NCBI GenBank assembly: GCA_965224465.1
Contig: OZ245049.1
Location: forward strand, 750,001 to 782,000
Source of the DNA: Flavobacteriaceae bacterium
GTDB lineage: Bacteria > Bacteroidota > Bacteroidia > Flavobacteriales > Flavobacteriaceae
Length of the DNA: 32,000 nt
Direction: 5' to 3'
The notes beneath the pieces were generated by a model that ran no database searches, had not been told where the DNA came from, and saw nothing but the letters and a program-made list of their open reading frames with translations. This document shows positions 1-32,000 of this stretch, piece by piece (positions within the stretch are counted from its first letter, which is position 1; each line of letters starts with the position of its first letter). The translations under genes were made by a program, and so were the position numbers.

Positions 1-1681
1 AGTACTGGTGGTTTTGCTTTGGAATCTCCGCTATCGGTTATTATATAGTCCTCTCCTCCAGACAATTCTACAATAGGTGCACCGCCTTTTCCTACTAATA
101 ATATATCTCCGTTGCTTGGGTCTACTAGGATTTCTGCTATTTGGAAGTTGACTTCGCTGGTATTTACTTGTCCATCACCTCCATTAAATAGATCCCCTGT
201 ACCCTTTACACTACTCCATGTAGGATCGTAGGTAGTTTTAACGACTCCTTCATACAATTCGTAATCCGTATTTATTTTAATTCCTTTAAACTCTACCGCT
301 ATTTTGGTATCTGCTAAATAAGGAACTACAATATATCCCGTTCCAGAAAAAGTACCATTTCCTCCTTGTTTCTGTTTTACTGTCACAGGGAAATCTCCTG
401 CCGTAAATGTTTCGTTCACGCCAATATTTGCCAATGGCTTAGTGTTGGTAATTTCAATTTCGGGGATAATACCACAGCTATAACTCACCGTTTCGTCCTT
501 GGTAGGCATGGTAAACTGGTTTACATTGCTGTAAGTAAACGCTTGGTTTAAATCCGTTATCTCATGGCAAGTACCACCCACTCTAAAATCGTAGGTAACT
601 CCTGCTTGTAAATTTGATACTTGGGCTTGGTTGTTATAAGAAAATATTTCGAACCATTCGGCATCGGCTACATCGGCACGTTTGTATTGTAAATGATACC
701 TGTTGTGATCTGGATGTGTTTTCCAACTTATTTTCACACGCCCTGTATTTAGCGGTTCTGCCAAAGTCATGGTGGGTGGATAACACTGATTTGTATAGGT
801 AAAATAAAATATTTCGCTATACCCATTGTTCTTAAAAACCGAGTTTTCGCTCAATCCTGTTGTAGATTTTGCGCGTACTCGCCAAGCATAGGTACGCCCT
901 GGCATTAATGGAGGCTTGCTTATGTTGTACGATATGGTAGTGGAATAGGTAGTCTCCGAATGATAAGGAGGCGCTGCTAAAAATCCTGCTTGAGGATCTA
1001 TCTGCGTATCCCAAAGCTCACGCAGTTCAAACTCATAACTTACACCACTCGCATTGGCATGCCGTGGTGTCCATTGAAAAGTAATGTTGGTGGGTTGTAT
1101 ATTAGTCAATTGATCCCCTCGGTTGGGAATATTTAAAAAAGGAGGATCGTTTAACAGTAAAAAGATATTAGAACAGCCTCCCATTTTAGGATTGGAGATG
1201 CGTTGTCCTGATAAAAAATCGTAGACTTCCCAACATATTTTGTAGCGTCCATCAGGTAGTGGTCTGTTGTATTGTTGTGGACTAATGCCTATTAAATTAT
1301 GTAACTGAAAATAGGCTGCTAAATCTATGTTTGTAAATTGTTGTGTACTTTTCCCATTGAGGTAAATAAAAGGTGCTCCTTGTACAAAATTTACAGATTG
1401 TATATTGAGTCCCTGTCCTTGTATTTTTAATTTTAAGCGTATTTGACGGTTGCTAATATTGGCATCGTTCATGGTCAAATACAGCCGTAATTTTACAGCA
1501 GACGTTGTTGCATAACTGTTTAGTTTTGTGTTATAAGGGGGGACTATATTTTGACTTACTTGTACTGGGTGGAGTTGGGCCTGTGTAAGTTGGCAGGTTA
1601 GCAATAGGCAGAATGCAGTTAGCAGTTTTGCGGTGACAGTAGGCAGTTTTGCAGTTGGCAGTAGGCAGTTGAGCATCTTTG
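1..1681. repeat. Copy 1 of a 1.68-kb direct repeat (partner 16311..17970)
   Basis: Line-by-line comparison at offset 16310. nt 91-1631 differ from the partner at 6 positions (166, 354, 455, 510, 791, 889). nt 1-90 differ at 9 positions. A 21-nt insertion (1632-1652) is present only in this copy. Similarity becomes degenerate beyond ~1681. Confidence 0.97.
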
Positions 1682-1901
1682 CGGTTAGAATAGGCAGTTG
1701 CTCTTTGTTGCGGTTATTTGCAGTAGGCGGAATGCAGTTGAGCAACTTTGCGGCAAAAGAAATTAAATATGTTGTACCATTTTTAAAGTTAGAATTTGGT
1801 TTTTTTTCACAACAGTGAGTACTGCCTACTGCCAATTTTAACCTCAACAATGCTCCTGCGTACTGCTTACTGAAAACTGCATACTCTATAAACTTTTTCA
1901 T
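1..1901 (-). CDS. 5' part (N-terminal ~560-630 aa) of a second giant FN3-rich polymorphic-toxin-like protein, paralog of 12362..18241. The gene continues beyond the left window edge.
   Basis: Absent from the ORF track only because it has no stop inside the window. nt 1-1681 are a near-identical copy of 16311-17970, which lies inside the 1959-aa ORF, so the same frame is open. My hand translation of 1677-1901 found no in-frame stop. Candidate starts are ATG at 1901 (overlaps the TGA of the upstream four-helix-bundle remnant as ATGA) and ATG at 1676 (MLNCLLPTAKLPTVTAKLLTAFCLLLTCQLTQAQ, signal-peptide-like). Confidence 0.75.
   Translation of the reverse strand, partial: MKKFIEYAVFSKQYAGALLRLKLAVGSTHCCEKKPNSNFKNGTTYLISFAAKLLNCIPPTANNRNKEQLPILTAKMLNCLLPTAKLPTVTAKLLTAFCLLLTCQLTQAQLHPVQVSQNIVPPYNTKLNSYATTSAVKLRLYLTMNDANISNRQIRLKLKIQGQGLNIQSVNFVQGAPFIYLNGKSTQQFTNIDLAAYFQLHNLIGISPQQYNRPLPDGRYKICWEVYDFLSGQRISNPKMGGCSNIFLLLNDPPFLNIPNRGDQLTNIQPTNITFQWTPRHANASGVSYEFELRELWDTQIDPQAGFLAAPPYHSETTYSTTISYNISKPPLMPGRTYAWRVRAKSTTGLSENSVFKNNGYSEIFYFTYTNQCYPPTMTLAEPLNTGRVKISWKTHPDHNRYHLQYKRADVADAEWFEIFSYNNQAQVSNLQAGVTYDFRVGGTCHEITDLNQAFTYSNVNQFTMPTKDETVSYSCGIIPEIEITNTKPLANIGVNETFTAGDFPVTVKQKQGGNGTFSGTGYIVVPYLADTKIAVEFKGIKINTDYELYEGVVKTTYDPTWSSVKGTGDLFNGGDGQVNTSEVNFQIAEILVDPSNGDILLVGKGGAPIVELSGGEDYIITDSGDSKAKPPV
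1600..1897. repeat. Short GCAGTWG/CTGCCTAC-type repeat field with a 13-bp perfect inverted repeat, at the 5' end of toxin paralog 1
   Basis: G-rich orientation at 1600-1760 (gcagaatgcagttagcagttttgcggtgacagtaggcagttttgcagttggcagtaggcagttgagc) and C-rich orientation at 1821-1897 (actgcctactgcc...ctgcgtactgcttactgaaaactgcatact). ggcagtaggcagt (1657-1669) is the exact reverse complement of actgcctactgcc (1821-1833). Confidence 0.9.
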
Positions 1902-2342
1902 TTAGTACTGTATTTATTCTGGTTTTTAATCATGTAACCTAGGAGCTTTCCAACTTCTTCGGATTTATTATGTAATTCTTCTTTTATTTCTTTTGTTATG
2001 TAATTACAAAGCAAAGTCAAGCCAAACTTGCGTTTTATCTGCTTCTTTTATTTTTTTAGGGGTCAGATAGCATACGCTTATTTCATTTACAGAATAATTT
2101 AAACAAGTAGATTGGCTCAGTTCACTATTTTCCATATCGGCATCGGATAATTTTGTAATAAAATGTTTTGGATACAATCGTTTTCTATATCCCTCCGCTA
2201 AATTAGCACAAACAGACCGAGAACTACGACGTATTTGATCCGTTAACGAATACCGCTCTTCTTTTGGAAATGATTTTGTGTTTTCAAAAATATTCATTGC
2301 CAATTCAAATGCTATTTTATATGCCGTTAATTGTTTATACAT
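1898..2342 (-). pseudogene. Four-helix-bundle protein gene (TIGR02436 / PF05635 23S rRNA intervening-sequence protein, Avd-like family), apparently disrupted by an 87-nt in-frame insertion and a frameshift
   Basis: The ORF 2004..2342 translates MYKQLTAYKIAFELAMNIFENTKSFPKEERYSLTDQIRRSSRSVCANLAEGYRKRLYPKHFITKLSDADMENSE...TQVWLDFAL*. From memory, the family reads ...SDADMENSETQVWLDFAL.C.YI... without a break. Here 29 aa (LSQSTCLNYSVNEISVCYLTPKKIKEADK) separate ENSE from TQVW. After the TAA at 2004 the expected C-terminus continues in another frame (YITKEIKEELHNKSEEVGKLLGYMIKNQNKYSTK*) and ends at the TGA at 1898-1900. Confidence 0.6.
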
Positions 2343-2390
2343 TCTTATTTTCTATAACTTTATATGAACTAGATATTGCCTAATTATCCG

Positions 2391-2502
2391 TAACAATACT
2401 CCTTTCTACTGTAAACTACCTACTCTAAAGACAACAATGCTAAAACTGCCTACGCTATCCGCAACAACTTTCCTGCCTACCGCCTACTGCCTACTACCTA
2501 CT
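2391..2502. repeat. CTGCCTAC-type repeat module upstream of the four-helix-bundle pseudogene
   Basis: taacaatactcctttctactgtaaactacctactctaaagacaacaatgctaaaactgcctac (2391-2453) recurs at 2748-2810 with ~6 mismatches in 63 nt. It is followed by ctgcctaccgcctactgcctactacctact. A related module (tatagacatcagtgctaaaaccgcatactgcatac) sits at ~18110-18155. Confidence 0.85.
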
Positions 2503-2510
2503 AAAAACCT

Positions 2511-2590
2511 TGCGTTAGGGATAGCAGCGGCATCCTTTTTTGTTTTTTACAAAAAAGATATAGCGAATAGCCCGACCCTTGGGGAACGCC
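2511..2590. repeat. GC-rich imperfect palindromic element centred on ttttttgttttttacaaaaaa
   Basis: tgcgttagggatagcagcggcatcc-ttttttgttttttacaaaaaa-gatatagcgaatagcccgacccttggggaacgcc. This is a local GC island in an AT-rich spacer with arms that are only loosely complementary. It sits exactly where the second four-helix-bundle fragment breaks off. Confidence 0.45.
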
Positions 2591-2619
2591 CAAAATTATA
2601 TTTATTCTGAAATTGTTAT

Positions 2620-2704
2620 TCATTCTCTTAGACGTTTTGATTCCATAAATGACTTTGTAACTTCAATAAAATTCTATTGCCAATACAACTACTTTTTTAT
2701 ACAT
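2620..2704 (-). pseudogene. Degraded 5' fragment of a second four-helix-bundle gene
   Basis: The minus strand reads ATG-YKKVVVLAIEFY* (2704..2663). One frame over it reads EVTKSFMESKRLRE* (2664..2620). Compare MYKQLTAYKIAFELAMNIFENTKSFPKEERYSL in the neighbouring copy. It is preceded by the same 63-nt module at the same spacing (~45 nt). Confidence 0.35.
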
Positions 2705-2740
2705 TTTTTCTTCTTTATTTTTTATAGCGATTTACTACGC

Positions 2741-2818
2741 TACCTGCAACAATACTCCTGCCTACAGTAAACTACCTACTCTAAAGACAACAGTGCTAAA
2801 ACTGCCTACCACCTACTA
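2741..2818. repeat. Second copy of the CTGCCTAC-type repeat module
   Basis: gcaacaatactcctgcctacagtaaactacctactctaaagacaacagtgctaaaactgcctaccacctacta. This is ~90% identical over 63 nt to 2391-2453, in the same orientation, 357 nt away. Confidence 0.85.
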
Positions 2819-2820
2819 AA

Positions 2821-4203
2821 TCATTCCTTCATCACCTTCACATCACAAATAACATAAGCACCATCACCAGCATCCACATAGTCTTTTATTTTAATAGCTC
2901 CTTTACGTCCGTCCTGTGTTTCAAACAGTATGATTCTAGGAACTACACTGTTATCGAATTGCAGTAATCCATTGTTTGTTTCTATTATATTTAATACTTT
3001 TAACAGGGTATCATCTATAATACTGTCAAATTCTGCTACAGACAAACTAGCTTCACATTCACAAATTTCTTGTGCGTTGATAAATTTGGTATGGGTGGCA
3101 TTTGGAATGGCGATAAACCCATTTGTTGCTACCTCATCAGGGCTTACAAATTTATTAAAACTAAAGTTCTTATTCAAACCAAAAAAGGCAATATCTATTG
3201 CTGACCCATTTTCTTCTGTTACCTGGTTGGCGGTAAAAATTGTTCTTAATTGTGTAGAGAAGAAAGCTCCTTTAGCATTGGTATTATGTGCATTATTGAT
3301 CCCTAGTTCTATATTAGAAAATGTACGTATGTTTGAATTTGGACGAATGGTTATGGATTTTGTTAGGGTATGCGTTTGTTTTCCATTCCCTGCTTTTAAT
3401 GCTATGGTATAAGTGCCAGGTGTATTAAAAGTTACGGACGGCGTTTTCTCTGTACTTATTTCAGGTGAACCGCTTGGAAGTGTCCATTGAAAAGAGGTCG
3501 CACTGATAGAACTATTGGTCATAGTAATGGTAACAGGAGCTTGATAATCATCGTCAGAAAAGGCAACTTCCCAATCAAAAACTGCTTCGATAGCTGGCGC
3601 CACCGCAATGCTTTTTTCTTCTGAAAACGATTCAAACCCATTGGATACTTTTAAGGAAATTAGATGTTCACCGGGGCTTTCGAAAAACACAGTTGAAGGA
3701 TGTTTTTTTGTTGACGTTGCTGGTGTTCCTCCTTCAAATACCCATGTATATATTAAGCCTTCTCCACCAGTAGTATTTATTATTTTTACTTCCATAGGAG
3801 CATAATTACTGTCAATTATTTCTGTAGAGAAACCAATTGAGATTCCTTCCACCACGGTAATTTCTTGCTCCATACTGTCCGTACTTCCATCTACATTTGA
3901 CACTTTTAAAGTTATGGTATAGCTACCTGCTTTGTTGTATACAATATCTCCTGGATTTTTATCAGAGCTACTAGAAGGTTCTGCTCCTTTAAACGTCCAT
4001 TCAAAAACATCTGCATCAACACTTTGATTGGTGATGGCTATTGTAACAGGAACAGATTTGTCTTCGTTAACAATTAAAATTTTAAAAGCAGCTGTAACAG
4101 GAATTGCCGTTTCTTTATAACAACTGAAACAAAACGATACTAACATTCCCAATAGAATGCTACTTTTTACGATGTTTATATTTAATTTTTTAGTTCCTAT
4201 CAT
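2821..4203 (-). CDS. PKD-domain lipoprotein (three PKD-like repeats plus an unknown ~170-aa C-terminal domain)
   Basis: 460-aa ORF with a lipoprotein-type signal (LLGMLVSFCFSC-YKE). Three repeats carry the PKD-like signature: FEWTFKGAEPSSSSDKNPGDIVYNKAGSYTITLKVSNVDGS, YTWVFEGGTPATSTKKHPSTVFFESPGEHLISLKVSN and FQWTLPSGSPEISTEKTPSVTFNTPGTYTIALKAGN. The ATG overlaps the upstream stop (TAATG at 4201-4205). Confidence 0.85.
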   Translation of the reverse strand: MIGTKKLNINIVKSSILLGMLVSFCFSCYKETAIPVTAAFKILIVNEDKSVPVTIAITNQSVDADVFEWTFKGAEPSSSSDKNPGDIVYNKAGSYTITLKVSNVDGSTDSMEQEITVVEGISIGFSTEIIDSNYAPMEVKIINTTGGEGLIYTWVFEGGTPATSTKKHPSTVFFESPGEHLISLKVSNGFESFSEEKSIAVAPAIEAVFDWEVAFSDDDYQAPVTITMTNSSISATSFQWTLPSGSPEISTEKTPSVTFNTPGTYTIALKAGNGKQTHTLTKSITIRPNSNIRTFSNIELGINNAHNTNAKGAFFSTQLRTIFTANQVTEENGSAIDIAFFGLNKNFSFNKFVSPDEVATNGFIAIPNATHTKFINAQEICECEASLSVAEFDSIIDDTLLKVLNIIETNNGLLQFDNSVVPRIILFETQDGRKGAIKIKDYVDAGDGAYVICDVKVMKE

Positions 4204-7200
4204 TACTTTATTATCATTCGTTTAATACGTGTTTCTTTGGCAGTTTCTAGCACCACAAAGTAGGTTCCTGTTGCTAAATTTAAGCTCATTGATATTTTAT
4301 ATTCTTCTGCTGACGCAAGGTTTGGTTGGGCAAAAATAAAGCTTCCTTGGATGGAAAACACCCGAACGGCAATTTGACTTGATTCTGCTAAATTTATATA
4401 CAATTCAAACTGACCATTATTTGGATTCGGACTTAGGGTAAATTCTTCAATAAAAGGATTGTTGGTATCTCCTGGACTTGGCAAGCCACTATGTTCTTCA
4501 ACAACAATATTTTTATACTGTTCTTCGTAGCATGCTCCTTGGGTTGAAATTAATCCTAGTTCGTAAGTCGCAACTTTTGGAAAACGCAGCGTAATGGACA
4601 GGTCACTTTTTTCTATAATGGCGACTTCCTTTGGGATGATCCATTTAGAAGATGCCCCTTTTGGACTACTAACATTAAATACAATTACATCTTGATTTAC
4701 ATAAGCTTGAGAGGAGAGTAAAAACTCCGAATCAATAATTGTATCATTATATAAAAAAGTAATACTATCGCTAGCTGTACATCCAAGTGCAGAAATTACC
4801 GTGACTTGGTACGTACCTGCTTTTGAGATTGTAATTGAAGGCGTTGTTGCCGAAAAACCGTTATCAGAGGTCCAACTATAGGTGGCATTTTTATCAGATA
4901 TACTTCCATCTACTTCATGTGTTTGGTCTTTACACAATGTTCTGTCGGCACCTAAATCAATGGTGATTTTGGTTGGATGCACGAGTATTATTTCTTTAAA
5001 AGCCTTACACCCATTGCCATCTATTAAAGAGAAGGTGTACGTACCTTGACTAAGGCCCTTAATATCCGTAACTGTTTCTCCAGTATTCCATGCAATGGTA
5101 TAGGGAGGAACTCCGCCCGACAAAGCCAATTCGATACTGCCATCATTCCCTTGAAAACAAGTTGGATGCTTTTCTTTTAAAACCGTTATTTGTAATCCTC
5201 CAGGTTGCGCTATCCCAATATTCCCTGTTACTTGACAGCCACGAGCATCGGTAATAAAAACCAGATAATTTCCTGCGATTAGATTGTTTGCCGTTGCTGT
5301 ATCTTGCCCATTAGACCATTCAATTTTATAGGGAGGAATACCTCCAGTAATTGTTACTGTTGCTGTGGCATTATCTCCTGTATCACAAGAAATTTCAGTT
5401 TTTGACAATGCAACTTCTAGGAGTTCGGGTTCCTGAAAGTAATATATCAGATCCGTTGGGTTTATTAATTGTAAACTTTTATACACTCCAATTACGACTC
5501 CACGACTATCTGCTACATTTAATGCATATTTACCATGAGATAATCCCATAGCTGTATTTGTATTTTGATTTAAGTCCTCAAAATCACCATTTTTATTTTC
5601 TTTTTTCCAATAGTACATATAAGGTTGTCCCTCAGTAAATGGCACCCCTCCCGTAACAGTAACGTGCAACGCTCCGTCAGAAAAAGGATTGTTAAAACTA
5701 TTGTCTCCGTGGCAAGAAATAGGCTTGTGTACACTTAATATAGCTTCTATTGGATCGTATAACATAAATACATTATCCGCTATAGTACAACCATCGCCTG
5801 TGTTTGCAAGAGAGGAATTGGCATCTTCTATGGTTAAATAATACGCACCTTTTGGTAGCTTATTCAAACGTATTTGAAATATCCCATTTACGATACCTGT
5901 AGTTGTTTGTGCATTCAAAATTCCACCGTTGGCATCTTGCCAATAATACGTATAACTTCCATTTTTAAAATCGGTTCCCCCCGTAATTTGGGCTACGATC
6001 CATCCGTCAGAGGCTCCACCTATAGATGGAGTTTCAAACGCCGTATATTTTATAGATATGGACGCTGTTGGCTGGTTTATTTGAATACTTCCTGTAGTAT
6101 GACAGCCACTGCTATCACTAACAGCAACCTCATACACGCCCTGATTTAGATTGGAGATTTGTTCTGTAACACCCCCATTAGACCATAAAACAGTATAGGG
6201 AGGTTTTCCTCCAGAAACAATTATTTTCGCCCAAGCATCGCTGCCGTTGAAGCAATACACATCTTGTTTTTCTATGCTCAGTTCAAGTAGGGAGGGCTCT
6301 TTAAAGAGATAGAGAACATCCGTAGCATTTACAAGTAGGTTGTTCTGATAAACACCAATTATAATTCCATTGGCATCCTCAATATTAACCGCATAATTCC
6401 CTGCATCCAAGTTGTTGGCTATATTGGTAGTTTGTGTAGTTAATACCGTCCAAACACCAGGGTTAATTTCTTTTTTCCATGTGTAATAATACGCCAACCC
6501 ATTGTTATCTGTAGGTTGTAAATGTACACCTCCTTCTGCAATAACTTCCAATACACCATCGGCAAAAGGATCTTCATAAGTATTGGCACTATTACATGAT
6601 ATTGGTTGTTGTAATTCTATTCTTGCCATTAGTGGTGCAGGTTCAAAAATCTCATAGTCACTACTAACAATGGTACAGTTTGTCTTATTAATTGCTACGG
6701 AGTAATTCTTATCTTCAATAGTTAAGTCATACACACCTTTACCCAGATTATTGAGAGTTATCACATAACTTGTTGCATGGACAGTTTCGGTTACTTTTGC
6801 ATTCAAATTAGCACCATTGGTATCTTTCCAATGATACTTGTACTTCCCAGAATCCATGGAGGTCCCTCCTGTTATTGTCGCTTCAATCCAGCCATTGGTT
6901 GCCCCTGTATATGTGGGTGCAAAAAAAGCAGTATAGTTAATTACTAAAGGATTTTCTGGTTCCTTAATTGTGATGTTTGCTTGAGCTTGACAACCTTTTA
7001 TATCGGTAACATCAATTGTATAAGTCCCCGCTACTAAGGTGTCGATATCTTCTGTACTAGCACCATTAGTCCATAAAATTGTATAATCCCCAGTCCCTCC
7101 TGTAATGGTGGCGTTAATACTCCCATCATTTCCTGCATTACAAAACACATCTACTTTTGTGAATGTTATTTGTAGCAGTTCCGGTTGTGTAAGTGTATAT

Positions 7201-9272
7201 AATGTATCCGTAGCTGTAACAAGTACATTATTGGTATAGGTACCTATTGTAATATTGTTGGCATCTACAATATTAACAGCATATTCTCCTGCGTCAATAT
7301 TTGATAGCACCCTCCTATTTTCTCCAACAATTACTTGATACACCCCAAGGTTATTTTTCTTTTTCCAAGTATATTTATAGGCGTATTGACCATTGATAAG
7401 AGGACTAAAAGGTACGCCTCCAGTAGCCGTTACTGTCAATTCTCCATCACTTGAAGGATTCACAAACATATTGGCATTATTACAGGATATGGCATTGGTT
7501 TCTGTCAATGATAAGGCTAACATTGGGGGTTGATTTAAAGTAAACTCCGCTTTTACAATAGTACAACCTTCTTTATTCACAGCTTGGTCGTAATTAATAT
7601 CTTTTACGGTTAAATAATACGTTCCTGCGATTGCATTATTTAATGTTAAAAACCAACCGTCATTTCCATCATGTGTTGCTGTATTTACCGATGTCCAAAC
7701 GGTACCATTTTCATGTTTCCACTCAAAAGAGGCGTATGTTTTGTCTAAATTGAAGGTACCTCCAGTAATTTGCGCCAAAATTTTTCCGTCTGAAAAACCA
7801 AATGCTGATGGCTCTTTAATTGTTGTAAAGGCTATACTTAAAGGATTTTTGGGAATATCAATTAAAAAAGTTTTTGTAATTTCTTTGCCTAGATCAATAA
7901 TTACTCCATTTCCATCTTTTACTATTTCTTTAGCAATACAGCCATACGCATCACGCAATTTAAGTTCATAATTGGCAGTATCTAAGCCCCTAATAGTTTC
8001 AGTAACTCCAACGATTGGAGAAATAGCTGTACTTGAAAATGGGATCCAATTTTCTGTAGTTTCCCCTACTTTTCTTAATAAATACTCATACAGTACAAAA
8101 TTTTGCCCACCACTGGCGGTAATTTTCAACTCCCCATCGCTACCACCATTACACCAAACATCAACTTTTGTAAAATTAAATACTACAGGAGAAGGCTTGT
8201 TAATAGTAAATATTATTTTATGTGTAGGATCCTCAGTAAACGTATTCCAAATTTTTCCTTCATAAGCAGGAATACCAAAACCTAATACCCTAGCTTCATA
8301 TTCTCCTGGGGGTAAATCACTAATTTTATAATTTTTATTTATGATGTCGTTTTCGATGTTTGCTTTGGAATAATCACTATTATTAGTAGTATTAGTGACA
8401 CTAATACTCAATTTTTCTCCCGCATATAAATCACGATCAAAATTAAATGTAACACTTCCATCAATTGCATCATAACAAGTAGTCATATTTGGAAGAGCGC
8501 TATTAAAATGAGGAGCGGACCTTGTTAACTTAAAGAAAATATAATCTTCAGAAACAAGATTATCACACATTCTCAATCTAATGTACAATCGTTTTCCAAC
8601 ATCATTATTTGTTAAAAAAGAGGAAGGCTTGATGGAAAATGACCTTTGCTTATTGGTAACTGATGGCATAGCCGACCAATCAATTTTATTGGGAGTACCA
8701 GAAGACACCAACTGATATTCCCAATTATAATTAGCATTCAAAAACCCTTTAGAGTTATCACTAACTGAAACATAAAATTCGTCTTCTAAGCCGATGAAGT
8801 CAGATGAAGGTTTTATTAAATTGATGATTGGATGAATTTCGTAATCATAACTTATCCATATCTTAGTTTGATCTGAACCTTGAACTTTACTGTAACTTCC
8901 AGATTTACAATTATTATTAATATCGAAATTCTCTATTATTGTTTCCCTGTTTTTGCACTTCTTTTGTTTTCCTCTTGCAGACACGTAAAAGTACAATTTA
9001 ACTGGGCGCTCTAGAAGTTCTATGCTTAGAAGTTCATCTGTTTTCAAATCATATTCAGCACCTTGGCTACCTGCGTTATAAATCTCTGTAAAATCACCGT
9101 CAGCATAATACAATCTAAAATACAAATTATTGTCTCCTGAATCACAGCCAATATTTCGCTTACCTAGTCTTACTTGATAATCATAATTTTTTATGACAAC
9201 CCTGTATGTTTGCGAATACAAATTTGACACAAATAAAACAATCCCTAAAAACAATAATACTTTCCCTTTCAT
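4203..9272 (-). CDS. Giant cell-surface adhesin-like protein with SprB-type repeats, one PKD-like domain and a T9SS type-A C-terminal sorting domain
   Basis: 1689-aa ORF with signal peptide MKGKVLLFLGIVLFVSNLYSQ. It contains repeated modules such as VDVWCNGGSDGELKITASGG, VDVFCNAGNDGSINATITGGTGDYTILWTNG and HPTCFQGNDGSIELALSGGVPPYTIAWNTG, and a PKD-like segment ATYSWTSDNGFSATTPSITISKAGTYQVTV. Confidence 0.9.
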   Translation of the reverse strand: MKGKVLLFLGIVLFVSNLYSQTYRVVIKNYDYQVRLGKRNIGCDSGDNNLYFRLYYADGDFTEIYNAGSQGAEYDLKTDELLSIELLERPVKLYFYVSARGKQKKCKNRETIIENFDINNNCKSGSYSKVQGSDQTKIWISYDYEIHPIINLIKPSSDFIGLEDEFYVSVSDNSKGFLNANYNWEYQLVSSGTPNKIDWSAMPSVTNKQRSFSIKPSSFLTNNDVGKRLYIRLRMCDNLVSEDYIFFKLTRSAPHFNSALPNMTTCYDAIDGSVTFNFDRDLYAGEKLSISVTNTTNNSDYSKANIENDIINKNYKISDLPPGEYEARVLGFGIPAYEGKIWNTFTEDPTHKIIFTINKPSPVVFNFTKVDVWCNGGSDGELKITASGGQNFVLYEYLLRKVGETTENWIPFSSTAISPIVGVTETIRGLDTANYELKLRDAYGCIAKEIVKDGNGVIIDLGKEITKTFLIDIPKNPLSIAFTTIKEPSAFGFSDGKILAQITGGTFNLDKTYASFEWKHENGTVWTSVNTATHDGNDGWFLTLNNAIAGTYYLTVKDINYDQAVNKEGCTIVKAEFTLNQPPMLALSLTETNAISCNNANMFVNPSSDGELTVTATGGVPFSPLINGQYAYKYTWKKKNNLGVYQVIVGENRRVLSNIDAGEYAVNIVDANNITIGTYTNNVLVTATDTLYTLTQPELLQITFTKVDVFCNAGNDGSINATITGGTGDYTILWTNGASTEDIDTLVAGTYTIDVTDIKGCQAQANITIKEPENPLVINYTAFFAPTYTGATNGWIEATITGGTSMDSGKYKYHWKDTNGANLNAKVTETVHATSYVITLNNLGKGVYDLTIEDKNYSVAINKTNCTIVSSDYEIFEPAPLMARIELQQPISCNSANTYEDPFADGVLEVIAEGGVHLQPTDNNGLAYYYTWKKEINPGVWTVLTTQTTNIANNLDAGNYAVNIEDANGIIIGVYQNNLLVNATDVLYLFKEPSLLELSIEKQDVYCFNGSDAWAKIIVSGGKPPYTVLWSNGGVTEQISNLNQGVYEVAVSDSSGCHTTGSIQINQPTASISIKYTAFETPSIGGASDGWIVAQITGGTDFKNGSYTYYWQDANGGILNAQTTTGIVNGIFQIRLNKLPKGAYYLTIEDANSSLANTGDGCTIADNVFMLYDPIEAILSVHKPISCHGDNSFNNPFSDGALHVTVTGGVPFTEGQPYMYYWKKENKNGDFEDLNQNTNTAMGLSHGKYALNVADSRGVVIGVYKSLQLINPTDLIYYFQEPELLEVALSKTEISCDTGDNATATVTITGGIPPYKIEWSNGQDTATANNLIAGNYLVFITDARGCQVTGNIGIAQPGGLQITVLKEKHPTCFQGNDGSIELALSGGVPPYTIAWNTGETVTDIKGLSQGTYTFSLIDGNGCKAFKEIILVHPTKITIDLGADRTLCKDQTHEVDGSISDKNATYSWTSDNGFSATTPSITISKAGTYQVTVISALGCTASDSITFLYNDTIIDSEFLLSSQAYVNQDVIVFNVSSPKGASSKWIIPKEVAIIEKSDLSITLRFPKVATYELGLISTQGACYEEQYKNIVVEEHSGLPSPGDTNNPFIEEFTLSPNPNNGQFELYINLAESSQIAVRVFSIQGSFIFAQPNLASAEEYKISMSLNLATGTYFVVLETAKETRIKRMIIK
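4206..4445 (-). other. T9SS type-A C-terminal sorting domain (Por secretion tail) of the 1689-aa protein
   Basis: The last ~80 aa read FTLSPNPNNGQFELYINLAESSQIAVRVFSIQGSFIFAQPNLASAEEYKISMSLNLATGTYFVVLETAKETRIKRMIIK. This fits the PNP...l.i....v.i.i.d..G......l......i....l..G.Y.v.....k..r.K.iik pattern of TIGR04183-type CTDs. Confidence 0.8.
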
Positions 9273-9276
9273 CTCC

Positions 9277-11397
9277 TTAAAATTTAACAGTTACTTTTTT
9301 AACTAGTGAATATTTTCCATTTGTTAAGGTAGCTCTGATATGATATGTATATGTAGTATTTGGGAAAACAGCGGTATCAACAAGTCTTTTTATATGTACG
9401 GGCACAATGCGCCAAGTAGTAGGATCCTTATCATTTTCTTGCTTATAAATGGTGTATTCAGCAATTAAATCGTCAGCGGATCTCCAAAAAAGTTCTATAG
9501 TATTTTCGGTTCTGTACACAATAAAATTTATTTCTTTGATAATTACTGGAGGCCTTAAATCAATAACATTGATGGTAAGCATGGTAGACGGCAATGATAT
9601 TAAACCACTATTATCTATGGCTTTTATAGCATACTGATAGGTCTTGTCTGCTTCCACATCTTTGTCTGTAAAATTTTGTATGGTATCTGTTACTTTGTAA
9701 ATCGTTTCCCAACTGCTACTGTCTGTTATGTTTTTTCTAGAAAGTATATGAGTCGCACCTTCCTCAGAAGAATTAATCCAATTTAGTTTCACCACTCCTT
9801 TTTCGACTTTATAATTCGAAAAAACGGGTGCTGTTGGAGGAATTACATCTGGTTTTTCCAATATCAATACTTCTGATTTATTGGAATGATTGTATCGTTT
9901 ATCCACTGCAACTACTTGGTAATAGACCTTTGCATTTAAGTTTTTCACCTCCACTGTATCTATAAATTGATTGGTTGGAATAGGAGAAACTGTTAACTGG
10001 GAAGTCTCTTCTTTCTTATTAAAGCCTCTAAAAATTCGGTAACCAAGCAAATCCTTTTCTTTATTGGCTTTCCAATAAAACGTAGCAATCCCCAAGCTAT
10101 CTATTTTCCCCTCTAAAGTAATCGGAGTGGCTGGTGGAATTGAATCAACAGGCTGTATAAGTTTACTATACGAAGTTTTTTGTTGCTTTGGTGTAATTCC
10201 TACTGCCGTAATGGTGAAATAATTAGAAGGCTCTAATTCCGAATATATAAGTTGTCTTTGAGATACCAAAATATTATCCATAACTACTTTATAAGGACCT
10301 TCATCTTTTTCCGATTGATTCAATTGAAATTTCTTCGTAACAAGTTCTCCTTCGACAGGAAACTCCCACATAATTTCAACTTCGTTTTCTTTTTTAGTGA
10401 ATTTAAAATCTGAAATACGTGGAGTAAAAGGTAACGTTGGCATTCCTTGCCCTTTTATGGTATCGGAATAGCTTCCTTTTTCTCCAAAAGGAGAAATCCC
10501 GTTTACACGGTAATAATATGTTTTTTGATTTTGTGCCAAGGAATCTATATAATACATTCGCTTTGCAGGTGCGTTTGGTTTATCATTCAAATTAACCAAT
10601 GGTTGATCACTTACTGGGACAAAAGTATTTCCATCTTCGGAGCGTTCCAAGTTATATGAAGTATACACATTTTTAAACAAGGCGTATTCCCACGTAATTA
10701 TGGCACTTTTATCTCCAAATACCCCTTGTAAATCTATAGGTACTGGTAGCGGTTCATAATTATCTAGCCCTGCTAAAACAGCCGAACTTTTTATATCTAA
10801 TTCCTCTTTTGACAATGCCGATTTAATTTTATAAGCATAGGTTTCATTTGATTTCACATCGGTATCTGTATATCCCCATCCTGCTTTTGATGCTGCTTCA
10901 AAATTCATATCTGCCGCTAACAATGCAAAAGAAAAACGTTGTTCATTTTCTTGCACGATATTAACAATAGTTGCCAATGCTCCTTGAGAACCTTCTACAT
11001 TAAAACGTTCCCCGTAAATTGCCTGTGCAATGATGGCTGCATAATCATTATTTTCTACAATTTCTTGCCATGTTTCTAAGGGAGCTGCTTTTATAGATTT
11101 TGACCATAGCTTTTGTGCCACCGGTAAACGTTTTCCGTTTTTAGAAAACAAGTATTTTTCCAATATAAAACCACTGGTATTTGTTTTTCCCCAAGCCAGT
11201 GCTTCATCCACTGCCCAACGCAGTAATATATTTTTTTCTTGAACACGTGATAGAAGTCTGACAGATGGGAGGCTGTCTTGTTGTTTTACTTGGGAAAACC
11301 CAAAAGTAAATACAAACATACAAACCAATCTTATCATAAAAATTATTGATTTTTCATGAATTTGATGCATACCATTTATAGATGTTTTATTCGTCAT
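9277..11397 (-). CDS. Secreted multi-fibronectin-type-III-domain protein
   Basis: 706-aa ORF. A hydrophobic signal-like segment (MIRLVCMFVFTFGFSQ) begins at an internal Met at 11337. There are repeated ~90-aa units ending in FN3-like Y.Y.V.A.D..GN.S motifs (YYYRVNGISPFGEKGSYS, VYYQVVAVDKRYNHSNKS, YQYAIKAIDNSGLISLPS, YTYHIRATLTNGKYS). Confidence 0.85.
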   Translation of the reverse strand: MTNKTSINGMHQIHEKSIIFMIRLVCMFVFTFGFSQVKQQDSLPSVRLLSRVQEKNILLRWAVDEALAWGKTNTSGFILEKYLFSKNGKRLPVAQKLWSKSIKAAPLETWQEIVENNDYAAIIAQAIYGERFNVEGSQGALATIVNIVQENEQRFSFALLAADMNFEAASKAGWGYTDTDVKSNETYAYKIKSALSKEELDIKSSAVLAGLDNYEPLPVPIDLQGVFGDKSAIITWEYALFKNVYTSYNLERSEDGNTFVPVSDQPLVNLNDKPNAPAKRMYYIDSLAQNQKTYYYRVNGISPFGEKGSYSDTIKGQGMPTLPFTPRISDFKFTKKENEVEIMWEFPVEGELVTKKFQLNQSEKDEGPYKVVMDNILVSQRQLIYSELEPSNYFTITAVGITPKQQKTSYSKLIQPVDSIPPATPITLEGKIDSLGIATFYWKANKEKDLLGYRIFRGFNKKEETSQLTVSPIPTNQFIDTVEVKNLNAKVYYQVVAVDKRYNHSNKSEVLILEKPDVIPPTAPVFSNYKVEKGVVKLNWINSSEEGATHILSRKNITDSSSWETIYKVTDTIQNFTDKDVEADKTYQYAIKAIDNSGLISLPSTMLTINVIDLRPPVIIKEINFIVYRTENTIELFWRSADDLIAEYTIYKQENDKDPTTWRIVPVHIKRLVDTAVFPNTTYTYHIRATLTNGKYSLVKKVTVKF

Positions 11398-11408
11398 TTA
11401 TTCTTTTT

Positions 11409-11636
11409 TTAACAATTTAATTTATCCGATAATTCTACAATAGGTGCACCGCCTTTTCCTACTAATAATATATCTCCGTTGCTTGGGTCTACTAGGATTT
11501 CTGCTATTTGGAAGTTTACCTGTTTCACTGCATACGTTCCTTGCTGTTTTTGAACAGCGTGCTGCTGTGCTACTGCTATTTGAAAAAAGCAGGAACATAG
11601 GAATAGTAGGATTGTATGTAGGTTTTTAAGTGGCAA
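11409..11636 (-). CDS. 75-aa orphan ORF: signal-peptide-like N-terminus fused to a 30-aa segment copied from the toxin paralogs. Possibly a gene remnant.
   Basis: Translation ...KNLHTILLFLCSCFFQIAVAQQ...VNFQIAEILVDPSNGDILLVGKGGAPIVELS-DKLNC*. The underlying nt 11428-11516 match 61-149 (88/89) and 16371-16459 (86/89). There is no ATG: the ORF opens with TTG (11636..11634) immediately after an in-frame stop. Confidence 0.4.
   Translation of the reverse strand: MPLKNLHTILLFLCSCFFQIAVAQQHAVQKQQGTYAVKQVNFQIAEILVDPSNGDILLVGKGGAPIVELSDKLNC
11428..11516. repeat. Third copy of the 89-nt junction segment of the toxin paralogs
   Basis: gataattctacaataggtgcaccgccttttcctactaataatatatctccgttgcttgggtctactaggatttctgctatttggaagtt. 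It carries the copy-2 base at the position equivalent to 63 and the copy-1 bases at 75, 81 and 84, so it is a mosaic. Confidence 0.95.
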
Positions 11637-11682
11637 TATTTATTTGTTTATCATTTTTTTTATTGTTCTATTTGCATCGCCG

Positions 11683-12357
11683 CTAAGTCGGGAGACTTTG
11701 CGCAGCGGGTAAATCTTCTTTAAATAACTCCTCAAATACTTTTAAAATATCTTTATAAGTATCTTTTTTTTTAGCTTGGATTTTTAAAATATTATAATAT
11801 TCAATCAGCTTTTCATTAAAATCCGGATGCTTAACGAGTTTTAATATTAAAATTGTTTTTGGAAATAATATGGAGCCTTGAATATATGGCACTACTTCCT
11901 GAGGTTTTTTATCAGCCAACAAATCTGCCACCTTCTCTAAAGTGTTATATTTCTCAAAAAAAGGTAATGAGTATTGCTGAATGATTTTTTGGATTTGCTC
12001 ATTAACCAATTGAAACGATTTAAGGTCATTTATTTCCGTACTAAAAGCAGAGTAATCAACATTTTCTAACTGGTTCAAAACATTTCTTATGGTTCTTACT
12101 TCTTCGCTTGGTTTCCTAACTCTTGTCTTTTCGTATGCATCATTTAATGTTTTTTCTACATTATGGAATGATATTCCTATTGAAATTCCATCTATGAATA
12201 CTCCGTGAGGAAAATATTTTCTATCTTGTATATATATTAATTTATCATATTTCATCCCTTTTGATATTAGTGAAATACCATTGTCTACCCTAGTAAATCC
12301 CAGAGGCATTTCAAGGATATTCTCCCAATCTGTAACATAGTTTTTCTTTAAATACAT
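11683..12357 (-). CDS. Candidate cognate immunity protein (assigned by position only); cytoplasmic, family not recognised
   Basis: 224-aa ORF whose ATG (12357) lies 4 nt after the toxin stop (12362-12364). It has no signal peptide or hydrophobic segment (MYLKKNYVTDWENILEMPLGF...). I recognised no motif. Confidence 0.8.
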   Translation of the reverse strand: MYLKKNYVTDWENILEMPLGFTRVDNGISLISKGMKYDKLIYIQDRKYFPHGVFIDGISIGISFHNVEKTLNDAYEKTRVRKPSEEVRTIRNVLNQLENVDYSAFSTEINDLKSFQLVNEQIQKIIQQYSLPFFEKYNTLEKVADLLADKKPQEVVPYIQGSILFPKTILILKLVKHPDFNEKLIEYYNILKIQAKKKDTYKDILKVFEELFKEDLPAAQSLPT

Positions 12358-12361
12358 AATG

Positions 12362-15300
12362 TTATATTTTTTTTATTCCTGTAATAATATCCCCGTTTGC
12401 TCCATCGTGCACTTTATACCATTGTATCTCTCCATTAAAACTTAAAATTTCTCCTCCTTTTAATTCATTTTTACTACCATCTATTTTAGATTTTTTCGGA
12501 TTAGAGGCACGAACACTATAACTACCTTTTCCCTTTGCAGCCTTTTGGTTAGGTGTTAAACGAGTGCCACTGCTAAGTTTGTTTTCTATAATTATGATAT
12601 CATCTATATCTCCATAAGCATCATATTTTACAAAAACTTGGTCTGCTACAAAATAATCTACTTTTTTGCCATTAGCCAATGTTACCTCTCCAAAACTTAA
12701 TTGTACTTGTGAGAACATATCGTATTCATCTAGATTTTTGTTAAAGTCTGCACTAAATTTTTGTTTTAATTCCAAGTACTTATCAGAGAGGCGGTTTTTA
12801 AATTTTTCTAGGCAGACAAATTTTTCAAAATCATTTCCCTTTTTTGTTACCACTTTAAAGAAATTGGCTTTAGCCCATTTTCTCCATATTCCTGTACCAT
12901 CTTCACCTAATTCAAAAGCATAGGCAGCATCGTCTTTAAGTAGTTTCCAGGCTTCCACATCTTCTGCCCCAACTATGAGATCTTTAAGCTCATCTCCATT
13001 ACTTTTAGAAGCAAAATCCATGTTTAATTTACTCCAATAGGATTCTCCAATTTCATCAATTTTTTTTATTATGTCAATATTCTCAACTTCATCTAAATTA
13101 GATACCCATGTTTTCAAATTTGGAAAATCATCCATTTTATTCAACAATGCAGTAATAGCCTCACTGTGTTTCACCGTTGTCCCAAGTATTCTCTTAGCCT
13201 CAGCAATATCCCCTACTAAATCATCAACGTTACCTAGTCCAGCTTCAATCTCAAGATGTGTAACCCAAATTTTTGCTTCTTTTATTTTATTAGGGTTCGC
13301 TGTGTTAATCGTTTTAATGTCTCCTTCTGCATCTTTTAATTTGTCTAAGAATAATTTAGCCTGATTTTTACTTGGCAGCGTTTTATTTAGAGTTTTAGTT
13401 TTAGAAAAAATCTTTTTTAAATTAGCTACATTAGATATTTCACCAATGGCAATAGTGGCAGTTAAAACGTTTAGGGCGTCTAAAAAAGCTTTGCCTTGTG
13501 GGCTTAAATTTTCTGTACCTATGGCTGTGGTAGTCAAACTAACTCCTGAGCCAAGCATATCCGCAATAATAAAAGTTTTTCGCATTAAACTTGGAGCCTT
13601 TGTAAGAGCTCCATAACCAGAAGCTAAACTTGCAACATCTACAGTTGCTTGTACCCCATCTACAACTACTTGCGTATTTCCAACATCGCTAGCATAAAAA
13701 GCAACTATGGCAGGGCTAATTACAGGTACATCATCGTTATATTCACTTAACATGCTTAACCCTGATTTATTGGTGAAATAAATTGGAGAATAAGGATGTA
13801 ATGCCAATGGTATAGCTGTAGAGACAATATCATTGCCAACAAATTTATCGGTATAAAGTGAAATTGTGGAAATTGTCTCATCTTCCTCCGATAGCCATTT
13901 TACTCTTGTGTCATACGAGTATAGATTTTTGCCATTCAGAAAATTCCATAACACAGGTAAATCTCCCAAAGTCAAGTTCCAAAAAGACTTGTAATAAAAT
14001 TTGATGTTTCTCTCAATTAACTCATCTTCCTTTAAACTTCCTAGTTCCGTTAAAAAGAATGTTGACTTATTAACATTTAAATCTGCGAGTACATTAATTA
14101 AATTCTTATAATTATCTTCATGAAAATAAGTGTGGTCATTATCTGTTTTATATACTAATTTACGAAGTAGGTTATAGTCTGCAGTTGCTACTTTAGAAAC
14201 ACTGTTTATTCCATCTAATAACCCGTCAACTTCAGTTTTTTTCGTGAATTTTATTAACCTAATTAACTGTTTTTCTTTTTCATTGTCCAGAGTCCACTTG
14301 TCTAGCATTAAGCTAAGTATTATCAATTTTTTATCAATTGATATATCTTCAATCTCATTGTTAGACAAAAATGCAATACATTTATGTAAATCAGATATTT
14401 TACTTTCTCCATCTATTGAACTCAATAAATGTGCACAATCTTTGGTTTCATTTTTTACACCATTTACAAATTGAACATACTTTTGAATTAATGAATCCTT
14501 TTTTAATGTTTTTAATGCCTCGTAAGCTATCTCAGATGGGACACTACTTAAATAGTTAGGAATAACCTTATCCATGGCATCAGGATATGCATTGTTAAGT
14601 ACTGCAATTTTTGAAGCTATAAGATACAGGGAATTCCAATCAATAATTTCCCCTAATATTTCCTTAATTAATTTCCCTTCCAAATTATATAGTTCAGGAA
14701 ACGGAATATTCTTCGCAAAAGTATAGTCATTTTTTTCTAGAACCTCTCCTGTATAGAACTTACTAAACCTATTATAATTTGATAAAATATTTGTCTCCTT
14801 TTGAGAACCCCAAGTTAAATTATCAACTTTATTAAGAGAAAGTCTTCTTGATTTATCTGTTAAAATAAGTATGATTACTTTACCGAAACTTCGTTTATTA
14901 TCTTCAGAAAGCACAAACTCCTCACCTGTGTCAGATTCAAAACCAAAATAATCAAAAGTAAAATCAGTAATAGTTATATCTGTACTTAATTCATTATTTA
15001 CTCTTTTCGCTTTATACTTATTACTATCCAATGTAAAACCTATAAGTGCACCTGTAGGGTATTTTATAAATTCATTTATTTTATCTAAACTAGTAACAAA
15101 CCTGATATTTTCTATTTTTGAAGGAAGTGTGATATAACTTCCGTTCAAAGTCATAAAAGTATATGTTCCGTTCGAATTTTTAAATTTACTAGGAATTCCA
15201 GAAATAGTGGTGCTCTCCCCTTCACTATCCCCATCAAAAACCCCAATCCTCAATTTCGGATTGTGTATGGCTTTCCAATGTACATAAGGTAAATGCTCTC

Positions 15301-18241
15301 CATTATTATAATCTAGTAACCAATTGGTACTTCCTGTAGCATATTTATAACTATGCGTAGAGAATGGATGTTTTAGTTGGAAGGCACCGTGGGCGAGTTC
15401 GTGTGCTACGGTTATCCCCCCAGCCCCAGAAGGGGGAGAATTTGCGGTAAAAATATAACCGAATTGTCTGCCTAGTGGCATGAGTCCTTTTTCTCCTGCG
15501 GAGCTTGGCTGTTTGTCTGTTAAGATTAAATAATAAGCTTCAGGGTTAAAGTTACCATGCTCTTTTAATGCCTTATTTATACTACGCTGTTGCTCCGTGT
15601 ATTGCGCTGCAAAGCCACTTTCTCCACTTTTTATAGTGCCGTCTGGTGTTAAACTGTTTAGGGTCGCTGTAAAATCGTTAATTACAGAAATATTTAGGCT
15701 AACTGCTGCTTGTTGGTAAATAGCTTTTAGTTTTTTTGTAATGGCACTTGTATTCGCATTTGAAGTATTTACCAATACTACGGCCACTTCCTTTATGGCA
15801 ATTTGGTATTGCATAAAAGCCCCTGCTATTTGGTATTTATCGCCTTGTTTTACTAAGGCTTGGGTTTCTATATCGGCATCGCTTAGCGTTCCTTTTAATT
15901 TTAAGGTGTAAGAAGTACTAGTACTATCTACTTTTTTCAGTCCTACACCATCTTTGGTTTTAAAAATAATGTCTTGAGGTTTTATACTATCGTTGGTAAT
16001 TTTGAAATTGGCAACAATAAAAGCTACCTTGCCCTTGGCTACCGCTTTGTAAGGCATGTAATAAGCTGCTCCTAACTTTTTGTACAAGTCCTTGGTTTGT
16101 GATTGGCTTGAGTTGTAGGCGTCGAATCCAGTGGGCAGTGTTGCAGTAGGCAGTTGGGTGAACGTTACGGTGACACCTTGTGCGGTGATGTTGGTGGCTT
16201 CTCCTTTGCTGTTTACGCCTGTGGTATTTTCCACAGTGGTAGTACCGCCTTCGGCTTGTGGACCTAATTCGGTTACATTTCCTTGTTCGTCTACATGGTA
16301 TTTTTTTGGTAGTACTGGCGGTTTTGCTTTGGGGTCTCCGCTATCGGTTATTATATAGTCTTCGCCTCCAGATAATTCTACAATGGGTGCTCCTCCTTTT
16401 CCTACTAATAATATATCTCCGTTGCTTGGGTCTACTAGGATTTCTGCTATTTGGAAGTTGACTTCACTGGTATTTACTTGTCCATCACCTCCATTAAATA
16501 GATCCCCTGTACCCTTTACACTACTCCATGTAGGATCGTAGGTAGTTTTAACGACTCCTTCATACAATTCGTAATCCGTATTTATTTTAATTCCTTTAAA
16601 CTCTACCGCTATTTTGGTATCTGCTAAATAAGGAACTACAATATATCCCGTTCCAGAAAAAGTTCCATTTCCTCCTTGTTTCTGTTTTACTGTCACAGGG
16701 AAATCTCCTGCCGTAAATGTTTCGTTCACGCCAATATTTGCCAATGGCTTAGTGTTGGTAATTTTAATTTCGGGGATAATACCACAGCTATAACTCACCG
16801 TTTCGTCCTTGGTAGGCATTGTAAACTGGTTTACATTGCTGTAAGTAAACGCTTGGTTTAAATCCGTTATCTCATGGCAAGTACCACCCACTCTAAAATC
16901 GTAGGTAACTCCTGCTTGTAAATTTGATACTTGGGCTTGGTTGTTATAAGAAAATATTTCGAACCATTCGGCATCGGCTACATCGGCACGTTTGTATTGT
17001 AAATGATACCTGTTGTGATCTGGATGTGTTTTCCAACTTATTTTCACACGCCCTGTATTTAGCGGTTCTGCCAAAGTCATGGTGGGTGGATAACACTGAT
17101 CTGTATAGGTAAAATAAAATATTTCGCTATACCCATTGTTCTTAAAAACCGAGTTTTCGCTCAATCCTGTTGTAGATTTTGCGCGTACCCGCCAAGCATA
17201 GGTACGCCCTGGCATTAATGGAGGCTTGCTTATGTTGTACGATATGGTAGTGGAATAGGTAGTCTCCGAATGATAAGGAGGCGCTGCTAAAAATCCTGCT
17301 TGAGGATCTATCTGCGTATCCCAAAGCTCACGCAGTTCAAACTCATAACTTACACCACTCGCATTGGCATGCCGTGGTGTCCATTGAAAAGTAATGTTGG
17401 TGGGTTGTATATTAGTCAATTGATCCCCTCGGTTGGGAATATTTAAAAAAGGAGGATCGTTTAACAGTAAAAAGATATTAGAACAGCCTCCCATTTTAGG
17501 ATTGGAGATGCGTTGTCCTGATAAAAAATCGTAGACTTCCCAACATATTTTGTAGCGTCCATCAGGTAGTGGTCTGTTGTATTGTTGTGGACTAATGCCT
17601 ATTAAATTATGTAACTGAAAATAGGCTGCTAAATCTATGTTTGTAAATTGTTGTGTACTTTTCCCATTGAGGTAAATAAAAGGTGCTCCTTGTACAAAAT
17701 TTACAGATTGTATATTGAGTCCCTGTCCTTGTATTTTTAATTTTAAGCGTATTTGACGGTTGCTAATATTGGCATCGTTCATGGTCAAATACAGCCGTAA
17801 TTTTACAGCAGACGTTGTTGCATAACTGTTTAGTTTTGTGTTATAAGGGGGGACTATATTTTGACTTACTTGTACTGGGTGGAGTTGGGCCTGTGTAAGT
17901 TGGCAGGTTAGCAATAGGCAGAATGCAGTTAGCAGTTTTGCAGTTGGCAGTAAGCAGTTGAGCATCTTTGTGAAAATAGTAGGCAATTGCTTGTTGTTGC
18001 GGATATTTGTAGTATGCGGTATGCAGTTGAGCATCTTTGTGGTAAGATTTTTTAAATTAAACTTTGATTTTATTTCACAACAGTGAGTACTGCAAACTGC
18101 ATCCAGAAAACTGCGTACTTTATAGACATCAGTGCTAAAACCGCATACTGCATACTTTAACCTCAACAACATTCCTGCAATCTGCTTACTGCTTACCATG
18201 CGTAACATTTTATTTATTAAATTTGAGAACATTCTTTTCAT
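12362..18241 (-). CDS. Giant modular polymorphic-toxin-like protein: FN3-rich N-terminal region, HExxH metallopeptidase motif, long helical region, hydrophobic pre-toxin helices, PD-(D/E)xK-like C-terminal domain
   Basis: 1959-aa ORF. FN3-like segments include TNITFQWTPRHANASGVSYEFELRELW...RTYAWRVRAKS and GRVKISWKTHPDHNRYHLQYKRADVADAEWFEI...GVTYDFRVGG. The peptidase motif is ITVAHELAHGAFQLKHPF. The C-terminus reads GNDFEKFV...VDYFVAD...IIIIENKLSSGTRLTPNQ. There is no T9SS CTD. The start is ambiguous. The ATG at 18241 overlaps the upstream stop (TAATG), but the first signal-peptide-like segment begins at Met93 (17965: MLNCLLPTAKLLTAFCLLLTCQLTQAQ). Confidence 0.9.
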   Translation of the reverse strand: MKRMFSNLINKMLRMVSSKQIAGMLLRLKYAVCGFSTDVYKVRSFLDAVCSTHCCEIKSKFNLKNLTTKMLNCIPHTTNIRNNKQLPTIFTKMLNCLLPTAKLLTAFCLLLTCQLTQAQLHPVQVSQNIVPPYNTKLNSYATTSAVKLRLYLTMNDANISNRQIRLKLKIQGQGLNIQSVNFVQGAPFIYLNGKSTQQFTNIDLAAYFQLHNLIGISPQQYNRPLPDGRYKICWEVYDFLSGQRISNPKMGGCSNIFLLLNDPPFLNIPNRGDQLTNIQPTNITFQWTPRHANASGVSYEFELRELWDTQIDPQAGFLAAPPYHSETTYSTTISYNISKPPLMPGRTYAWRVRAKSTTGLSENSVFKNNGYSEIFYFTYTDQCYPPTMTLAEPLNTGRVKISWKTHPDHNRYHLQYKRADVADAEWFEIFSYNNQAQVSNLQAGVTYDFRVGGTCHEITDLNQAFTYSNVNQFTMPTKDETVSYSCGIIPEIKITNTKPLANIGVNETFTAGDFPVTVKQKQGGNGTFSGTGYIVVPYLADTKIAVEFKGIKINTDYELYEGVVKTTYDPTWSSVKGTGDLFNGGDGQVNTSEVNFQIAEILVDPSNGDILLVGKGGAPIVELSGGEDYIITDSGDPKAKPPVLPKKYHVDEQGNVTELGPQAEGGTTTVENTTGVNSKGEATNITAQGVTVTFTQLPTATLPTGFDAYNSSQSQTKDLYKKLGAAYYMPYKAVAKGKVAFIVANFKITNDSIKPQDIIFKTKDGVGLKKVDSTSTSYTLKLKGTLSDADIETQALVKQGDKYQIAGAFMQYQIAIKEVAVVLVNTSNANTSAITKKLKAIYQQAAVSLNISVINDFTATLNSLTPDGTIKSGESGFAAQYTEQQRSINKALKEHGNFNPEAYYLILTDKQPSSAGEKGLMPLGRQFGYIFTANSPPSGAGGITVAHELAHGAFQLKHPFSTHSYKYATGSTNWLLDYNNGEHLPYVHWKAIHNPKLRIGVFDGDSEGESTTISGIPSKFKNSNGTYTFMTLNGSYITLPSKIENIRFVTSLDKINEFIKYPTGALIGFTLDSNKYKAKRVNNELSTDITITDFTFDYFGFESDTGEEFVLSEDNKRSFGKVIILILTDKSRRLSLNKVDNLTWGSQKETNILSNYNRFSKFYTGEVLEKNDYTFAKNIPFPELYNLEGKLIKEILGEIIDWNSLYLIASKIAVLNNAYPDAMDKVIPNYLSSVPSEIAYEALKTLKKDSLIQKYVQFVNGVKNETKDCAHLLSSIDGESKISDLHKCIAFLSNNEIEDISIDKKLIILSLMLDKWTLDNEKEKQLIRLIKFTKKTEVDGLLDGINSVSKVATADYNLLRKLVYKTDNDHTYFHEDNYKNLINVLADLNVNKSTFFLTELGSLKEDELIERNIKFYYKSFWNLTLGDLPVLWNFLNGKNLYSYDTRVKWLSEEDETISTISLYTDKFVGNDIVSTAIPLALHPYSPIYFTNKSGLSMLSEYNDDVPVISPAIVAFYASDVGNTQVVVDGVQATVDVASLASGYGALTKAPSLMRKTFIIADMLGSGVSLTTTAIGTENLSPQGKAFLDALNVLTATIAIGEISNVANLKKIFSKTKTLNKTLPSKNQAKLFLDKLKDAEGDIKTINTANPNKIKEAKIWVTHLEIEAGLGNVDDLVGDIAEAKRILGTTVKHSEAITALLNKMDDFPNLKTWVSNLDEVENIDIIKKIDEIGESYWSKLNMDFASKSNGDELKDLIVGAEDVEAWKLLKDDAAYAFELGEDGTGIWRKWAKANFFKVVTKKGNDFEKFVCLEKFKNRLSDKYLELKQKFSADFNKNLDEYDMFSQVQLSFGEVTLANGKKVDYFVADQVFVKYDAYGDIDDIIIIENKLSSGTRLTPNQKAAKGKGSYSVRASNPKKSKIDGSKNELKGGEILSFNGEIQWYKVHDGANGDIITGIKKI
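12365..12830 (-). other. C-terminal ~155-aa putative restriction-endonuclease-fold (PD-(D/E)xK) toxin domain
   Basis: The catalytic-type residues occur in the expected order: E in GNDFEKFV, D in VDYFVAD, E-x-K in IIIIENK (codons at 12578-12586), then TPNQ. This matches the generic E...D...ExK...Q layout of PD-(D/E)xK nucleases. I could not assign a subfamily. Confidence 0.5.
15389..15403 (-). other. HExxH zinc-metallopeptidase motif (HELAH) inside the toxin
   Basis: The reverse complement of gtgggcgagttcgtg is cac gaa ctc gcc cac. The context is GITVAHELAHGAFQLKHPF, with a third His 7 residues after the second. Confidence 0.7.
16311..17970. repeat. Copy 2 of the 1.68-kb direct repeat (partner 1..1681)
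   Basis: See the partner feature. It encodes aa ~93-643 of the 1959-aa protein. Confidence 0.97.
17925..18200. repeat. Short GCAGTWG/CTGCTTAC-type repeat field with an 11-bp perfect inverted repeat, at the 5' end of toxin paralog 2
   Basis: gcagtaagcag (17947-17957) is the exact reverse complement of ctgcttactgc (18182-18192). The unit gcagttgagcatctttg occurs twice, 69 nt apart, giving Met70 and Met93 (KMLNCIP.../KMLNCLL...). The region shares modules with 1820-1897, 2391-2453 and 2748-2810. Confidence 0.9.
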
Positions 18242-21200
18242 TAGTTTCTAAACCTATTAGGGTTCTTAAATTTATAGGTACTATTACTTCCTTCAATCCC
18301 TCCAGGTAACGTGTAGCTTAATTTTGTTTCATAAAAACCATATCTCATAAAGAGGTAATCATCATCCAAGAAATTAAGTAGTGAACTTCCTTTAGGTATC
18401 AATCCGTCCACATAATCATTCAATATTTGAGATTGCATATCTAGCCAATCCGCTTTATAAGCCTCCCCAAGGTTGTAGCGAAAAGGAAAGGTAGTTCTCA
18501 GTGTTTTATCATTTACTTCGTATTCCAAATTAGTTAAATAACTAGATAAAATAGGCATTGCATACTTAGGAGGTGTGCCTAATAATTGAACCTTTCTGTT
18601 TTCAAAAGTATACGTTCCTCCCATTGGATATTGGGCATATAATGGTGGATTTATATCAGCTGTAAAATAGCTATCCTCAAGCGTTGCTTCAATACTAACT
18701 AAAGGTATATGATCTGTAAAATTAGATCCTAAAAGTTCCATAATATCAAAAGGTTCATGATCATCCAGTCTATTGGTCAAATAAATAACATCAGAATAAA
18801 TAATTCCCCAATTATAATCGTTGGTATTGATGGAGTTAATTTTACGTTTGAATGTTTTGTATTTAGACGAACCAAATTCATACGCCAACCGTACTATCTC
18901 TCCATTTTTAGATACATTTTCTGCCTGTTTATTTTCTATGATTGCAGTATTCTCACCAGAATCATCACCTATATCGGCATTATGAGTTGTTGTATCCCCT
19001 CCTCGTTCTACGGCAGCTCCTTTAAGTCTACTAGCAATTTCCATGGTATAGTGTGTTTCTTGGGATATGTTCGGTATTTTATAGCTTAGTTTATTATCCG
19101 AAGTACTGTAATTAAAATCTATATCTTTTGAATTTCTATTGTTAGAACTATACTTCACAAAGCTCTCCCAGGCGGCATCATCAAATAAATAATCTTGCCC
19201 ACGTTTTAATTGAATGTACCCTTGAGCATACTCATTTTCTAAAAAATATTTCTGGTCTACTACTGGATATGCGTATTTGATATTGTGTAAGGGAATATAA
19301 TTGGGAGCTCCACCGGTAGTAAAGGTACGCTCTTCCATTTCTTTTGCTGGTTTACCATCTACCATTATGGGTTGAAAAATTCCATTAATTTTCTCTTTAA
19401 AACTCACCTCTACACGCACTGTTAATTCTTTATTTGGAGGTAAGATGTCTGAAGACACAAAATTAGCTCGGTCTTTAAAGGTTGACCATTCTATGACACC
19501 AGGGATTTCCTTCCCCTTGTATAAAACAGTAAATGTATCCACATCAATGCGGTATGTTTTATCACCATCATCTTCTGGGATAATTAATGGCACGCCCACT
19601 TTCATACTAAAAGTTACTTGCGGAACGGCAAAAATGTCTAAGTCTTTTATACCATTATCAGGTGACACATCTGTAATAATTTTTAAGCCACCCAAAGGTA
19701 TCCCATTATCAAATTCACATTCTTCTCCAATCGTAAGTTTAAATCTAAACTTACCTTTTACCAATCCTCCCAACACATTAAAATTACCCCCCACATAGCC
19801 ACGCATCCAAACTGGATTTGGCGCTTTGGCTTGCAATAATACAGCAGCTCCACCTTTAATGATTGGTATTTTCTTCTTCACAAAAAACAATTTGATTTGA
19901 ATCCCTAATTCTCCTTGTAAATAGGCGTATGCTTGTCCATTTGCATACCAGCCATTAATCCCTACTTGCTTCCCAGTATTGGAACAAGAAGCTTCTCCAT
20001 AATCTCGTAACATGATATCAAAACCAGTACCTGCCTGAAAACGAGCATATAACATCAAAAAACGTAAATCTCCTGTATCAATAGCCAGATCAGCTCCAAA
20101 AGCGAACCCTCCCCCGGACTTTAAGGCATTTTCGTCGCGCATATAATCCAATACATCTGCATCTACTCCTAGAATTTCTGCAACAATTGGAGGCGGAGGC
20201 GGAGATCCTGGAAGCTTGGAACCTACCATTAAGTAGCCCCCTGTTTCCAAAAAAACAGTCCCAACACCTATTTTTATTCCCAACCTATCTTCTGGAGTTC
20301 CTATATAAATATACCATTCTTCTTTTGCAAAATGTAATACTGCCCATCCAGCTCTTCCACCAGGGCCTCTACCCTGAATAAACCCTCCTGGAGTATTAAT
20401 AGTAACATCCAATTCTCCGTGCAATACATCATTTTGAAAATCATAGGTTATTCCCATTTTCGCACAAATATCCATTCCTTTGCTAGGGTCTACTTGTGGA
20501 AAATTATTAGCTGCCTTGTCCATTAAATTTCCCCCAGCCCAAGATTCATCATCTTTTGGCGTACTTAGAAATTTTTCGGCTATATCAACATTTTCTTTTA
20601 CTTTATTTAGAAGGTCTGAAATTTTTTCTATCCCAGGAATTTTAACTCCTAAAAAGGTTGCTTGACCATAAAACCCCATGTTGTTAATTCCGCCATGGCG
20701 ATTAAACAAAATTTCAAAACCAGCACTTCCTTTAATAACTTCGTCCTTCACCATATTAAACATCACCATTGCTTTAAAGCCAAGTCCGAGGTCATGATCA
20801 GGGGTATAACCAATTCCTGTAGGTGAAAATGACGAAGAAAAACCTTTCCGTTTCATCCGATATGATGCGCCACCAGCAAATCCAGTCAAATTCATATAAC
20901 CGGTCCCAATAGAAAAACCATCCACCATAGCTTCAAATTGCCAATACCTAAAATCTGTTTTTCCAAACACTCCTTTAGCCGCAGCTTTTATACCAATACT
21001 TTTAAAATTGGCAGTTAATGATGCTGCAAACCCATCTCCATATTCTGGGTCATCTCGCATTAATTTTAACCATCCTTCTATAGAAAACCCTCCTAAATCC
21101 GCCTTTATAGTAATTTCATCCAATCGCAGTCCATCAAACTTCCATTTTTGACGATAATCTTCTTCTTCAAAACTCCCTATGACTCCTAAGCTGGTTGCAG

Positions 21201-23022
21201 CAGCAAAACCATTATTATCTCCCATTAAATTAATGGCTAAATTAAAATACAGATTGGCATTGACCTCAGTGGCAGTAATACCTATATTAGAAATAGACAC
21301 AGGAAATCCCGCTAGTGAAACCTTGTCTCGATAGCCCATATAATCCACAGCAAAAACAGGTGATTCTGTTTGCAATACTAAATTTTGAAATACAATTCCT
21401 TTAAACTCAACCAATTTTTTTTCTGGACTTCCATTGGGGTTAGTATTCCCAGTTTCAACTTTTTTACCTTCGTCCTCTAAGCTTCCTACTTGACTTGCAC
21501 TAATAGATAAACGTCCATGCAATGTAGCTTTGGGCCTAAACTCCCCATCTCTTACCGCTAGTTCAATAGTACTATTGGGTAACAATTGCCCTTTTGCATT
21601 CCAAAGACTAAAATCTATAATAGAATCGTTGCTTACATTTAATACATACGCATCGGTAGAAATAAGACCTTTGTATTTTAAGCCTATACGATCAGGGCTA
21701 CTTTTTGTGCTTTTTTCTTTTTTAGAAACAGGTAATAAAATGCGTCCTTCAATGGATGCGCCAATAAAATTATTGGCTGCCAACGAAACTTGAATATGGT
21801 CTAAGGAATACGCCCATGCTTTATTATTATTAGTTCTTCCTTGGTCTAAAGTAAAAATATTATCTGCAAAAAAAGTACCTGAAACACCGTAATTATCAAT
21901 AATAAGATGATGTGCACCAAAGGAAACACGTTGATTCTCCCCACGTTTTAAGGTGTTAGACGTCATGAATTCTGTAGGCATTTTAACCTCAACAGTATTT
22001 ACGTACACTCCTCTCCAAGAGCGTTCGTTAGGAATTAATAATCCGTTTTCGTGATAATAAGCAGGAAATGCAACTTCAGGGTCGTTCCGTAAATCACTAA
22101 AATCTAATACCGCATTATTAACAAAAAACTGAAAATTCCCTTTGTAATCTTTATTATTTCGCTTTTTAGCCATCACAAAAGGCTGTAATTCAATACCAAC
22201 TAGTAAATCATTCCAGTCAGAAGCAACAACTTTAAACCCTCCTTTTACACGGTATGGCACTTGAATAACTTGTGTACCCTTCTCTGTTTCTATCGTTTTA
22301 TTTATCTTGGTTTTAGAGAGATTAACAGTTCCTTTTTTTGGACCTTCAGACTCAATAGGCAACAATAATTCTCTCGAAAACTCCACCTCTCCTTCAATCC
22401 CAAGTTCCTTAACTCCATCACAATTAATAGTCACAAAAGTCCTGTTCTCTACATTTCCAGTTTTATAATCAAATCCACCTTTAAGAGTTAACATCCATTT
22501 CCCTCCGTTAAAAGGAAGGTGTAAATCACCTAGCAACACCAAATTAGCATCGCCTATAATCCCTCCTTGATGTGATAGTTTTACATTATTGGCTCCAAAA
22601 AAAAGTTCTATGGGATACCCATTACTATCTGTTTGTGGTAAGCGTACCCGAGCAAAAACTGTTAATTCTGTATAATCTTTATTAAATGTAGCTTCTGTGA
22701 TACCAATAGCATATTCTATATTTTCTCTTGTATGTTTAACCCCTACAGGAAGTTCTTGAATATCTTCGCTTGAAAAACTATCTACCCACGATTCATGCTC
22801 CTCAATAGCTTTAAATGAACCCGCAGCCAGATCTCTATTTTCTTTTACCACATTTGAAACTGGATATAATTTTTCCATAGCTTCCCAAGAAAATTCATGT
22901 TGAATATCCTTAAAACTGGTTGAAACCACATAGGAACTGTCCTTAGCAATTGTTATTTCTTTAGAGAAACCCAAAAAAGTGATCCCCAAAAGAATCAGAG
23001 TAACCCAAGTTCTTATTTTCAT
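18241..23022 (-). CDS. Giant secreted or envelope protein of unknown function, encoded immediately upstream of the toxin
   Basis: 1593-aa ORF with an N-terminal signal or anchor (MKIRTWVTLILLGITFLGFSKE). The body is beta-rich and Gly/aromatic-rich, with a poly-Pro hinge (PGSPPPPPIVAEILG, ~20190-20215) and Ig-like segments near the C-terminus. There is no T9SS CTD, no lipobox and no family motif that I recognise. Confidence 0.85.
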   Translation of the reverse strand: MKIRTWVTLILLGITFLGFSKEITIAKDSSYVVSTSFKDIQHEFSWEAMEKLYPVSNVVKENRDLAAGSFKAIEEHESWVDSFSSEDIQELPVGVKHTRENIEYAIGITEATFNKDYTELTVFARVRLPQTDSNGYPIELFFGANNVKLSHQGGIIGDANLVLLGDLHLPFNGGKWMLTLKGGFDYKTGNVENRTFVTINCDGVKELGIEGEVEFSRELLLPIESEGPKKGTVNLSKTKINKTIETEKGTQVIQVPYRVKGGFKVVASDWNDLLVGIELQPFVMAKKRNNKDYKGNFQFFVNNAVLDFSDLRNDPEVAFPAYYHENGLLIPNERSWRGVYVNTVEVKMPTEFMTSNTLKRGENQRVSFGAHHLIIDNYGVSGTFFADNIFTLDQGRTNNNKAWAYSLDHIQVSLAANNFIGASIEGRILLPVSKKEKSTKSSPDRIGLKYKGLISTDAYVLNVSNDSIIDFSLWNAKGQLLPNSTIELAVRDGEFRPKATLHGRLSISASQVGSLEDEGKKVETGNTNPNGSPEKKLVEFKGIVFQNLVLQTESPVFAVDYMGYRDKVSLAGFPVSISNIGITATEVNANLYFNLAINLMGDNNGFAAATSLGVIGSFEEEDYRQKWKFDGLRLDEITIKADLGGFSIEGWLKLMRDDPEYGDGFAASLTANFKSIGIKAAAKGVFGKTDFRYWQFEAMVDGFSIGTGYMNLTGFAGGASYRMKRKGFSSSFSPTGIGYTPDHDLGLGFKAMVMFNMVKDEVIKGSAGFEILFNRHGGINNMGFYGQATFLGVKIPGIEKISDLLNKVKENVDIAEKFLSTPKDDESWAGGNLMDKAANNFPQVDPSKGMDICAKMGITYDFQNDVLHGELDVTINTPGGFIQGRGPGGRAGWAVLHFAKEEWYIYIGTPEDRLGIKIGVGTVFLETGGYLMVGSKLPGSPPPPPIVAEILGVDADVLDYMRDENALKSGGGFAFGADLAIDTGDLRFLMLYARFQAGTGFDIMLRDYGEASCSNTGKQVGINGWYANGQAYAYLQGELGIQIKLFFVKKKIPIIKGGAAVLLQAKAPNPVWMRGYVGGNFNVLGGLVKGKFRFKLTIGEECEFDNGIPLGGLKIITDVSPDNGIKDLDIFAVPQVTFSMKVGVPLIIPEDDGDKTYRIDVDTFTVLYKGKEIPGVIEWSTFKDRANFVSSDILPPNKELTVRVEVSFKEKINGIFQPIMVDGKPAKEMEERTFTTGGAPNYIPLHNIKYAYPVVDQKYFLENEYAQGYIQLKRGQDYLFDDAAWESFVKYSSNNRNSKDIDFNYSTSDNKLSYKIPNISQETHYTMEIASRLKGAAVERGGDTTTHNADIGDDSGENTAIIENKQAENVSKNGEIVRLAYEFGSSKYKTFKRKINSINTNDYNWGIIYSDVIYLTNRLDDHEPFDIMELLGSNFTDHIPLVSIEATLEDSYFTADINPPLYAQYPMGGTYTFENRKVQLLGTPPKYAMPILSSYLTNLEYEVNDKTLRTTFPFRYNLGEAYKADWLDMQSQILNDYVDGLIPKGSSLLNFLDDDYLFMRYGFYETKLSYTLPGGIEGSNSTYKFKNPNRFRN

Positions 23023-23240
23023 TTTCTAATATTTTAACAAAAAAATCTATTTGAAAACATAAAAAGGAGATAGATTACATCAACAAAAAGATATATGCAT
23101 ACAATTATTGTCGAAAATAGTAAAAAAAAACTGTTAAAAAAGGTTAAACGTAAGTTTTTTCGGATTATCCATAAATACGCGCATATAATGCGAATTATAT
23201 TATTATTTGTAACTAATCCGTTTTTATTTTCAGACTAATT

Positions 23241-23396
23241 ACCAATTACAATCCAAAATAAAAGATATAAATAGTTTATATTACGTTCAAGCCTTGTTAA
23301 AAAATAGAACCATAGCTAAAGCTATCCATCCATTTTCCACCTAGCTAAACCAAAAATAATTCCATTTTTAAACCGTCACTTGGAAGTGTATTTGGT
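23241..23396. repeat. Copy A of a ~160-nt intergenic element (partner 26594..26757)
   Basis: accaattaca-atccaaaataaaagatataaatagttta...catagctaaagctatccatccatttt...ccatttttaaaccgtcacttggaagtgtatttgg aligns in the same orientation with the partner at roughly 80% identity (judged by eye). It contains a conserved hairpin atagc-taaa-gctat. Confidence 0.85.
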
Positions 23397-23461
23397 AGTA
23401 TACTTTCACAAGACAATGTTCTGTTTTGTTTTGTAGTAGTGCCACGGGGAACTATCGCCTT

Positions 23462-23501
23462 AATAAAAATTAAAAGAAGCCTCCTTCTAGAGACTTCTTT
23501 T
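23462..23501 (-). terminator. Rho-independent terminator downstream of the TonB-dependent receptor gene (hairpin usable on both strands)
   Basis: aaaagaagcctc-cttcta-gagacttctttt forms a 12-bp stem. The single C/A mismatch on the plus strand becomes a G-U pair on the minus strand. On the minus strand it is followed by AAUUUUUAUUA. Confidence 0.65.
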
Positions 23502-23660
23502 ATTACAATTTTTGAAATAATTTAATACCTCTTAAAAGCATTAGCCTCATCCCAAGAACATAAGGAAATTCTTGCGGTAAGAAAATTATTTATAGAAGAA
23601 GACTCTCCATAAACTACTTCATCAGCAAGACATTAAACAACTATTTACAACACAATAGCG

Positions 23661-26408
23661 TTAAAATTTATAATTTAACGACACGTTAAACATCGTCCCT
23701 AATTGACTAAAATGAAAACCATCATAAGTCATTTGAGAATAACGTTGATTAAACGTAATTAAATTAGATTGATTCTTTACCTGAGACGCGTCAGCTAAAA
23801 GAGCTTTCCCATCCGAATTTTCTGCTTTAAAGGACCATTCTGGAAGTACATTTAACAGATTATTTACATTTAAAGAAATCGTCATTTTTTCTGTGGCAGT
23901 ATAAGTTACGCCAAGATCCGTAACAACTTTTGGTGTAAATTCAGTTCTTAGATCATTACTCATTCCTTGTTGCTTAAAGGTAGTTTTCCCGAAATAAGTA
24001 TGATTTAACGAAAAACCAAATTTCCCCATATCATAGTTCGCACCTAAGATCCACTTTGTTTTGGGTCTAGAGGTAAAGAATAATGCTTCTTGGGTTGCAT
24101 TTACAATAGATTGACCATTTGCAGTAACAAAACTCGGATTCTTGACAGCACCTTCACGTTTATTCTGTATGGTATAATTACCTGAAAGATTTATGCCTAA
24201 TGTTCCCGAACCTAGGTGTATGTTTTTTTTACTTAACACCACATCAATTCCATCCGTCCTAGTGTCCAACGCATTGGCAAAAAAACTTATATCCGAAAGT
24301 CCTTCAAAAGCAGAAGTACTTGGAGGCGTAACCTCTGCTCCTAATACAATTCTATCTTTTACAGCAATATTATAATAATCTACCGTAAAACTCAGATTAC
24401 CAGGAAGTTTTCCACCTAAACCAATGGTGAAATTATTAGATTTCTCTGCATCCAACTTTTCTAAGCCTAACAAAGCAGCTTCAGGAGAAATATTATTTAC
24501 CAATCCCCCCACTTGAATTCCTTTGCCAGGAACAAAACTATATTGGGATTTTTGAGTATAAATCTGATGTAAGGTTGGGGCTCTAAACCCTGTAGAAATC
24601 GATGTTCTAACCGTAATATTTTTCGTAAATTTAAAACGAGAGCTCATTTTATAAACAAATGCACTTCCAAAATCGGAATAATCCTCTGCACGGACGGTAC
24701 CACTAAGTAAAAAGGCATCACTTATATCGTAATCTAAACTAAAATACCCTCCTAAATTATACCGATTCCACTTTCCTGAGTTCTGAGGAGTATTCCCTGC
24801 GAATGAATCTGCACCACCCCCATCATAAGATGCTATGCTACCTTGGATAACCTCAAAAATTTCGGATCTAAATTCCATTCCAAAACCGATGCTAATTTTA
24901 TCAGACAGCACCTTATTTATATCCATATTCCCTACAGTGTGAGAGAAACTAGTACCTCCTGGATCAAAAGAAACAGGACTGTTTTCACGGTATAAAGAAA
25001 CAGGTTCAAATTTATTTGTGCTCGGATTCCAAGAAGGCGTATAAACAAAATTTCTATTGTGAGAATCATTTACTTTATACAATTGACTATTACCTCCAAT
25101 GGTAAAACTCAAATCTATATTCCAATCATTCTTAATTGTTTTAAAACCAACAGTACCATTATAATCGTTTAGATCTCCTTCAAAAGTAGGTACATATCCA
25201 TCATATCCTCCCGCATTTGAAGGGTGTTTACCAGGAAAAAAATCGGCTAAATAAGGATAATCTGCCAAGGTTCTCCAATAAGGAGTTCTATAATTAGCAA
25301 AACTATTTACTTTTTTATAAACATACGCTGCATTGGCATACATTACGGTATGTTCGCTAAGATCAAATCCTGCATTGATAGAAAATCTTGCCGCAACCGT
25401 CTTAGGCGCTCCATTTATATTTCCTGCATCTGGATGGCGGGACAAAAACTCTTCAACAACTGCTATGTCAGCACCAAAATCTGCAGCTTCACCTGCAGCA
25501 TCAACTTTACCTGGCCTGTTGGATTGGTTTACTTTAGAAAAATCGATGGTATAATTAACAAATCCTTTATCTTTTCCTATGGAAGAACCATCATTAACGG
25601 CGATACCAAACATTTCACCATCACCTTCACTCGTCAATCCAGTTCTCAATGTTATGGATCCCTTATCCACTTCATCTTTTAAAATAATATTCATTACACC
25701 TGCAATAGCATCCGAACCATATTGAGCAGAAGCACCGTCTCTTAATATTTCCACTCGTTTAATAGCATCCGTTGGAATTGCAGAAATATCTGCTCCTGTT
25801 TCTCCTCGGCCAGGAGATGTCTGTGTATACAATAACGAACTTAAATTTTTACGTTTTCCATTGATAAGAATCAATGTTCTACTAGGTCCCATATTTCTAA
25901 TTTCGTAAGGGTCTAACAAAGATGTCGCATCGTTCACGGGGGTTTGCACCGTATTAAATGAAGGAATCTTATACTGTAGTGCCTTATCAAAAGTTACTTG
26001 ACCGGTAGCCATCAACTCCTTGGCACCTACAACATCTACGGGTAAAGGAGTATCCGAATTGCTACGAGGAGCCGTTCTTGAGCCAACAATAATTACTTCA
26101 TCTAAATTTGATGTATCAGATAAAACAACATGTAATACCTGAGGTTTATGGAGTCTTTTTATAAAGGTTCCATAACCAATAGAAGATACTGCAATAGTAA
26201 CAGGGAATTTTTTTACGAGGAGAATAAATTTCCCGTCATCATCTGTAGAAACACCATTTCTTGTGCCTCTTTCAATAACAGATGCGTAAGGAACTGCATT
26301 GCCCTGATGGTCGACAACAGTACCTGTAATCTGTTGTGCATTGATACAAAAAGGAAAAATAAATAAAATAAAAAGGGAAAGTTTTTTTTGAAGTTTAACT
26401 TTTTTCAT
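23661..26408 (-). CDS. TonB-dependent outer-membrane receptor with an N-terminal carboxypeptidase-regulatory-like domain; substrate unknown
   Basis: 915-aa ORF with signal peptide MKKVKLQKKLSLFILFIFPFCINAQ. It has a CarboxypepD_reg-like segment (ITGTVVDHQGNAVPYASVIERGTRNGVSTDDDGKFIL), a plug region (LDEVIIVGSR...RVEILRDGASAQYGSDAIAGVMNIILK), a long beta-barrel and a terminal aromatic residue (...FNVSLNYKF). No susD-like partner is adjacent. Confidence 0.92.
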   Translation of the reverse strand: MKKVKLQKKLSLFILFIFPFCINAQQITGTVVDHQGNAVPYASVIERGTRNGVSTDDDGKFILLVKKFPVTIAVSSIGYGTFIKRLHKPQVLHVVLSDTSNLDEVIIVGSRTAPRSNSDTPLPVDVVGAKELMATGQVTFDKALQYKIPSFNTVQTPVNDATSLLDPYEIRNMGPSRTLILINGKRKNLSSLLYTQTSPGRGETGADISAIPTDAIKRVEILRDGASAQYGSDAIAGVMNIILKDEVDKGSITLRTGLTSEGDGEMFGIAVNDGSSIGKDKGFVNYTIDFSKVNQSNRPGKVDAAGEAADFGADIAVVEEFLSRHPDAGNINGAPKTVAARFSINAGFDLSEHTVMYANAAYVYKKVNSFANYRTPYWRTLADYPYLADFFPGKHPSNAGGYDGYVPTFEGDLNDYNGTVGFKTIKNDWNIDLSFTIGGNSQLYKVNDSHNRNFVYTPSWNPSTNKFEPVSLYRENSPVSFDPGGTSFSHTVGNMDINKVLSDKISIGFGMEFRSEIFEVIQGSIASYDGGGADSFAGNTPQNSGKWNRYNLGGYFSLDYDISDAFLLSGTVRAEDYSDFGSAFVYKMSSRFKFTKNITVRTSISTGFRAPTLHQIYTQKSQYSFVPGKGIQVGGLVNNISPEAALLGLEKLDAEKSNNFTIGLGGKLPGNLSFTVDYYNIAVKDRIVLGAEVTPPSTSAFEGLSDISFFANALDTRTDGIDVVLSKKNIHLGSGTLGINLSGNYTIQNKREGAVKNPSFVTANGQSIVNATQEALFFTSRPKTKWILGANYDMGKFGFSLNHTYFGKTTFKQQGMSNDLRTEFTPKVVTDLGVTYTATEKMTISLNVNNLLNVLPEWSFKAENSDGKALLADASQVKNQSNLITFNQRYSQMTYDGFHFSQLGTMFNVSLNYKF

Positions 26409-26518
26409 GTTTAATATTTTTAAGTTATTTCTTGCAATATTAACAATTTATTAACGTAAACCAAGCATAATTAAATATAATACAATAAAATCACCTAAAC
26501 ATCATCAATAACATATTG

Positions 26519-26547
26519 CAAAAATAAACACATAATCATAAAACAAA
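26519..26547 (-). promoter_or_regulatory. Candidate Bacteroidota-type promoter for the TonB-dependent receptor gene (-33 TTTG / -7 TAnnTTTG)
   Basis: The minus strand reads TATTTTTG (26526..26519), an exact match to TAnnTTTG. A TTTG lies at 26547..26544, leaving a 17-nt spacer, slightly shorter than the usual ~19-21. The box is ~110 nt upstream of the ATG. Confidence 0.3.
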
Positions 26548-26593
26548 AGCGATTATTTTCTAAACAGGAATTTTAGGGATCCATCATAGTGAT

Positions 26594-26757
26594 ACCAATT
26601 ATAAATTAAAATCCAAAATGACCGATATAAATAGTTTGTGCTGCGTTTTAGCGTTGTTGAAAAACAGAACGATAGCTAAGGCTATCCATCCATTTTTTGC
26701 TTAGCTAAAACAAAAAAAAAAATCCATTTCTAAACCGTCACTTGGAAATGTATTTGA
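26594..26757. repeat. Copy B of the ~160-nt intergenic element (partner 23241..23396)
   Basis: accaattataaattaaaatccaaaatgaccgatataaatagtttg...gatagctaaggctatccatccatttt...ccatttctaaaccgtcacttggaaatgtatttga. Confidence 0.85.
26618..26704 (+). CDS. Hypothetical 28-aa micro-ORF inside repeat copy B (very tentative)
   Basis: ATG...TAG encodes MTDINSLCCVLALLKNRTIAKAIHPFFA. The homologous frame in copy A (23264-23344: DINSLYYVQALLKNRTIAKAIHPFST*) ends at the same TAG. Of 15 nucleotide differences, 9 are at third codon positions and 6 codons differ only synonymously. Copy A has no canonical start codon. Confidence 0.2.
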   Translation: MTDINSLCCVLALLKNRTIAKAIHPFFA

Positions 26758-26771
26758 TATTAGATCTGAAT

Positions 26772-26802
26772 AAAAAAAACCCGTGAATAAATTCACAGGT
26801 TT
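26772..26802 (-). terminator. Rho-independent terminator of sucD (bidirectional hairpin)
   Basis: aaacccgtgaa-taaa-ttcacaggttt forms an 11-bp stem with one G-U pair on the minus strand. On the minus strand it is followed by an 8-U tract. It lies 28 nt downstream of the sucD stop. Confidence 0.8.
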
Positions 26803-26829
26803 CTTTATAAAATATTTTATACGAAGAGA

Positions 26830-27702
26830 TTAGCCCAATACTTCGGCAATTTTAGCACCAATTTTTGCTGGAGATTCTACTACGTAGATTCCGTTTTCAG
26901 CTAAGATTTTCATTTTAGCTTCTGCTGTATCGTCAGCTCCTCCAACAATTGCACCTGCATGTCCCATGGTACGACCAGCTGGAGCAGTTTGCCCTGCAAT
27001 AAAACCGACTACTGGTTTGCGATTTCCGTCAGCTTTTACCCAACGGGCAGCTTCCGCTTCCAAATTCCCACCAATTTCACCAATCATTACAATGGCATCA
27101 GTTTCATCATCGTTCATTAAAAGCTCTACAGCTTCTTTTGTAGTGGTTCCAATAATTGGATCTCCACCAATACCTATGGCTGTTGTAATACCATAACCTT
27201 GTTTTACTACCTGATCAGCAGCTTCGTAGGTTAAAGTTCCTGATTTAGAAACAATTCCAACACGTCCTTTTTTAAAGATAAATCCTGGCATGATTCCAAC
27301 TTTAGCCTCATCAGCAGTAATTACTCCTGGGCAGTTAGGACCAATCAAACGACAGTCTTTAGATTTAATATATTCTTTTACTTTTACCATATCCGCCACT
27401 GGGATTCCTTCGGTAATACAAATAATTACTTTAATTCCTGCCTCTGCTGCTTCCATAATTGCATCTGCGGCAAATGCAGGTGGTACAAATATAATACTTG
27501 TATCAGCTCCAGCCGTATCTACAGCTTCTTTCACAGTGTTAAATACAGGTTTGTCTAAGTGAGTTTGACCGCCTTTACCTGGGGTAACACCACCTACAAC
27601 ATTGGTTCCATACTCCATCATTTGACCCGCGTGAAACGTACCTTCTCCTCCAGTAAATCCTTGAACTATAACTTTTGAATTTTTATTAACTAAAACACTC
27701 AT
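26830..27702 (-). CDS. sucD: Succinate--CoA ligase (ADP-forming) subunit alpha
   Basis: 290-aa ORF. It shows [53 protein letters not shown], and the phosphohistidine loop [11 protein letters not shown]. Confidence 0.95.
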
Positions 27703-27746
27703 ATGGTTTAAAATTTTTAATTATTTGCTCTTTCTTTTATTGAATA

Positions 27747-27754
27747 CAAATGTA
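27747..27754 (-). promoter_or_regulatory. Candidate -7 box (TAcaTTTG) for sucD
   Basis: The minus strand reads TACATTTG, an exact match to the Bacteroidota TAnnTTTG consensus. It lies 45 nt upstream of the sucD ATG in the 82-nt spacer after lpxD2. I saw no clean -33 TTTG. Confidence 0.3.
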
Positions 27755-27784
27755 ATTGATTAATTAAATTACGAAAACATTTTC

Positions 27785-28708
27785 TTACTTTTTTTCATTA
27801 CTTAACATTCTTTTAATTTCTGCCATCTCTTTTAACTTTTCTCTAGACTCAGAAATGGGTGTTCCAAAATAGGTTTTACCTCCTTCAATAGATTTTGTGA
27901 CACCCGATTGTCCTAAGACGATTGCCTTTTTTCCAATACAAATTCCGCTCGTAGTTCCAACCTGTCCCCATATTGTTACTTCATCTTCAATAACCACACA
28001 ACCCGCAATTCCTGTTTGTGAAGCAATCAGACATTTTTCTCCAATAATGGTATCGTGACCAATTTGCACTTGATTGTCTATTTTTGTTCCTTTTTTAATG
28101 GTTGTAGCTCCAGTAACACCTCTATCTATAGTACACAAAGCACCTAAATCTACATTATCCTCTATAAGTACGGTCCCTCCAGAAATAAGTTTATCATATC
28201 CACTTGGACGATTTTTATAATAAAAAGCATCGGCTCCTATAGTAGTTCCTGCATGGATGGTTACATTGTTCCCTATAGTTGTTCCATCATAAATAACTAC
28301 ATTGGGATGGATGATACAATCAGTACCAATCACCACATTGTTACCTATAAACACATTTGGTTGAACAATGGTGTTTTTCCCAATTTTAGCAGAATTAGCC
28401 ACGGCTTTATCTGCTTTTATAAATGGATTAAAATGTTTGGTAAGGGTATTAAAATCACGAAAAGGATCGTCAGAAATTAATAACGCTTTCCCTTTTGGGC
28501 AATCCACTTCTTTATTAATTAATACAATTGTAGCTGCAGACTTAAGAGCTTTATCGTAGTATTTTGGATGATCTACAAACACAATATCACCTGACGCTAC
28601 TACGTGGATTTCGTTCATTCCCAAAACAGGAAAATTGGCGTCCCCTACATAGGTTGAACCAATAATCGCCGCAATTTCTTGCAGCGATTGGGCTTTATCA
28701 AACTTCAT
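27785..28708 (-). CDS. lpxD: UDP-3-O-acylglucosamine N-acyltransferase, short paralog
   Basis: 307-aa ORF with an LpxD-type N-terminal domain (MKFDKAQSLQEIAAIIGSTYVGDANFPVLGMNEIHVVASGDIVFVDHPKY) followed by left-handed beta-helix hexapeptide repeats (IGKNTIVQPNVFIGNNVVIGTDCIIHPNVVIYDGTTIGNNVTI...). Confidence 0.85.
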   Translation of the reverse strand: MKFDKAQSLQEIAAIIGSTYVGDANFPVLGMNEIHVVASGDIVFVDHPKYYDKALKSAATIVLINKEVDCPKGKALLISDDPFRDFNTLTKHFNPFIKADKAVANSAKIGKNTIVQPNVFIGNNVVIGTDCIIHPNVVIYDGTTIGNNVTIHAGTTIGADAFYYKNRPSGYDKLISGGTVLIEDNVDLGALCTIDRGVTGATTIKKGTKIDNQVQIGHDTIIGEKCLIASQTGIAGCVVIEDEVTIWGQVGTTSGICIGKKAIVLGQSGVTKSIEGGKTYFGTPISESREKLKEMAEIKRMLSNEKK

Positions 28709-28711
28709 GAA

Positions 28712-29278
28712 TTAAGCTTTTACTCTTTCTTGATACGTCCCTTTGGTCGTTTCAATTTTAATTTTATCTCCTTCGTTAATAAATAAAGGAACATTTACCT
28801 TTGCTCCAGTCTCTACAGTTGCAGGTTTGGTAGCATTTGTAGCCGTATTTCCTTTCACTCCAGGTTCTGCATGCGTCACTTCTAAAATAACACTCAACGG
28901 CATGTCTACAGACAATGGTGAATCATCTTCTGTATTTATAATTACAGTTACAATTTCACCTTCTTTTAACAAGTCAGCGCCGTCAATAATATTTTTTTGC
29001 AATGTTATTTGATTGTAATCAATCACATTCATAAAGTGCATAAGGTCACCTTCTGGATATAAAAATTGAAACTTATGAGTTTCTACTCTCACTTCATCAA
29101 TTTTACGACCTGCAGGAAAAGTGTTGTCCAATACTTTTCCAGAGGTTACACTCTTTAATTTGGTACGTACAAACGCAGGACCTTTTCCTGGTTTAACGTG
29201 TAAAAATTCTATAACTTTAAAAATGTCGTTGTTATGTCTGATACATAAACCGTTTCTAATGTCTGATGTTGATGCCAT
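28712..29278 (-). CDS. efp: Translation elongation factor P
   Basis: 188-aa ORF: MASTSDIRNGLCIRHNNDIFKVIEFLHVKPGKGPAFVRTKLKSVTSGKVLDNTF... The length and KPGKG loop are typical of EF-P. Confidence 0.95.
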   Translation of the reverse strand: MASTSDIRNGLCIRHNNDIFKVIEFLHVKPGKGPAFVRTKLKSVTSGKVLDNTFPAGRKIDEVRVETHKFQFLYPEGDLMHFMNVIDYNQITLQKNIIDGADLLKEGEIVTVIINTEDDSPLSVDMPLSVILEVTHAEPGVKGNTATNATKPATVETGAKVNVPLFINEGDKIKIETTKGTYQERVKA

Positions 29279-29287
29279 AATTGTATG

Positions 29288-30070
29288 TTAATTGCCTGTA
29301 TAACCTTTCATTATACCGCGTTGTGAATTTTTTATAAATAATATAATTTGATCTCTTTCTTTGGTTGCTTGCATTTCTGCTTCGATAATACCAAGTGCCT
29401 GAGTCGTGTTGTAATTTTTTTGATACAAGATTCTGAATACGTCTTGAATTTCGCGAATTTTTTCTTTATCAAAACCACGTCTACGCAATCCAATAGAATT
29501 AATTCCAATAAAGGATAATGGTTCTTTTCCTGCTTTTGTAAACGGTGGCACATCTTTGCGCACCAAGGATCCTCCAGAAACCATGGCATGATCTCCAATA
29601 TGTATAAACTGATGCACAGCTACCAAACCACTCAAGATGGCATAATCACCTACCGTAACATGTCCTGCAACAATAGATCCATTTGCTAGTATACAATTAT
29701 TCCCAATAACACAATCATGTGCAATATGAGAAGTAGCCATAATCAAACAATTATCTCCAATCTTGGTATAACCTAGCGCTTTTGTTCCACGATTTACCGT
29801 TACACATTCACGAATGGTGGTATTGTTTCCAATAATCACCTCAGAATCTTCTCCTTCAAACTTTAAATCTTGAGGAATGGCAGAAATCACTGCTCCTGGG
29901 AAAATTCTACAATTTTCACCAATACGTGCTCCTTCCATTATAGTAACATTAGAACCAATCCAAGTTCCTGAACCAATTTTTACATTATTGTGAATGGTTG
30001 TAAAAGGTTCTATCACAACATTGGTTGCTATTTTTGCTCCTGGATGAACATATGCAAGTGGTTGATTCAT
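29288..30070 (-). CDS. lpxA: Acyl-ACP--UDP-N-acetylglucosamine O-acyltransferase
   Basis: 260-aa ORF with hexapeptide repeats from the N-terminus (AYVHPGAKIATNVVIEPFTTIHNNVKIGSGTWIGSNVTIMEGARIGENCRIFPGAVI) and an LpxA-type helical C-terminus (GINSIGLRRRGF...). Confidence 0.92.
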   Translation of the reverse strand: MNQPLAYVHPGAKIATNVVIEPFTTIHNNVKIGSGTWIGSNVTIMEGARIGENCRIFPGAVISAIPQDLKFEGEDSEVIIGNNTTIRECVTVNRGTKALGYTKIGDNCLIMATSHIAHDCVIGNNCILANGSIVAGHVTVGDYAILSGLVAVHQFIHIGDHAMVSGGSLVRKDVPPFTKAGKEPLSFIGINSIGLRRRGFDKEKIREIQDVFRILYQKNYNTTQALGIIEAEMQATKERDQIILFIKNSQRGIMKGYTGN

Positions 30071-30072
30071 AT

Positions 30073-31467
30073 TTATTTAGGTTTTTTAGCTATTTGTGCC
30101 ATTAACTGTGCTTCTACTACTATTTTCCCGTTTGCATATCCGTATGCTTGCATATGACATATCCCACGACGAATAGGACTCATTAATTCTGCCCTAAAGA
30201 TCAAGGTATCTCCTGGCAATACTTTTTGTTTGAATTTTACATTGTCCATTTTCATAAAATAGGTCAAGTAATTTTCTGGATCCGGTACTGTATTTAAGAC
30301 CAATACTCCTCCACACTGAGCCATTGCTTCTACTTGTAACACTCCTGGCATTACAGGTGCTCCAGGAAAATGCCCCACAAAGAAATTCTCGTTCATGGTT
30401 ACATTTTTCATCCCAACAACATGTGTATCAGAAAGCTCTAAAATACGATCGATTAACAAAAACGGAGGTCTGTGTGGCAATACTTCCATAATTTGATAAA
30501 TATCCATTAACGGTGGTAAAGACAAATCGTATACAGGTACTTTATTTCTTTTTTCTTGTTTGATTATCTTTGCCAATTTCTTCGCAAAAACAGTATTGAT
30601 TAAATGTCCAGGCTTGTTTGCTATTACTTTCCCCTTGATACGCGTCCCAACCAATGCTAAATCTCCAATTACATCTAACAATTTATGACGTGCTGCTTCA
30701 TTTGCCCAACGCAAAGTTAGGTTATCTAAAATCCCATTAGGATTTACCGTTAACTTTTCTTTATTAAAAGCTTTTAGTAGCTTCTTCATTGTTCCTTCAG
30801 AAATCGGCTGATCTACATACACAATAGCATTGTTTAGATCTCCTCCTTTAATAAGGTTGTTATCTAATAATGTTTCCAACTCGTGTAAAAAACTAAACGT
30901 TCTCGCATCCGCTATTTCCTCCTTAAATTCTGACAAAGAATTCATGGTCATATTTTGAGTTCCAAGTATTTTAGTCCCAAAATCAACCATAGAAGTAATT
31001 GAATACTCATCTGCAGGCATTAAAATAATTTCACTCCCTGTTTTTTCGTCTCTGTGTGTAATAACCTCGGTTACAACATACTCTTCACGAATAGCATCTT
31101 GATCTACCAAGCCCGCTTTAGATAAAGCTTGCATAAACTCTTTAGAAGAACCGTCCATAATTGGAGGTTCAGGAGAGTTCATTTCTATTAAAATATTATC
31201 TATATCACAGGCAACTACTGCTGCCAATACATGCTCCGAAGTATGTATTGCAACACCATTTTTCTCTAGTGTTGTTCCCCTTTGTGTACTCGTCACAAAT
31301 TCAGCTTTAGCTTCAATTACTGGGTGACCTTCTAAATCAAGTCTTGCAAAAGCATATCCAGCATTTACTGGAGCCGGTTTAAATGTCATGGTTACTTTTT
31401 TACCCGTATGCAATCCTACACCAGATAAAGTAACTTCATTTTTAATCGTTTTTTGTTTTAAACTCAT
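30073..31467 (-). CDS. lpxC/fabZ: Bifunctional UDP-3-O-acyl-GlcNAc deacetylase / 3-hydroxyacyl-ACP dehydratase (LpxC-FabZ fusion typical of Bacteroidota)
   Basis: 464-aa ORF. The N-terminal half is LpxC-like (TIKNEVTLSGVGLHTGKKVTMTFKPAP...HTSEHVLAAV). The C-terminal ~150 aa is FabZ hot-dog-like (LPHRPPFLLIDRILEL...GHFPGAPVMPGVLQVEAMAQ). Confidence 0.93.
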   Translation of the reverse strand: MSLKQKTIKNEVTLSGVGLHTGKKVTMTFKPAPVNAGYAFARLDLEGHPVIEAKAEFVTSTQRGTTLEKNGVAIHTSEHVLAAVVACDIDNILIEMNSPEPPIMDGSSKEFMQALSKAGLVDQDAIREEYVVTEVITHRDEKTGSEIILMPADEYSITSMVDFGTKILGTQNMTMNSLSEFKEEIADARTFSFLHELETLLDNNLIKGGDLNNAIVYVDQPISEGTMKKLLKAFNKEKLTVNPNGILDNLTLRWANEAARHKLLDVIGDLALVGTRIKGKVIANKPGHLINTVFAKKLAKIIKQEKRNKVPVYDLSLPPLMDIYQIMEVLPHRPPFLLIDRILELSDTHVVGMKNVTMNENFFVGHFPGAPVMPGVLQVEAMAQCGGVLVLNTVPDPENYLTYFMKMDNVKFKQKVLPGDTLIFRAELMSPIRRGICHMQAYGYANGKIVVEAQLMAQIAKKPK

Positions 31468-32000
31468 TTAGTTTTCCTTTAAAGCTTTAATCTCTTTTTC
31501 TAATTGACTGACCTTCTTTACCAATGCGGGTAAATTTTTAAAATGAACATATGATTTACTAAAATCTCCATATTTAAAAGCTGGAGTTCCTTGTACTACA
31601 GATTTGTTTTTTAAACTTTTACCTACACCTGATTTTGCTTGTATATGCACATTATCACCAATGGTAATATGACCTACAATACCAACCTGACCACCAATCA
31701 TACAATTTTTACCTATTTTTGTTGAACCCGCAATTCCTGTCAACGCAGCAATTACAGTATTCATTCCCACCTCTACATTGTGAGCAATCTGAATTTGATT
31801 GTCTAGTTTTACCCCTTTTCTGATAATAGTAGAACCAAGTGTAGCTCTATCTATTGTAGTACCAGCTCCTATTTCTACATCGTCCTCTATAACAACATTC
31901 CCAATTTGGGGTACCTTGCTATACACACCTTTATCATCTGGAGCAAAACCAAATCCATCAGCGCCTAACACGGTATTAGAATGAATAATACAATTCGATC
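31468..32000 (-). CDS. lpxD: UDP-3-O-acylglucosamine N-acyltransferase, long paralog, C-terminal part (5' end beyond the right window edge)
   Basis: The track ORF begins at an internal GTG (31971), but the frame stays open to nt 32000 (...[24 protein letters not shown]...). It has hexapeptide repeats and a C-terminal helix. The stop abuts the lpxC/fabZ ATG. Confidence 0.9.

Follow-up and report, generated by a model that had tools for sequence, protein, structure and literature searches.

Polymorphic toxins and the TANFOR class

Polymorphic toxin families of the Rhs, CdiA and MafB type are represented by several paralogs per genome, of which the conserved parts are able to recombine and in which sharp junctions end the identity between copies. 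Short remnants of the conserved part are also found downstream of the immunity gene. Loci of this type join conserved N-terminal parts to C-terminal cassettes that recombine (Zhang et al. 2012, PMC3482391). The TANFOR class consists of proteins with a Sec signal and polymorphic C-terminal toxins, with immunity genes located downstream (Jana, Salomon and Bosis 2020, PMC7073777). The gene neighborhoods of TANFOR proteins are enriched in SprB repeats, the type IX secretion system (T9SS) sorting domain, PKD and Fn3 domains, and export via the T9SS has been proposed, but not shown (PMC7073777). Among the toxins of TANFOR proteins is BaCT, a PD-(D/E)xK DNase that is paired with its immunity protein BaCTic (PMC7073777). 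The class was defined only in 2020, and the export route and the mode of diversification have not been worked out. Recombination, orphans, paralogs and paralog homogenization are not discussed in the defining paper (PMC7073777), and no later paper on recombination in TANFOR toxins was found in the searchable literature.

Here, we describe a locus on a 32,000-nt stretch of a marine Flavobacteriaceae genome (GCA_965224465.1, OZ245049.1:750001-782000; hereafter the window) that holds two TANFOR-class genes. Their 5' regions are nearly identical over about 1.55 kb and diverge on both sides, a pattern that is best read as a recent gene-conversion tract in an older pair of paralogs.

Two TANFOR-class genes in one locus

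All long open reading frames (ORFs) of the window lie on the minus strand. Toxin copy 1 is present as its 5' part of 633 codons (nt 1-1901), with a frame that is open from the ATG at nt 1901 to nt 3 and then runs off the window. Copy 2 is complete (nt 12362-18241, 1959 codons), and its product is 100% identical to the collection protein P0001. Each copy has two candidate start codons, namely the ATG at nt 1901 or 18241 and an in-frame ATG at nt 1676 or 17965, respectively. The N-terminal part, module A, comprises a signal peptide, a TANFOR-like domain and two Fn3 domains. The putative Sec signal was read from the sequence as the hydrophobic stretch LLTAFCLLLTCQLTQAQ followed by LHPVQV, in alignment with the N-termini of relatives, and the Fn3 matches (copy-2 residues 274-364 and 396-474) are the sole Pfam matches in copy 2. 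Beyond module A, copy 2 continues with module B and its HExxH motif (residues 947-958). A long variable stretch leads from there to the C-terminal domain. The extended motif HE(L/I/V)(G/A)HGxxxLxH is invariant in all 166 aligned relatives and suggests a zincin-type releasing peptidase. Module A presumably serves as a handle for export or delivery in concert with the adjoining surface proteins, a hypothesis drawn from the description of the class (PMC7073777).

A homology search with copy 2 returned more than 330 relatives in the Flavobacteriia, and the part common to these relatives is the first ~46% of copy 2. Their C-terminal ends match diverse Pfam toxin families, including AHH (PF14412), EndoU (PF14436), deaminase (PF14424), NucA (PF13930), ART (PF01129), Tox-REase (PF15652) and others. 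The N-terminal part of copy 2 is thus fused to differing toxin domains in relatives, which bears out the assignment to polymorphic toxins made in the initial annotation of this DNA. The model TIGR02542 (T_forsyth_147) matches copy 2 weakly (E = 0.021, 14.7 bits, against a curated cut-off of 67) over model positions 8-135 of 145, right behind the signal peptide. The 13 other relatives that were scanned all match this model at the same place with E-values between 0.06 and 1e-8 and scores that stay under the cut-off, and three of these 13 are named TANFOR by NCBI or JGI. Counting copy 2, TIGR02542 is the top-ranked model in 12 of the 14 scanned members and is lower-ranked in P0198 and P0218.

The locus fits the description of TANFOR-class polymorphic toxins (PMC7073777), although the TIGR02542 match of copy 2, at 14.7 bits, lies far below the cut-off of 67. 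As in the described class, the toxins are large Flavobacteriia proteins with a putative Sec signal, a TANFOR-like N-terminal domain and Fn3 domains, the tails are variable among relatives (AHH, EndoU, deaminase, NUC, ART and REase-type), a small candidate immunity gene lies downstream of copy 2, and several copies occur per genome. The neighborhood is likewise that reported for TANFOR loci, with adjoining genes that bear SprB repeats, a T9SS sorting domain, PKD and Fn3 domains.

Seven homologous tails, made up of the last ~200 residues of copy 2 and their counterparts in six further family members, have an invariant D...(E/D)xK pattern in common. Sequence searches of Pfam, NCBIfam and PDB gave no match for this domain. 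Its AlphaFold model (pLDDT 78) found no significant match in a Foldseek search against PDB (best E = 0.13), with AddB and SduA nuclease chains appearing at a probability of at most 0.3. The tip of copy 2 is a probable, yet unproven, PD-(D/E)xK nuclease, perhaps of the BaCT type. A gene for a 224-aa protein follows on the same strand 5 nt past the toxin stop (nt 11683-12357). Its product has no family match in Pfam or NCBIfam. Contigs were read for two relatives that share the copy-2 tail, L006 and L007, and in both a homolog of this protein (44 and 35% identity, respectively) is encoded directly downstream of that tail. The 224-aa gene is thereby a candidate cognate immunity gene of the copy-2 tail. 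The arrangement resembles BaCT/BaCTic in the D...(E/D)xK pattern of the tail and in a gene of ~220 aa that lies within 5 nt of the toxin and co-occurs with the tail, a likeness of motif and arrangement.

A near-identical tract with two diverged edges

Nucleotides 1-1631 align without gaps to nt 16311-17941 at an offset of 16310, and the ungapped register breaks off beyond nt 1631; the repeat finder likewise paired nt 1-300 with nt 16311-16610 at a spacing of 16310. The repeat, which in copy 2 forms the 5' third of the 1959-codon ORF, had been given as 1.68 kb and measures 1631 nt in the ungapped comparison. Read along the genes, the repeat has its downstream side at the window edge and its upstream side at nt 1631/17941. 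The two copies differ at nt 9, 23, 24, 51, 54, 63, 75, 81 and 84 (nine mismatches in nt 1-90) and at nt 156, 354, 455, 510, 791 and 879 (six in nt 91-1631), exactly the counts first reported. This contrast of 9/90 versus 6/1541 is not a matter of chance, because the Fisher test gives p = 1.2e-8 and the maximum chi-square breakpoint, at nt 84, was matched by none of 2000 permutations.

The near-identical tract (minus strand, nt 91-1631 in copy 1 and, by the ungapped comparison, nt 16401-17941 in copy 2) encodes the signal-peptide core, the TANFOR-like domain, the two Fn3 domains and the start of a linker. It covers ~520 codons (~1.55 kb) at 99.6% identity. Over the whole repeat, 12 of the 15 differences are synonymous, and two amino-acid changes fall inside the tract. 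The synonymous divergence (dS, Nei-Gojobori) is 0.012 in the tract versus ~0.50 in the downstream flank, where the visible sequence is limited to 90 nt, so that the latter value rests on eight synonymous changes in 30 codons.

Identity had been described as collapsing at one edge. A fall at the window edge does occur, but there is a fall at the other edge as well, and neither flank is unrelated sequence. The downstream flank (nt 1-90, minus strand) is 90% identical to nt 16311-16400: eight of its nine changes are at synonymous third positions and 29 of 30 residues are the same, which makes this edge a step down rather than a collapse. On the upstream side of nt 1631/17941, a 21-nt indel is followed by a resumption of homology that extends to the ATGs at nt 1901 and 18241. 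This segment encodes the diverged N-terminal extension or leader (nt 1632-1901 of the minus strand in copy 1), and its global alignment to nt 17942-18241 has 195 matches, 32 mismatches and 116 gap columns (~86% of aligned columns identical). The upstream edge of the tract falls within a degenerate heptamer array, detected by TRF with period 7 at nt 1588-1671 and 17925-17964, and the 21-nt indel at this edge has the length of three heptamers.

Resident and inserted copies

A scan of genome contigs yielded three relatives at 63-76% identity, designated L001 (a Flavobacteriaceae MAG), L002 (Tamlana sp. 2201CG12-4) and L003 (another MAG). In all three, the toxin homolog directly follows genes for proteins of 693, 1669 and 454 aa and a four-helix protein, orthologs of the 706-, 1689- and 460-aa and four-helix-bundle genes of the window, in the same order as at copy 1; the gene order of the cluster is also kept in L005. 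Judged from this synteny, copy 1 is the ancestral, resident gene and copy 2 is an insertion, because the toxin homologs of L001-L003 occupy the position of copy 1. This order of residence had not been noticed in the initial annotation.

The accessory cluster between the copies (nt 2004-11397, minus strand) was delimited by Pfam and NCBIfam matches and by its order in L001-L003. It comprises a 706-aa gene (nt 9277-11397), a 1689-aa gene with SprB repeats (E = 3e-52) and a Por_Secre_tail domain (E = 4.5e-13; nt 4203-9272), a 460-aa gene with PKD repeats (E = 2.7e-23; nt 2821-4203) and an apparently disrupted gene for a four-helix bundle (nt 2004-2342), all on the minus strand. The cluster opens, on the other side of copy 2, with a gene for a 1593-aa protein (nt 18241-23022, minus strand). 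The C-terminus of this protein aligns with the ends of its homologs in L002 (71%) and L003 (70%), and L006 encodes a 1624-aa homolog with 35% identity. The resident cluster consists of the 1593-aa, 706-aa, SprB/T9SS-tail, PKD and four-helix-bundle proteins, followed by toxin copy 1.

Relative to the related genomes, the inserted segment spans 6.8 kb (nt 11398-18241, minus strand), is placed between the first (1593-aa) and the second (706-aa) gene of the cluster, and contains copy 2, the immunity-like gene and a short stub described below. It starts exactly at the ATG of copy 2, which shares bases with the stop codon of the 1593-aa gene; the same kind of overlap, between the four-helix stop and the toxin ATG, is seen at the ancestral copy in L001-L003. 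Where L002 and L003 are concerned, the end of the 1593-aa homolog is followed by a gene for a lipoprotein of 153 or 154 aa with a terminator hairpin and then by the 693-aa gene, and the insertion in the window stands in place of this ~150-aa lipoprotein gene and its terminator. A tblastn search of the window with the L001-L003 proteins gave nothing below E = 0.9 as a remnant of the lipoprotein. The two-copy arrangement was also looked for in other genomes with two paralogs, where the loci of P0109 and P0117 hold a single toxin gene within 20 kb.

Probable gene conversion and its alternatives

The initial annotation had left open recent duplication or ongoing gene conversion. The flanks and the synonymous sites favor gene conversion over a fresh duplication: we consider a pre-existing pair of paralogs that carries a recent gene-conversion tract the better reading, with a probability of about 0.75, because diverged yet homologous sequence bounds the tract on both sides, synonymous sites included. 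A block of 99.6% identity lies between flanks of 90% downstream (over 90 nt only) and ~86% with indels upstream. The analysis of dS along the alignment, which had been suggested as a check, shows the same tract, with 0.012 inside versus ~0.5 over the 30 flanking codons. We infer the conversion event from the repeat, the steps in identity and the synonymous contrast, which can be observed directly.

In the proposed course of events, the two toxin genes would be old paralogs, with a synonymous divergence of ~0.5 where it is visible. A recent non-reciprocal recombination would have carried ~1.55 kb of one copy into the other, starting in the heptamer repeats that code for the signal peptide and ending ~20-40 codons beyond the N-terminal module with its TANFOR-like domain and two Fn3 domains. 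Homogenization of module A could keep both toxins compatible with a single accessory set. The near-perfect direct repeat of 1.5 kb left over by the event could in turn drive more exchange, or deletion and amplification of the 16.3-kb unit.

Alternatively, a partial duplication may have made a chimera, in which the 5' 1.6 kb was copied and fused to another tail with no conversion between paralogs. The restriction of near-identity to a single block fits such an origin, and relatives do join the same N-terminal block to unrelated tails. Copying and fusion predict edges that are either unrelated or equally identical, however, and the older layer of homology on both sides (86% with indels upstream; 90% with eight of nine changes synonymous downstream) therefore argues against the chimera, which we regard as unlikely.

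An assembly artefact, by which one module A was placed twice or diverged copies were partly merged by polishing, appears very improbable. A repeat of 1.5 kb at 99.6% is of the size range where short-read assemblers and polishers go wrong, and the product of copy 1 is unexpectedly missing from the protein collection. Homology searches with full copy 2, the N-terminus of copy 1 and a fivefold concatenate of that N-terminus covered proteins of ~350-5750 aa and gave no product of copy 1, although the last of the three recovered P0001 as a control. Seven candidate starts of the partial copy-1 product gave no exact match either, where TTG variants were read as L and cut products are perhaps not stored. 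Ten other proteins of the window are in the collection as singletons, as is P0001. It is possible that a gap or disruption just left of the window explains the absence, and copy 1 could be broken. Against an artefact stand the six scattered differences in the tract, of which two change an amino acid, the 21-nt indel and distinct flanks that delimit it, the interpretable gene context of each copy, which matches related genomes, and the 5.24-Mb contig, which suggests a long-read assembly.

That module A was kept identical by extreme sequence constraint, without recombination, is scarcely credible: no other part is as conserved within the family, but its synonymous sites are nearly identical as well, whereas an equally conserved stretch of protein just downstream reaches a dS of ~0.5, and the orthologs in L001-L003 are merely 71-77% identical in DNA over module A.

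Junctions across the family

The conversion tract was compared with breaks in identity among 301 family proteins, using pairs with an N-terminal block that is at least 93% identical, followed by more than 100 divergent residues. N-terminal identity alongside different tails, the pattern that had been anticipated from CdiA and Rhs, is indeed found family-wide, with 64 such pairs. Of these, 53 could be placed on the coordinates of copy 2: the break falls at residues 574-591 (junction J1) in 17 pairs, at residues 1008-1025 (junction J2) in 34 and elsewhere in two. J1 follows the Fn3 domains and J2 lies ~50 residues past the HExxH motif. The homology of relatives to copy 2 likewise stops at a few preferred places.

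The downstream end of the tract is at copy-2 residues 592-616, just past J1, and a short third copy of the edge region (see below) begins at residue 593; the tract therefore spans a module that behaves as one unit across the family. In the two window copies, this edge is, as far as the alignment reaches, a conversion boundary with no visible tail swap, because the copies stay homologous past it (29 of 30 residues), unlike the family pairs. The 30 visible codons past the tract thus argue against an immediate switch to an unrelated tail.

These features recall Rhs, CdiA and MafB: tails vary behind a conserved part for delivery, identity stops at sharp junctions, and a genome holds multiple paralogs of which the conserved parts are able to recombine. 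In contrast to those systems, the TANFOR copies lack Rhs/YD repeats, FHA and TPS domains as well as the VENN and PxxxxDPxGL junction motifs. Furthermore, J1 splits module A from whole alternative C-terminal halves and not from a toxin tip of ~150-300 aa.

Possible remnant of a third gene

A 75-codon stub, probably of a third TANFOR gene, was called as an ORF directly upstream of the 706-aa gene (nt 11409-11636, minus strand). Its residues 1-29 resemble a TANFOR signal peptide and mature start (P0007 residues 17-43; 53% identity, E = 0.012). Residues 40-70 correspond to a patch of 92 nt (nt 11428-11519, minus strand) that aligns with nt 61-152 of copy 1 and with copy-2 residues 593-623, and the stop follows five codons later. 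This patch has two mismatches to copy 1 and four to copy 2, its edges are abrupt, and it starts right after junction J1.

As in Rhs, CdiA and MafB loci, the patch is a short remnant of the conserved part downstream of an immunity-like gene. Unlike the remnants of those systems, the stub comes without an alternative tail and immunity gene and is followed by the 706-aa gene. An orphan cassette of the Rhs/CdiA type was ruled out for this reason, and the stub is read as a heavily deleted third paralog or as a junction remnant at the end of the inserted segment. Repeat searches found no orphan junction fragments in L001 or L002.

Consequences for the locus

The two copies of the tract had been described as direct repeats, and they are. 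As direct repeats of 1.5 kb at 99.6% identity, they would therefore allow a crossover that deletes 16.3 kb and leaves a fused gene, which begins as copy 2 and ends in the copy-1 tail. This outcome is a prediction from the geometry of the repeats. The deletion would take the copy-2 tail, the immunity-like gene, the stub, the 706-, 1689- and 460-aa genes, the four-helix gene and the leader of copy 1, and the same exchange between sister chromosomes would duplicate the 16.3-kb unit. Such deletions are probably costly and selected against, since the surface-protein genes that would be lost are conserved TANFOR partners in several genera. If the 92-nt patch recombined with the matching part of copy 2, at a spacing of 4943 nt, just the copy-2 tail and its candidate immunity gene would be removed.

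As far as the searchable literature shows, a conversion tract in the TANFOR class, the two discrete junctions and a second toxin inside the accessory cluster are new. The behavior itself is expected for polymorphic toxins (PMC3482391), and the finding therefore adds detail to the established view without altering it. The locus offers a dated example of within-genome recombination in the TANFOR class, in which the module that was homogenized is the one common to relatives, and J1 and J2 give defined boundaries to the domains that presumably serve in export or delivery. With two toxins and one accessory cluster, the strain is naturally suited to probing the role of the SprB, PKD and 706-aa proteins in delivery.

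A broader and rather doubtful model would make module A, in this clade of Flavobacteriaceae, a shared recombination handle, with one accessory cluster that serves interchangeable toxin halves, exchange at J1 and J2, and a switch formed by a hairpin in the leader. The inverted heptamer arrays at the 5' end of each toxin gene give rise to a predicted hairpin, 150-300 nt long, that takes in the N-terminal extension, the codons of the signal peptide and the internal in-frame ATG at nt 1676/17965, and the copy-1 leader folds with z = -4.83. In the windows folded for L002 and L004-L007 the hairpin is absent, and a general occurrence in TANFOR genes was rejected on these grounds. It is present in L001, L003 and both copies of the window, where it might determine which copy is expressed, as a switch that is prone to slippage or based on structure.

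A conserved motif ahead of the variable tail

The complete toxin paralog of the window (copy 2) carries a motif of the form HE(L/I/V)(G/A)HGxxxLxH at residues 947-958 (15400-15435, minus strand), which is invariant in the family alignment (166 of 166 aligned TANFOR-class relatives). The second of the two family junctions lies approximately 50 residues after this motif, which may represent a zincin-type peptidase that frees the variable C-terminal part; a search of Pfam returned no family matching the motif. The region from 12000 to 15000, which covers the variable portion of copy 2 together with its immunity-like gene, has a GC content of 0.28-0.34 and is more AT-rich than both the shared N-terminal module (0.40-0.42) and the remaining window (~0.35). 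This composition fits a history of the tail that would differ from that of the N-terminal module.

Heptamer arrays and neighboring genes

The 5' ends of the toxin ORFs, in both window copies as well as in two related Flavobacteriaceae MAGs (L001 and L003), contain GCAGTA-type heptamers followed by reverse-complement TACTGC-type heptamers. Between genomes, the arrangement of the heptamers is kept, but their sequences are different. The arrays are predicted to fold into a long hairpin spanning the N-terminal extension, an in-frame internal ATG (1676/17965) and the signal-peptide codons, with fold z-scores of -4.8 and -4.1 for the window regions (1590-1890 and 17900-18215, both minus strand), -6.5 for L001 (9922-10071) and -5.7 for L003 (10005-10154). 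No such hairpin was found in the regions folded for the Tamlana sp. 2201CG12-4 locus (L002) and for the more distant TANFOR genes of L004-L007. With a 7-nt unit, the gain or loss of a single heptamer would shift the reading frame.

Repeats of the same kind (CTGCCTA-type) fill the 478-nt spacer separating the PKD and four-helix-bundle genes (2343-2820), including two 69-nt units of 90% identity (2385-2453 and 2741-2809), whereas the corresponding spacer in Tamlana is only ~45 nt. The adjoining four-helix-bundle gene (1905-2342, minus strand; 112 aa, 23S rRNA intervening-sequence protein family) looks disrupted when compared with the 119-143-aa orthologs of L001-L003: it contains ~93 nt extra at roughly 2028-2120, and its conserved C-terminal codons NYITKEIKEELHNKSEEVGKLLGYMIKN now lie past the stop in another frame.

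Cluster layout in relatives

The output of the protein homology searches was limited to proteins of ~0.55-1.75 times the query length, and absence from it therefore depends on length; a 1945-aa protein, 91% identical across an entire 633-aa query, was missing from it. On a metagenome contig (L006, 3472-14731), the gene order is the toxin, its immunity gene, a 1624-aa homolog of the 1593-aa gene of the window, and a 697-aa gene. Such an order may mean that TANFOR clusters are arranged head to tail, each of them opening with a 1593-type gene. The Tamlana toxin homolog, an ORF of 1106 codons, does not share its tail with copy 2, the two tails being unrelated. Downstream of this gene, at 13206-17977 of L002, there are seven small ORFs encoding 134-233 aa, several with signal peptides, which look like an array of immunity-type genes.

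Follow-up and report, generated by a model that had tools for sequence, protein, structure and literature searches.

A predicted TANFOR-class polymorphic toxin locus of a Flavobacteriaceae genome and its recurring set of accessory genes

TANFOR toxins were described as a class of Bacteroidota polymorphic toxins by Jana, Salomon and Bosis in 2020 (PMC7073777). Their N-terminal part consists of a Sec leader, the TANFOR domain and FN3 domains, and the polymorphic C-terminus is followed by an immunity gene. The toxin is either fused to this head or encoded separately; in the short-head cases it is encoded just downstream. Several domains are enriched beside TANFOR genes: SprB (P 2e-87), Fn3 (1e-56), PKD (8e-47) and Por_Secre_tail (2e-28). 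T9SS is present in more than 95% of TANFOR genomes, and export by T9SS was proposed (PMC7073777). The same authors drew the likeness of TANFOR toxins to specialised versus cargo effectors of T6SS.

Judged from its sequence, the island analysed here, from a marine member of the Flavobacteriaceae, is a TANFOR-class polymorphic toxin locus with two toxin genes (T1 and T2), an immunity gene (C) and the four usual accessory genes (A, E, F, G). It lies in the window, that is, the whole 32-kb stretch of DNA that was analysed, and contains the following features.

1..1676, minus strand: T2, head of the second TANFOR toxin, an open frame that is cut by the left edge of the window
2004..2342, minus strand: H, 112 aa, four-helix-bundle protein (23S rRNA IVS protein family; PF05635 E 1.7e-22, TIGR02436), between G and T2
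2821..4203, minus strand: G, 460-aa lipoprotein with three PKD domains (Pfam PKD E 2.7e-23); leader end ...FCFSC
4203..9272, minus strand: F, 1689 aa, SprB-repeat protein with a T9SS type-A C-terminal sorting domain at ~4206-4433 (Pfam/NCBIfam)
9277..11397, minus strand: E, 706 aa, secreted, FN3-like array (no Pfam match at threshold; weak FN3-linker match in NCBIfam)
11409..11636, minus strand: orphan ORF, spurious
11428..11519, minus strand: recombination scar, a 92-nt toxin-head copy (95.7% identical to 16371-16462, 97.8% to 61-152)
11683..12357, minus strand: C, putative T1 immunity protein, 224 aa, leaderless, starting 4 nt past the toxin stop
12362..18241, minus strand: B, the longest ORF containing T1, 1959 aa
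12362..17965, minus strand: T1, complete TANFOR-class polymorphic toxin, ~1867 aa from the probable start at 17965, placed by family alignment
17885..17965, minus strand: predicted signal peptide of T1, MLNCLLPTAKLLTAFCLLLTCQLTQA, by eye and by alignment to homolog leaders
17504..17866, minus strand: TANFOR-like N-terminal domain of T1 (TIGR02542 E 0.0018, 18 bits, under the curated cut-off of 67 bits)
16820..17422, minus strand: two FN3-type domains of T1 (Pfam fn3, aa 274-364, E 2.3e-8; the FN3-like Pur_ac_phosph_N, aa 396-474)
15212..16240, minus strand: conserved middle region of T1, with the HExxH motif (HELAHGAFQLKH) at 15368-15403
12365..15211, minus strand: polymorphic C-terminal part of T1, ~950 aa, where homologs diverge completely
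12365-13027, minus strand: putative nuclease toxin domain, the last ~220 aa of T1, with the motif FE...ADQ...ExK...Q in the domain family
18241..23022, minus strand: A, 1593-aa secreted protein, almost all beta strand, no annotated domain

The island shares with the published TANFOR toxins the predicted architecture of the head, the polymorphic C-terminus with an immunity gene behind it, the SprB/T9SS-tail, Fn3 and PKD neighbours, and toxins that are fused or separately encoded. In contrast to them, the window domain scores under the TIGR02542 cut-off, and the toxin domain is neither BaCT nor a member of a named family. The sequence-only reading had presented the system as undescribed. However, the toxin class, the enrichment of neighbour domains and the T9SS idea were all published in 2020 (PMC7073777). 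That enrichment was given at the domain level only, and the A family and the four-partner set were not defined there. New here are A, E, F and G as specific families and as a fixed partner set, the gene-order variants, the head-A fusions, the HExxH boundary and the toxin-immunity pair.

CDI loci (CdiB/CdiA/CdiI) are similar in the very large toxin with a conserved N-terminal part, a sharp boundary and a variable C-terminal toxin, in the immunity gene directly downstream, in the orphan fragments left by recombination and in the large beta-rich partner adjoining the toxin. However, the island has no TPS domain, haemagglutinin repeats, VENN motif or Omp85/POTRA partner; it has four partners instead of one, one of them with a T9SS tail. 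As in T6SS effectors (PAAR/VgrG, MIX, FIX), the TANFOR head, as the delivery module, is fused to the toxin in some cases and encoded separately next to it in others. Unlike in T6SS, the parts are predicted Sec-exported envelope proteins and not a cytoplasmic contractile machine, and the window is devoid of T6SS genes and domains. The earlier remark that the arrangement is not recognisable as a described CDI, Rhs, T6SS or MafB system is borne out by the Pfam and NCBIfam searches, where no island protein matched TPS (Haemagg_act), FHA repeats, Omp85/POTRA, RHS repeats, PAAR/VgrG/Hcp or the MafB N-terminal domain.

The layout, junctions and domain calls were re-derived from the window, and the ~23 kb island of same-strand genes reported earlier was recovered. 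As claimed, base 4203 belongs to both F and G (TAATG), 4 nt separate E from F and likewise B from C, and 11 nt lie between E and the orphan ORF. The domain calls also stand (Pfam, NCBIfam): five SprB repeats and Por_Secre_tail/TIGR04183 in F, three PKD domains in G, and fn3 in B. Likewise, domain searches found no transposase, integrase or phage domains in the large ORFs. On the other hand, co-directionality is not a hallmark of the island, since the housekeeping genes and all other genes of the window are likewise encoded on the minus strand, which carries all relevant ORFs of at least 100 aa in the window ORF list. The TAATG overlap of A and T1 is present for the longest ORF B, but only there. 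The family N-terminus aligns at Met93 and not at the longest-ORF start, and thus the gap between A and T1 is ~275 nt. The flank contains genes for a TonB-dependent receptor, sucD, lpxD, efp, lpxA, lpxC-fabZ and lpxD, and the island extends beyond the left window edge. The repeats in the window are the toxin heads and short intergenic motifs.

The alignment matches the family N-terminus to Met93 of B, MLNCLLPTAKLLTAFCLLLTCQLTQA followed by QLHPVQ corresponding to GYA followed by QLYPVQ in a published TANFOR toxin. The hydrophobic leader starting from Met93 ends with TQA immediately before QLHPVQ and, by eye and in the alignment, lines up with the leaders of homologs; it is encoded by CTGCCTACTGCC-like repeat DNA. 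Both T1 and T2 begin with a predicted Sec-type leader, behind which come a TANFOR-like domain and two FN3 domains. The toxins had been described as having no secretion tag, whereas only the T9SS C-terminal tail is missing. As the curated TIGR02542 score is not reached, the TANFOR membership of T1 rests on homology. The toxin head has at least 261 homologs, some of them named TANFOR by NCBI, and TIGR02542 is matched by 22 of the 26 aligned homologs of the T1 head (best E 1.7e-10). This head is 60-72% identical to TANFOR toxins listed by Jana et al. in 2020 (L006, L012), and the window head is 48% identical to the BaCT-carrying TANFOR toxin WP_116753619.1 (L066; PMC7073777 Supplemental Data 3).

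The region between the FN3 domains of T1 and HExxH is conserved and beta-rich. Of 41 loci, at least 80% retain the motif AHELGHGxFxLxHPF; the HExxH region had no Pfam match, and no peptidase family was matched. Toxin conservation stops sharply ~55 residues beyond this motif, and homolog coverage of T1 drops from ~99% to below 50% just past ORF aa 1010 (~15212). A C-terminus similar to that of T1 was found in 2 loci among the closest 79 of 493 relatives.

In the 21 sequences of the family of the terminal domain, the conserved positions are E177, D238 (nearly invariant), E257, K259 and Q270. The AF2 model of this domain (pLDDT 81) consists of helices followed by three strands and a helix. A PDB fold search produced no match; sub-threshold fold matches in a viral library (all with E >0.001) are enriched in PD-(D/E)xK nucleases, several of which occur there alongside DUF1064. 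The domain has a PD-(D/E)xK-like motif and is a putative nuclease, belonging to no named toxin family. Like BaCT, it forms the C-terminus of a TANFOR toxin, shows an invariant ExK together with a PD-(D/E)xK-like pattern, and has behind it an immunity protein that lacks a leader. However, the immunity protein has 224 aa in the window versus 320-360 aa in BaCTic. Identity of the domain with BaCT was rejected: the hhalign probability of the family profile against the BaCT domain of WP_116753619.1 was 0.1-0.8% (E >0.07), although the sensitivity of this comparison is limited by the single BaCT sequence on hand.

The pairing of toxin and immunity gene postulated earlier recurs in other genomes. A homolog of C (40% identity, E 4e-42) lies 4 nt behind a homolog of the toxin domain in Pedobacter endophyticus, and another (35%, E 8e-12) lies at the same distance behind a toxin-domain homolog in a metagenome contig. 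Thus the C-terminal domain of T1 and C appear to form a recurring pair, seen in two unrelated contexts.

Gene A has 542 close homologs (50-76% identity, full length), and its family comprises 2159 cluster representatives with no annotation. No match was found in Pfam, NCBIfam or PDB sequence searches. The AF2 model of aa 1-1200 (pLDDT 70.9, pTM 0.43) has ~60 long strands, and its top Foldseek matches are outer-membrane barrels, with TM of only ~0.1. A is the best conserved accessory component, conserved better than F or the toxin head. In the natural proteins P0342 and P0360 it is fused to the TANFOR head (signal peptide, head, A), and the P0342 locus contains a separate headless toxin with its own leader and HExxH motif. 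E is syntenic with the head in most loci, among them Pedobacter and L087, with 39-75% identity. Orthologs of G are predicted lipoproteins in Supplemental Data 1 of Jana et al. (PMC7073777).

In Flavobacterium T9SS, PorV carries type-A substrates and SprF-like carriers take type-B ones (PMC12635249). F contains SprB repeats (E 3e-52) and a tail at aa 1614-1689 matching Por_Secre_tail (E 4.5e-13) and TIGR04183 (E 1.1e-13); the type-B tail CHU_C stayed below threshold. F is the only island protein with a T9SS sorting domain, none being detected in the toxins, A, E or G by Pfam and NCBIfam. The arrangement is reminiscent of the SprB adhesin operon of Flavobacterium, as SprB repeats and a T9SS sorting tail occur alongside large envelope proteins. 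In contrast to that operon, the tail of F is of type A and the window has no SprF-type carrier. No dedicated carrier of this kind is expected, because the tail is of type A; a PorP/SprF-OmpA gene was found nearby in one related locus only (L087) among the loci examined.

The gene of the four-helix-bundle protein H and a Flavo-1 RNA match were observed in the island, both missing from the earlier gene list. H recurs at the equivalent position, with 55-67% identity, in 8 loci among the closest 79 of 493 relatives, and may be outside the toxin system. As H is Avd-like, a diversity-generating retroelement was considered and rejected: the bAvd match of H was weak (E 0.0037, below the cut-off), and no reverse transcriptase family was found in the seven island proteins scanned.

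Synteny was analysed in the closest 79 of 493 head relatives, 71 of which were informative (at least 8 kb of upstream flank). The sequence-only reading had proposed gene-neighbourhood conservation as a test that could refute the module, and the module is co-conserved: in 62 of these 71 loci the toxin head has at least two of A, E, F and G as same-strand neighbours, with three gene orders represented. The loci come from more than 10 genera plus one Pedobacter and have differing genomic surroundings. The order E-F-G-head was observed in 35 of the 71 (with A also upstream in 30), the order E-F-head, with G and sometimes A farther on, in 24, F-G-head in two, and A-head in one. The order A-head-toxin-C-E-F in Pedobacter endophyticus is that of the window; in T. 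maritimum it is A-E-F-G. The A/E junction is a variable slot with different inserts in different genomes. Lone heads without accessory genes nearby account for 8 of the 71 loci, at least three of them in genomes with a complete cluster at another site. By length, the head genes form three classes, and 14 of the closest 79 of 493 encode only ~730-810 aa with no toxin part; the head may thus be fused to a toxin, stand alone, or be fused to A.

The heads of T1 and T2 share 1631 nt at 99.1% identity, while the DNA upstream is only 84-86% identical. The position of T2 after G is usual in marine genera, in agreement with the 35 E-F-G-head loci (of 71 informative among the closest 79 of 493 relatives). 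The 'orphan handle ORF', previously listed as a gene family, does not hold as a gene: 11409-11636 is a spurious ORF around a recombination scar, in which 92 nt of toxin-head DNA are repeated with 96-98% identity to both heads. Related loci still contain pieces of A and of the C-terminal part of the toxin. The recurrence of the synteny in other genomes and the 99.1% identity of the heads both speak for more than chance.

We consider it probable that this is a TANFOR locus with accessory-assisted export, display, cleavage and killing, a mechanism that we infer from gene order, domain content and fusions. Sec would carry all components across the inner membrane. F would be exported by T9SS and stay on or leave the cell surface, G would be a surface or outer-membrane lipoprotein, and A would be a large beta-rich outer-membrane or surface protein serving as a docking site for the TANFOR/FN3 head. 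Together with E, F and G, A would export and display the toxin. The HExxH domain may then cleave the polypeptide, freeing the variable C-terminal cargo, and the terminal nuclease-like domain would kill neighbours that have no C. The near-identical heads and leftover fragments would allow cassettes to be exchanged by homologous recombination.

It is unlikely, though not negligibly so, that the locus is mainly a surface structure of adhesins or filaments serving attachment, gliding or biofilm formation, with a structural TANFOR/FN3 protein and toxins as optional C-terminal add-ons that make use of this structure. This would agree with the short heads without a toxin part (14 of the closest 79 of 493), with the fusion of the head to A in place of a toxin, with the adhesin-type repeats (SprB, PKD, FN3) of F, G and E, and with the high conservation of A, unlike typical parts of arms-race loci. 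However, the short heads are usually followed by large genes and small immunity-like genes, and toxins are encoded just downstream of them according to Jana et al. (PMC7073777). Moreover, antagonism loci are typically marked by a polymorphic break, an immunity pairing and recombination scars such as those seen here.

Rather improbable is direct T9SS export in the sense of Jana et al., with the head as a non-canonical T9SS signal, exit via the SprA translocon independently of A, E, F and G, and these four being merely other T9SS-related surface proteins encoded nearby. The toxins do have a predicted Sec leader, as two-step substrates do, 8 of the 71 heads (closest 79 of 493 relatives) have no accessory gene nearby, and both the occurrence of T9SS in almost all TANFOR genomes and the enrichment of T9SS-substrate domains nearby (PMC7073777) point in this direction. 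On the other hand, a C-terminal T9SS sorting domain is absent from the toxins. It is equally absent from A, E and G, and yet these three are linked to the head as tightly as F. The head-A fusions also favour a direct tie to A over a general translocon.

A chance neighbourhood or recombination hotspot, where secreted-protein genes and toxin cassettes pile up with no joint work, is very hard to credit: the variable slot at the A/E junction would fit it, and strand is uninformative because the whole window is co-directional, but members of the A, E, F and G families are found with the head in 62 of 71 loci (closest 79 of 493), which represent more than 10 genera plus one Pedobacter and three gene orders, and head-A fusion proteins exist.

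With less than even probability, the TANFOR head might form, together with A, E, F and G, an uncharacterised envelope machine of Bacteroidota. A, from a family of ~1600 aa without known relatives, would be the dedicated outer-membrane conduit or anchor for the head, and assembly of the machine would be coupled to T9SS via F; the docking of the head on A would be similar to an autotransporter or two-partner arrangement. To our knowledge, T6SS-iii is the only established delivery route for antibacterial toxins in Bacteroidota. Thus, if the suggestion of an envelope machine is true, it would be a new toxin-delivery pathway in Bacteroidota, possibly a contact-dependent one.

The ORF scan of the 32-kb window placed every sizeable ORF on the minus strand. 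The island consists of the following genes, where the head is the N-terminal toxin part (leader, TANFOR-like domain and FN3 domains).

18241-23022, minus strand: A, 1593 aa
12362-18241, minus strand: longest ORF of toxin 1 (T1)
11683-12357, minus strand: C, candidate immunity gene, 224 aa
11409-11636, minus strand: short ORF
9277-11397, minus strand: E, FN3 array, 706 aa
4203-9272, minus strand: F, SprB repeats, 1689 aa
2821-4203, minus strand: G, PKD lipoprotein, 460 aa
2004-2342, minus strand: H, four-helix bundle, 112 aa
1-1676, minus strand: head of toxin 2 (T2), continuing beyond the left window edge

The tight junctions described in the sequence-only reading are present: F and G overlap by TAATG (4201-4205), E and F as well as T1 and C are separated by 4 nt, and 11 nt precede E. 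The TAATG overlap of A and T1 also exists in the sequence, but it holds for the longest T1 ORF only. The common direction of the genes, taken in that reading for a feature of the island, provides no evidence for an operon here, as the housekeeping flank is on the minus strand as well. The flanking genes are a TonB-dependent receptor gene, sucD, lpxD, efp, lpxA, lpxC-fabZ and lpxD. GC skew is negative in nearly all 1-kb bins of positions 1-32000; together with the single-strand gene arrangement, this agrees with one replication orientation over a long stretch. The TonB-dependent receptor gene, located between the island and sucD, is flanked by direct repeats of 126 nt and 49 nt (23234-23400 and 26594-26762, 81-88% identity). 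A scan for promoters and terminators, which does not model Bacteroidota promoters, found sites no more often than in shuffled sequence.

Domain searches identified five SprB repeats and a type-A T9SS sorting tail in F (Por_Secre_tail, E 4.5e-13; TIGR04183, E 1.1e-13), three PKD domains in G, an fn3 match in T1, and the four-helix-bundle / 23S rRNA IVS protein family in H. No Pfam or NCBIfam domains matched A, C or E, and searches of Pfam, NCBIfam and PDB sequences gave nothing usable for these three proteins or for the middle and C-terminal parts of the toxin. An H-type (Avd-like) gene separates G from the head in the window, and 8 related loci, which represent several genera, have one in the same place, ~450-570 bp before the head and with 55-67% identity (L003, L005, L007, L008, L062, L068, L074, L078). 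The similarity to Avd prompted a DGR reading, which was rejected, as no reverse transcriptase is present nearby. The intergenic region between G and H contains a match to Flavo-1 RNA (RF01705) at 2507-2581 on the plus strand, antisense to the genes (59.8 bits, threshold 42 bits). No such match turned up in 7 related loci that carry gene H, and the RNA is thus not part of the module.

Twenty-six aligned head homologs start with a leader of ~20 residues followed by the pattern AQ..PVQV..IPPYS. The same pattern is seen in the window downstream of Met93 of the long T1 ORF, with the junction between MLNCLLPTAKLLTAFCLLLTCQLTQA and QLHPVQ. This junction aligns with that between GYA and QLYPVQ in a published TANFOR toxin. 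Thus the most likely start of T1 is at 17965, ~275 nt beyond the end of A. Both T1 and T2 have a predicted Sec-type leader. Hence the toxins, earlier described as having no secretion tag, lack only the T9SS C-terminal tail, which was absent from them in domain searches.

The T1 and T2 heads are 99.1% identical across 1631 nt, and the first ~1050 nt do not differ at all, whereas the DNA upstream of the heads, leader included, is only 84-86% identical. Compared with T1, the T2 leader contains a seven-codon insertion, that is, an extra 21-nt repeat unit. These data fit a recent gene conversion within the coding head better than recent duplication of the whole segment. The short ORF between C and E, previously considered an orphan handle, contains only a 92-nt piece of toxin-head DNA (11428-11519), here called the scar, which matches both heads at 96-98% identity. 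The intergenic stretches that surround H and precede both toxins are filled with short repeats similar to GTAGGCAGT and CTGCCTACTGCC (1632-1872, 2385-2500, 2741-2809, 17885-18191), which also encode the toxin signal peptides (MLNCLLPTAKLL...).

TANFOR-domain proteins were defined as a class of Bacteroidetes polymorphic toxins by Jana, Salomon and Bosis (2020, PMC7073777). The N-terminal domain in the window matches TIGR02542 weakly (E 0.0018, 18 bits, cut-off 67). However, this model is matched by 22 of the 26 head homologs, some homologs are named TANFOR by NCBI, and the head is 60-72% identical to proteins listed in PMC7073777 from Gelidibacter algens (L006) and Tenacibaculum sp. M341 (L012). 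On these grounds, T1 and T2 are very probably TANFOR-class toxins. Around TANFOR genes, the SprB, Fn3, PKD and Por_Secre_tail domains are over-represented (P 2e-87 to 2e-7), and T9SS is present in more than 95% of TANFOR genomes (PMC7073777). Thus the toxin class, the T9SS-flavoured neighbourhood and the idea of T9SS delivery were all published in 2020, and the system is not undescribed, as the sequence-only reading had suggested.

We consider it probable that the accessory proteins are required for toxin delivery. One rival is direct export of the toxins by T9SS. It was offered as speculation in PMC7073777, and later papers merely include TANFOR among known trafficking domains; our literature search found no experimental follow-up on TANFOR toxin export after 2020. 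Among the island proteins, the sorting tail was detected in F.

In T1, the leader is followed by the TANFOR-like domain, two FN3-type domains, a conserved beta-rich stretch, and a conserved region with HELAHGAFQLKH. When 41 homologous loci were projected onto T1, the motif AHELGHGxFxLxHPF was retained in at least 80% of them, and homolog coverage collapsed ~55 residues past the HExxH motif, near residue 1010 of the long ORF. The remaining ~950 residues are variable. No peptidase family matched the HExxH region in domain searches. The position of a zinc-peptidase-like motif right ahead of the variable part suggests self-cleavage that would free the cargo.

The last ~220 residues of T1 belong to a family of mostly short proteins (28 hits) with the pattern G-K-x-F-E ... 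Y-F-V-A-D-Q-V-F-V-K ... I-E-N-K-L-S ... Q ... V-R-S, which fits the E/D/ExK/Q layout of PD-(D/E)xK nucleases. The AF2 model of this domain, a confident one (pLDDT 81), consists of helices followed by three strands and a helix. Foldseek found no match to it in PDB, and in the viral library only sub-threshold matches, DUF1064 and several PD-(D/E)xK nucleases among them. Thus the assignment of the predicted toxin domain to the PD-(D/E)xK fold is suggestive. The C-terminal BaCT domain of published TANFOR toxins is a PD-(D/E)xK DNase neutralised by the downstream protein (PMC7073777). Identity of the T1 domain with BaCT was rejected: profile comparison with BaCT of WP_116753619.1 (locus L066) gave a probability below 1%. 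In the metagenome protein P0265 (368 aa), a TNT domain (NAD-glycohydrolase toxin, PF14021; residues 8-104) is fused ahead of a homolog of the T1 C-terminal domain; P0265 is possibly a protein with two toxins, or else a piece of a larger protein.

Protein C has no leader, and its gene begins 4 nt past the end of T1. The same arrangement, a toxin-domain homolog followed after 4 nt by a 214-215 aa homolog of C, was found in Pedobacter endophyticus (40% identity, E 4e-42) and in a metagenome contig (35%, E 8e-12). Conservation of the two genes together in unrelated contexts is expected of a toxin-immunity pair.

A scan of one genome per species produced 493 head relatives, and the best 79 of 493 loci were fetched with 10-kb flanks. 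Gene orders were read by searching these loci with the window proteins, and counts were made on the 71 loci whose upstream flank measured 8 kb or more. The order E-F-G-head on one strand was observed in 35 of the 71 loci, with A also upstream of E in 30 of these 35 (genera Tenacibaculum, Tamlana, Gelidibacter, Aquimarina, Flagellimonas/Allomuricauda, Spongiimicrobium and Galbibacter). Flavobacterium species have E-F-head (24 loci), with G ~8 kb further on, followed by A where the flank reaches. The remaining loci are F-G-head (two), A-head (one), solitary heads (eight, at least three in genomes with the full cluster elsewhere), and one outside these classes. The closest relatives of the window, by the best 79 of 493 head loci and by A homologs, are from Tamlana, Tenacibaculum, Gelidibacter and an uncultured Flavobacteriaceae bin.

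Searches begun from other proteins agree with these results. The order is A-E-F-G-head in Aquimarina spongiae, toxin ... A in F. psychrophilum, and A-head-...-toxin domain-C-remnant-E-F, the same as in the window, in P. endophyticus (Sphingobacteriia). Of the two toxin positions found elsewhere, behind A and behind G, the window has both. The content of the A/E junction varies: Aquimarina has almost nothing in this slot, and the window has T1, C and the scar. In T. maritimum (A, small ORFs, E-F-G), small ORFs occupy the slot together with a duplicated piece of the A C-terminus. The slot equivalent to that of the scar contains remnants in T. maritimum (L086:15417-15629, a 71-aa copy of the A C-terminus, 66% identity) and P. 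endophyticus (L082:7484-7630, a 51-aa copy of the toxin-domain C-terminus, beyond the immunity gene). Another rival explanation is an adhesin system in which toxins are optional. A chance hotspot is a third, improbable rival: A, E, F and G recur with the head in three gene orders among the 71 loci (from the best 79 of 493), the co-conservation that the sequence-only reading had called for. The genes thus form a real module, which does not belong to the CDI, Rhs, T6SS or MafB systems.

A is the most conserved component, with 50-76% identity over the full length across Flavobacteriaceae; Polaribacter is among the genera with an A homolog. The family is uniform in length (~1450-1650 aa) and has 2159 cluster representatives at E <=1e-3 and 1354 at E <=1e-30. 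The supplementary tables of PMC7073777 place leader-bearing domain-less proteins of 1508-1566 aa immediately ahead of TANFOR genes in Pedobacter, Chryseobacterium and Bergeyella; these look like A by size and position. The AF2 model of A residues 1-1200 (pLDDT 70.9, pTM 0.43) consists nearly entirely of long antiparallel strands. Its best Foldseek matches are outer-membrane barrels (LptD, FimD usher, SlpA, MtrB, porins; E down to 2e-6, TM only ~0.1). This is a hint at a beta-meander, possibly a membrane barrel, and not a fold assignment. The UniRef label "Cell surface protein SprA" of two A homologs was not backed: there was no SprA-family hit, and SprA was outside the top 50 fold matches.

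In the protein P0342 (2263 aa, L087:10001-16792), a leader precedes a full TANFOR/FN3 head (32% identity, E 2e-64), which is connected by a 360-residue linker to a complete A; the A part aligns from A residue 66 with 34% identity. P0360 is built in the same way, but is N-terminally truncated. The P0342 locus also contains a separate headless toxin (1697 aa, 2894-7987) with its own leader and HExxH motif GHELGHGAFNLNHPY, and E comes after the fusion gene. A PorP/SprF-OmpA gene is located upstream on the same strand. The head genes of the 79 loci (best of 493) fall into three length classes: ~730-810 aa, head only; ~1000-1250 aa, head and HExxH region; and 1300-3644 aa, fused toxin. These classes suggest that truncation is modular, with one point behind the head and another behind the HExxH region. 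Thus, judging by gene lengths and fusions, the head is a separable module, which occurs alone, with a toxin, or as a fusion with A. The fusions are the strongest hint that the head and A physically cooperate.

With delivery by the accessory proteins as the preferred reading, all components would be exported by Sec, and F by T9SS. A and G would be located at the outer membrane or cell surface, the head would dock on A, and the toxin would be displayed at the surface. The cargo would then be released by the HExxH region, and the nuclease would kill cells without C. A more tentative part of this picture is the role of A as the conduit.

In the literature we found, the four-partner set, the unannotated A family, the head-A fusions and the HExxH boundary are not described. 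The question of how TANFOR toxins exit the cell is narrowed to four named candidate partners, among them A, a large conserved unannotated family. The head-A fusion proteins provide a direct hint of physical association, and the export question is testable by single-gene deletions. Besides F. johnsoniae CI04, the carriers of the cluster include two fish pathogens, Tenacibaculum maritimum and Flavobacterium psychrophilum, and a homolog search found an A homolog in F. columnare. Thus the system may matter for microbiome competition in aquaculture.

What the first reader, a model, noticed from the sequence alone, without database searches (positions are those of the whole stretch)
11409..11636. 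A third, mosaic copy of the 89-nt junction segment sits in a tiny signal-peptide-bearing ORF right after the immunity gene
nt 11428-11516 reproduce the segment (61-149 / 16371-16459, encoding NFQIAEILVDPSNGDILLVGKGGAPIVELS) that lies exactly where the two toxin paralogs switch from ~99.6% to ~90% identity. The copy is a mosaic: it has the copy-2 base at position 63 and copy-1 bases at 75, 81 and 84. It is embedded in a 75-aa ORF with a plausible signal peptide but only a TTG start, and the ORF stops 5 codons after the segment. A conserved segment recurring downstream of an immunity gene resembles the recombination handles that precede orphan toxin cassettes in CDI and Rhs loci. Here, though, no toxin tail follows it. 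It could be a recombination scar, a handle for cassette exchange, or a small secreted peptide mimicking a toxin surface.
Basis: partly seen in the sequence, partly recalled or inferred. Interest (0 to 1): 0.7.

Follow-up and report, generated by a model that had tools for sequence, protein, structure and literature searches.

The report
Truncated stub of a spare toxin gene
The tiny ORF is the leftover front end (signal peptide plus first 30 codons) of a short "spare" toxin gene of the kind that sits behind TANFOR-type polymorphic toxin genes in Flavobacteria. It is an ordinary by-product of toxin-cassette shuffling, not a new kind of gene.

Summary
An 89-nt segment (92 nt with one mismatch) occurs three times, at 61-149, 11428-11516 and 16371-16459, and a 65-nt core is identical in all three. 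The third copy lies in a 75-aa, TTG-started ORF that ends five codons after the segment.

The two large genes are TANFOR-class polymorphic toxins of Bacteroidota, set in the usual FN3/SprB/PKD neighbourhood. The segment encodes the first three beta-strands of the toxin's central, HExxH-containing module.

The same 5.24-Mb genome encodes two full "short-form" toxins, P0123 (611 aa) and P0139 (1392 aa). Both start with the same leader as the 75-aa ORF and the same 30 residues, then continue through the central module into different toxin tails.

Equivalent short forms lie downstream of main toxin and immunity genes in two Tenacibaculum genomes. In one of them, main-versus-short-form DNA identity jumps from about 40% to 98-100% within a few codons of this motif's start.

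The 75-aa ORF is therefore a decapitated short-form (orphan-like) toxin gene that kept only its leader and recombination handle. I found no support for a conserved small peptide or an RNA element. However, the main conserved/variable boundary of the family lies about 415 codons further downstream.

The parts
11409..11636 (-). 75-aa ORF (P0122): the truncated 5' stub of a short-form, TANFOR-less toxin gene
   Evidence: ORF list and translation. It clusters at 90% identity with P0123 from the same genome. P0139 has the same N-terminus.
11517..11636 (-). Leader: TTG start (11634-11636), then a Sec-type signal-peptide-like sequence MPLKNLHTILLFLCSCFFQIAVAQQ and a short linker ending KQV
   Evidence: 34/40 residues are identical to the leader of P0123/P0139. 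It aligns with the leaders of short forms in other genera, M(x)K(K/N)L(H/L)xI..., with a TTG start at the equivalent codon in both Tenacibaculum loci. There is no DNA similarity to the main toxin genes.
11428..11516 (-). Handle copy 3: the first 30 codons of the toxin central module (NFQIAEILVDPSNGDILLVGKGGAPIVELS)
   Evidence: 1 mismatch to copy 1 and 3 to copy 2; 65 nt are identical in all three.
11409..11427 (-). Non-homologous end of the stub (DKLNC plus stop). This is the breakpoint where the central module and toxin tail are missing. It lies 11 nt upstream of the ATG of the 706-aa FN3 gene.
   Evidence: Alignment with copies 1 and 2 loses all similarity after GAATTATC.
16371..16459 (-). 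Handle copy 2, residues 595-624 of toxin paralog 2
61..149 (-). Handle copy 1, inside toxin paralog 1, which runs off the left end of the window
12362..17965 (-). Toxin paralog 2. The probable true start is the ATG at 17963-17965; the ORF is open up to 18241. Its parts are: signal peptide; TANFOR-like plus FN3 N-module (to about 16,470); central module with HELAHG (16,459 to about 15,212); and a variable C-terminal region with an E-x-K toxin-like end.
   Evidence: Pfam fn3. Weak TIGR02542 hit. Homologs carry EndoU, AHH, deaminase or ART ends. Module map. Start codon.
1..1676 (-). 5' part of toxin paralog 1 (probable start ATG 1674-1676). Its N-module is 99.6% identical in DNA to paralog 2 down to the handle.
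11683..12357 (-). 224-aa probable immunity gene of paralog 2
   Evidence: It starts 4 nt after the toxin stop. It is 35% identical (E 3e-29) to the gene immediately downstream of P0005, a toxin sharing the same C-terminal domain. It has no family assignment.

Best explanation
The 75-aa ORF is a dead-end remnant of a 'short-form' toxin gene.

Toxins of this family are modular. They consist of a signal peptide, a TANFOR/FN3 delivery module, a central roughly 415-residue module with an HExxH zinc-peptidase-like motif, and a variable toxin tail followed by an immunity gene.

Downstream of such main genes, genomes keep spare modules that lack the delivery module. These spare modules begin with their own short signal-peptide leader, joined within a few codons of the first residues of the central module.

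Because main and spare genes share the central module, homologous recombination or gene conversion inside it can swap tails and immunity genes. The 89-nt segment is the 5' edge of that shared block. In this genome its 65-nt perfectly identical core is the longest uninterrupted match visible between copies, and so a likely crossover site.

In the window, a spare module sat after the immunity gene of paralog 2. It then lost everything 3' of the handle, most simply by a deletion that brought the handle next to the FN3-SprB-PKD operon. Leader plus handle plus five junk codons are what remains.

The stub probably makes no useful protein. It is still a live homology patch.

Shown: the repeat; the module map; full-length siblings in the same genome; the same architecture and the identity step in other genera.

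Inferred: the deletion; recombination as the homogenising force; signal-peptide function; lack of function of the peptide.
For: 1. P0122 (this ORF) and P0123 (611 aa, same 5,241,564-bp contig) fall in one 90% cluster. P0123 and P0139 (1392 aa, same contig) start MPHKNLHTILLFLCSCFFQIAVAQQ...KQV + NFQIAEILVDPS...VELS. They continue GGEDYIITD... through HELAHG into unrelated tails. P0123 is 96% identical to paralog 2 over residues 593-1014.

2. In T. lutimaris (L009), a main toxin (5232-8486) and three small genes are followed by a leader + motif + central + tail gene (9863-14686). In Tenacibaculum sp. UWU-22, the short form P0131 lies about 8.5 kb downstream of the main toxin, among immunity-type genes.

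3. In UWU-22, main-versus-short-form DNA identity is about 40% upstream. It jumps to 98-100% four codons into the motif, stays high for about 800 nt, is 85-90% to the end of the central module, and then returns to about 40%.

4. An exhaustive HMMER search found 110 representatives. The motif sits at residues 480-570 in long forms. It sits at about residues 23-59 in some nine proteins that start with a Sec-type signal peptide (P0139, P0143, P0131, P0152, P0153, P0158, P0179, P0168/P0221, and less clearly P0194).

5. The toxin end of paralog 2 is homologous (E 2e-22) to the end of the short form P0158, so the same tail family occurs on both forms.

6. The paralog identity step lies inside the handle.

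7. In the AF2 model (pLDDT 80), the 30 residues form strands 1-3 in a run of seven beta-strands spanning about the first 105 residues.

8. A more distant Bacteroidales locus also has a main gene, one intervening gene and an orphan sharing 82% identity over 1,039 nt.
Against: - The rest of the genome could not be read. The positions of P0123 and P0139, the tail of paralog 1 and any trace of the lost tail are therefore unknown.
- The stub's reading frame is still open over 75 codons, and gene callers predict it. Expression is not excluded.
- The handle is near-identical to the main copies, whereas the leader differs at 6 of 40 residues from its siblings. This could mean ongoing conversion, but also selection.
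- No event of recombination was observed directly.
Confidence: 0.8

Rival explanations
1. The stub is kept by selection as a handle-only landing pad. It would be a short homology patch with a ready-made start and signal peptide. Incoming or resident central-module + tail + immunity DNA could recombine into it, creating a new short-form toxin without touching the main gene.
For: The handle is 98.9% identical to paralog 1 and contains the 65-nt block shared by all copies. The leader is intact, with the conserved TTG start. A crossover between this handle and the handle of paralog 1 (a direct repeat about 11.4 kb away) would generate exactly a P0123-type gene (inference).
Against: One-sided homology of 89 nt cannot capture a cassette by itself. 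The same crossover would delete the FN3-SprB-PKD operon. No second handle-only copy was seen in 18 related loci. Nothing distinguishes this reading from passive survival of a recent remnant.
Confidence: 0.1
2. The ORF encodes a functional small exported peptide. After signal-peptide cleavage, the roughly 50-residue product carries the three-strand motif. It could compete with, or regulate docking of, short-form toxins on the TANFOR carrier.
For: The ORF has a plausible Sec signal (n-region with K, hydrophobic core, AVA-QQ site; read). The frame is open and the ORF is called as a gene in public annotation. No minus-strand terminator was found between the immunity gene and the ORF. Jana et al. 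2020 proposed that separately encoded toxins interact with the TANFOR protein.
Against: The word-based search found only P0122 itself. In the exhaustive search, the only other short hits extend past the motif and look like contig-edge or truncated fragments. There are no extra motif copies in related loci. The motif is three strands of a larger beta region and is unlikely to fold alone. The last five codons are unrelated sequence, created at a homology breakpoint.
Confidence: 0.07
3. The repeat is a nucleic-acid element (a structured RNA or protein-binding site) that happens to lie in coding sequence, or it is a chance or low-complexity match.
For: 65 nt are perfectly conserved, including synonymous positions, in three copies.
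Against: Folding gives z = +2.1 for the segment and -0.7 for the whole ORF, so there is no excess structure. Rfam has no hit there. 89 nt at 97-99% identity cannot arise by chance. In other genera the motif is conserved at the protein level, not the DNA level.
Confidence: 0.02

Closest known systems
TANFOR-domain polymorphic toxins of Bacteroidetes (Jana, Salomon & Bosis 2020, PMC7073777)
   Same: - Large Sec-signal proteins with an N-terminal TANFOR/FN3 region, interchangeable C-terminal toxin domains and downstream immunity genes.
- Neighbourhoods rich in SprB-repeat/T9SS-CTD, FN3 and PKD proteins. The window has exactly this set.
- The paper also notes toxins encoded as separate genes just downstream of the TANFOR gene.
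   Different: - The paper does not mention orphan modules, recombination or truncated remnants.
- It does not describe the shared central HExxH module, the signal-peptide leader of the separate genes, or the motif at which they begin.
- The 75-aa ORF itself has no TANFOR domain.
Orphan cdiA-CT/cdiI modules of contact-dependent inhibition loci and orphan Rhs C-terminal fragments (own knowledge, not checked in papers here)
   Same: - Spare toxin-tail and immunity modules lie downstream of the main toxin-immunity pair.
- Each is preceded by a stretch homologous to the main gene, which allows tail replacement by homologous recombination.
- Truncated fragments are common in such arrays.
   Different: - CDI/Rhs orphans usually lack a start codon and export signal and are silent until recombined.
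- Here the spare modules carry a conserved leader with a start codon and a Sec-type signal peptide, so they may be expressed on their own.
- The homology block is a 415-residue module rather than a short region before a VENN or PxxxxDPxGL motif.
- The stub has no tail or immunity gene.
Alternative mafB 3' cassettes in Neisseria MGI islands (own knowledge)
   Same: Arrays of alternative toxin ends with immunity genes lie behind a full-length secreted toxin gene, and they share a conserved 5' segment.
   Different: The phylum, the N-terminal domain and the cassette boundary are all different. No signal-peptide leader on the cassettes is known to me.

Membership tests
TANFOR-containing polymorphic toxins (applies to the two large paralogs) | N-terminal TANFOR domain (TIGR02542) | tested here: inconclusive
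   The hit lies at the right place and covers profile positions 7-135 of 145. However, E = 0.0048 and 16.8 bits fall below the 67-bit cut-off. The homolog P0059, which NCBI names a TANFOR domain-containing protein, scores 34 bits and is 43% identical to paralog 2 over about 900 residues.
TANFOR-containing polymorphic toxins | Conserved N-terminal part with diverse C-terminal toxin domains among homologs, and an immunity gene downstream | tested here: met
   Homologs carry EndoU, AHH, deaminase, NUC, ART or ParB-like ends. Homology breaks at residues 1000-1110 in 87 of 119 homologs. The downstream 224-aa gene co-occurs with the toxin end.
TANFOR-containing polymorphic toxins | Neighbourhood enriched in SprB repeat, T9SS C-terminal sorting domain, FN3 and PKD proteins | tested here: met
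   The window carries SprB + Por_Secre_tail (4203-9272), PKD (2821-4203) and an FN3-like 706-aa gene. The same gene order is found in 16 related loci.
TANFOR-containing polymorphic toxins (applied to the 75-aa ORF itself) | Presence of the TANFOR domain | tested here: not met
   The ORF has no family hit. It consists only of a leader plus the first 30 residues of the central module.
Orphan toxin modules (CDI/Rhs type) | Lies downstream of a main toxin-immunity pair and begins with a segment homologous to the main gene | tested here: met
   The ORF starts 46 nt after the immunity gene's stop. The 89-nt handle is 97-99% identical to the main genes.
Orphan toxin modules (CDI/Rhs type) | Carries a toxin C-terminal domain followed by its immunity gene | tested here: not met
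   Homology ends after the handle, and the next gene is the FN3 gene of the neighbouring operon. The toxin tail is present in the siblings P0123 and P0139 (immunity genes not seen). In L009 and L001 the tail is followed by small genes.
Orphan toxin modules (CDI/Rhs type) | No own translation start or export signal (silent until recombined) | tested here: not met
   A conserved leader with a start codon and a Sec-type signal peptide is present in the stub, its siblings and short forms of other genera. Signal-peptide function was judged by eye only.
Orphan toxin modules (CDI/Rhs type) | Recombines with the main gene to replace its tail | not testable with these tools
   Only indirect evidence is available: identity steps at the handle in this genome and in UWU-22, and the same tail family on long and short forms.
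Conserved small secreted peptide / bacteriocin-like gene | Intact small ORF conserved in related genomes | tested here: not met
   The word-based search finds only P0122 itself. In the exhaustive search the only other short hits (120-225 aa) extend past the motif and look like contig-edge or truncated fragments, not leader-plus-motif ORFs. There is one motif copy per related locus.

The most novel reading that the evidence does not exclude
The stub is not junk but a working part of the system. One possibility is a small exported three-strand peptide that occupies the docking site used by signal-peptide-bearing short-form toxins on the TANFOR carrier, tuning which toxin is loaded. The other is a selected, promoter-and-leader-equipped acceptor site at which new central-module + toxin + immunity DNA is captured.
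Probability: 0.07. Interest if true: 0.6.

Novelty: new member of a known kind. Interest (0 to 1): 0.3.

Why it matters
The stub itself is a routine remnant, but following it exposed how TANFOR toxin loci are organised. They have a second class of delivery-module-less toxin genes with their own conserved signal peptide. These share a 415-residue peptidase-like module with the main toxins and begin at a fixed motif.

This gives three practical results:
- a concrete map of where tails are exchanged in this little-studied toxin class;
- a testable link to the published idea that separately encoded toxins ride on the TANFOR protein;
- a rule for annotators, namely that small ORFs of leader plus motif after immunity genes are gene fragments.

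Tried and rejected
- **Reading the rest of the genome.** Exact-product look-ups of five proteins of this genome found no gene positions. An exact 65-mer scan of species-representative genomes found nothing. The tail of paralog 1 and the loci of P0123 and P0139 therefore stayed out of reach. Paralog 1's product was also not seen among the homologs, for reasons I could not establish.
- **Leader as a DNA copy of the main toxin's 5' end.** No alignment scored above shuffled controls. At protein level there is only a marginal resemblance, AQQNPIQKQQ against AQLHPVQVSQ (E 0.04). It remains a possibility, not a result.
- **Family searches of the stub, the central module and the tails.** These gave nothing beyond fn3 and a weak Reprolysin_3 hit in P0131. 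The profile search against PDB sequences had no hit. The fold search gave only weak Ig-like matches.
- **Homolog search with P0123.** It was swamped by low-complexity word matches and scored only 9 proteins. The search with P0122 returned only itself.
- **RNA-structure and Rfam readings of the segment.** Both were rejected.
- **The 'mosaic' as evidence of recombination within the stub.** Rejected as unnecessary, because it rests on four synonymous sites.
- **An unequal-crossover origin of paralog 2 that would leave the stub.** Considered and dropped, because the predicted flanking gene order does not match the window.

Full report
**The observation**

All genes around the finding are on the minus strand. 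The repeat finder and a three-way alignment show one segment present three times: 61-152, 11428-11519 and 16371-16462.

The third copy matches over 89 nt (11428-11516), or 92 nt with one mismatch. Similarity disappears abruptly on both sides.

It differs from copy 1 only at site 63, and from copy 2 at sites 75, 81 and 84. A 65-nt block is identical in all three. All differences are synonymous.

The ORF 11409-11636 is 75 codons and starts with TTG. It reads LPLKNLHTILLFLCSCFFQIAVAQQHAVQKQQGTYAVKQV, then the 30 shared residues, then DKLNC and a stop.

The two large paralogs differ at 6 of 1,475 positions upstream of the segment and at 10 of the last 156 positions visible. The change falls inside the segment.

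- Only 60 nt of paralog 1 beyond the segment are in the window.
- The 'mosaic' rests on four sites that private substitutions explain just as well.

**The large genes**

Paralog 2 (ORF 12362-18241; probable start ATG 17963-17965) has FN3 hits. It also has a weak, correctly placed hit to the TANFOR domain model (E 0.0048, below the cut-off).

Its homologs are Flavobacteriia proteins of 1,100-3,000 residues. Their C-termini carry EndoU, AHH, deaminase, nuclease, ADP-ribosyltransferase and other toxin domains, and one homolog is named a TANFOR domain protein by NCBI.

This is the class described by Jana, Salomon and Bosis (2020, PMC7073777). That paper also reports enrichment of SprB-repeat/T9SS, FN3 and PKD genes nearby.

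The window has that set, and sixteen related loci show the same order: FN3 gene, SprB gene, PKD gene, sometimes a four-helix-bundle gene, then the toxin. The canonical locus in the window is therefore 9277-11397 / 4203-9272 / 2821-4203 / 2004-2342 / paralog 1. Paralog 2, its 224-aa gene and the stub lie directly upstream of it.

The 224-aa gene is a credible immunity gene. It starts 4 nt after the toxin stop. It is 35% identical (E 3e-29) to the gene that follows P0005, a toxin sharing the same C-terminal domain.

**Module map**

BLAST of 119 homologs against paralog 2 shows two places where homology ends. 87 homologs end at residues 1000-1110, after an HExxH-containing region (HELAHG at residue 947). 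12-14 end at residues 570-700.

The motif occupies residues 595-624. It is therefore not the main conserved/variable boundary of the family. Instead it sits at the junction between the N-terminal TANFOR/FN3 module and a central module of about 415 residues.

GC content follows the main boundary. It is about 0.40 through the N-terminal and central modules, and 0.28-0.33 in the tail and immunity gene.

An AlphaFold model of the central module (mean pLDDT 80) places the 30 residues as the first three of seven beta-strands spanning about the first 105 residues. Fold and sequence searches of solved structures gave nothing specific.

**Identity of the tiny ORF**

The exact sequence, with M for the TTG, is in the public protein collection as P0122. 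It shares a 90% cluster with P0123, a 611-aa protein from the same 5,241,564-bp contig.

P0123 begins MPHKNLHTILLFLCSCFFQIAVAQQNPIQKQQGTYVVKQV, followed by the same 30 residues. It then continues GGEDYIITDSGDSKAKPPV... through HELAHG (96% identical to paralog 2 over residues 593-1014) into a distinct 150-residue end.

The exhaustive HMMER search found a third sibling on the same contig. P0139 (1392 aa) has the identical leader and a different long tail.

The stub is therefore the first 70 codons of this kind of gene, cut off at the end of the handle.

**Evidence from other genomes**

In Tenacibaculum lutimaris, a main toxin (L009 5232-8486) and three small genes are followed by a gene (9863-14686). 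That gene starts ...LLKKNLHIISLLLFLLSQGIVFGQELSTLTIV and then ISDVQIDPNGDILVIG..., which is leader plus motif plus central module plus tail.

In Tenacibaculum sp. UWU-22, the short form P0131 lies about 8.5 kb downstream of the main deaminase toxin, among SUKH, Imm74-like and other small genes.

In UWU-22, DNA identity between the main gene and the short form is about 40% before the motif. It rises to 98-100% starting four codons into the motif, stays there for about 800 nt, falls to 85-90% up to the end of the central module, and then returns to about 40%. This is the signature of exchange between the two genes.

A Bacteroidales MAG has a main gene, one intervening gene and a leaderless orphan that shares 82% identity over 1,039 nt.

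Among the 110 representatives in the exhaustive search, the motif lies at residues 480-570 in long forms. In some nine proteins it lies at about residues 23-59, and their N-termini are typical Sec signals, for example MKNLLYILLLLFSITFGYAQ and MKKLLNILFFFISITFNFAQ.

The n-region (K-N/K-L-H/L-x-I) is shared between our leader and the Tenacibaculum leaders. The TTG start also lies at the equivalent codon in both Tenacibaculum loci.

The toxin end of paralog 2 is homologous to the end of the short form P0158 (E 2e-22). The same tail family therefore occurs on both forms.

**Mechanism**

I conclude that TANFOR toxin loci keep spare modules without a delivery module behind the main gene, as CDI and Rhs loci keep orphans. 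The shared central module is the substrate for tail replacement.

The 89-nt segment is the 5' limit of that substrate. Downstream identity in this genome is only about 92% in the 60 nt visible, with exact runs of 26 nt or less. The 65-nt perfect core is thus the longest uninterrupted match seen and a plausible preferred crossover point. This would explain why the identity step between paralogs 1 and 2 lies inside it. This step is inference.

The stub most simply arose by deletion of everything between the end of the handle and the start of the FN3 operon. No repeat or mobile element marks the breakpoint.

The stub's peptide is unlikely to matter. It would carry only three strands of a larger domain plus five junk residues. 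No other intact ORF of leader plus motif alone was found. The few short hits extend past the motif and come from short contigs or start mid-sequence.

**Rivals**

- A selected 'landing pad' and a functional small peptide cannot be excluded without expression and population data, but nothing favours them.
- An RNA element is rejected: folding gives z = +2.1 for the segment and -0.7 for the ORF, and Rfam has no hit there.
- The leader shows no DNA similarity to the main genes. It has only a marginal protein resemblance to their signal peptide and first mature residues. An origin of short forms by internal deletion of a long form is possible but unproven.

**Comparison and novelty**

The toxins belong, by homology and context, to the published TANFOR class, although the domain model scores below its cut-off.

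The stub works like a truncated CDI/Rhs-type orphan but fails two defining features of such orphans: it has no tail or immunity gene, and it has its own start and signal peptide.

The published TANFOR paper mentions separately encoded downstream toxins. It does not use the terms orphan, recombination or truncated, and it does not mention a metallopeptidase. The locus anatomy found here therefore adds detail to a known kind rather than a new kind.

**Limits**

As a result, the tail of paralog 1, the positions of P0123 and P0139, and their DNA could not be examined.

Signal peptides were judged by eye. Recombination is inferred from identity patterns only.

Noticed in passing
window 2507-2581 (+): Rfam Flavo-1 RNA motif (59.8 bits against a gathering score of 42). 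It lies in the intergenic region between the PKD gene and the four-helix-bundle gene, on the strand opposite to all neighbouring genes. It sits between 60-69-nt direct repeats (2385-2461 and 2741-2817).
   Followed up: no
window 2004-2342 (-); L002 8067-8315; L007 8037-8285: A 112-aa '23S rRNA intervening sequence'/bAvd-like four-helix-bundle protein gene sits between the PKD gene and the toxin gene. It holds the same position in two other genera (about 62% identity), so it looks like a recurrent part of the locus rather than a random insertion.
   Followed up: partly
window 1770-1872, 2385-2489, 2741-2817, 18038-18191: Families of CTGCCTAC/ACTGCCTACTGC-type direct repeats lie upstream of both toxin paralogs. 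In paralog 2 they are read through by a spurious 92-codon N-terminal extension of the ORF. Paralog 1 has a 21-nt insertion (1632-1652) inside its signal-peptide region.
   Followed up: partly
window 18241-23022 (-): A 1593-aa protein lies directly upstream of paralog 2. It has no Pfam or NCBIfam hit and no homolog in the 10-kb upstream flanks of related toxin loci. There, the PKD gene holds that position.
   Followed up: partly
window 23234-23400 and 26594-26762: About 170 nt of direct repeat (81-88% identity) flank the 915-aa outer-membrane-receptor-like gene (23661-26408).
   Followed up: no
window about 15,212-15,260 (-), residues about 995-1010 of paralog 2: The last family-wide conserved motif before the variable tails is HNPKLRIG(I/V)FDxDxEGE (consensus of alignment A2). 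It plays the positional role that VENN plays in CdiA. It is the real conserved/variable demarcation and coincides with the GC drop from about 0.40 to about 0.30.
   Followed up: partly
window 12362-13100 (-): The C-terminal toxin end contains a D...(I/V)IENK element (IIIIENKLSS). It is shared with P0158 (VIVIENKLNK) and reminiscent of the (D/E)xK core of the BaCT DNase domain described for TANFOR toxins. It was not compared with a BaCT sequence.
   Followed up: partly
L001 3696-4259 and 14167-14745: Two Y1_Tnp (REP-associated tyrosine transposase-like) genes are embedded in the immunity/orphan array of Tenacibaculum sp. UWU-22.
   Followed up: no
homolog table: The product of paralog 1 did not appear among the homologs of paralog 2, although it should be 99% identical over more than 500 residues. 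Paralog 1 may be disrupted or uncalled beyond the window, or missing from the collection.
   Followed up: no

What the first reader, a model, noticed from the sequence alone, without database searches (positions are those of the whole stretch)
11683..18241. Giant polymorphic-toxin-like protein with an unusual module order and no recognisable secretion tag, followed 4 nt later by a candidate immunity gene
Read N- to C-terminally, the 1959-aa protein has these parts. First a signal-like segment. Then ~550 aa of FN3-type domains and a low-complexity linker. Next an HExxH peptidase motif (HELAH, 15389-15403) and ~700 aa of helical sequence. Then two strongly hydrophobic stretches (ASLASGYGALTKA...FIIADMLGSGVSLTTTAIG...VLTATIAIGEI, ~13440-13660). 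Last is a ~150-aa tail with the E...D...ExK...Q order of PD-(D/E)xK nucleases. A 224-aa cytoplasmic ORF starts 4 nt after its stop, which is the classic toxin-immunity layout. Its T9SS-secreted neighbour has a type-A CTD, but this protein has none. I see no Rhs/YD, VENN, HINT, PAAR, MafB or T6SS/T7SS-type marker either, so the export and delivery route is unexplained. The HExxH module could be a self-releasing peptidase, as described for some polymorphic toxins, but that is inference.
Basis: partly seen in the sequence, partly recalled or inferred. Interest (0 to 1): 0.8.

Follow-up and report, generated by a model that had tools for sequence, protein, structure and literature searches.

The report
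TANFOR-class polymorphic toxin with immunity gene
This is a large secreted bacterial "weapon" protein of a class described in Bacteroidetes in 2020 (TANFOR polymorphic toxins), carrying a nuclease-like killing domain that matched no family in the libraries I searched, next to its own antidote gene; how the class leaves the cell is still unknown, and a giant barrel-like outer-membrane protein encoded beside it is a new lead.

Summary
The ORFs are real, but the toxin probably starts at M93 (nt 17965), not 18241. The protein belongs to the published TANFOR class of Bacteroidetes polymorphic toxins (Jana, Salomon & Bosis 2020, PMC7073777). A conserved core (aa ~105-1010) is shared by over 100 of the 120 homologs compared. 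It holds a signal peptide, a weak TANFOR match, two FN3 domains and an invariant HExxHG..L.H zincin motif. The C-termini behind it differ: EndoU, AHH, deaminase, ART, TNT, RES and others. So the module order is standard for the family, and the N-terminal domain is a recognised trafficking marker.

The last 260 aa match no Pfam, PDB-sequence, PADLOC or PHROG family and are not BaCT. They have invariant D/ExK residues (E and Q nearly invariant) on a predicted alpha-beta-beta-beta-alpha-beta core. The same domain ends Rhs, SprB-repeat and FN3 proteins.

In 5 of 5 other loci the next gene is a homolog of the 224-aa ORF, so it is very likely the immunity gene.

The export route remains unknown. The toxin sits in a conserved same-strand cluster. 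One member, a ~1600-aa protein, is modelled as a mostly-beta protein that resembles LptD-type outer-membrane barrels.

Verdict: a new member of a known kind, of moderate interest.

The parts
12362..17965 (-). TANFOR-class polymorphic toxin gene. The probable start is M93 at 17965; the longest ORF extends to 18241.
   Evidence: The ORF is listed. The start is inferred from homolog N-termini and from upstream stop positions in 80 loci. There are 330 homologs with polymorphic C-termini.
17885..17965 (-). Sec signal peptide (ORF aa 93-119)
   Evidence: This is the strongest hydrophobic window of the protein, with a KD19 of 1.75. It aligns with the signal peptides of homologs, which end in AQ before YPVQV.
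17504..17866 (-). Divergent TANFOR domain (aa 126-246)
   Evidence: TIGR02542 matches at E 0.0025 and 17.8 bits, covering profile positions 7-135 of 145. This is below the curated cut-off of 67. Homologs P0059 and P0046 match the same region at 38 and 27.6 bits.
16820..17422 (-). Two FN3-type domains (aa 274-364 and 396-474)
   Evidence: Pfam fn3 matches at E 1.3e-9 and Pur_ac_phosph_N at E 4.7e-7.
15212..15844 (-). Zincin-like metallopeptidase region at the end of the conserved core (aa ~800-1010). HELAH is at 15389-15403 and H958 at 15368-15370.
   Evidence: A946, H947, E948, H951, G952, F954, L956 and H958 are identical in at least 95% of the 22 aligned sequences, and H947, E948, H951, G952, L956 and H958 are invariant in a 13-sequence alignment. 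The best PDB-sequence match of the profile is M64 IgA protease at E 0.011, aligned over the AHExxHG helix. Family-wide conservation ends about 60 aa later.
13145..15211 (-). Variable middle module (aa 1011-1699), shared by only about 18-24 of the 120 homologs
   Evidence: BLASTP coverage map. There are no Pfam hits.
13427..13639 (-). Gly/Ala/Ser/Thr-rich, moderately hydrophobic pre-toxin segment (aa ~1535-1605)
   Evidence: KD19 maxima are 1.33 and 1.37. The surrounding region (aa ~1440-1700) is shared at 26-29% identity with homologs that carry other toxin domains, for example P0015 with EndoU.
12365..13144 (-). C-terminal toxin module (aa 1700-1959). It has a helical subdomain plus a PD-(D/E)xK-like core (core about 12365-12865). 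Codons: E1806 at 12824-12826, D1867 at 12641-12643, E1886-N-K1888 at 12578-12586, Q1899 at 12545-12547.
   Evidence: Residue conservation comes from a 33-sequence alignment. The AF2 model has pLDDT 89.5 and an alpha-beta-beta-beta-alpha-beta order. The family has 326 representative clusters and is C-terminal in long proteins. It is found on Rhs, SprB-repeat and FN3 scaffolds.
11683..12357 (-). Cognate immunity gene (224 aa, no signal peptide)
   Evidence: It starts 4 nt after the toxin stop. Homologs at 33-45% identity lie immediately downstream of the same toxin domain in L001, L002, L083, L084 and L085. There is no N-terminal hydrophobic segment.
18241..23022 (-). Conserved cluster partner 'up1593': a 1593-aa protein with a signal peptide, predicted to be an almost all-beta meander of the outer-membrane-barrel type
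   Evidence: There are 542 homologs; the 120 listed are 50-76% identical over nearly the full length, none has a Pfam domain, and all that carry an NCBI/JGI name are called hypothetical (two UniRef clusters: 'Cell surface protein SprA'). It is 40% identical to the gene upstream of the Pedobacter TANFOR gene. The AF2 model of aa 1-1200 has pLDDT 66.8. All 11 Foldseek hits with E below 1e-3 are outer-membrane beta-barrel proteins, led by LptD at 3.7e-6.
9277..11397 (-). Conserved cluster partner: 706-aa FN3-rich protein with a signal peptide
   Evidence: It is 39% identical over its full length to the Pedobacter counterpart. It is present on the same strand in about 64 of 80 related loci.
4203..9272 (-). 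Conserved cluster partner: SprB-repeat protein with a type-A T9SS C-terminal domain
   Evidence: Pfam SprB matches at 3.3e-52 and Por_Secre_tail at 4.5e-13. It is present in about 70 of 80 related loci. Its enrichment around TANFOR genes is published (PMC7073777).
2821..4203 (-). Conserved cluster partner: 460-aa PKD-repeat protein with a lipobox-like signal peptide
   Evidence: Pfam PKD matches at 2.7e-23. It is present in about 66 of 80 related loci. The N-terminus contains ...LVSFCFSC.
1..1832 (-). 5' part and leader of a second TANFOR gene (coding from about 1676 and running off the window)
   Evidence: It is 95.5% identical in DNA to 16311-18100. N-core aa 1-551 are 98% identical.
17966..18240 (-). 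Leader with inverted arrays of the heptad ACTGCNN. This region was annotated as an N-terminal extension of the ORF.

Best explanation
The gene at 12362-17965(-) encodes a Sec-exported polymorphic toxin of the TANFOR class of Bacteroidota, and 11683-12357(-) encodes its cognate immunity protein.

**Shown**
- A constant N-terminal scaffold is shared with hundreds of Flavobacteriia and Sphingobacteriia proteins. It comprises a signal peptide, a divergent TANFOR domain, two FN3 domains, a beta-rich region and an invariant HExxHG..L.H zincin motif.
- The C-terminal ends of these proteins are swapped among many toxin types.
- The C-terminal 260 aa here form a separate, shuffled toxin domain family. 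It always ends the protein and is always followed by a homolog of the 224-aa ORF.

**Inferred**
- The toxin core is a Mg-dependent PD-(D/E)xK nuclease using E1806, D1867, E1886, K1888 and Q1899.
- It kills neighbouring bacteria by degrading nucleic acid.
- The immunity protein binds and blocks it in the producer's cytoplasm, as shown experimentally for the analogous BaCT/BaCTic pair of the same class.
- The zincin domain at the constant/variable junction processes or releases the variable part.
- The Gly/Ala-rich pre-toxin segment helps entry into the target cell.

**Export (inferred, open)**
After Sec transport, the toxin crosses the outer membrane with the help of the conserved co-encoded proteins. 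These are the barrel-like 1593-aa protein, the 706-aa FN3 protein, the SprB-repeat T9SS substrate and the PKD lipoprotein.
For: **Class membership**
- There are 330 homologs. Most cover only the N-terminal ~46% of the query and carry EndoU, AHH, deaminase, ART, SHH, TNT, Endonuclease_NS_2, colicin/pyocin DNase or RES domains at the C-terminus.
- The coverage map drops from 106-120 of 120 homologs to about 20 after aa 1010, and to 3-5 over the tail.
- There is a weak TIGR02542 hit.
- Loci 58-69% identical in the core are listed as TANFOR proteins in PMC7073777. They are Gelidibacter algens NZ_LZRN01000026.1, Tenacibaculum agarivorans NZ_MSMP01000009.1 and Tenacibaculum sp. M341.
- The neighbourhood of SprB plus CTD, Fn3 and PKD proteins is the one reported for the class.

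**Toxin domain**
- D1881, E1886 and K1888 are invariant; E1806, D1867 and Q1899 are nearly invariant.
- The AF2 model has pLDDT 89.5, with D1867 on strand 2 and ExK at the end of strand 3.
- The top Foldseek hits are PD-(D/E)xK nucleases, although none is significant: SduA at E 0.04 in PDB, and phage endonuclease, DUF1064 and PD-(D/E)XK proteins at E from 0.005 in BFVD.
- The domain is C-terminal in Rhs, SprB-repeat and FN3 proteins.

**Immunity**
- A homolog follows the toxin domain in 5 of 5 other loci.

**Zincin motif**
-.
Against: - The direct TANFOR HMM score (17.8 bits) is far below the curated cut-off of 67. It would also fail the paper's own threshold of E below 1e-7.
- No fold or sequence search gives a significant match of the toxin core to a known nuclease. 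The best values are E 0.005 (BFVD) and 0.04 (PDB). Pfam, PADLOC, PHROGs and PDB sequences give nothing. Nuclease activity therefore rests on motif and topology alone.
- The third zinc ligand and a Met-turn are not established, and our protein has L where most relatives have M in 'LMDY'.
- No experiment exists for this protein, its secretion or its target.
Confidence: 0.75

Rival explanations
1. The C-terminal domain is a toxin, but not a PD-(D/E)xK nuclease. It could be another hydrolase, or a toxin that acts by binding. The conserved D/ExK pattern would then be coincidental to a different fold or chemistry.
For: No search gives a significant match to any nuclease family or structure. hhalign against BaCT, the class's own PD-(D/E)xK domain, gives a probability of 3.6%. 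The predicted strands are unusually long, at 10-15 residues.
Against: The conserved residues fall where a PD-(D/E)xK site would place them: E on the helix, D on strand 2, ExK at the end of strand 3 and Q on the following helix. The top weak fold hits in two independent libraries are nearly all PD-(D/E)xK nucleases.
Confidence: 0.2
2. The protein is a surface adhesin or enzyme of the gliding/T9SS apparatus with no role in killing. The 224-aa ORF would then be an unrelated cytoplasmic protein.
For: The N-terminal two thirds are FN3-rich and beta-rich like adhesins, and the gene sits among SprB-repeat, FN3 and PKD surface-protein genes.
Against: Homologs with the same scaffold end in well-known toxin domains such as EndoU, AHH, deaminase, ART and TNT. 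A member of the class has been shown experimentally to be a DNase toxin with an immunity protein (PMC7073777). The tail here also ends an Rhs protein. The 224-aa ORF co-occurs with the tail in 5 of 5 loci, including loci without the scaffold.
Confidence: 0.04
3. The focal gene is a recently duplicated, possibly silent or decaying copy. The functional toxin of the cluster would be the second TANFOR gene in the canonical position after the PKD gene (window 1-1676).
For: The commonest order in relatives is up1593, fn706, SprB, PKD, TANFOR. The focal gene occupies the rarer position directly after up1593. Its 5' 1.8 kb is 95.5% identical to the second copy, and a 100-nt scrap of the core lies downstream of the immunity gene.
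Against: The 5.6-kb reading frame and the immunity gene are intact. The same position (up1593 followed directly by TANFOR) is used in Pedobacter L001, L019 and L081. Having several TANFOR genes per genome is normal; up to five were reported.
Confidence: 0.1

Closest known systems
TANFOR-domain polymorphic toxins of Bacteroidetes (Jana, Salomon & Bosis 2020, Life Sci Alliance, PMC7073777)
   Same: It has a Sec signal, an N-terminal TANFOR plus Fn3 scaffold, an interchangeable C-terminal toxin and a downstream immunity gene. It has no T9SS CTD. Its neighbourhood holds SprB-repeat/CTD, Fn3 and PKD genes. Orthologous loci appear in the paper's own tables.
   Different: The TANFOR match is very weak here (17.8 bits). 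The toxin and immunity domains are not among those named in the paper. The paper did not describe the invariant zincin motif at the end of the scaffold or the conserved domain-less ~1600-aa neighbour.
BaCT/BaCTic, the PD-(D/E)xK DNase toxin and immunity pair of TANFOR proteins (WP_081912444.1 / WP_035620349.1, Flavobacterium hydatis)
   Same: It is a C-terminal domain of ~230-310 aa with an ExK motif preceded by an 'xADxxF' strand, and it is followed within a few nucleotides by a cytoplasmic immunity gene. It also occurs as a stand-alone secreted protein and on other scaffolds.
   Different: No sequence or profile similarity was found (BLASTP none, hhalign probability 3.6%). The D-to-E spacing is 19 here against 12 in BaCT. 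The immunity protein is 224 aa against ~320-360 aa and is unrelated.
Contact-dependent inhibition, CdiB-CdiA-CdiI (two-partner secretion)
   Same: The gene order here is a large outer-membrane-barrel-like protein, a giant toxin with a variable C-terminal nuclease-like domain, then an immunity gene. The toxins are modular, and there is evidence of recombination at the 5' and 3' ends.
   Different: There is no TPS domain, no FHA repeats and no VENN motif, and no Omp85/POTRA partner. In most relatives three further genes separate the barrel-like gene from the toxin. The functional link between the two proteins is untested.
Releasing or processing peptidase modules of polymorphic toxins (for example DUF4157 zincins; from my own knowledge of Zhang et al. 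2012, which was not read here)
   Same: An HExxH domain is placed between the trafficking part and the variable toxic part.
   Different: There is no detectable similarity to DUF4157 or any Pfam peptidase. The nearest weak match is M64 IgA protease. Cleavage has not been shown.

Membership tests
TANFOR-class polymorphic toxins (PMC7073777) | N-terminal TANFOR domain (TIGR02542). The paper's criterion was RPS-BLAST E below 1e-7 over at least 90 aa. | tested here: inconclusive
   hmmscan gives E 0.0025 and 17.8 bits (cut-off 67) over 121 aa, covering profile positions 7-135 of 145. Homologs P0059 and P0046 score 38 and 27.6 bits on the same region.
TANFOR-class polymorphic toxins (PMC7073777) | Homology to proteins the authors list as members | tested here: met
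   The N-core is 58-69% identical to loci L004 (Gelidibacter algens NZ_LZRN01000026.1), L012 (T. agarivorans NZ_MSMP01000009.1) and L008 (Tenacibaculum sp. M341). It is 41-42% identical to F. hydatis WP_081912444.1 in L043. All of these are in the paper's supplementary tables.
TANFOR-class polymorphic toxins (PMC7073777) | Constant N-terminus with polymorphic C-terminal toxin domains, and a downstream immunity gene | tested here: met
   Searches show the variable C-termini carrying known toxin Pfams. One search shows the immunity homolog downstream in 5 of 5 loci.
TANFOR-class polymorphic toxins (PMC7073777) | Sec signal peptide and a neighbourhood enriched in SprB, Por_Secre_tail, Fn3 and PKD | tested here: met
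   The signal peptide is at aa 93-119. The neighbours are shown.
BaCT toxin domain / BaCTic immunity | Sequence similarity to WP_081912444.1 aa 1542-1841 (toxin) and to WP_035620349.1 (immunity) | tested here: not met
   BLASTP finds no hit. hhalign of the 33-sequence tail profile against a 4-sequence BaCT profile gives probability 3.6%. For the immunity protein, BLASTP finds nothing and hhalign gives probability 0.2%. The BaCT profile was thin.
PD-(D/E)xK phosphodiesterase superfamily | An alpha-beta-beta-beta-alpha-beta core with D on strand 2 and (D/E)xK on strand 3, all conserved | tested here: met
   The AF2 model (pLDDT 89.5) has helix 94-116, strands 141-155, 161-174 and 180-189, helix 198-203 and strand 208-211. 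E107, D168, E187, K189 and Q200 are invariant or nearly so. This is a predicted structure, not a solved one.
PD-(D/E)xK phosphodiesterase superfamily | Significant structural or profile match to an established member | tested here: inconclusive
   In Foldseek against PDB the best hit is SduA at E 0.04. Against BFVD the best hits are an endonuclease (E 0.005), DUF1064 (E 0.008) and several PD-(D/E)XK proteins. None has E below 1e-3. There are no HMM hits.
PD-(D/E)xK phosphodiesterase superfamily | Metal-dependent nuclease activity | not testable with these tools
   This needs purified protein and a DNase/RNase assay with E1886A and K1888A controls.
T9SS cargo | C-terminal sorting domain, type A (Por_Secre_tail, TIGR04183) or type B (TIGR04131, CHU_C) | tested here: not met
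   The toxin has no such hit at E up to 10. None of the 120 best homologs has a precomputed CTD Pfam. The neighbour at 4203..9272 does have one.
Zincin / metzincin-like metallopeptidases | HExxH plus a third zinc ligand, and similarity to a peptidase family | tested here: inconclusive
   HExxHG..L.H is invariant, with a His at +11, the position of the Asp in M64 'HEFGHGLLGLGDEY'. The profile match to M64 IgA protease is only E 0.011. There is no Pfam peptidase hit. The domain was not modelled.
CDI / two-partner secretion | TPS domain and FHA repeats in the toxin, and an Omp85/POTRA transporter | tested here: not met
   Neither the toxin nor the 1593-aa neighbour has any such Pfam or NCBIfam hit.

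The most novel reading that the evidence does not exclude
TANFOR toxin clusters encode their own outer-membrane conduit. In this reading the conserved, domain-less ~1600-aa protein (18241-23022) is a giant LptD/SprA-like beta-barrel. Together with the 706-aa FN3 protein, the PKD lipoprotein and the SprB-repeat T9SS substrate, it would export or surface-display CTD-less TANFOR toxins. That would make it a Bacteroidota-specific counterpart of two-partner secretion and CDI, and effectively a new secretion or delivery pathway.
Probability: 0.2. Interest if true: 0.8.

Novelty: new member of a known kind. Interest (0 to 1): 0.4.

Why it matters
TANFOR toxins are widespread in environmental and fish-pathogenic Flavobacteriia such as Tenacibaculum maritimum, Flavobacterium psychrophilum and F. 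columnare. How they leave the producer and enter a target cell is not known. This locus adds three things.

1. A toxin/immunity pair matching no family in Pfam, PADLOC, PHROGs or PDB sequences, with about 326 representative clusters, that is also mounted on Rhs and SprB-repeat scaffolds.
2. An invariant zincin motif exactly at the constant/variable junction of the class. This makes the idea of proteolytic release testable.
3. A conserved five-gene cluster whose largest member looks like an outer-membrane barrel. This gives a concrete candidate to knock out when testing the export route.

None of this changes the category of the finding, which is a member of a known class.

Tried and rejected
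- **Family libraries.** Pfam, NCBIfam, PADLOC, PHROGs and PDB-sequence searches of aa 640-1959 and of the 224-aa ORF gave nothing usable. A weak Myb_DNA-bind_7 match in 14 of 33 tail homologs (best E 0.0012) was not taken further.
- **BaCT membership.** This was tested against the F. hydatis sequence recovered from L043 and rejected.
- **Fold search of the tail.** No significant hit was found in PDB or BFVD.
- **The 1593-aa family.** A profile search against PDB sequences gave nothing.
- **TonB-dependent receptor upstream (23661-26408).** It was considered as an export partner and rejected, because it is absent from all 82 related loci.
- **Recovering DNA beyond the left edge.** I tried to fetch it to see the whole second TANFOR gene. 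The window's PKD, IVP, SprB and immunity proteins are not on record in the contig index.
- **SprC/SprD.** I looked for them as possible identities of the neighbours, but found no sequences or sizes to test against.
- **Literature since 2020.** I found no experimental demonstration of the secretion route.
- **Leader RNA fold.** It is only marginally better than shuffles, with z -1.9.
Full report
**Observation**

The two ORFs exist as described. The large one is at 12362..18241(-), 1959 codons. The small one is at 11683..12357(-), 224 codons, starting 4 nt after the toxin's stop. All genes from 2821 to 26408 lie on the minus strand.
- Pfam finds only fn3 (aa 274-364) and an FN3-like Pur_ac_phosph_N domain (aa 396-474) in the large protein, and nothing in the small one.
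- HELAH is at aa 947-951 and ENK at aa 1886-1888.
- No T9SS C-terminal domain, Rhs, HINT, PAAR or TPS domain is detected.
- The neighbour at 4203..9272 has SprB repeats and Por_Secre_tail.

Two details of the observation need correcting.
1. The true start is probably M93 (nt 17965). This gives a classical signal peptide followed by 'LHPVQV'.
   - Homologs begin that way.
   - In 80 related loci the reading frame stays open for a median of only 12 codons upstream of the equivalent point.
2. The 'strongly hydrophobic' stretches reach Kyte-Doolittle means of only 1.33-1.37 over 19 residues.

**What it is**

A search of the whole protein returned 330 relatives, almost all from Flavobacteriia such as Tenacibaculum, Aquimarina, Cellulophaga, Flavobacterium and Apibacter.
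- Most match only the N-terminal ~46% of the query.
- Their C-termini carry different known toxin domains: Endonuclease_NS_2, EndoU, nucleic-acid deaminase, AHH, SHH, ADP-ribosyltransferases, TNT, colicin/pyocin DNase and RES.
- A BLASTP coverage map shows three layers:
  - a core of aa ~105-1010, covered by 106-120 of the 120 homologs;
  - a middle module of aa ~1010-1735, covered by about 18-24;
  - a tail of aa ~1740-1959, covered by 3-5.
- P0005 joins the same core directly to the same tail without the middle module.

This is the signature of a polymorphic toxin family.

The family is already described. Jana, Salomon & Bosis (2020, PMC7073777) defined TANFOR-domain polymorphic toxins of Bacteroidetes:
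- an N-terminal TANFOR domain (TIGR02542) plus Fn3;
- polymorphic C-terminal toxins with downstream immunity genes;
- a Sec signal but no CTD;
- neighbourhoods enriched in SprB repeats, Por_Secre_tail, Fn3 and PKD;
- a secretion route that is only hypothesised to be T9SS.

Our aa 126-246 match TIGR02542 weakly, at E 0.0025 and 17.8 bits against a cut-off of 67. Two homologs score 38 and 27.6 bits on the same region.

More decisive is homology to published members. Loci that are 58-69% identical to our core are listed by accession and coordinates in the paper's tables: Gelidibacter algens, Tenacibaculum agarivorans and Tenacibaculum sp. M341. The same is true of the experimentally studied F. 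hydatis protein, which is 41-42% identical. Later work treats TANFOR as a known trafficking domain.

**The HExxH module**

- In an alignment of 22 diverse family members, A946, H947, E948, H951, G952, F954, L956, H958, T972, L975, D977 and Y978 are at least 95% identical; H947, E948, H951, G952, L956 and H958 are invariant in a 13-sequence alignment.
- A profile of aa 800-1012 finds only M64 IgA proteases among PDB sequences, at E 0.011. The alignment covers the strand and helix carrying AHExxHG. The M64 third ligand, the Asp in HEFGHGLLGLGDEY, sits at +11, where our family has the invariant H958.
- Family-wide conservation ends about 60 aa later, at a conserved acidic 'F-x-[DG]-[DE]-x-[DE]-G-E' stretch.

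This is therefore very likely a zincin metallopeptidase domain placed exactly at the constant/variable junction. A releasing or processing role fits that position but has not been shown.

**The toxin tail**

- The last 260 aa retrieve 35 close relatives. With a profile they retrieve 326 representative clusters, 191 of them at E of 1e-10 or better.
- In every long protein (800-2986 aa) the domain is at the extreme C-terminus. Carriers include an Rhs protein (RHS repeats, DUF6531 and the RHS core), a SprB-repeat protein and an FN3-rich protein. Many others are stand-alone 340-360-aa proteins with their own signal peptide.
- Invariant or nearly invariant residues are E1806, R1817, D1867 (in 'FVADQ'), D1881, E1886-N-K1888 and Q1899.
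- An AlphaFold2 model (pLDDT 89.5) has a helical subdomain followed by helix, three long strands, helix and strand. D1867 lies on the second strand and ExK at the end of the third, which is the PD-(D/E)xK arrangement.
- Fold searches give no significant hit. However, the best weak hits are the Shedu nuclease SduA in PDB (E 0.04) and, in BFVD, phage endonucleases, DUF1064 and several 'PD-(D/E)XK' proteins at E from 0.005.
- The domain is not BaCT. I recovered the F. hydatis BaCT sequence from L043 and found no BLASTP similarity and an hhalign probability of 3.6%.
- Pfam, PADLOC, PHROGs and PDB sequences give nothing.

I therefore regard it as a PD-(D/E)xK-like toxin family that matched none of the family libraries or structures I searched. 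The nuclease chemistry is inferred, not shown.

**The immunity gene**

Five other loci carry the same toxin domain: Pedobacter endophyticus L001 and the metagenomic loci L002, L083, L084 and L085.
- In each, the next gene encodes a 212-221-aa protein homologous to our 224-aa ORF, at 33-45% identity with E from 5e-11 to 1e-49.
- The toxins in these loci are 46-65% identical to ours.
- The linkage holds whether the toxin is fused to a TANFOR scaffold (L084), split from it (L001, L083) or stand-alone (L002).
- The ORF has no signal peptide and is unrelated to BaCTic.

This is strong comparative evidence for a cognate immunity protein.

**Surroundings and export**

I ran tblastn with the window's proteins against 80 related loci from species-representative genomes.
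- Four partners recur on the same strand:
  - the 706-aa FN3 protein, in about 64 of 80 loci;
  - the SprB-repeat/CTD protein, in about 70;
  - the PKD protein, in about 66;
  - the 1593-aa protein, in about 43, a count limited by the 10-kb flanks.
- The commonest order is up1593, fn706, SprB, PKD, TANFOR. Flavobacterium uses a permuted order. Our window, L019, L081 and Pedobacter have TANFOR directly after up1593.
- The partners are 39-40% identical between this flavobacterium and Pedobacter, which belongs to a different class.
- The TonB-dependent receptor upstream is not conserved in any related locus.

The 1593-aa family has 542 members. The 120 listed are 50-76% identical over nearly the full length. 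None has a Pfam domain; those with an NCBI or JGI name are called hypothetical, and two UniRef clusters are named 'Cell surface protein SprA'. Many lie on the same contigs as TANFOR hits, judged by matching contig lengths.
- An AlphaFold2 model of aa 1-1200 has moderate confidence (pLDDT 66.8, pTM 0.41). It is almost entirely long antiparallel hairpins, with about 27 strands between aa 575 and 1097.
- All 11 Foldseek PDB hits with E below 1e-3 are outer-membrane beta-barrels. They are LptD (best E 3.7e-6, probability 0.97) and the Deinococcus SlpA/SDBC protein. Porins, FimD/PapC ushers and the T9SS translocon SprA (E 4.8e-3) follow.
- TM-scores are low, at 0.1-0.14, so this is a lead and not a fold assignment.

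All cluster proteins except the immunity protein have signal peptides, and the PKD protein has a lipobox-like motif.

The cluster may therefore form a surface or export apparatus for the CTD-less toxin. Whether export runs through T9SS, as the 2020 paper speculates, or through the co-encoded barrel-like protein, or both, cannot be decided here. I put about 0.2 on the dedicated-conduit reading.

**Verdict**

[quoted passage not shown] Its claim of an unusual, tag-less architecture is not right, because this is the normal layout of a class published in 2020.

I rate the finding a new member of a known kind. The incremental novelty lies in:
- a toxin/immunity family that matched none of the libraries I searched;
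- the invariant zincin motif at the junction;
- a conserved cluster with a barrel-like giant protein.

Interest is 0.4.

Noticed in passing
window 1-1832 (- strand): This is the 5' part of a second TANFOR toxin gene, running off the left edge of the window. It is 95.5% identical in DNA to 16311-18100 of the focal gene, leader included, and 98% identical in protein over 551 aa. It occupies the canonical position after the PKD gene. Its toxin and immunity end lies outside the window.
   Followed up: partly
window 11428-11530 (spacer between the immunity gene and the 706-aa FN3 gene): A ~100-nt fragment of the TANFOR core, equivalent to focal aa ~591-624, lies here. It is 97.8% identical to the second copy (61-152) and 92% identical to the focal gene (16371-16469). 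It looks like a recombination scar from insertion or replacement of the toxin cassette.
   Followed up: partly
window 17918-18192 and 1608-1880; also L001, L003, L015, L017, L070, L078 near the TANFOR start: Arrays of the heptad ACTGCNN lie over the start and signal-peptide codons, with the inverse orientation 90-230 nt upstream, forming long imperfect inverted repeats.
- The window has 21 matches against 0.88 expected, and 18 of them are in the two leaders.
- In related loci, 24 of 28 exact matches in 1.69 Mb lie within -400..+150 of the TANFOR start.
- The RNA fold has a z-score of only -1.9.
- The element may be a regulatory site, a leader hairpin or a recombination site.
- It also explains the stop-free 'N-terminal extension' in gene calls.
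   Followed up: partly
window 18241-23022 (- strand): This 1593-aa protein is conserved, has no known domain and carries a signal peptide. It is predicted to be an almost all-beta meander whose only significant fold matches are outer-membrane barrels (LptD, SlpA, then ushers and SprA). It is clustered with TANFOR genes across Flavobacteriia and Sphingobacteriia.
   Followed up: partly
window 2004-2342 (- strand): A 112-aa '23S rRNA intervening sequence protein' (PF05635, a four-helix-bundle family with a weak bAvd-like hit) is inserted between the PKD gene and the leader of the second TANFOR gene. The flanks at 2758-2817 and 18097-18156 are 78% identical, so the gene looks like an insertion into the leader.
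   Followed up: no
L001:9484-9630 (Pedobacter endophyticus): An orphan fragment of the same toxin domain, covering its last ~50 aa at 49% identity, lies just downstream of the immunity gene. This is typical debris of C-terminal displacement.
   Followed up: no
L084:5183-6510: Two consecutive ~220-aa ORFs follow the TANFOR toxin that carries the same tail. Only the first is a homolog of the 224-aa immunity ORF. The second has a signal-peptide-like N-terminus and is unrelated.
   Followed up: no
P0135 (368 aa, metagenome) and P0303 (2986 aa): In P0135 the tail domain lies directly after a TNT toxin domain in one short ORF. In P0303 it ends a SprB-repeat protein. The domain is therefore mounted on SprB-like scaffolds as well as on TANFOR and Rhs scaffolds.
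   Followed up: no
window 23661-26408 (- strand): A TonB-dependent receptor with a CarboxypepD_reg domain lies directly upstream of the cluster. It is not conserved next to any related TANFOR locus, so it is probably incidental. A Bacteroidetes-type -7 motif (TATTTTTG) lies 336 nt upstream of the 1593-aa gene, and none is found in the toxin leader.
   Followed up: partly

Follow-up and report, generated by a model that had tools for sequence, protein, structure and literature searches.

Gene content of the locus

The window, a 32,000-nt stretch of DNA from a Flavobacteriaceae bacterium (GCA_965224465.1 OZ245049.1:750001-782000), carries on its minus strand a block of genes beginning with gene A (18241..23022), which encodes a 1593-aa protein of an orphan family. 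The first-pass annotation had this reading frame right, as the ORF list, the ATG start, the translation and the homologues agree. It also correctly placed upstream of A an intergenic region of 638 nt (23023-23660) with a terminator, a T-tailed hairpin with a 14-bp stem (23471..23502, minus strand, read from 23502 to 23471) located just after a TonB-dependent receptor gene. With this terminator-like hairpin before it, A is the first gene of its transcription unit in this genome. Its leading position in the block, as described earlier, does not extend to other lineages, where the genes of two partner families, F and G, precede it within the same tight operon. The gaps in one such operon, F-G-A-D-E-B of locus L049, measure 2-17 nt.

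Gene A is followed by gene B1 (12362..17965, minus strand), a TANFOR-type polymorphic toxin gene whose probable start is Met93 of an ORF open to 18241. A signal peptide, Fn3 domains and a weakly matching TANFOR domain are part of its product, along with a HELAH motif (ORF residue 947) and, in the variable C-terminal region, a D...ENK motif. The earlier statement that the toxin lacks any known secretion signal does not hold, as B1 bears a Sec signal peptide and weakly matches TANFOR (TIGR02542). The TAATG overlap between A and the toxin ORF is physically present at 18239-18243, but its ATG is probably not the start of B1, since all toxin homologues with an intact N-terminus begin with a signal peptide ending in ..AQ followed by (L/V/R)(Y/F)PV(Q/N), and this start corresponds to Met93 of the B1 ORF (nt 17965), about 275 nt downstream of TAATG.

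The head-to-tail adjacency of A and toxin is likewise real in the window, but it reflects a recent rearrangement: B1 directly follows A because the segment 16311..18100 (minus strand), holding the toxin leader and 5' part, was recently duplicated, being 95.5% identical to 1-1832. The latter region contains B2 (1..1676, minus strand, probable start at nt 1676), a second TANFOR toxin gene that runs off the window start and occupies the canonical place after gene F. Along with this 5' part, a new toxin tip and a candidate immunity gene would have been duplicated into the junction between A and D, the toxin portion amounting to the 5' half of the gene. This candidate is gene C (11683..12357, minus strand), which encodes a 224-aa protein and is assigned to B1 solely from its position, following the gene order of polymorphic toxins (PMC7073777); neither gene C nor the toxin tip at the C-terminus of B1 matched any family.

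Regarding the remaining genes, all on the minus strand, the 706-aa product of gene D (9277..11397) combines Fn3-like repeats with a signal peptide, and D is the gene usually found directly after A. Gene E (4203..9272) encodes an SprB-repeat protein of 1689 aa that carries a T9SS C-terminal sorting domain of type A, as assigned by Pfam and NCBIfam, and gene F (2821..4203) a 460-aa PKD-domain protein, probably a lipoprotein, whose homologues show ...LFGC followed by AKEE. The other partner family, G, is an orphan outer-membrane barrel ending in ...NFNYSYSF, without a Pfam match to Omp85 or POTRA signatures; it was located neither in the genome of the window nor, in Aquimarina sp. W85, in the 10 kb downstream of B.

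Sequence features and predicted fold of A

The protein encoded by gene A begins with a probable Sec signal peptide (residues ~1-20; 22963..23022, minus strand), a hydrophobic stretch, MKIRTWVTLILLGITFLGFS followed by KE, that is probably cleaved off. The hydrophobic N-terminus noted before is confirmed, and so is the absence of a lipobox Cys; the AF2 model has a helix at residues 3-16, then a disordered stretch, and a homologue shows a cleavable-type signal end, ...SFG followed by QQ. The body (residues 93-1100; 19723..22746, minus strand) is predicted as a β-hairpin meander of about 55 amphipathic strands, according to the secondary structure assigned by DSSP to the AF2 model, and is broken by a helical insert of low confidence at residues 792-849. 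Its β-rich and Gly/aromatic-rich character, proposed earlier, is borne out by these strands and by the composition, with 13-16% Gly over residues 539-1100 and 9.5% Phe in residues 539-790, and the strand faces alternate between hydrophobic and polar.

The PGSPPPPP motif (residues 938-945; 20188..20211, minus strand), already recognized in the first-pass annotation, is near-invariant across the family in the conservation lists and marks the start of the region with the highest conservation in A (~938-1102), which contains the invariant Cys1013 and Cys1102; these cysteines and the signal peptide are extracytoplasmic traits. Further on, the Ig-like segments that had been suspected towards the C-terminus are modelled as β-sandwiches (residues ~1116-1333; 19024..19677, minus strand; AF2 model 2, pLDDT 86.6), and Foldseek relates them to tandem Ig, Fn3 and S-layer domains with a TMt of up to 0.32. 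The AF2 model ends in an α/β domain (residues 1375-1593; 18244..18900, minus strand), and the sequence terminates as ...YKFKNPNRFRN, without a terminal aromatic β-signal.

The family of A is large, unnamed and from Bacteroidota. There were 542 homologous matches; the best 120 share 50-76% identity with A and, two excepted, cover at least 93% of the length, and a profile search recovered 2493 clusters at 50% identity (1788 with E<=1e-30). By sequence, A had no match in Pfam, NCBIfam or the PDB, in keeping with the earlier view that it carries neither a T9SS CTD nor a nameable motif, as neither Pfam, even at E<=10, nor NCBIfam gave one; sorting domains of type A (TIGR04183/PF18962) and type B (PF13585) were both absent. 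The structure prediction and Foldseek search that had been proposed as a check returned no match above a TM of 0.32, even with the model of pLDDT 86.6, and pointed to no functional analogue. As for RHS/YD-repeat toxin cocoons, RHS_repeat gave no match, and Rhs, TcB and teneurin structures were missing among the best 50 Foldseek matches listed per search. UniRef names two homologues of A "Cell surface protein SprA", which finds no support, as neither SprA-specific model (PF14349 or TIGR04189) is among the matches.

It could be argued that A itself is the outer-membrane translocon, a giant β-barrel similar to SprA or LptD or an analogue of two-partner secretion, a reading in line with the two-partner-like delivery module of the first-pass annotation. 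The approximately 55 amphipathic Gly/aromatic-rich strands with short turns between them would fit such a barrel, the best-ranked Foldseek matches are outer-membrane barrels (LptD with an E of 1.4e-5, TonB-dependent transporters, ushers and BamA), and the toxin lacks a T9SS CTD, so that some other route across the outer membrane would be needed. Nevertheless, we consider this reading unlikely: the TM of the best-ranked barrels is 0.1-0.26, the pLDDT 86.6 model included, SprA (8gl8_A) appears at rank 38 with TM values of 0.09/0.06, and the strands of A reach 17-21 residues. Moreover, the C-terminal third is Ig-like and α/β and offers no aromatic β-signal, and signatures of Omp85, POTRA and Bac_surface_Ag/ShlB (Pfam), of SprA_N (PF14349/TIGR04189; Pfam and NCBIfam) and of LptD (by sequence) are all lacking in A. 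The two-partner-style exporter is not supported, given these absences, those of TamB and AsmA, and the fact that D, not a toxin, normally follows A. A textbook barrel, G (...NYSYSF), is already part of the gene set, and the role of a pore or two-partner-like exporter suits this classical barrel better than A.

A periplasm-spanning β-groove of the TamB/AsmA type, moving lipid or protein between the membranes, is highly improbable. The size of A, its N-terminal hydrophobic helix and its long β body resemble such proteins superficially, and Foldseek also lists the β-belts of ApoB100. However, AsmA, AsmA_2 and TamB (DUF490) were matched neither in Pfam (E<=10) nor in NCBIfam, no TamB or AsmA structure stands among the best 50 Foldseek matches listed per search, and the strand pattern is unlike the repeating groove of five strands plus a loop. 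Furthermore, the N-terminus looks cleavable in homologues, and in two full-length fusions it is replaced by an extracytoplasmic module of 760-830 aa.

TANFOR toxins and the conserved neighbourhood of A

As judged by TIGR02542, B probably belongs to the TANFOR polymorphic toxins (Jana et al. 2020) as a divergent member. The model matches B1 of the window with 16.4 bits (E 0.0064; model positions 8-135 of 145) and four B homologues with 21.6-41 bits (E down to 1.6e-10), all of these scores (16-41 bits) lying below the curated cut-off of 67 bits. It is the only match for the window B and for two of the four homologues and the best match for the other two, and four of these five proteins align with the greater part of the model. 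In addition, the close B homologues P0301 and P0339 are named "TANFOR domain-containing protein" by NCBI and JGI. The layout is that of a polymorphic toxin, with a constant N-terminus, a variable toxin and an immunity gene: the N-terminal ~1000 aa of B are conserved (35-64% in the best segments), and the C-terminal ~960 aa are essentially unconserved, with one weak match of 28%. Locus L083 has an AHH nuclease at the C-terminus of B, and the toxin of L166 is a stand-alone deaminase accompanied by a SUKH immunity gene. A toxin-free B core (TANFOR-Fn3, ~730 aa) is a conserved cluster member in its own right.

Among 83 loci of A homologues, at least one of the five recurring partner families lies within ~10 kb of A in 78, so that the co-occurrence of the family with this toxin class, which had been raised as a check, came out positive. 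F is found in 64 of these loci, D in 53, E in 52, B in 35-43 and G in 28. The upper count for B refers to its conserved N-terminal or middle region (43/83), and the flank often ends before the place of B, a limit that accounts for many of the missing copies, not demonstrably for all. Two loci, L068 (Capnocytophaga sputigena) and L079 (Bergeyella), had no partner within their flanks. D stands directly after A in 49 of the 83 loci and a toxin in just two besides the window, and G directly precedes A in 26. An independent sampling anchored on G, which covered 38 loci no shorter than 15 kb, has A in 28, B in 28, and one or the other in 34. The D gene often directly adjoins or overlaps that of A.

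Natural fusions are the strongest evidence for a functional link. In P0196, P0267 and P0210, B residues ~103-566 are joined to A residues ~66-1574, and as these proteins share just 35-37% identity with each other over their full length, the TANFOR-Fn3::A fusion is an old and conserved architecture. The P0196 locus encodes its toxin separately, as a protein that has no TANFOR. The fusions could equally make A a passenger of whatever recognizes TANFOR. On genomic grounds, a dedicated functional link between A and the toxin appears well supported, given the co-occurrence of the partners and the fusions in three lineages, and A probably helps to export or display TANFOR toxins, considering that its family is inherited together with them. 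Of the earlier proposal, the role of A as a partner of the toxin is therefore retained through synteny and fusions, but not the picture of a giant exporter immediately preceding a toxin in two-partner style.

Alternatively, A could be a surface adhesin or gliding-related protein within an SprB-like filament module formed with D to G, where toxins merely accumulate and A has no role in their export. E is an SprB-repeat T9SS cargo, D and F are made up of the Ig-like repeats that characterize surface fibres, conservation is highest for A while the toxins vary, and some loci show no B within their flanks. This explanation seems to us quite improbable, as it is at odds with the conserved TANFOR-Fn3::A fusions, with the conservation of the toxin-free B core (~730 aa) in the cluster and with the presence of B in nearly all loci whose flank reaches its expected place.

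Proposed module and comparison with known systems

The reading we lean towards is that A is a Sec-exported, almost all-β structural protein and a core co-inherited subunit of a Bacteroidota-specific envelope module serving TANFOR toxins. This module would comprise six families: F (PKD lipoprotein), G (barrel), A, D (Fn3-repeat), E (SprB-repeat T9SS cargo) and B (TANFOR-Fn3), the last carrying a variable toxin or having one alongside. Once its signal peptide is cleaved, A may join G, F and D at the outer membrane or on the cell surface, and provide a large β-sheet scaffold or conduit on which TANFOR-Fn3 would dock, so that the toxin is exported or displayed; the HExxH region of the toxin would probably free its C-terminal toxin part. 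The words scaffold and conduit are a guess from size, conservation and context, given TM values of at most 0.32 and no functional analogue.

It has been proposed that the FHA-2 region of CdiA inserts into the outer membrane of the prey to pass the toxin. By analogy, A might be exported, perhaps via G, with its amphipathic sheet inserting into the prey outer membrane and letting the toxin through. The long amphipathic hairpins, the extreme conservation at residues 938-1102, the 26 loci with G directly before A and the A proteins of some lineages that bear the toxins' N-terminal TANFOR-Fn3 module, as if trafficked alike, would agree with it. We nonetheless regard it as decidedly unlikely, since there is no evidence of A leaving the cell, Foldseek matched no pore-forming toxin fold, and canonical A has no TANFOR.

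Going beyond the core-subunit reading, A, G, F and D together with the T9SS-delivered E might constitute a previously unrecognized envelope machine of Bacteroidota that exports or delivers polymorphic toxins, a tentative idea that we find possible rather than probable. If true, the TANFOR-Fn3 core would dock on A, with toxins fused or as separate cargo, and A would be the defining subunit of a new outer-membrane pathway, with a fold without a solved relative.

In the T6SS, specialized and cargo effectors ride on VgrG/PAAR. There is no homology to this system and the locus has no contractile machinery; the analogy would lie in the B core, which bears its toxin as a C-terminal extension (in the window) or adjoins a separate toxin (L166 and L084). 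The CdiB-CdiA system (type Vb), a case of two-partner secretion and contact-dependent inhibition, likewise has a polymorphic toxin whose N-terminal trafficking region is conserved and whose C-terminal toxin varies, together with an immunity gene, a dedicated outer-membrane barrel in the operon and very large β-rich proteins. However, A and G have no Omp85/POTRA, A is neither a β-helix nor provided with a TPS domain, and the TANFOR module has six conserved families, including a T9SS cargo. Compared to large outer-membrane barrels (LptD, TonB-dependent transporters, ushers, SprA and Sov), A shares the long antiparallel hairpin meanders and gives its best, though weak, Foldseek matches (TM 0.06-0.26), but it differs in having no sequence similarity, no β-signal and a C-terminal third that looks soluble. 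The pairing of a lipoprotein and a barrel in F and G recalls LptE-LptD or SusD-SusC.

A close comparison is also offered by the described TANFOR loci of Bacteroidetes, whose gene neighbourhoods are enriched for SprB, Fn3, PKD and CTD domains (PMC7073777, Table 1). The export route of the toxins was left open there, with the T9SS offered as speculation, and as neighbours were scored by annotated domains alone, the orphan families A and G and most of D were invisible to that analysis and are not mentioned. L055, among our loci, belongs to the F. hydatis DSM 2063 contig family that was also part of that study. The window differs in its TANFOR match, which is under the curated threshold, but B has the same signal peptide, TANFOR-like domain, Fn3, variable toxin and downstream immunity gene, and the neighbours with SprB-repeat, Fn3, PKD and T9SS-CTD are found again in D, E and F of the window, as well as in the synteny tables.

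Protein A: gene, family and predicted fold

Protein A is encoded on the minus strand by the ORF 18241-23022, with an ATG start and 1593 aa, as confirmed by the ORF list and the translation. Most of the sequence features described in the first-pass annotation were recovered: its N-terminal segment is hydrophobic and signal-like, without a lipobox cysteine, glycine accounts for 13-16% of residues 539-1100, the motif PGSPPPPP is located at residues 938-945, and there is no match in Pfam (E ≤ 10) or NCBIfam. The absence of a T9SS C-terminal sorting domain (CTD) also agrees with the Pfam, NCBIfam and structure searches, which led to the rejection of A as T9SS cargo. Regarding the flanks, the terminator noted in the 638-nt upstream spacer corresponds to a strong terminator-like hairpin (23502-23471, minus strand) directly after a TonB-dependent receptor gene. 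This 915-aa receptor and six more same-strand ORFs of 167-464 aa (23661-31971, minus strand) lie beyond the hairpin and probably outside the TANFOR module. A sigma-70 promoter scan returned 20 sites against 22 expected, which is uninformative because Bacteroidota promoters differ, and an RNA-family scan of the junction between A and the adjoining toxin gene, B1, gave no match.

A word-indexed search with A returned 542 matches, the best 120 of which have 50-76% identity to it, all but two covering at least 93% of its length; nearly all the best homologues are labelled "hypothetical". Their sources include Tamlana, Tenacibaculum (with T. maritimum), Polaribacter and Aquimarina, as well as Flavobacterium, with F. 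columnare and F. psychrophilum among the best 120 matches, so that fish pathogens (F. psychrophilum, F. columnare and Tenacibaculum maritimum) are found among the carriers. Genome loci extend the range to Capnocytophaga, Apibacter, Bergeyella and Saccharicrinis. At a limit of E ≤ 1e-3, the exhaustive profile search gathered 2493 clusters of 50% identity (1788 at E ≤ 1e-30), whose representatives are usually 1450-1650 aa long, a family of about 2500 clusters having neither a Pfam model nor a structural relative. Conservation peaks at residues ~938-1102, a block that opens with the proline motif and contains the invariant cysteines C1013 and C1102. Some genomes carry two copies of A, and with them of the module (L047/L072 in Flavobacterium hercynium, L009/L013, L014/L015, L058/L065 and L005/L076); in F. 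hercynium the two lie ~15 kb or less apart. The literature search found no paper on the family.

Two structural models were combined, one of residues 1-1200 from a 31-sequence alignment (pLDDT 68, pTM 0.40) and one of residues 851-1593 from 50 sequences, down to 28% identity (pLDDT 86.6, pTM 0.56). In the predicted layout, a disordered linker separates the signal helix from short helices at residues 46-90, and these lead into a beta-hairpin meander of ~55 strands at residues 93-1100, interrupted by a low-confidence helical insert (792-849); past the proline motif there are four hairpin strands, each very long at 17-21 residues, then two Ig-like sandwiches (~1116-1333), a disordered and poorly conserved loop (1337-1372) and a C-terminal alpha/beta domain. 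The strands are amphipathic, as expected of any sheet burying one face, and this property does not discriminate between soluble sheets and membrane barrels.

Neither single-sequence nor profile searches of PDB sequences matched A, and Foldseek, which the first-pass annotation had proposed, gave only generic matches, with TM-scores of at most 0.32 against PDB and 0.24 against BFVD. The Ig-like character of the C-terminal part was upheld, its matches being tandem Ig, Fn3, cadherin and S-layer domains. Matches to LptD, SlpA, TonB-dependent transporters, ushers, porins, BamA and ApoB100 were obtained for the beta part. That barrels such as LptD, BamA, porins and ushers lead this list favours the earlier proposal of A as itself a two-partner-like exporter, but these matches are poor and A has neither a beta-signal nor a transporter signature. 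On the same generic matches, membership of the TamB/AsmA, SprA, Omp85, RHS and T9SS-cargo families was rejected. We conclude from the models that the predicted fold of A has no solved relative.

A module of six protein families

The genomic context of A was followed in 80 genome loci around its homologues and three more (83 in total), labelling the ORFs by BLAST with the proteins of the window. At least one of five recurring partners was present in 78 of the 83, which answers the co-occurrence analysis suggested in the first-pass annotation in favour of A recurring with TANFOR-module partners. These partners are F, a probable lipoprotein of ~450 aa with three PKD domains and the lipoprotein signal ...LFGC↓AKEE (64 loci); D, of ~693 aa, with a signal peptide and Fn3-like repeats (53); E, with SprB repeats and a type A T9SS CTD (52); the toxin B (35 by ORF and 43 by tblastn, the flank often ending before B); and G, of 560-820 aa (28). 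The main gene order is A-D-E-F-B in marine genera and B...F-G-A in Flavobacterium, Capnocytophaga and Saccharicrinis, while in L047-L049 all six genes form one tight operon, F-G-A-D-E-B, in which 2-17 nt separate neighbouring genes. Among the 83 loci, the gene directly after A is D in 49 and the gene before it is G in 26; B directly follows A only in L020, L083 and the window.

A second, independent sampling, of metagenome loci anchored on G, recovered the same module: in the 38 loci of at least 15 kb that were scored, A was present in 28, B in 28, F in 31, and A or B in 34. The analysis thus shows TANFOR toxins in the constant company of six protein families, and A as a genuine protein, conserved and exported, whose fold is novel and which belongs to the core of the TANFOR-toxin module.

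As outer-membrane proteins go, G is a textbook case: it has a signal peptide, alternating strands rich in Asn, Ser, Thr and Tyr and the end ...NFNYSYSF. Its linkage to F and A is tight, and neither Pfam nor PDB offered a relative. Copies are located at L049 8220-9902, L022 19143-20951, L055 7316-9772 and L084 1178-2884. Their core ends in ...NYSYSF (...YAYSF in L084), with tails past the core in L022 and L055, and an 818-aa form has an additional helical C-terminal extension. G was not located for the window's own genome, as look-ups from its F, IVP and E proteins gave no record, and a 591-aa gene at the expected position in Aquimarina sp. W85 was examined and is not G. The module having its own outer-membrane barrel in G speaks further against A as the exporter. 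Of the earlier claim, the partnership with the toxin is retained, in the form of A as a core component of the TANFOR module, while the exporter reading is weakened.

The toxin genes of the window

Bases 1-1832 and 16311-18100 have 95.5% DNA identity, so the window holds two TANFOR genes. B2 (ORF 3-1901, minus strand, continuing beyond the window start) occupies the canonical position after F, and B1, which has in common with it the leader and the first ~640 residues, is inserted together with gene C between A and D. This arrangement indicates a recent duplication carrying a different toxin tip, typical of polymorphic-toxin loci. The head-to-tail arrangement of A and the toxin is therefore present in the window, but as a reflection of that duplication.

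In both toxin genes the reading frame stays open for ~75-92 codons ahead of the signal peptide, and an extension of ~90 residues before a signal peptide would block Sec targeting. Every B homologue with an intact N-terminus begins at the signal peptide, ...AQ↓(L/V/R)(Y/F)PV(Q/N)...PY(S/T). Considering both points, B1 most likely begins at Met93 (nt 17965). The TAATG at 18239-18243 does exist, but the overlap would be incidental and its ATG is probably not the toxin start; nor does the toxin lack a known secretion signal, as the homologues carry an N-terminal signal peptide whose equivalent in B1 is at Met93.

Between F and B2, and opposite to the operon strand, lies a Flavo-1 RNA (RF01705; 2507-2581, plus strand), whose score of 59.8 bits exceeds the gathering threshold of 42. 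Two direct repeats of 69 nt, at 2385-2453 and 2741-2809 and with 90% identity, flank it, and both toxin-gene leaders are filled with related CTACTGCC/GCAGT-rich repeats (1626-1753 and 1833-1878). The same interval holds a gene for a 112-aa 23S rRNA-intervening-sequence protein (PF05635, a weak bAvd-like match; 2004-2342, minus strand). A similar small gene lies within the module of Aquimarina sp. W85 (L166 6345-6704), and tblastn with the window's protein gave matches inside the module copies of L149 and L033; its association with the module is sporadic.

B itself has ~1000 conserved N-terminal residues against ~960 non-conserved C-terminal ones. The sole NCBIfam match of its N-terminus is TIGR02542 (TANFOR), over model positions 8-135 of 145, with E-values of 0.0064 for the window's B and 1.6e-10 to 1.6e-4 for homologues, every match in the B family falling under the curated 67-bit cut-off; close homologues are named "TANFOR domain-containing protein" by NCBI and JGI. 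In the B1 ORF, the TANFOR-Fn3 part takes up residues ~120-566. The HELAH motif at ORF residue 947 of B1 falls inside the conserved middle region, and motifs of this type in polymorphic toxins more likely belong to a processing peptidase than to the toxin itself. The C-terminus is an AHH nuclease in L083. In B1, the tip, itself unassigned, has a D...ENK motif (D...(D)IIIIENK, residues ~1845-1890, reminiscent of PD-(D/E)xK nucleases), and is followed by C (11683-12357, minus strand), a 224-aa gene with no family match and a candidate immunity gene of B1. The tip is not similar to the BaCT locus of F. hydatis (L055), a species whose strain DSM 2063 has a validated BaCT toxin, WP_081912444.1.

Most homologues of the B N-terminus are only ~720-780 aa long, with TANFOR, Fn3 and a beta domain and without a toxin (e.g., L166 10001-12223). 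As these short forms predominate, the conserved TANFOR core looks like a structural part, which would carry toxins either fused or as separate neighbouring genes. In Aquimarina sp. W85, a separate 1560-aa deaminase toxin and a SUKH immunity gene stand beside a 740-aa TANFOR-Fn3 protein.

Fusions, possible role and relation to known systems

Three representative proteins, P0196 (2263 aa, L084 10001-16792), P0267 (2207 aa) and P0210 (1951 aa), join A to an N-terminal part made of a signal peptide and a region like B residues ~103-566, comprising TANFOR, two Fn3 and the beta domain; P0210 keeps only ~377-564 of the B-like part. As read from its sequence, P0196 has the B-like module, an acidic helical linker of ~360 aa and a complete A (residues ~66-1574, without its own signal peptide). 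Pairwise identity among the three is only 35-37%, and P0196 and P0267 are collinear across ~2200 aa, indicating that the fusion is old and conserved, and no gene-calling accident. On its contig (L084), P0196 follows a PorP/SprF-OmpA gene, G, a 1697-aa toxin and three small genes, and precedes D; this separate toxin keeps the HExxH middle region and has no TANFOR. When the profile of A was set against that of the 1050 conserved aa of B, the probability came out at 0.1; no domain is shared, and homology between A and B was rejected.

For a physical proximity of A and the TANFOR-Fn3 module at work, the fusions are the strongest evidence, and they fit either partner as the carrier. We infer that A would work at the outer membrane or cell surface together with G, F and D, as a scaffold or conduit to which the TANFOR-Fn3 core would dock for the toxin to be exported or displayed; we lean slightly towards this reading as a whole and hold its details with less assurance. 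It is also possible that A is a surface-fibre protein with no part in export, a bridge of the TamB type, or a translocator that enters the membrane of the target. Should the module turn out to be a machine dedicated to export, its pathway of secretion would be new.

The TANFOR class of toxins was defined in 2020 by Jana, Salomon and Bosis, who found SprB, Fn3, PKD and T9SS-CTD domains enriched in its neighbourhoods (PMC7073777). They did not settle the route of export, for which a speculative link to T9SS is the sole proposal found. A vesicle proteome has yielded a TANFOR protein of T. forsythia (PMC10682907). The literature search turned up no subsequent study of how TANFOR toxins are exported, PMC9950754 having been considered and found unrelated. 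The export question now comes down to a short list of candidate genes in genetically tractable organisms (Flavobacterium). A and G are unmentioned in the original survey because its method saw annotated domains only, and three of the six module families, being unannotated, were missed by it; A is the largest and most conserved of these, and in some lineages is covalently fused to the N-terminal module of the toxins. Thus, the type of locus was already known and the protein family of A is new, with no domain model, structural relative or literature found; on present evidence, A is an undescribed component of a known class of toxin systems.
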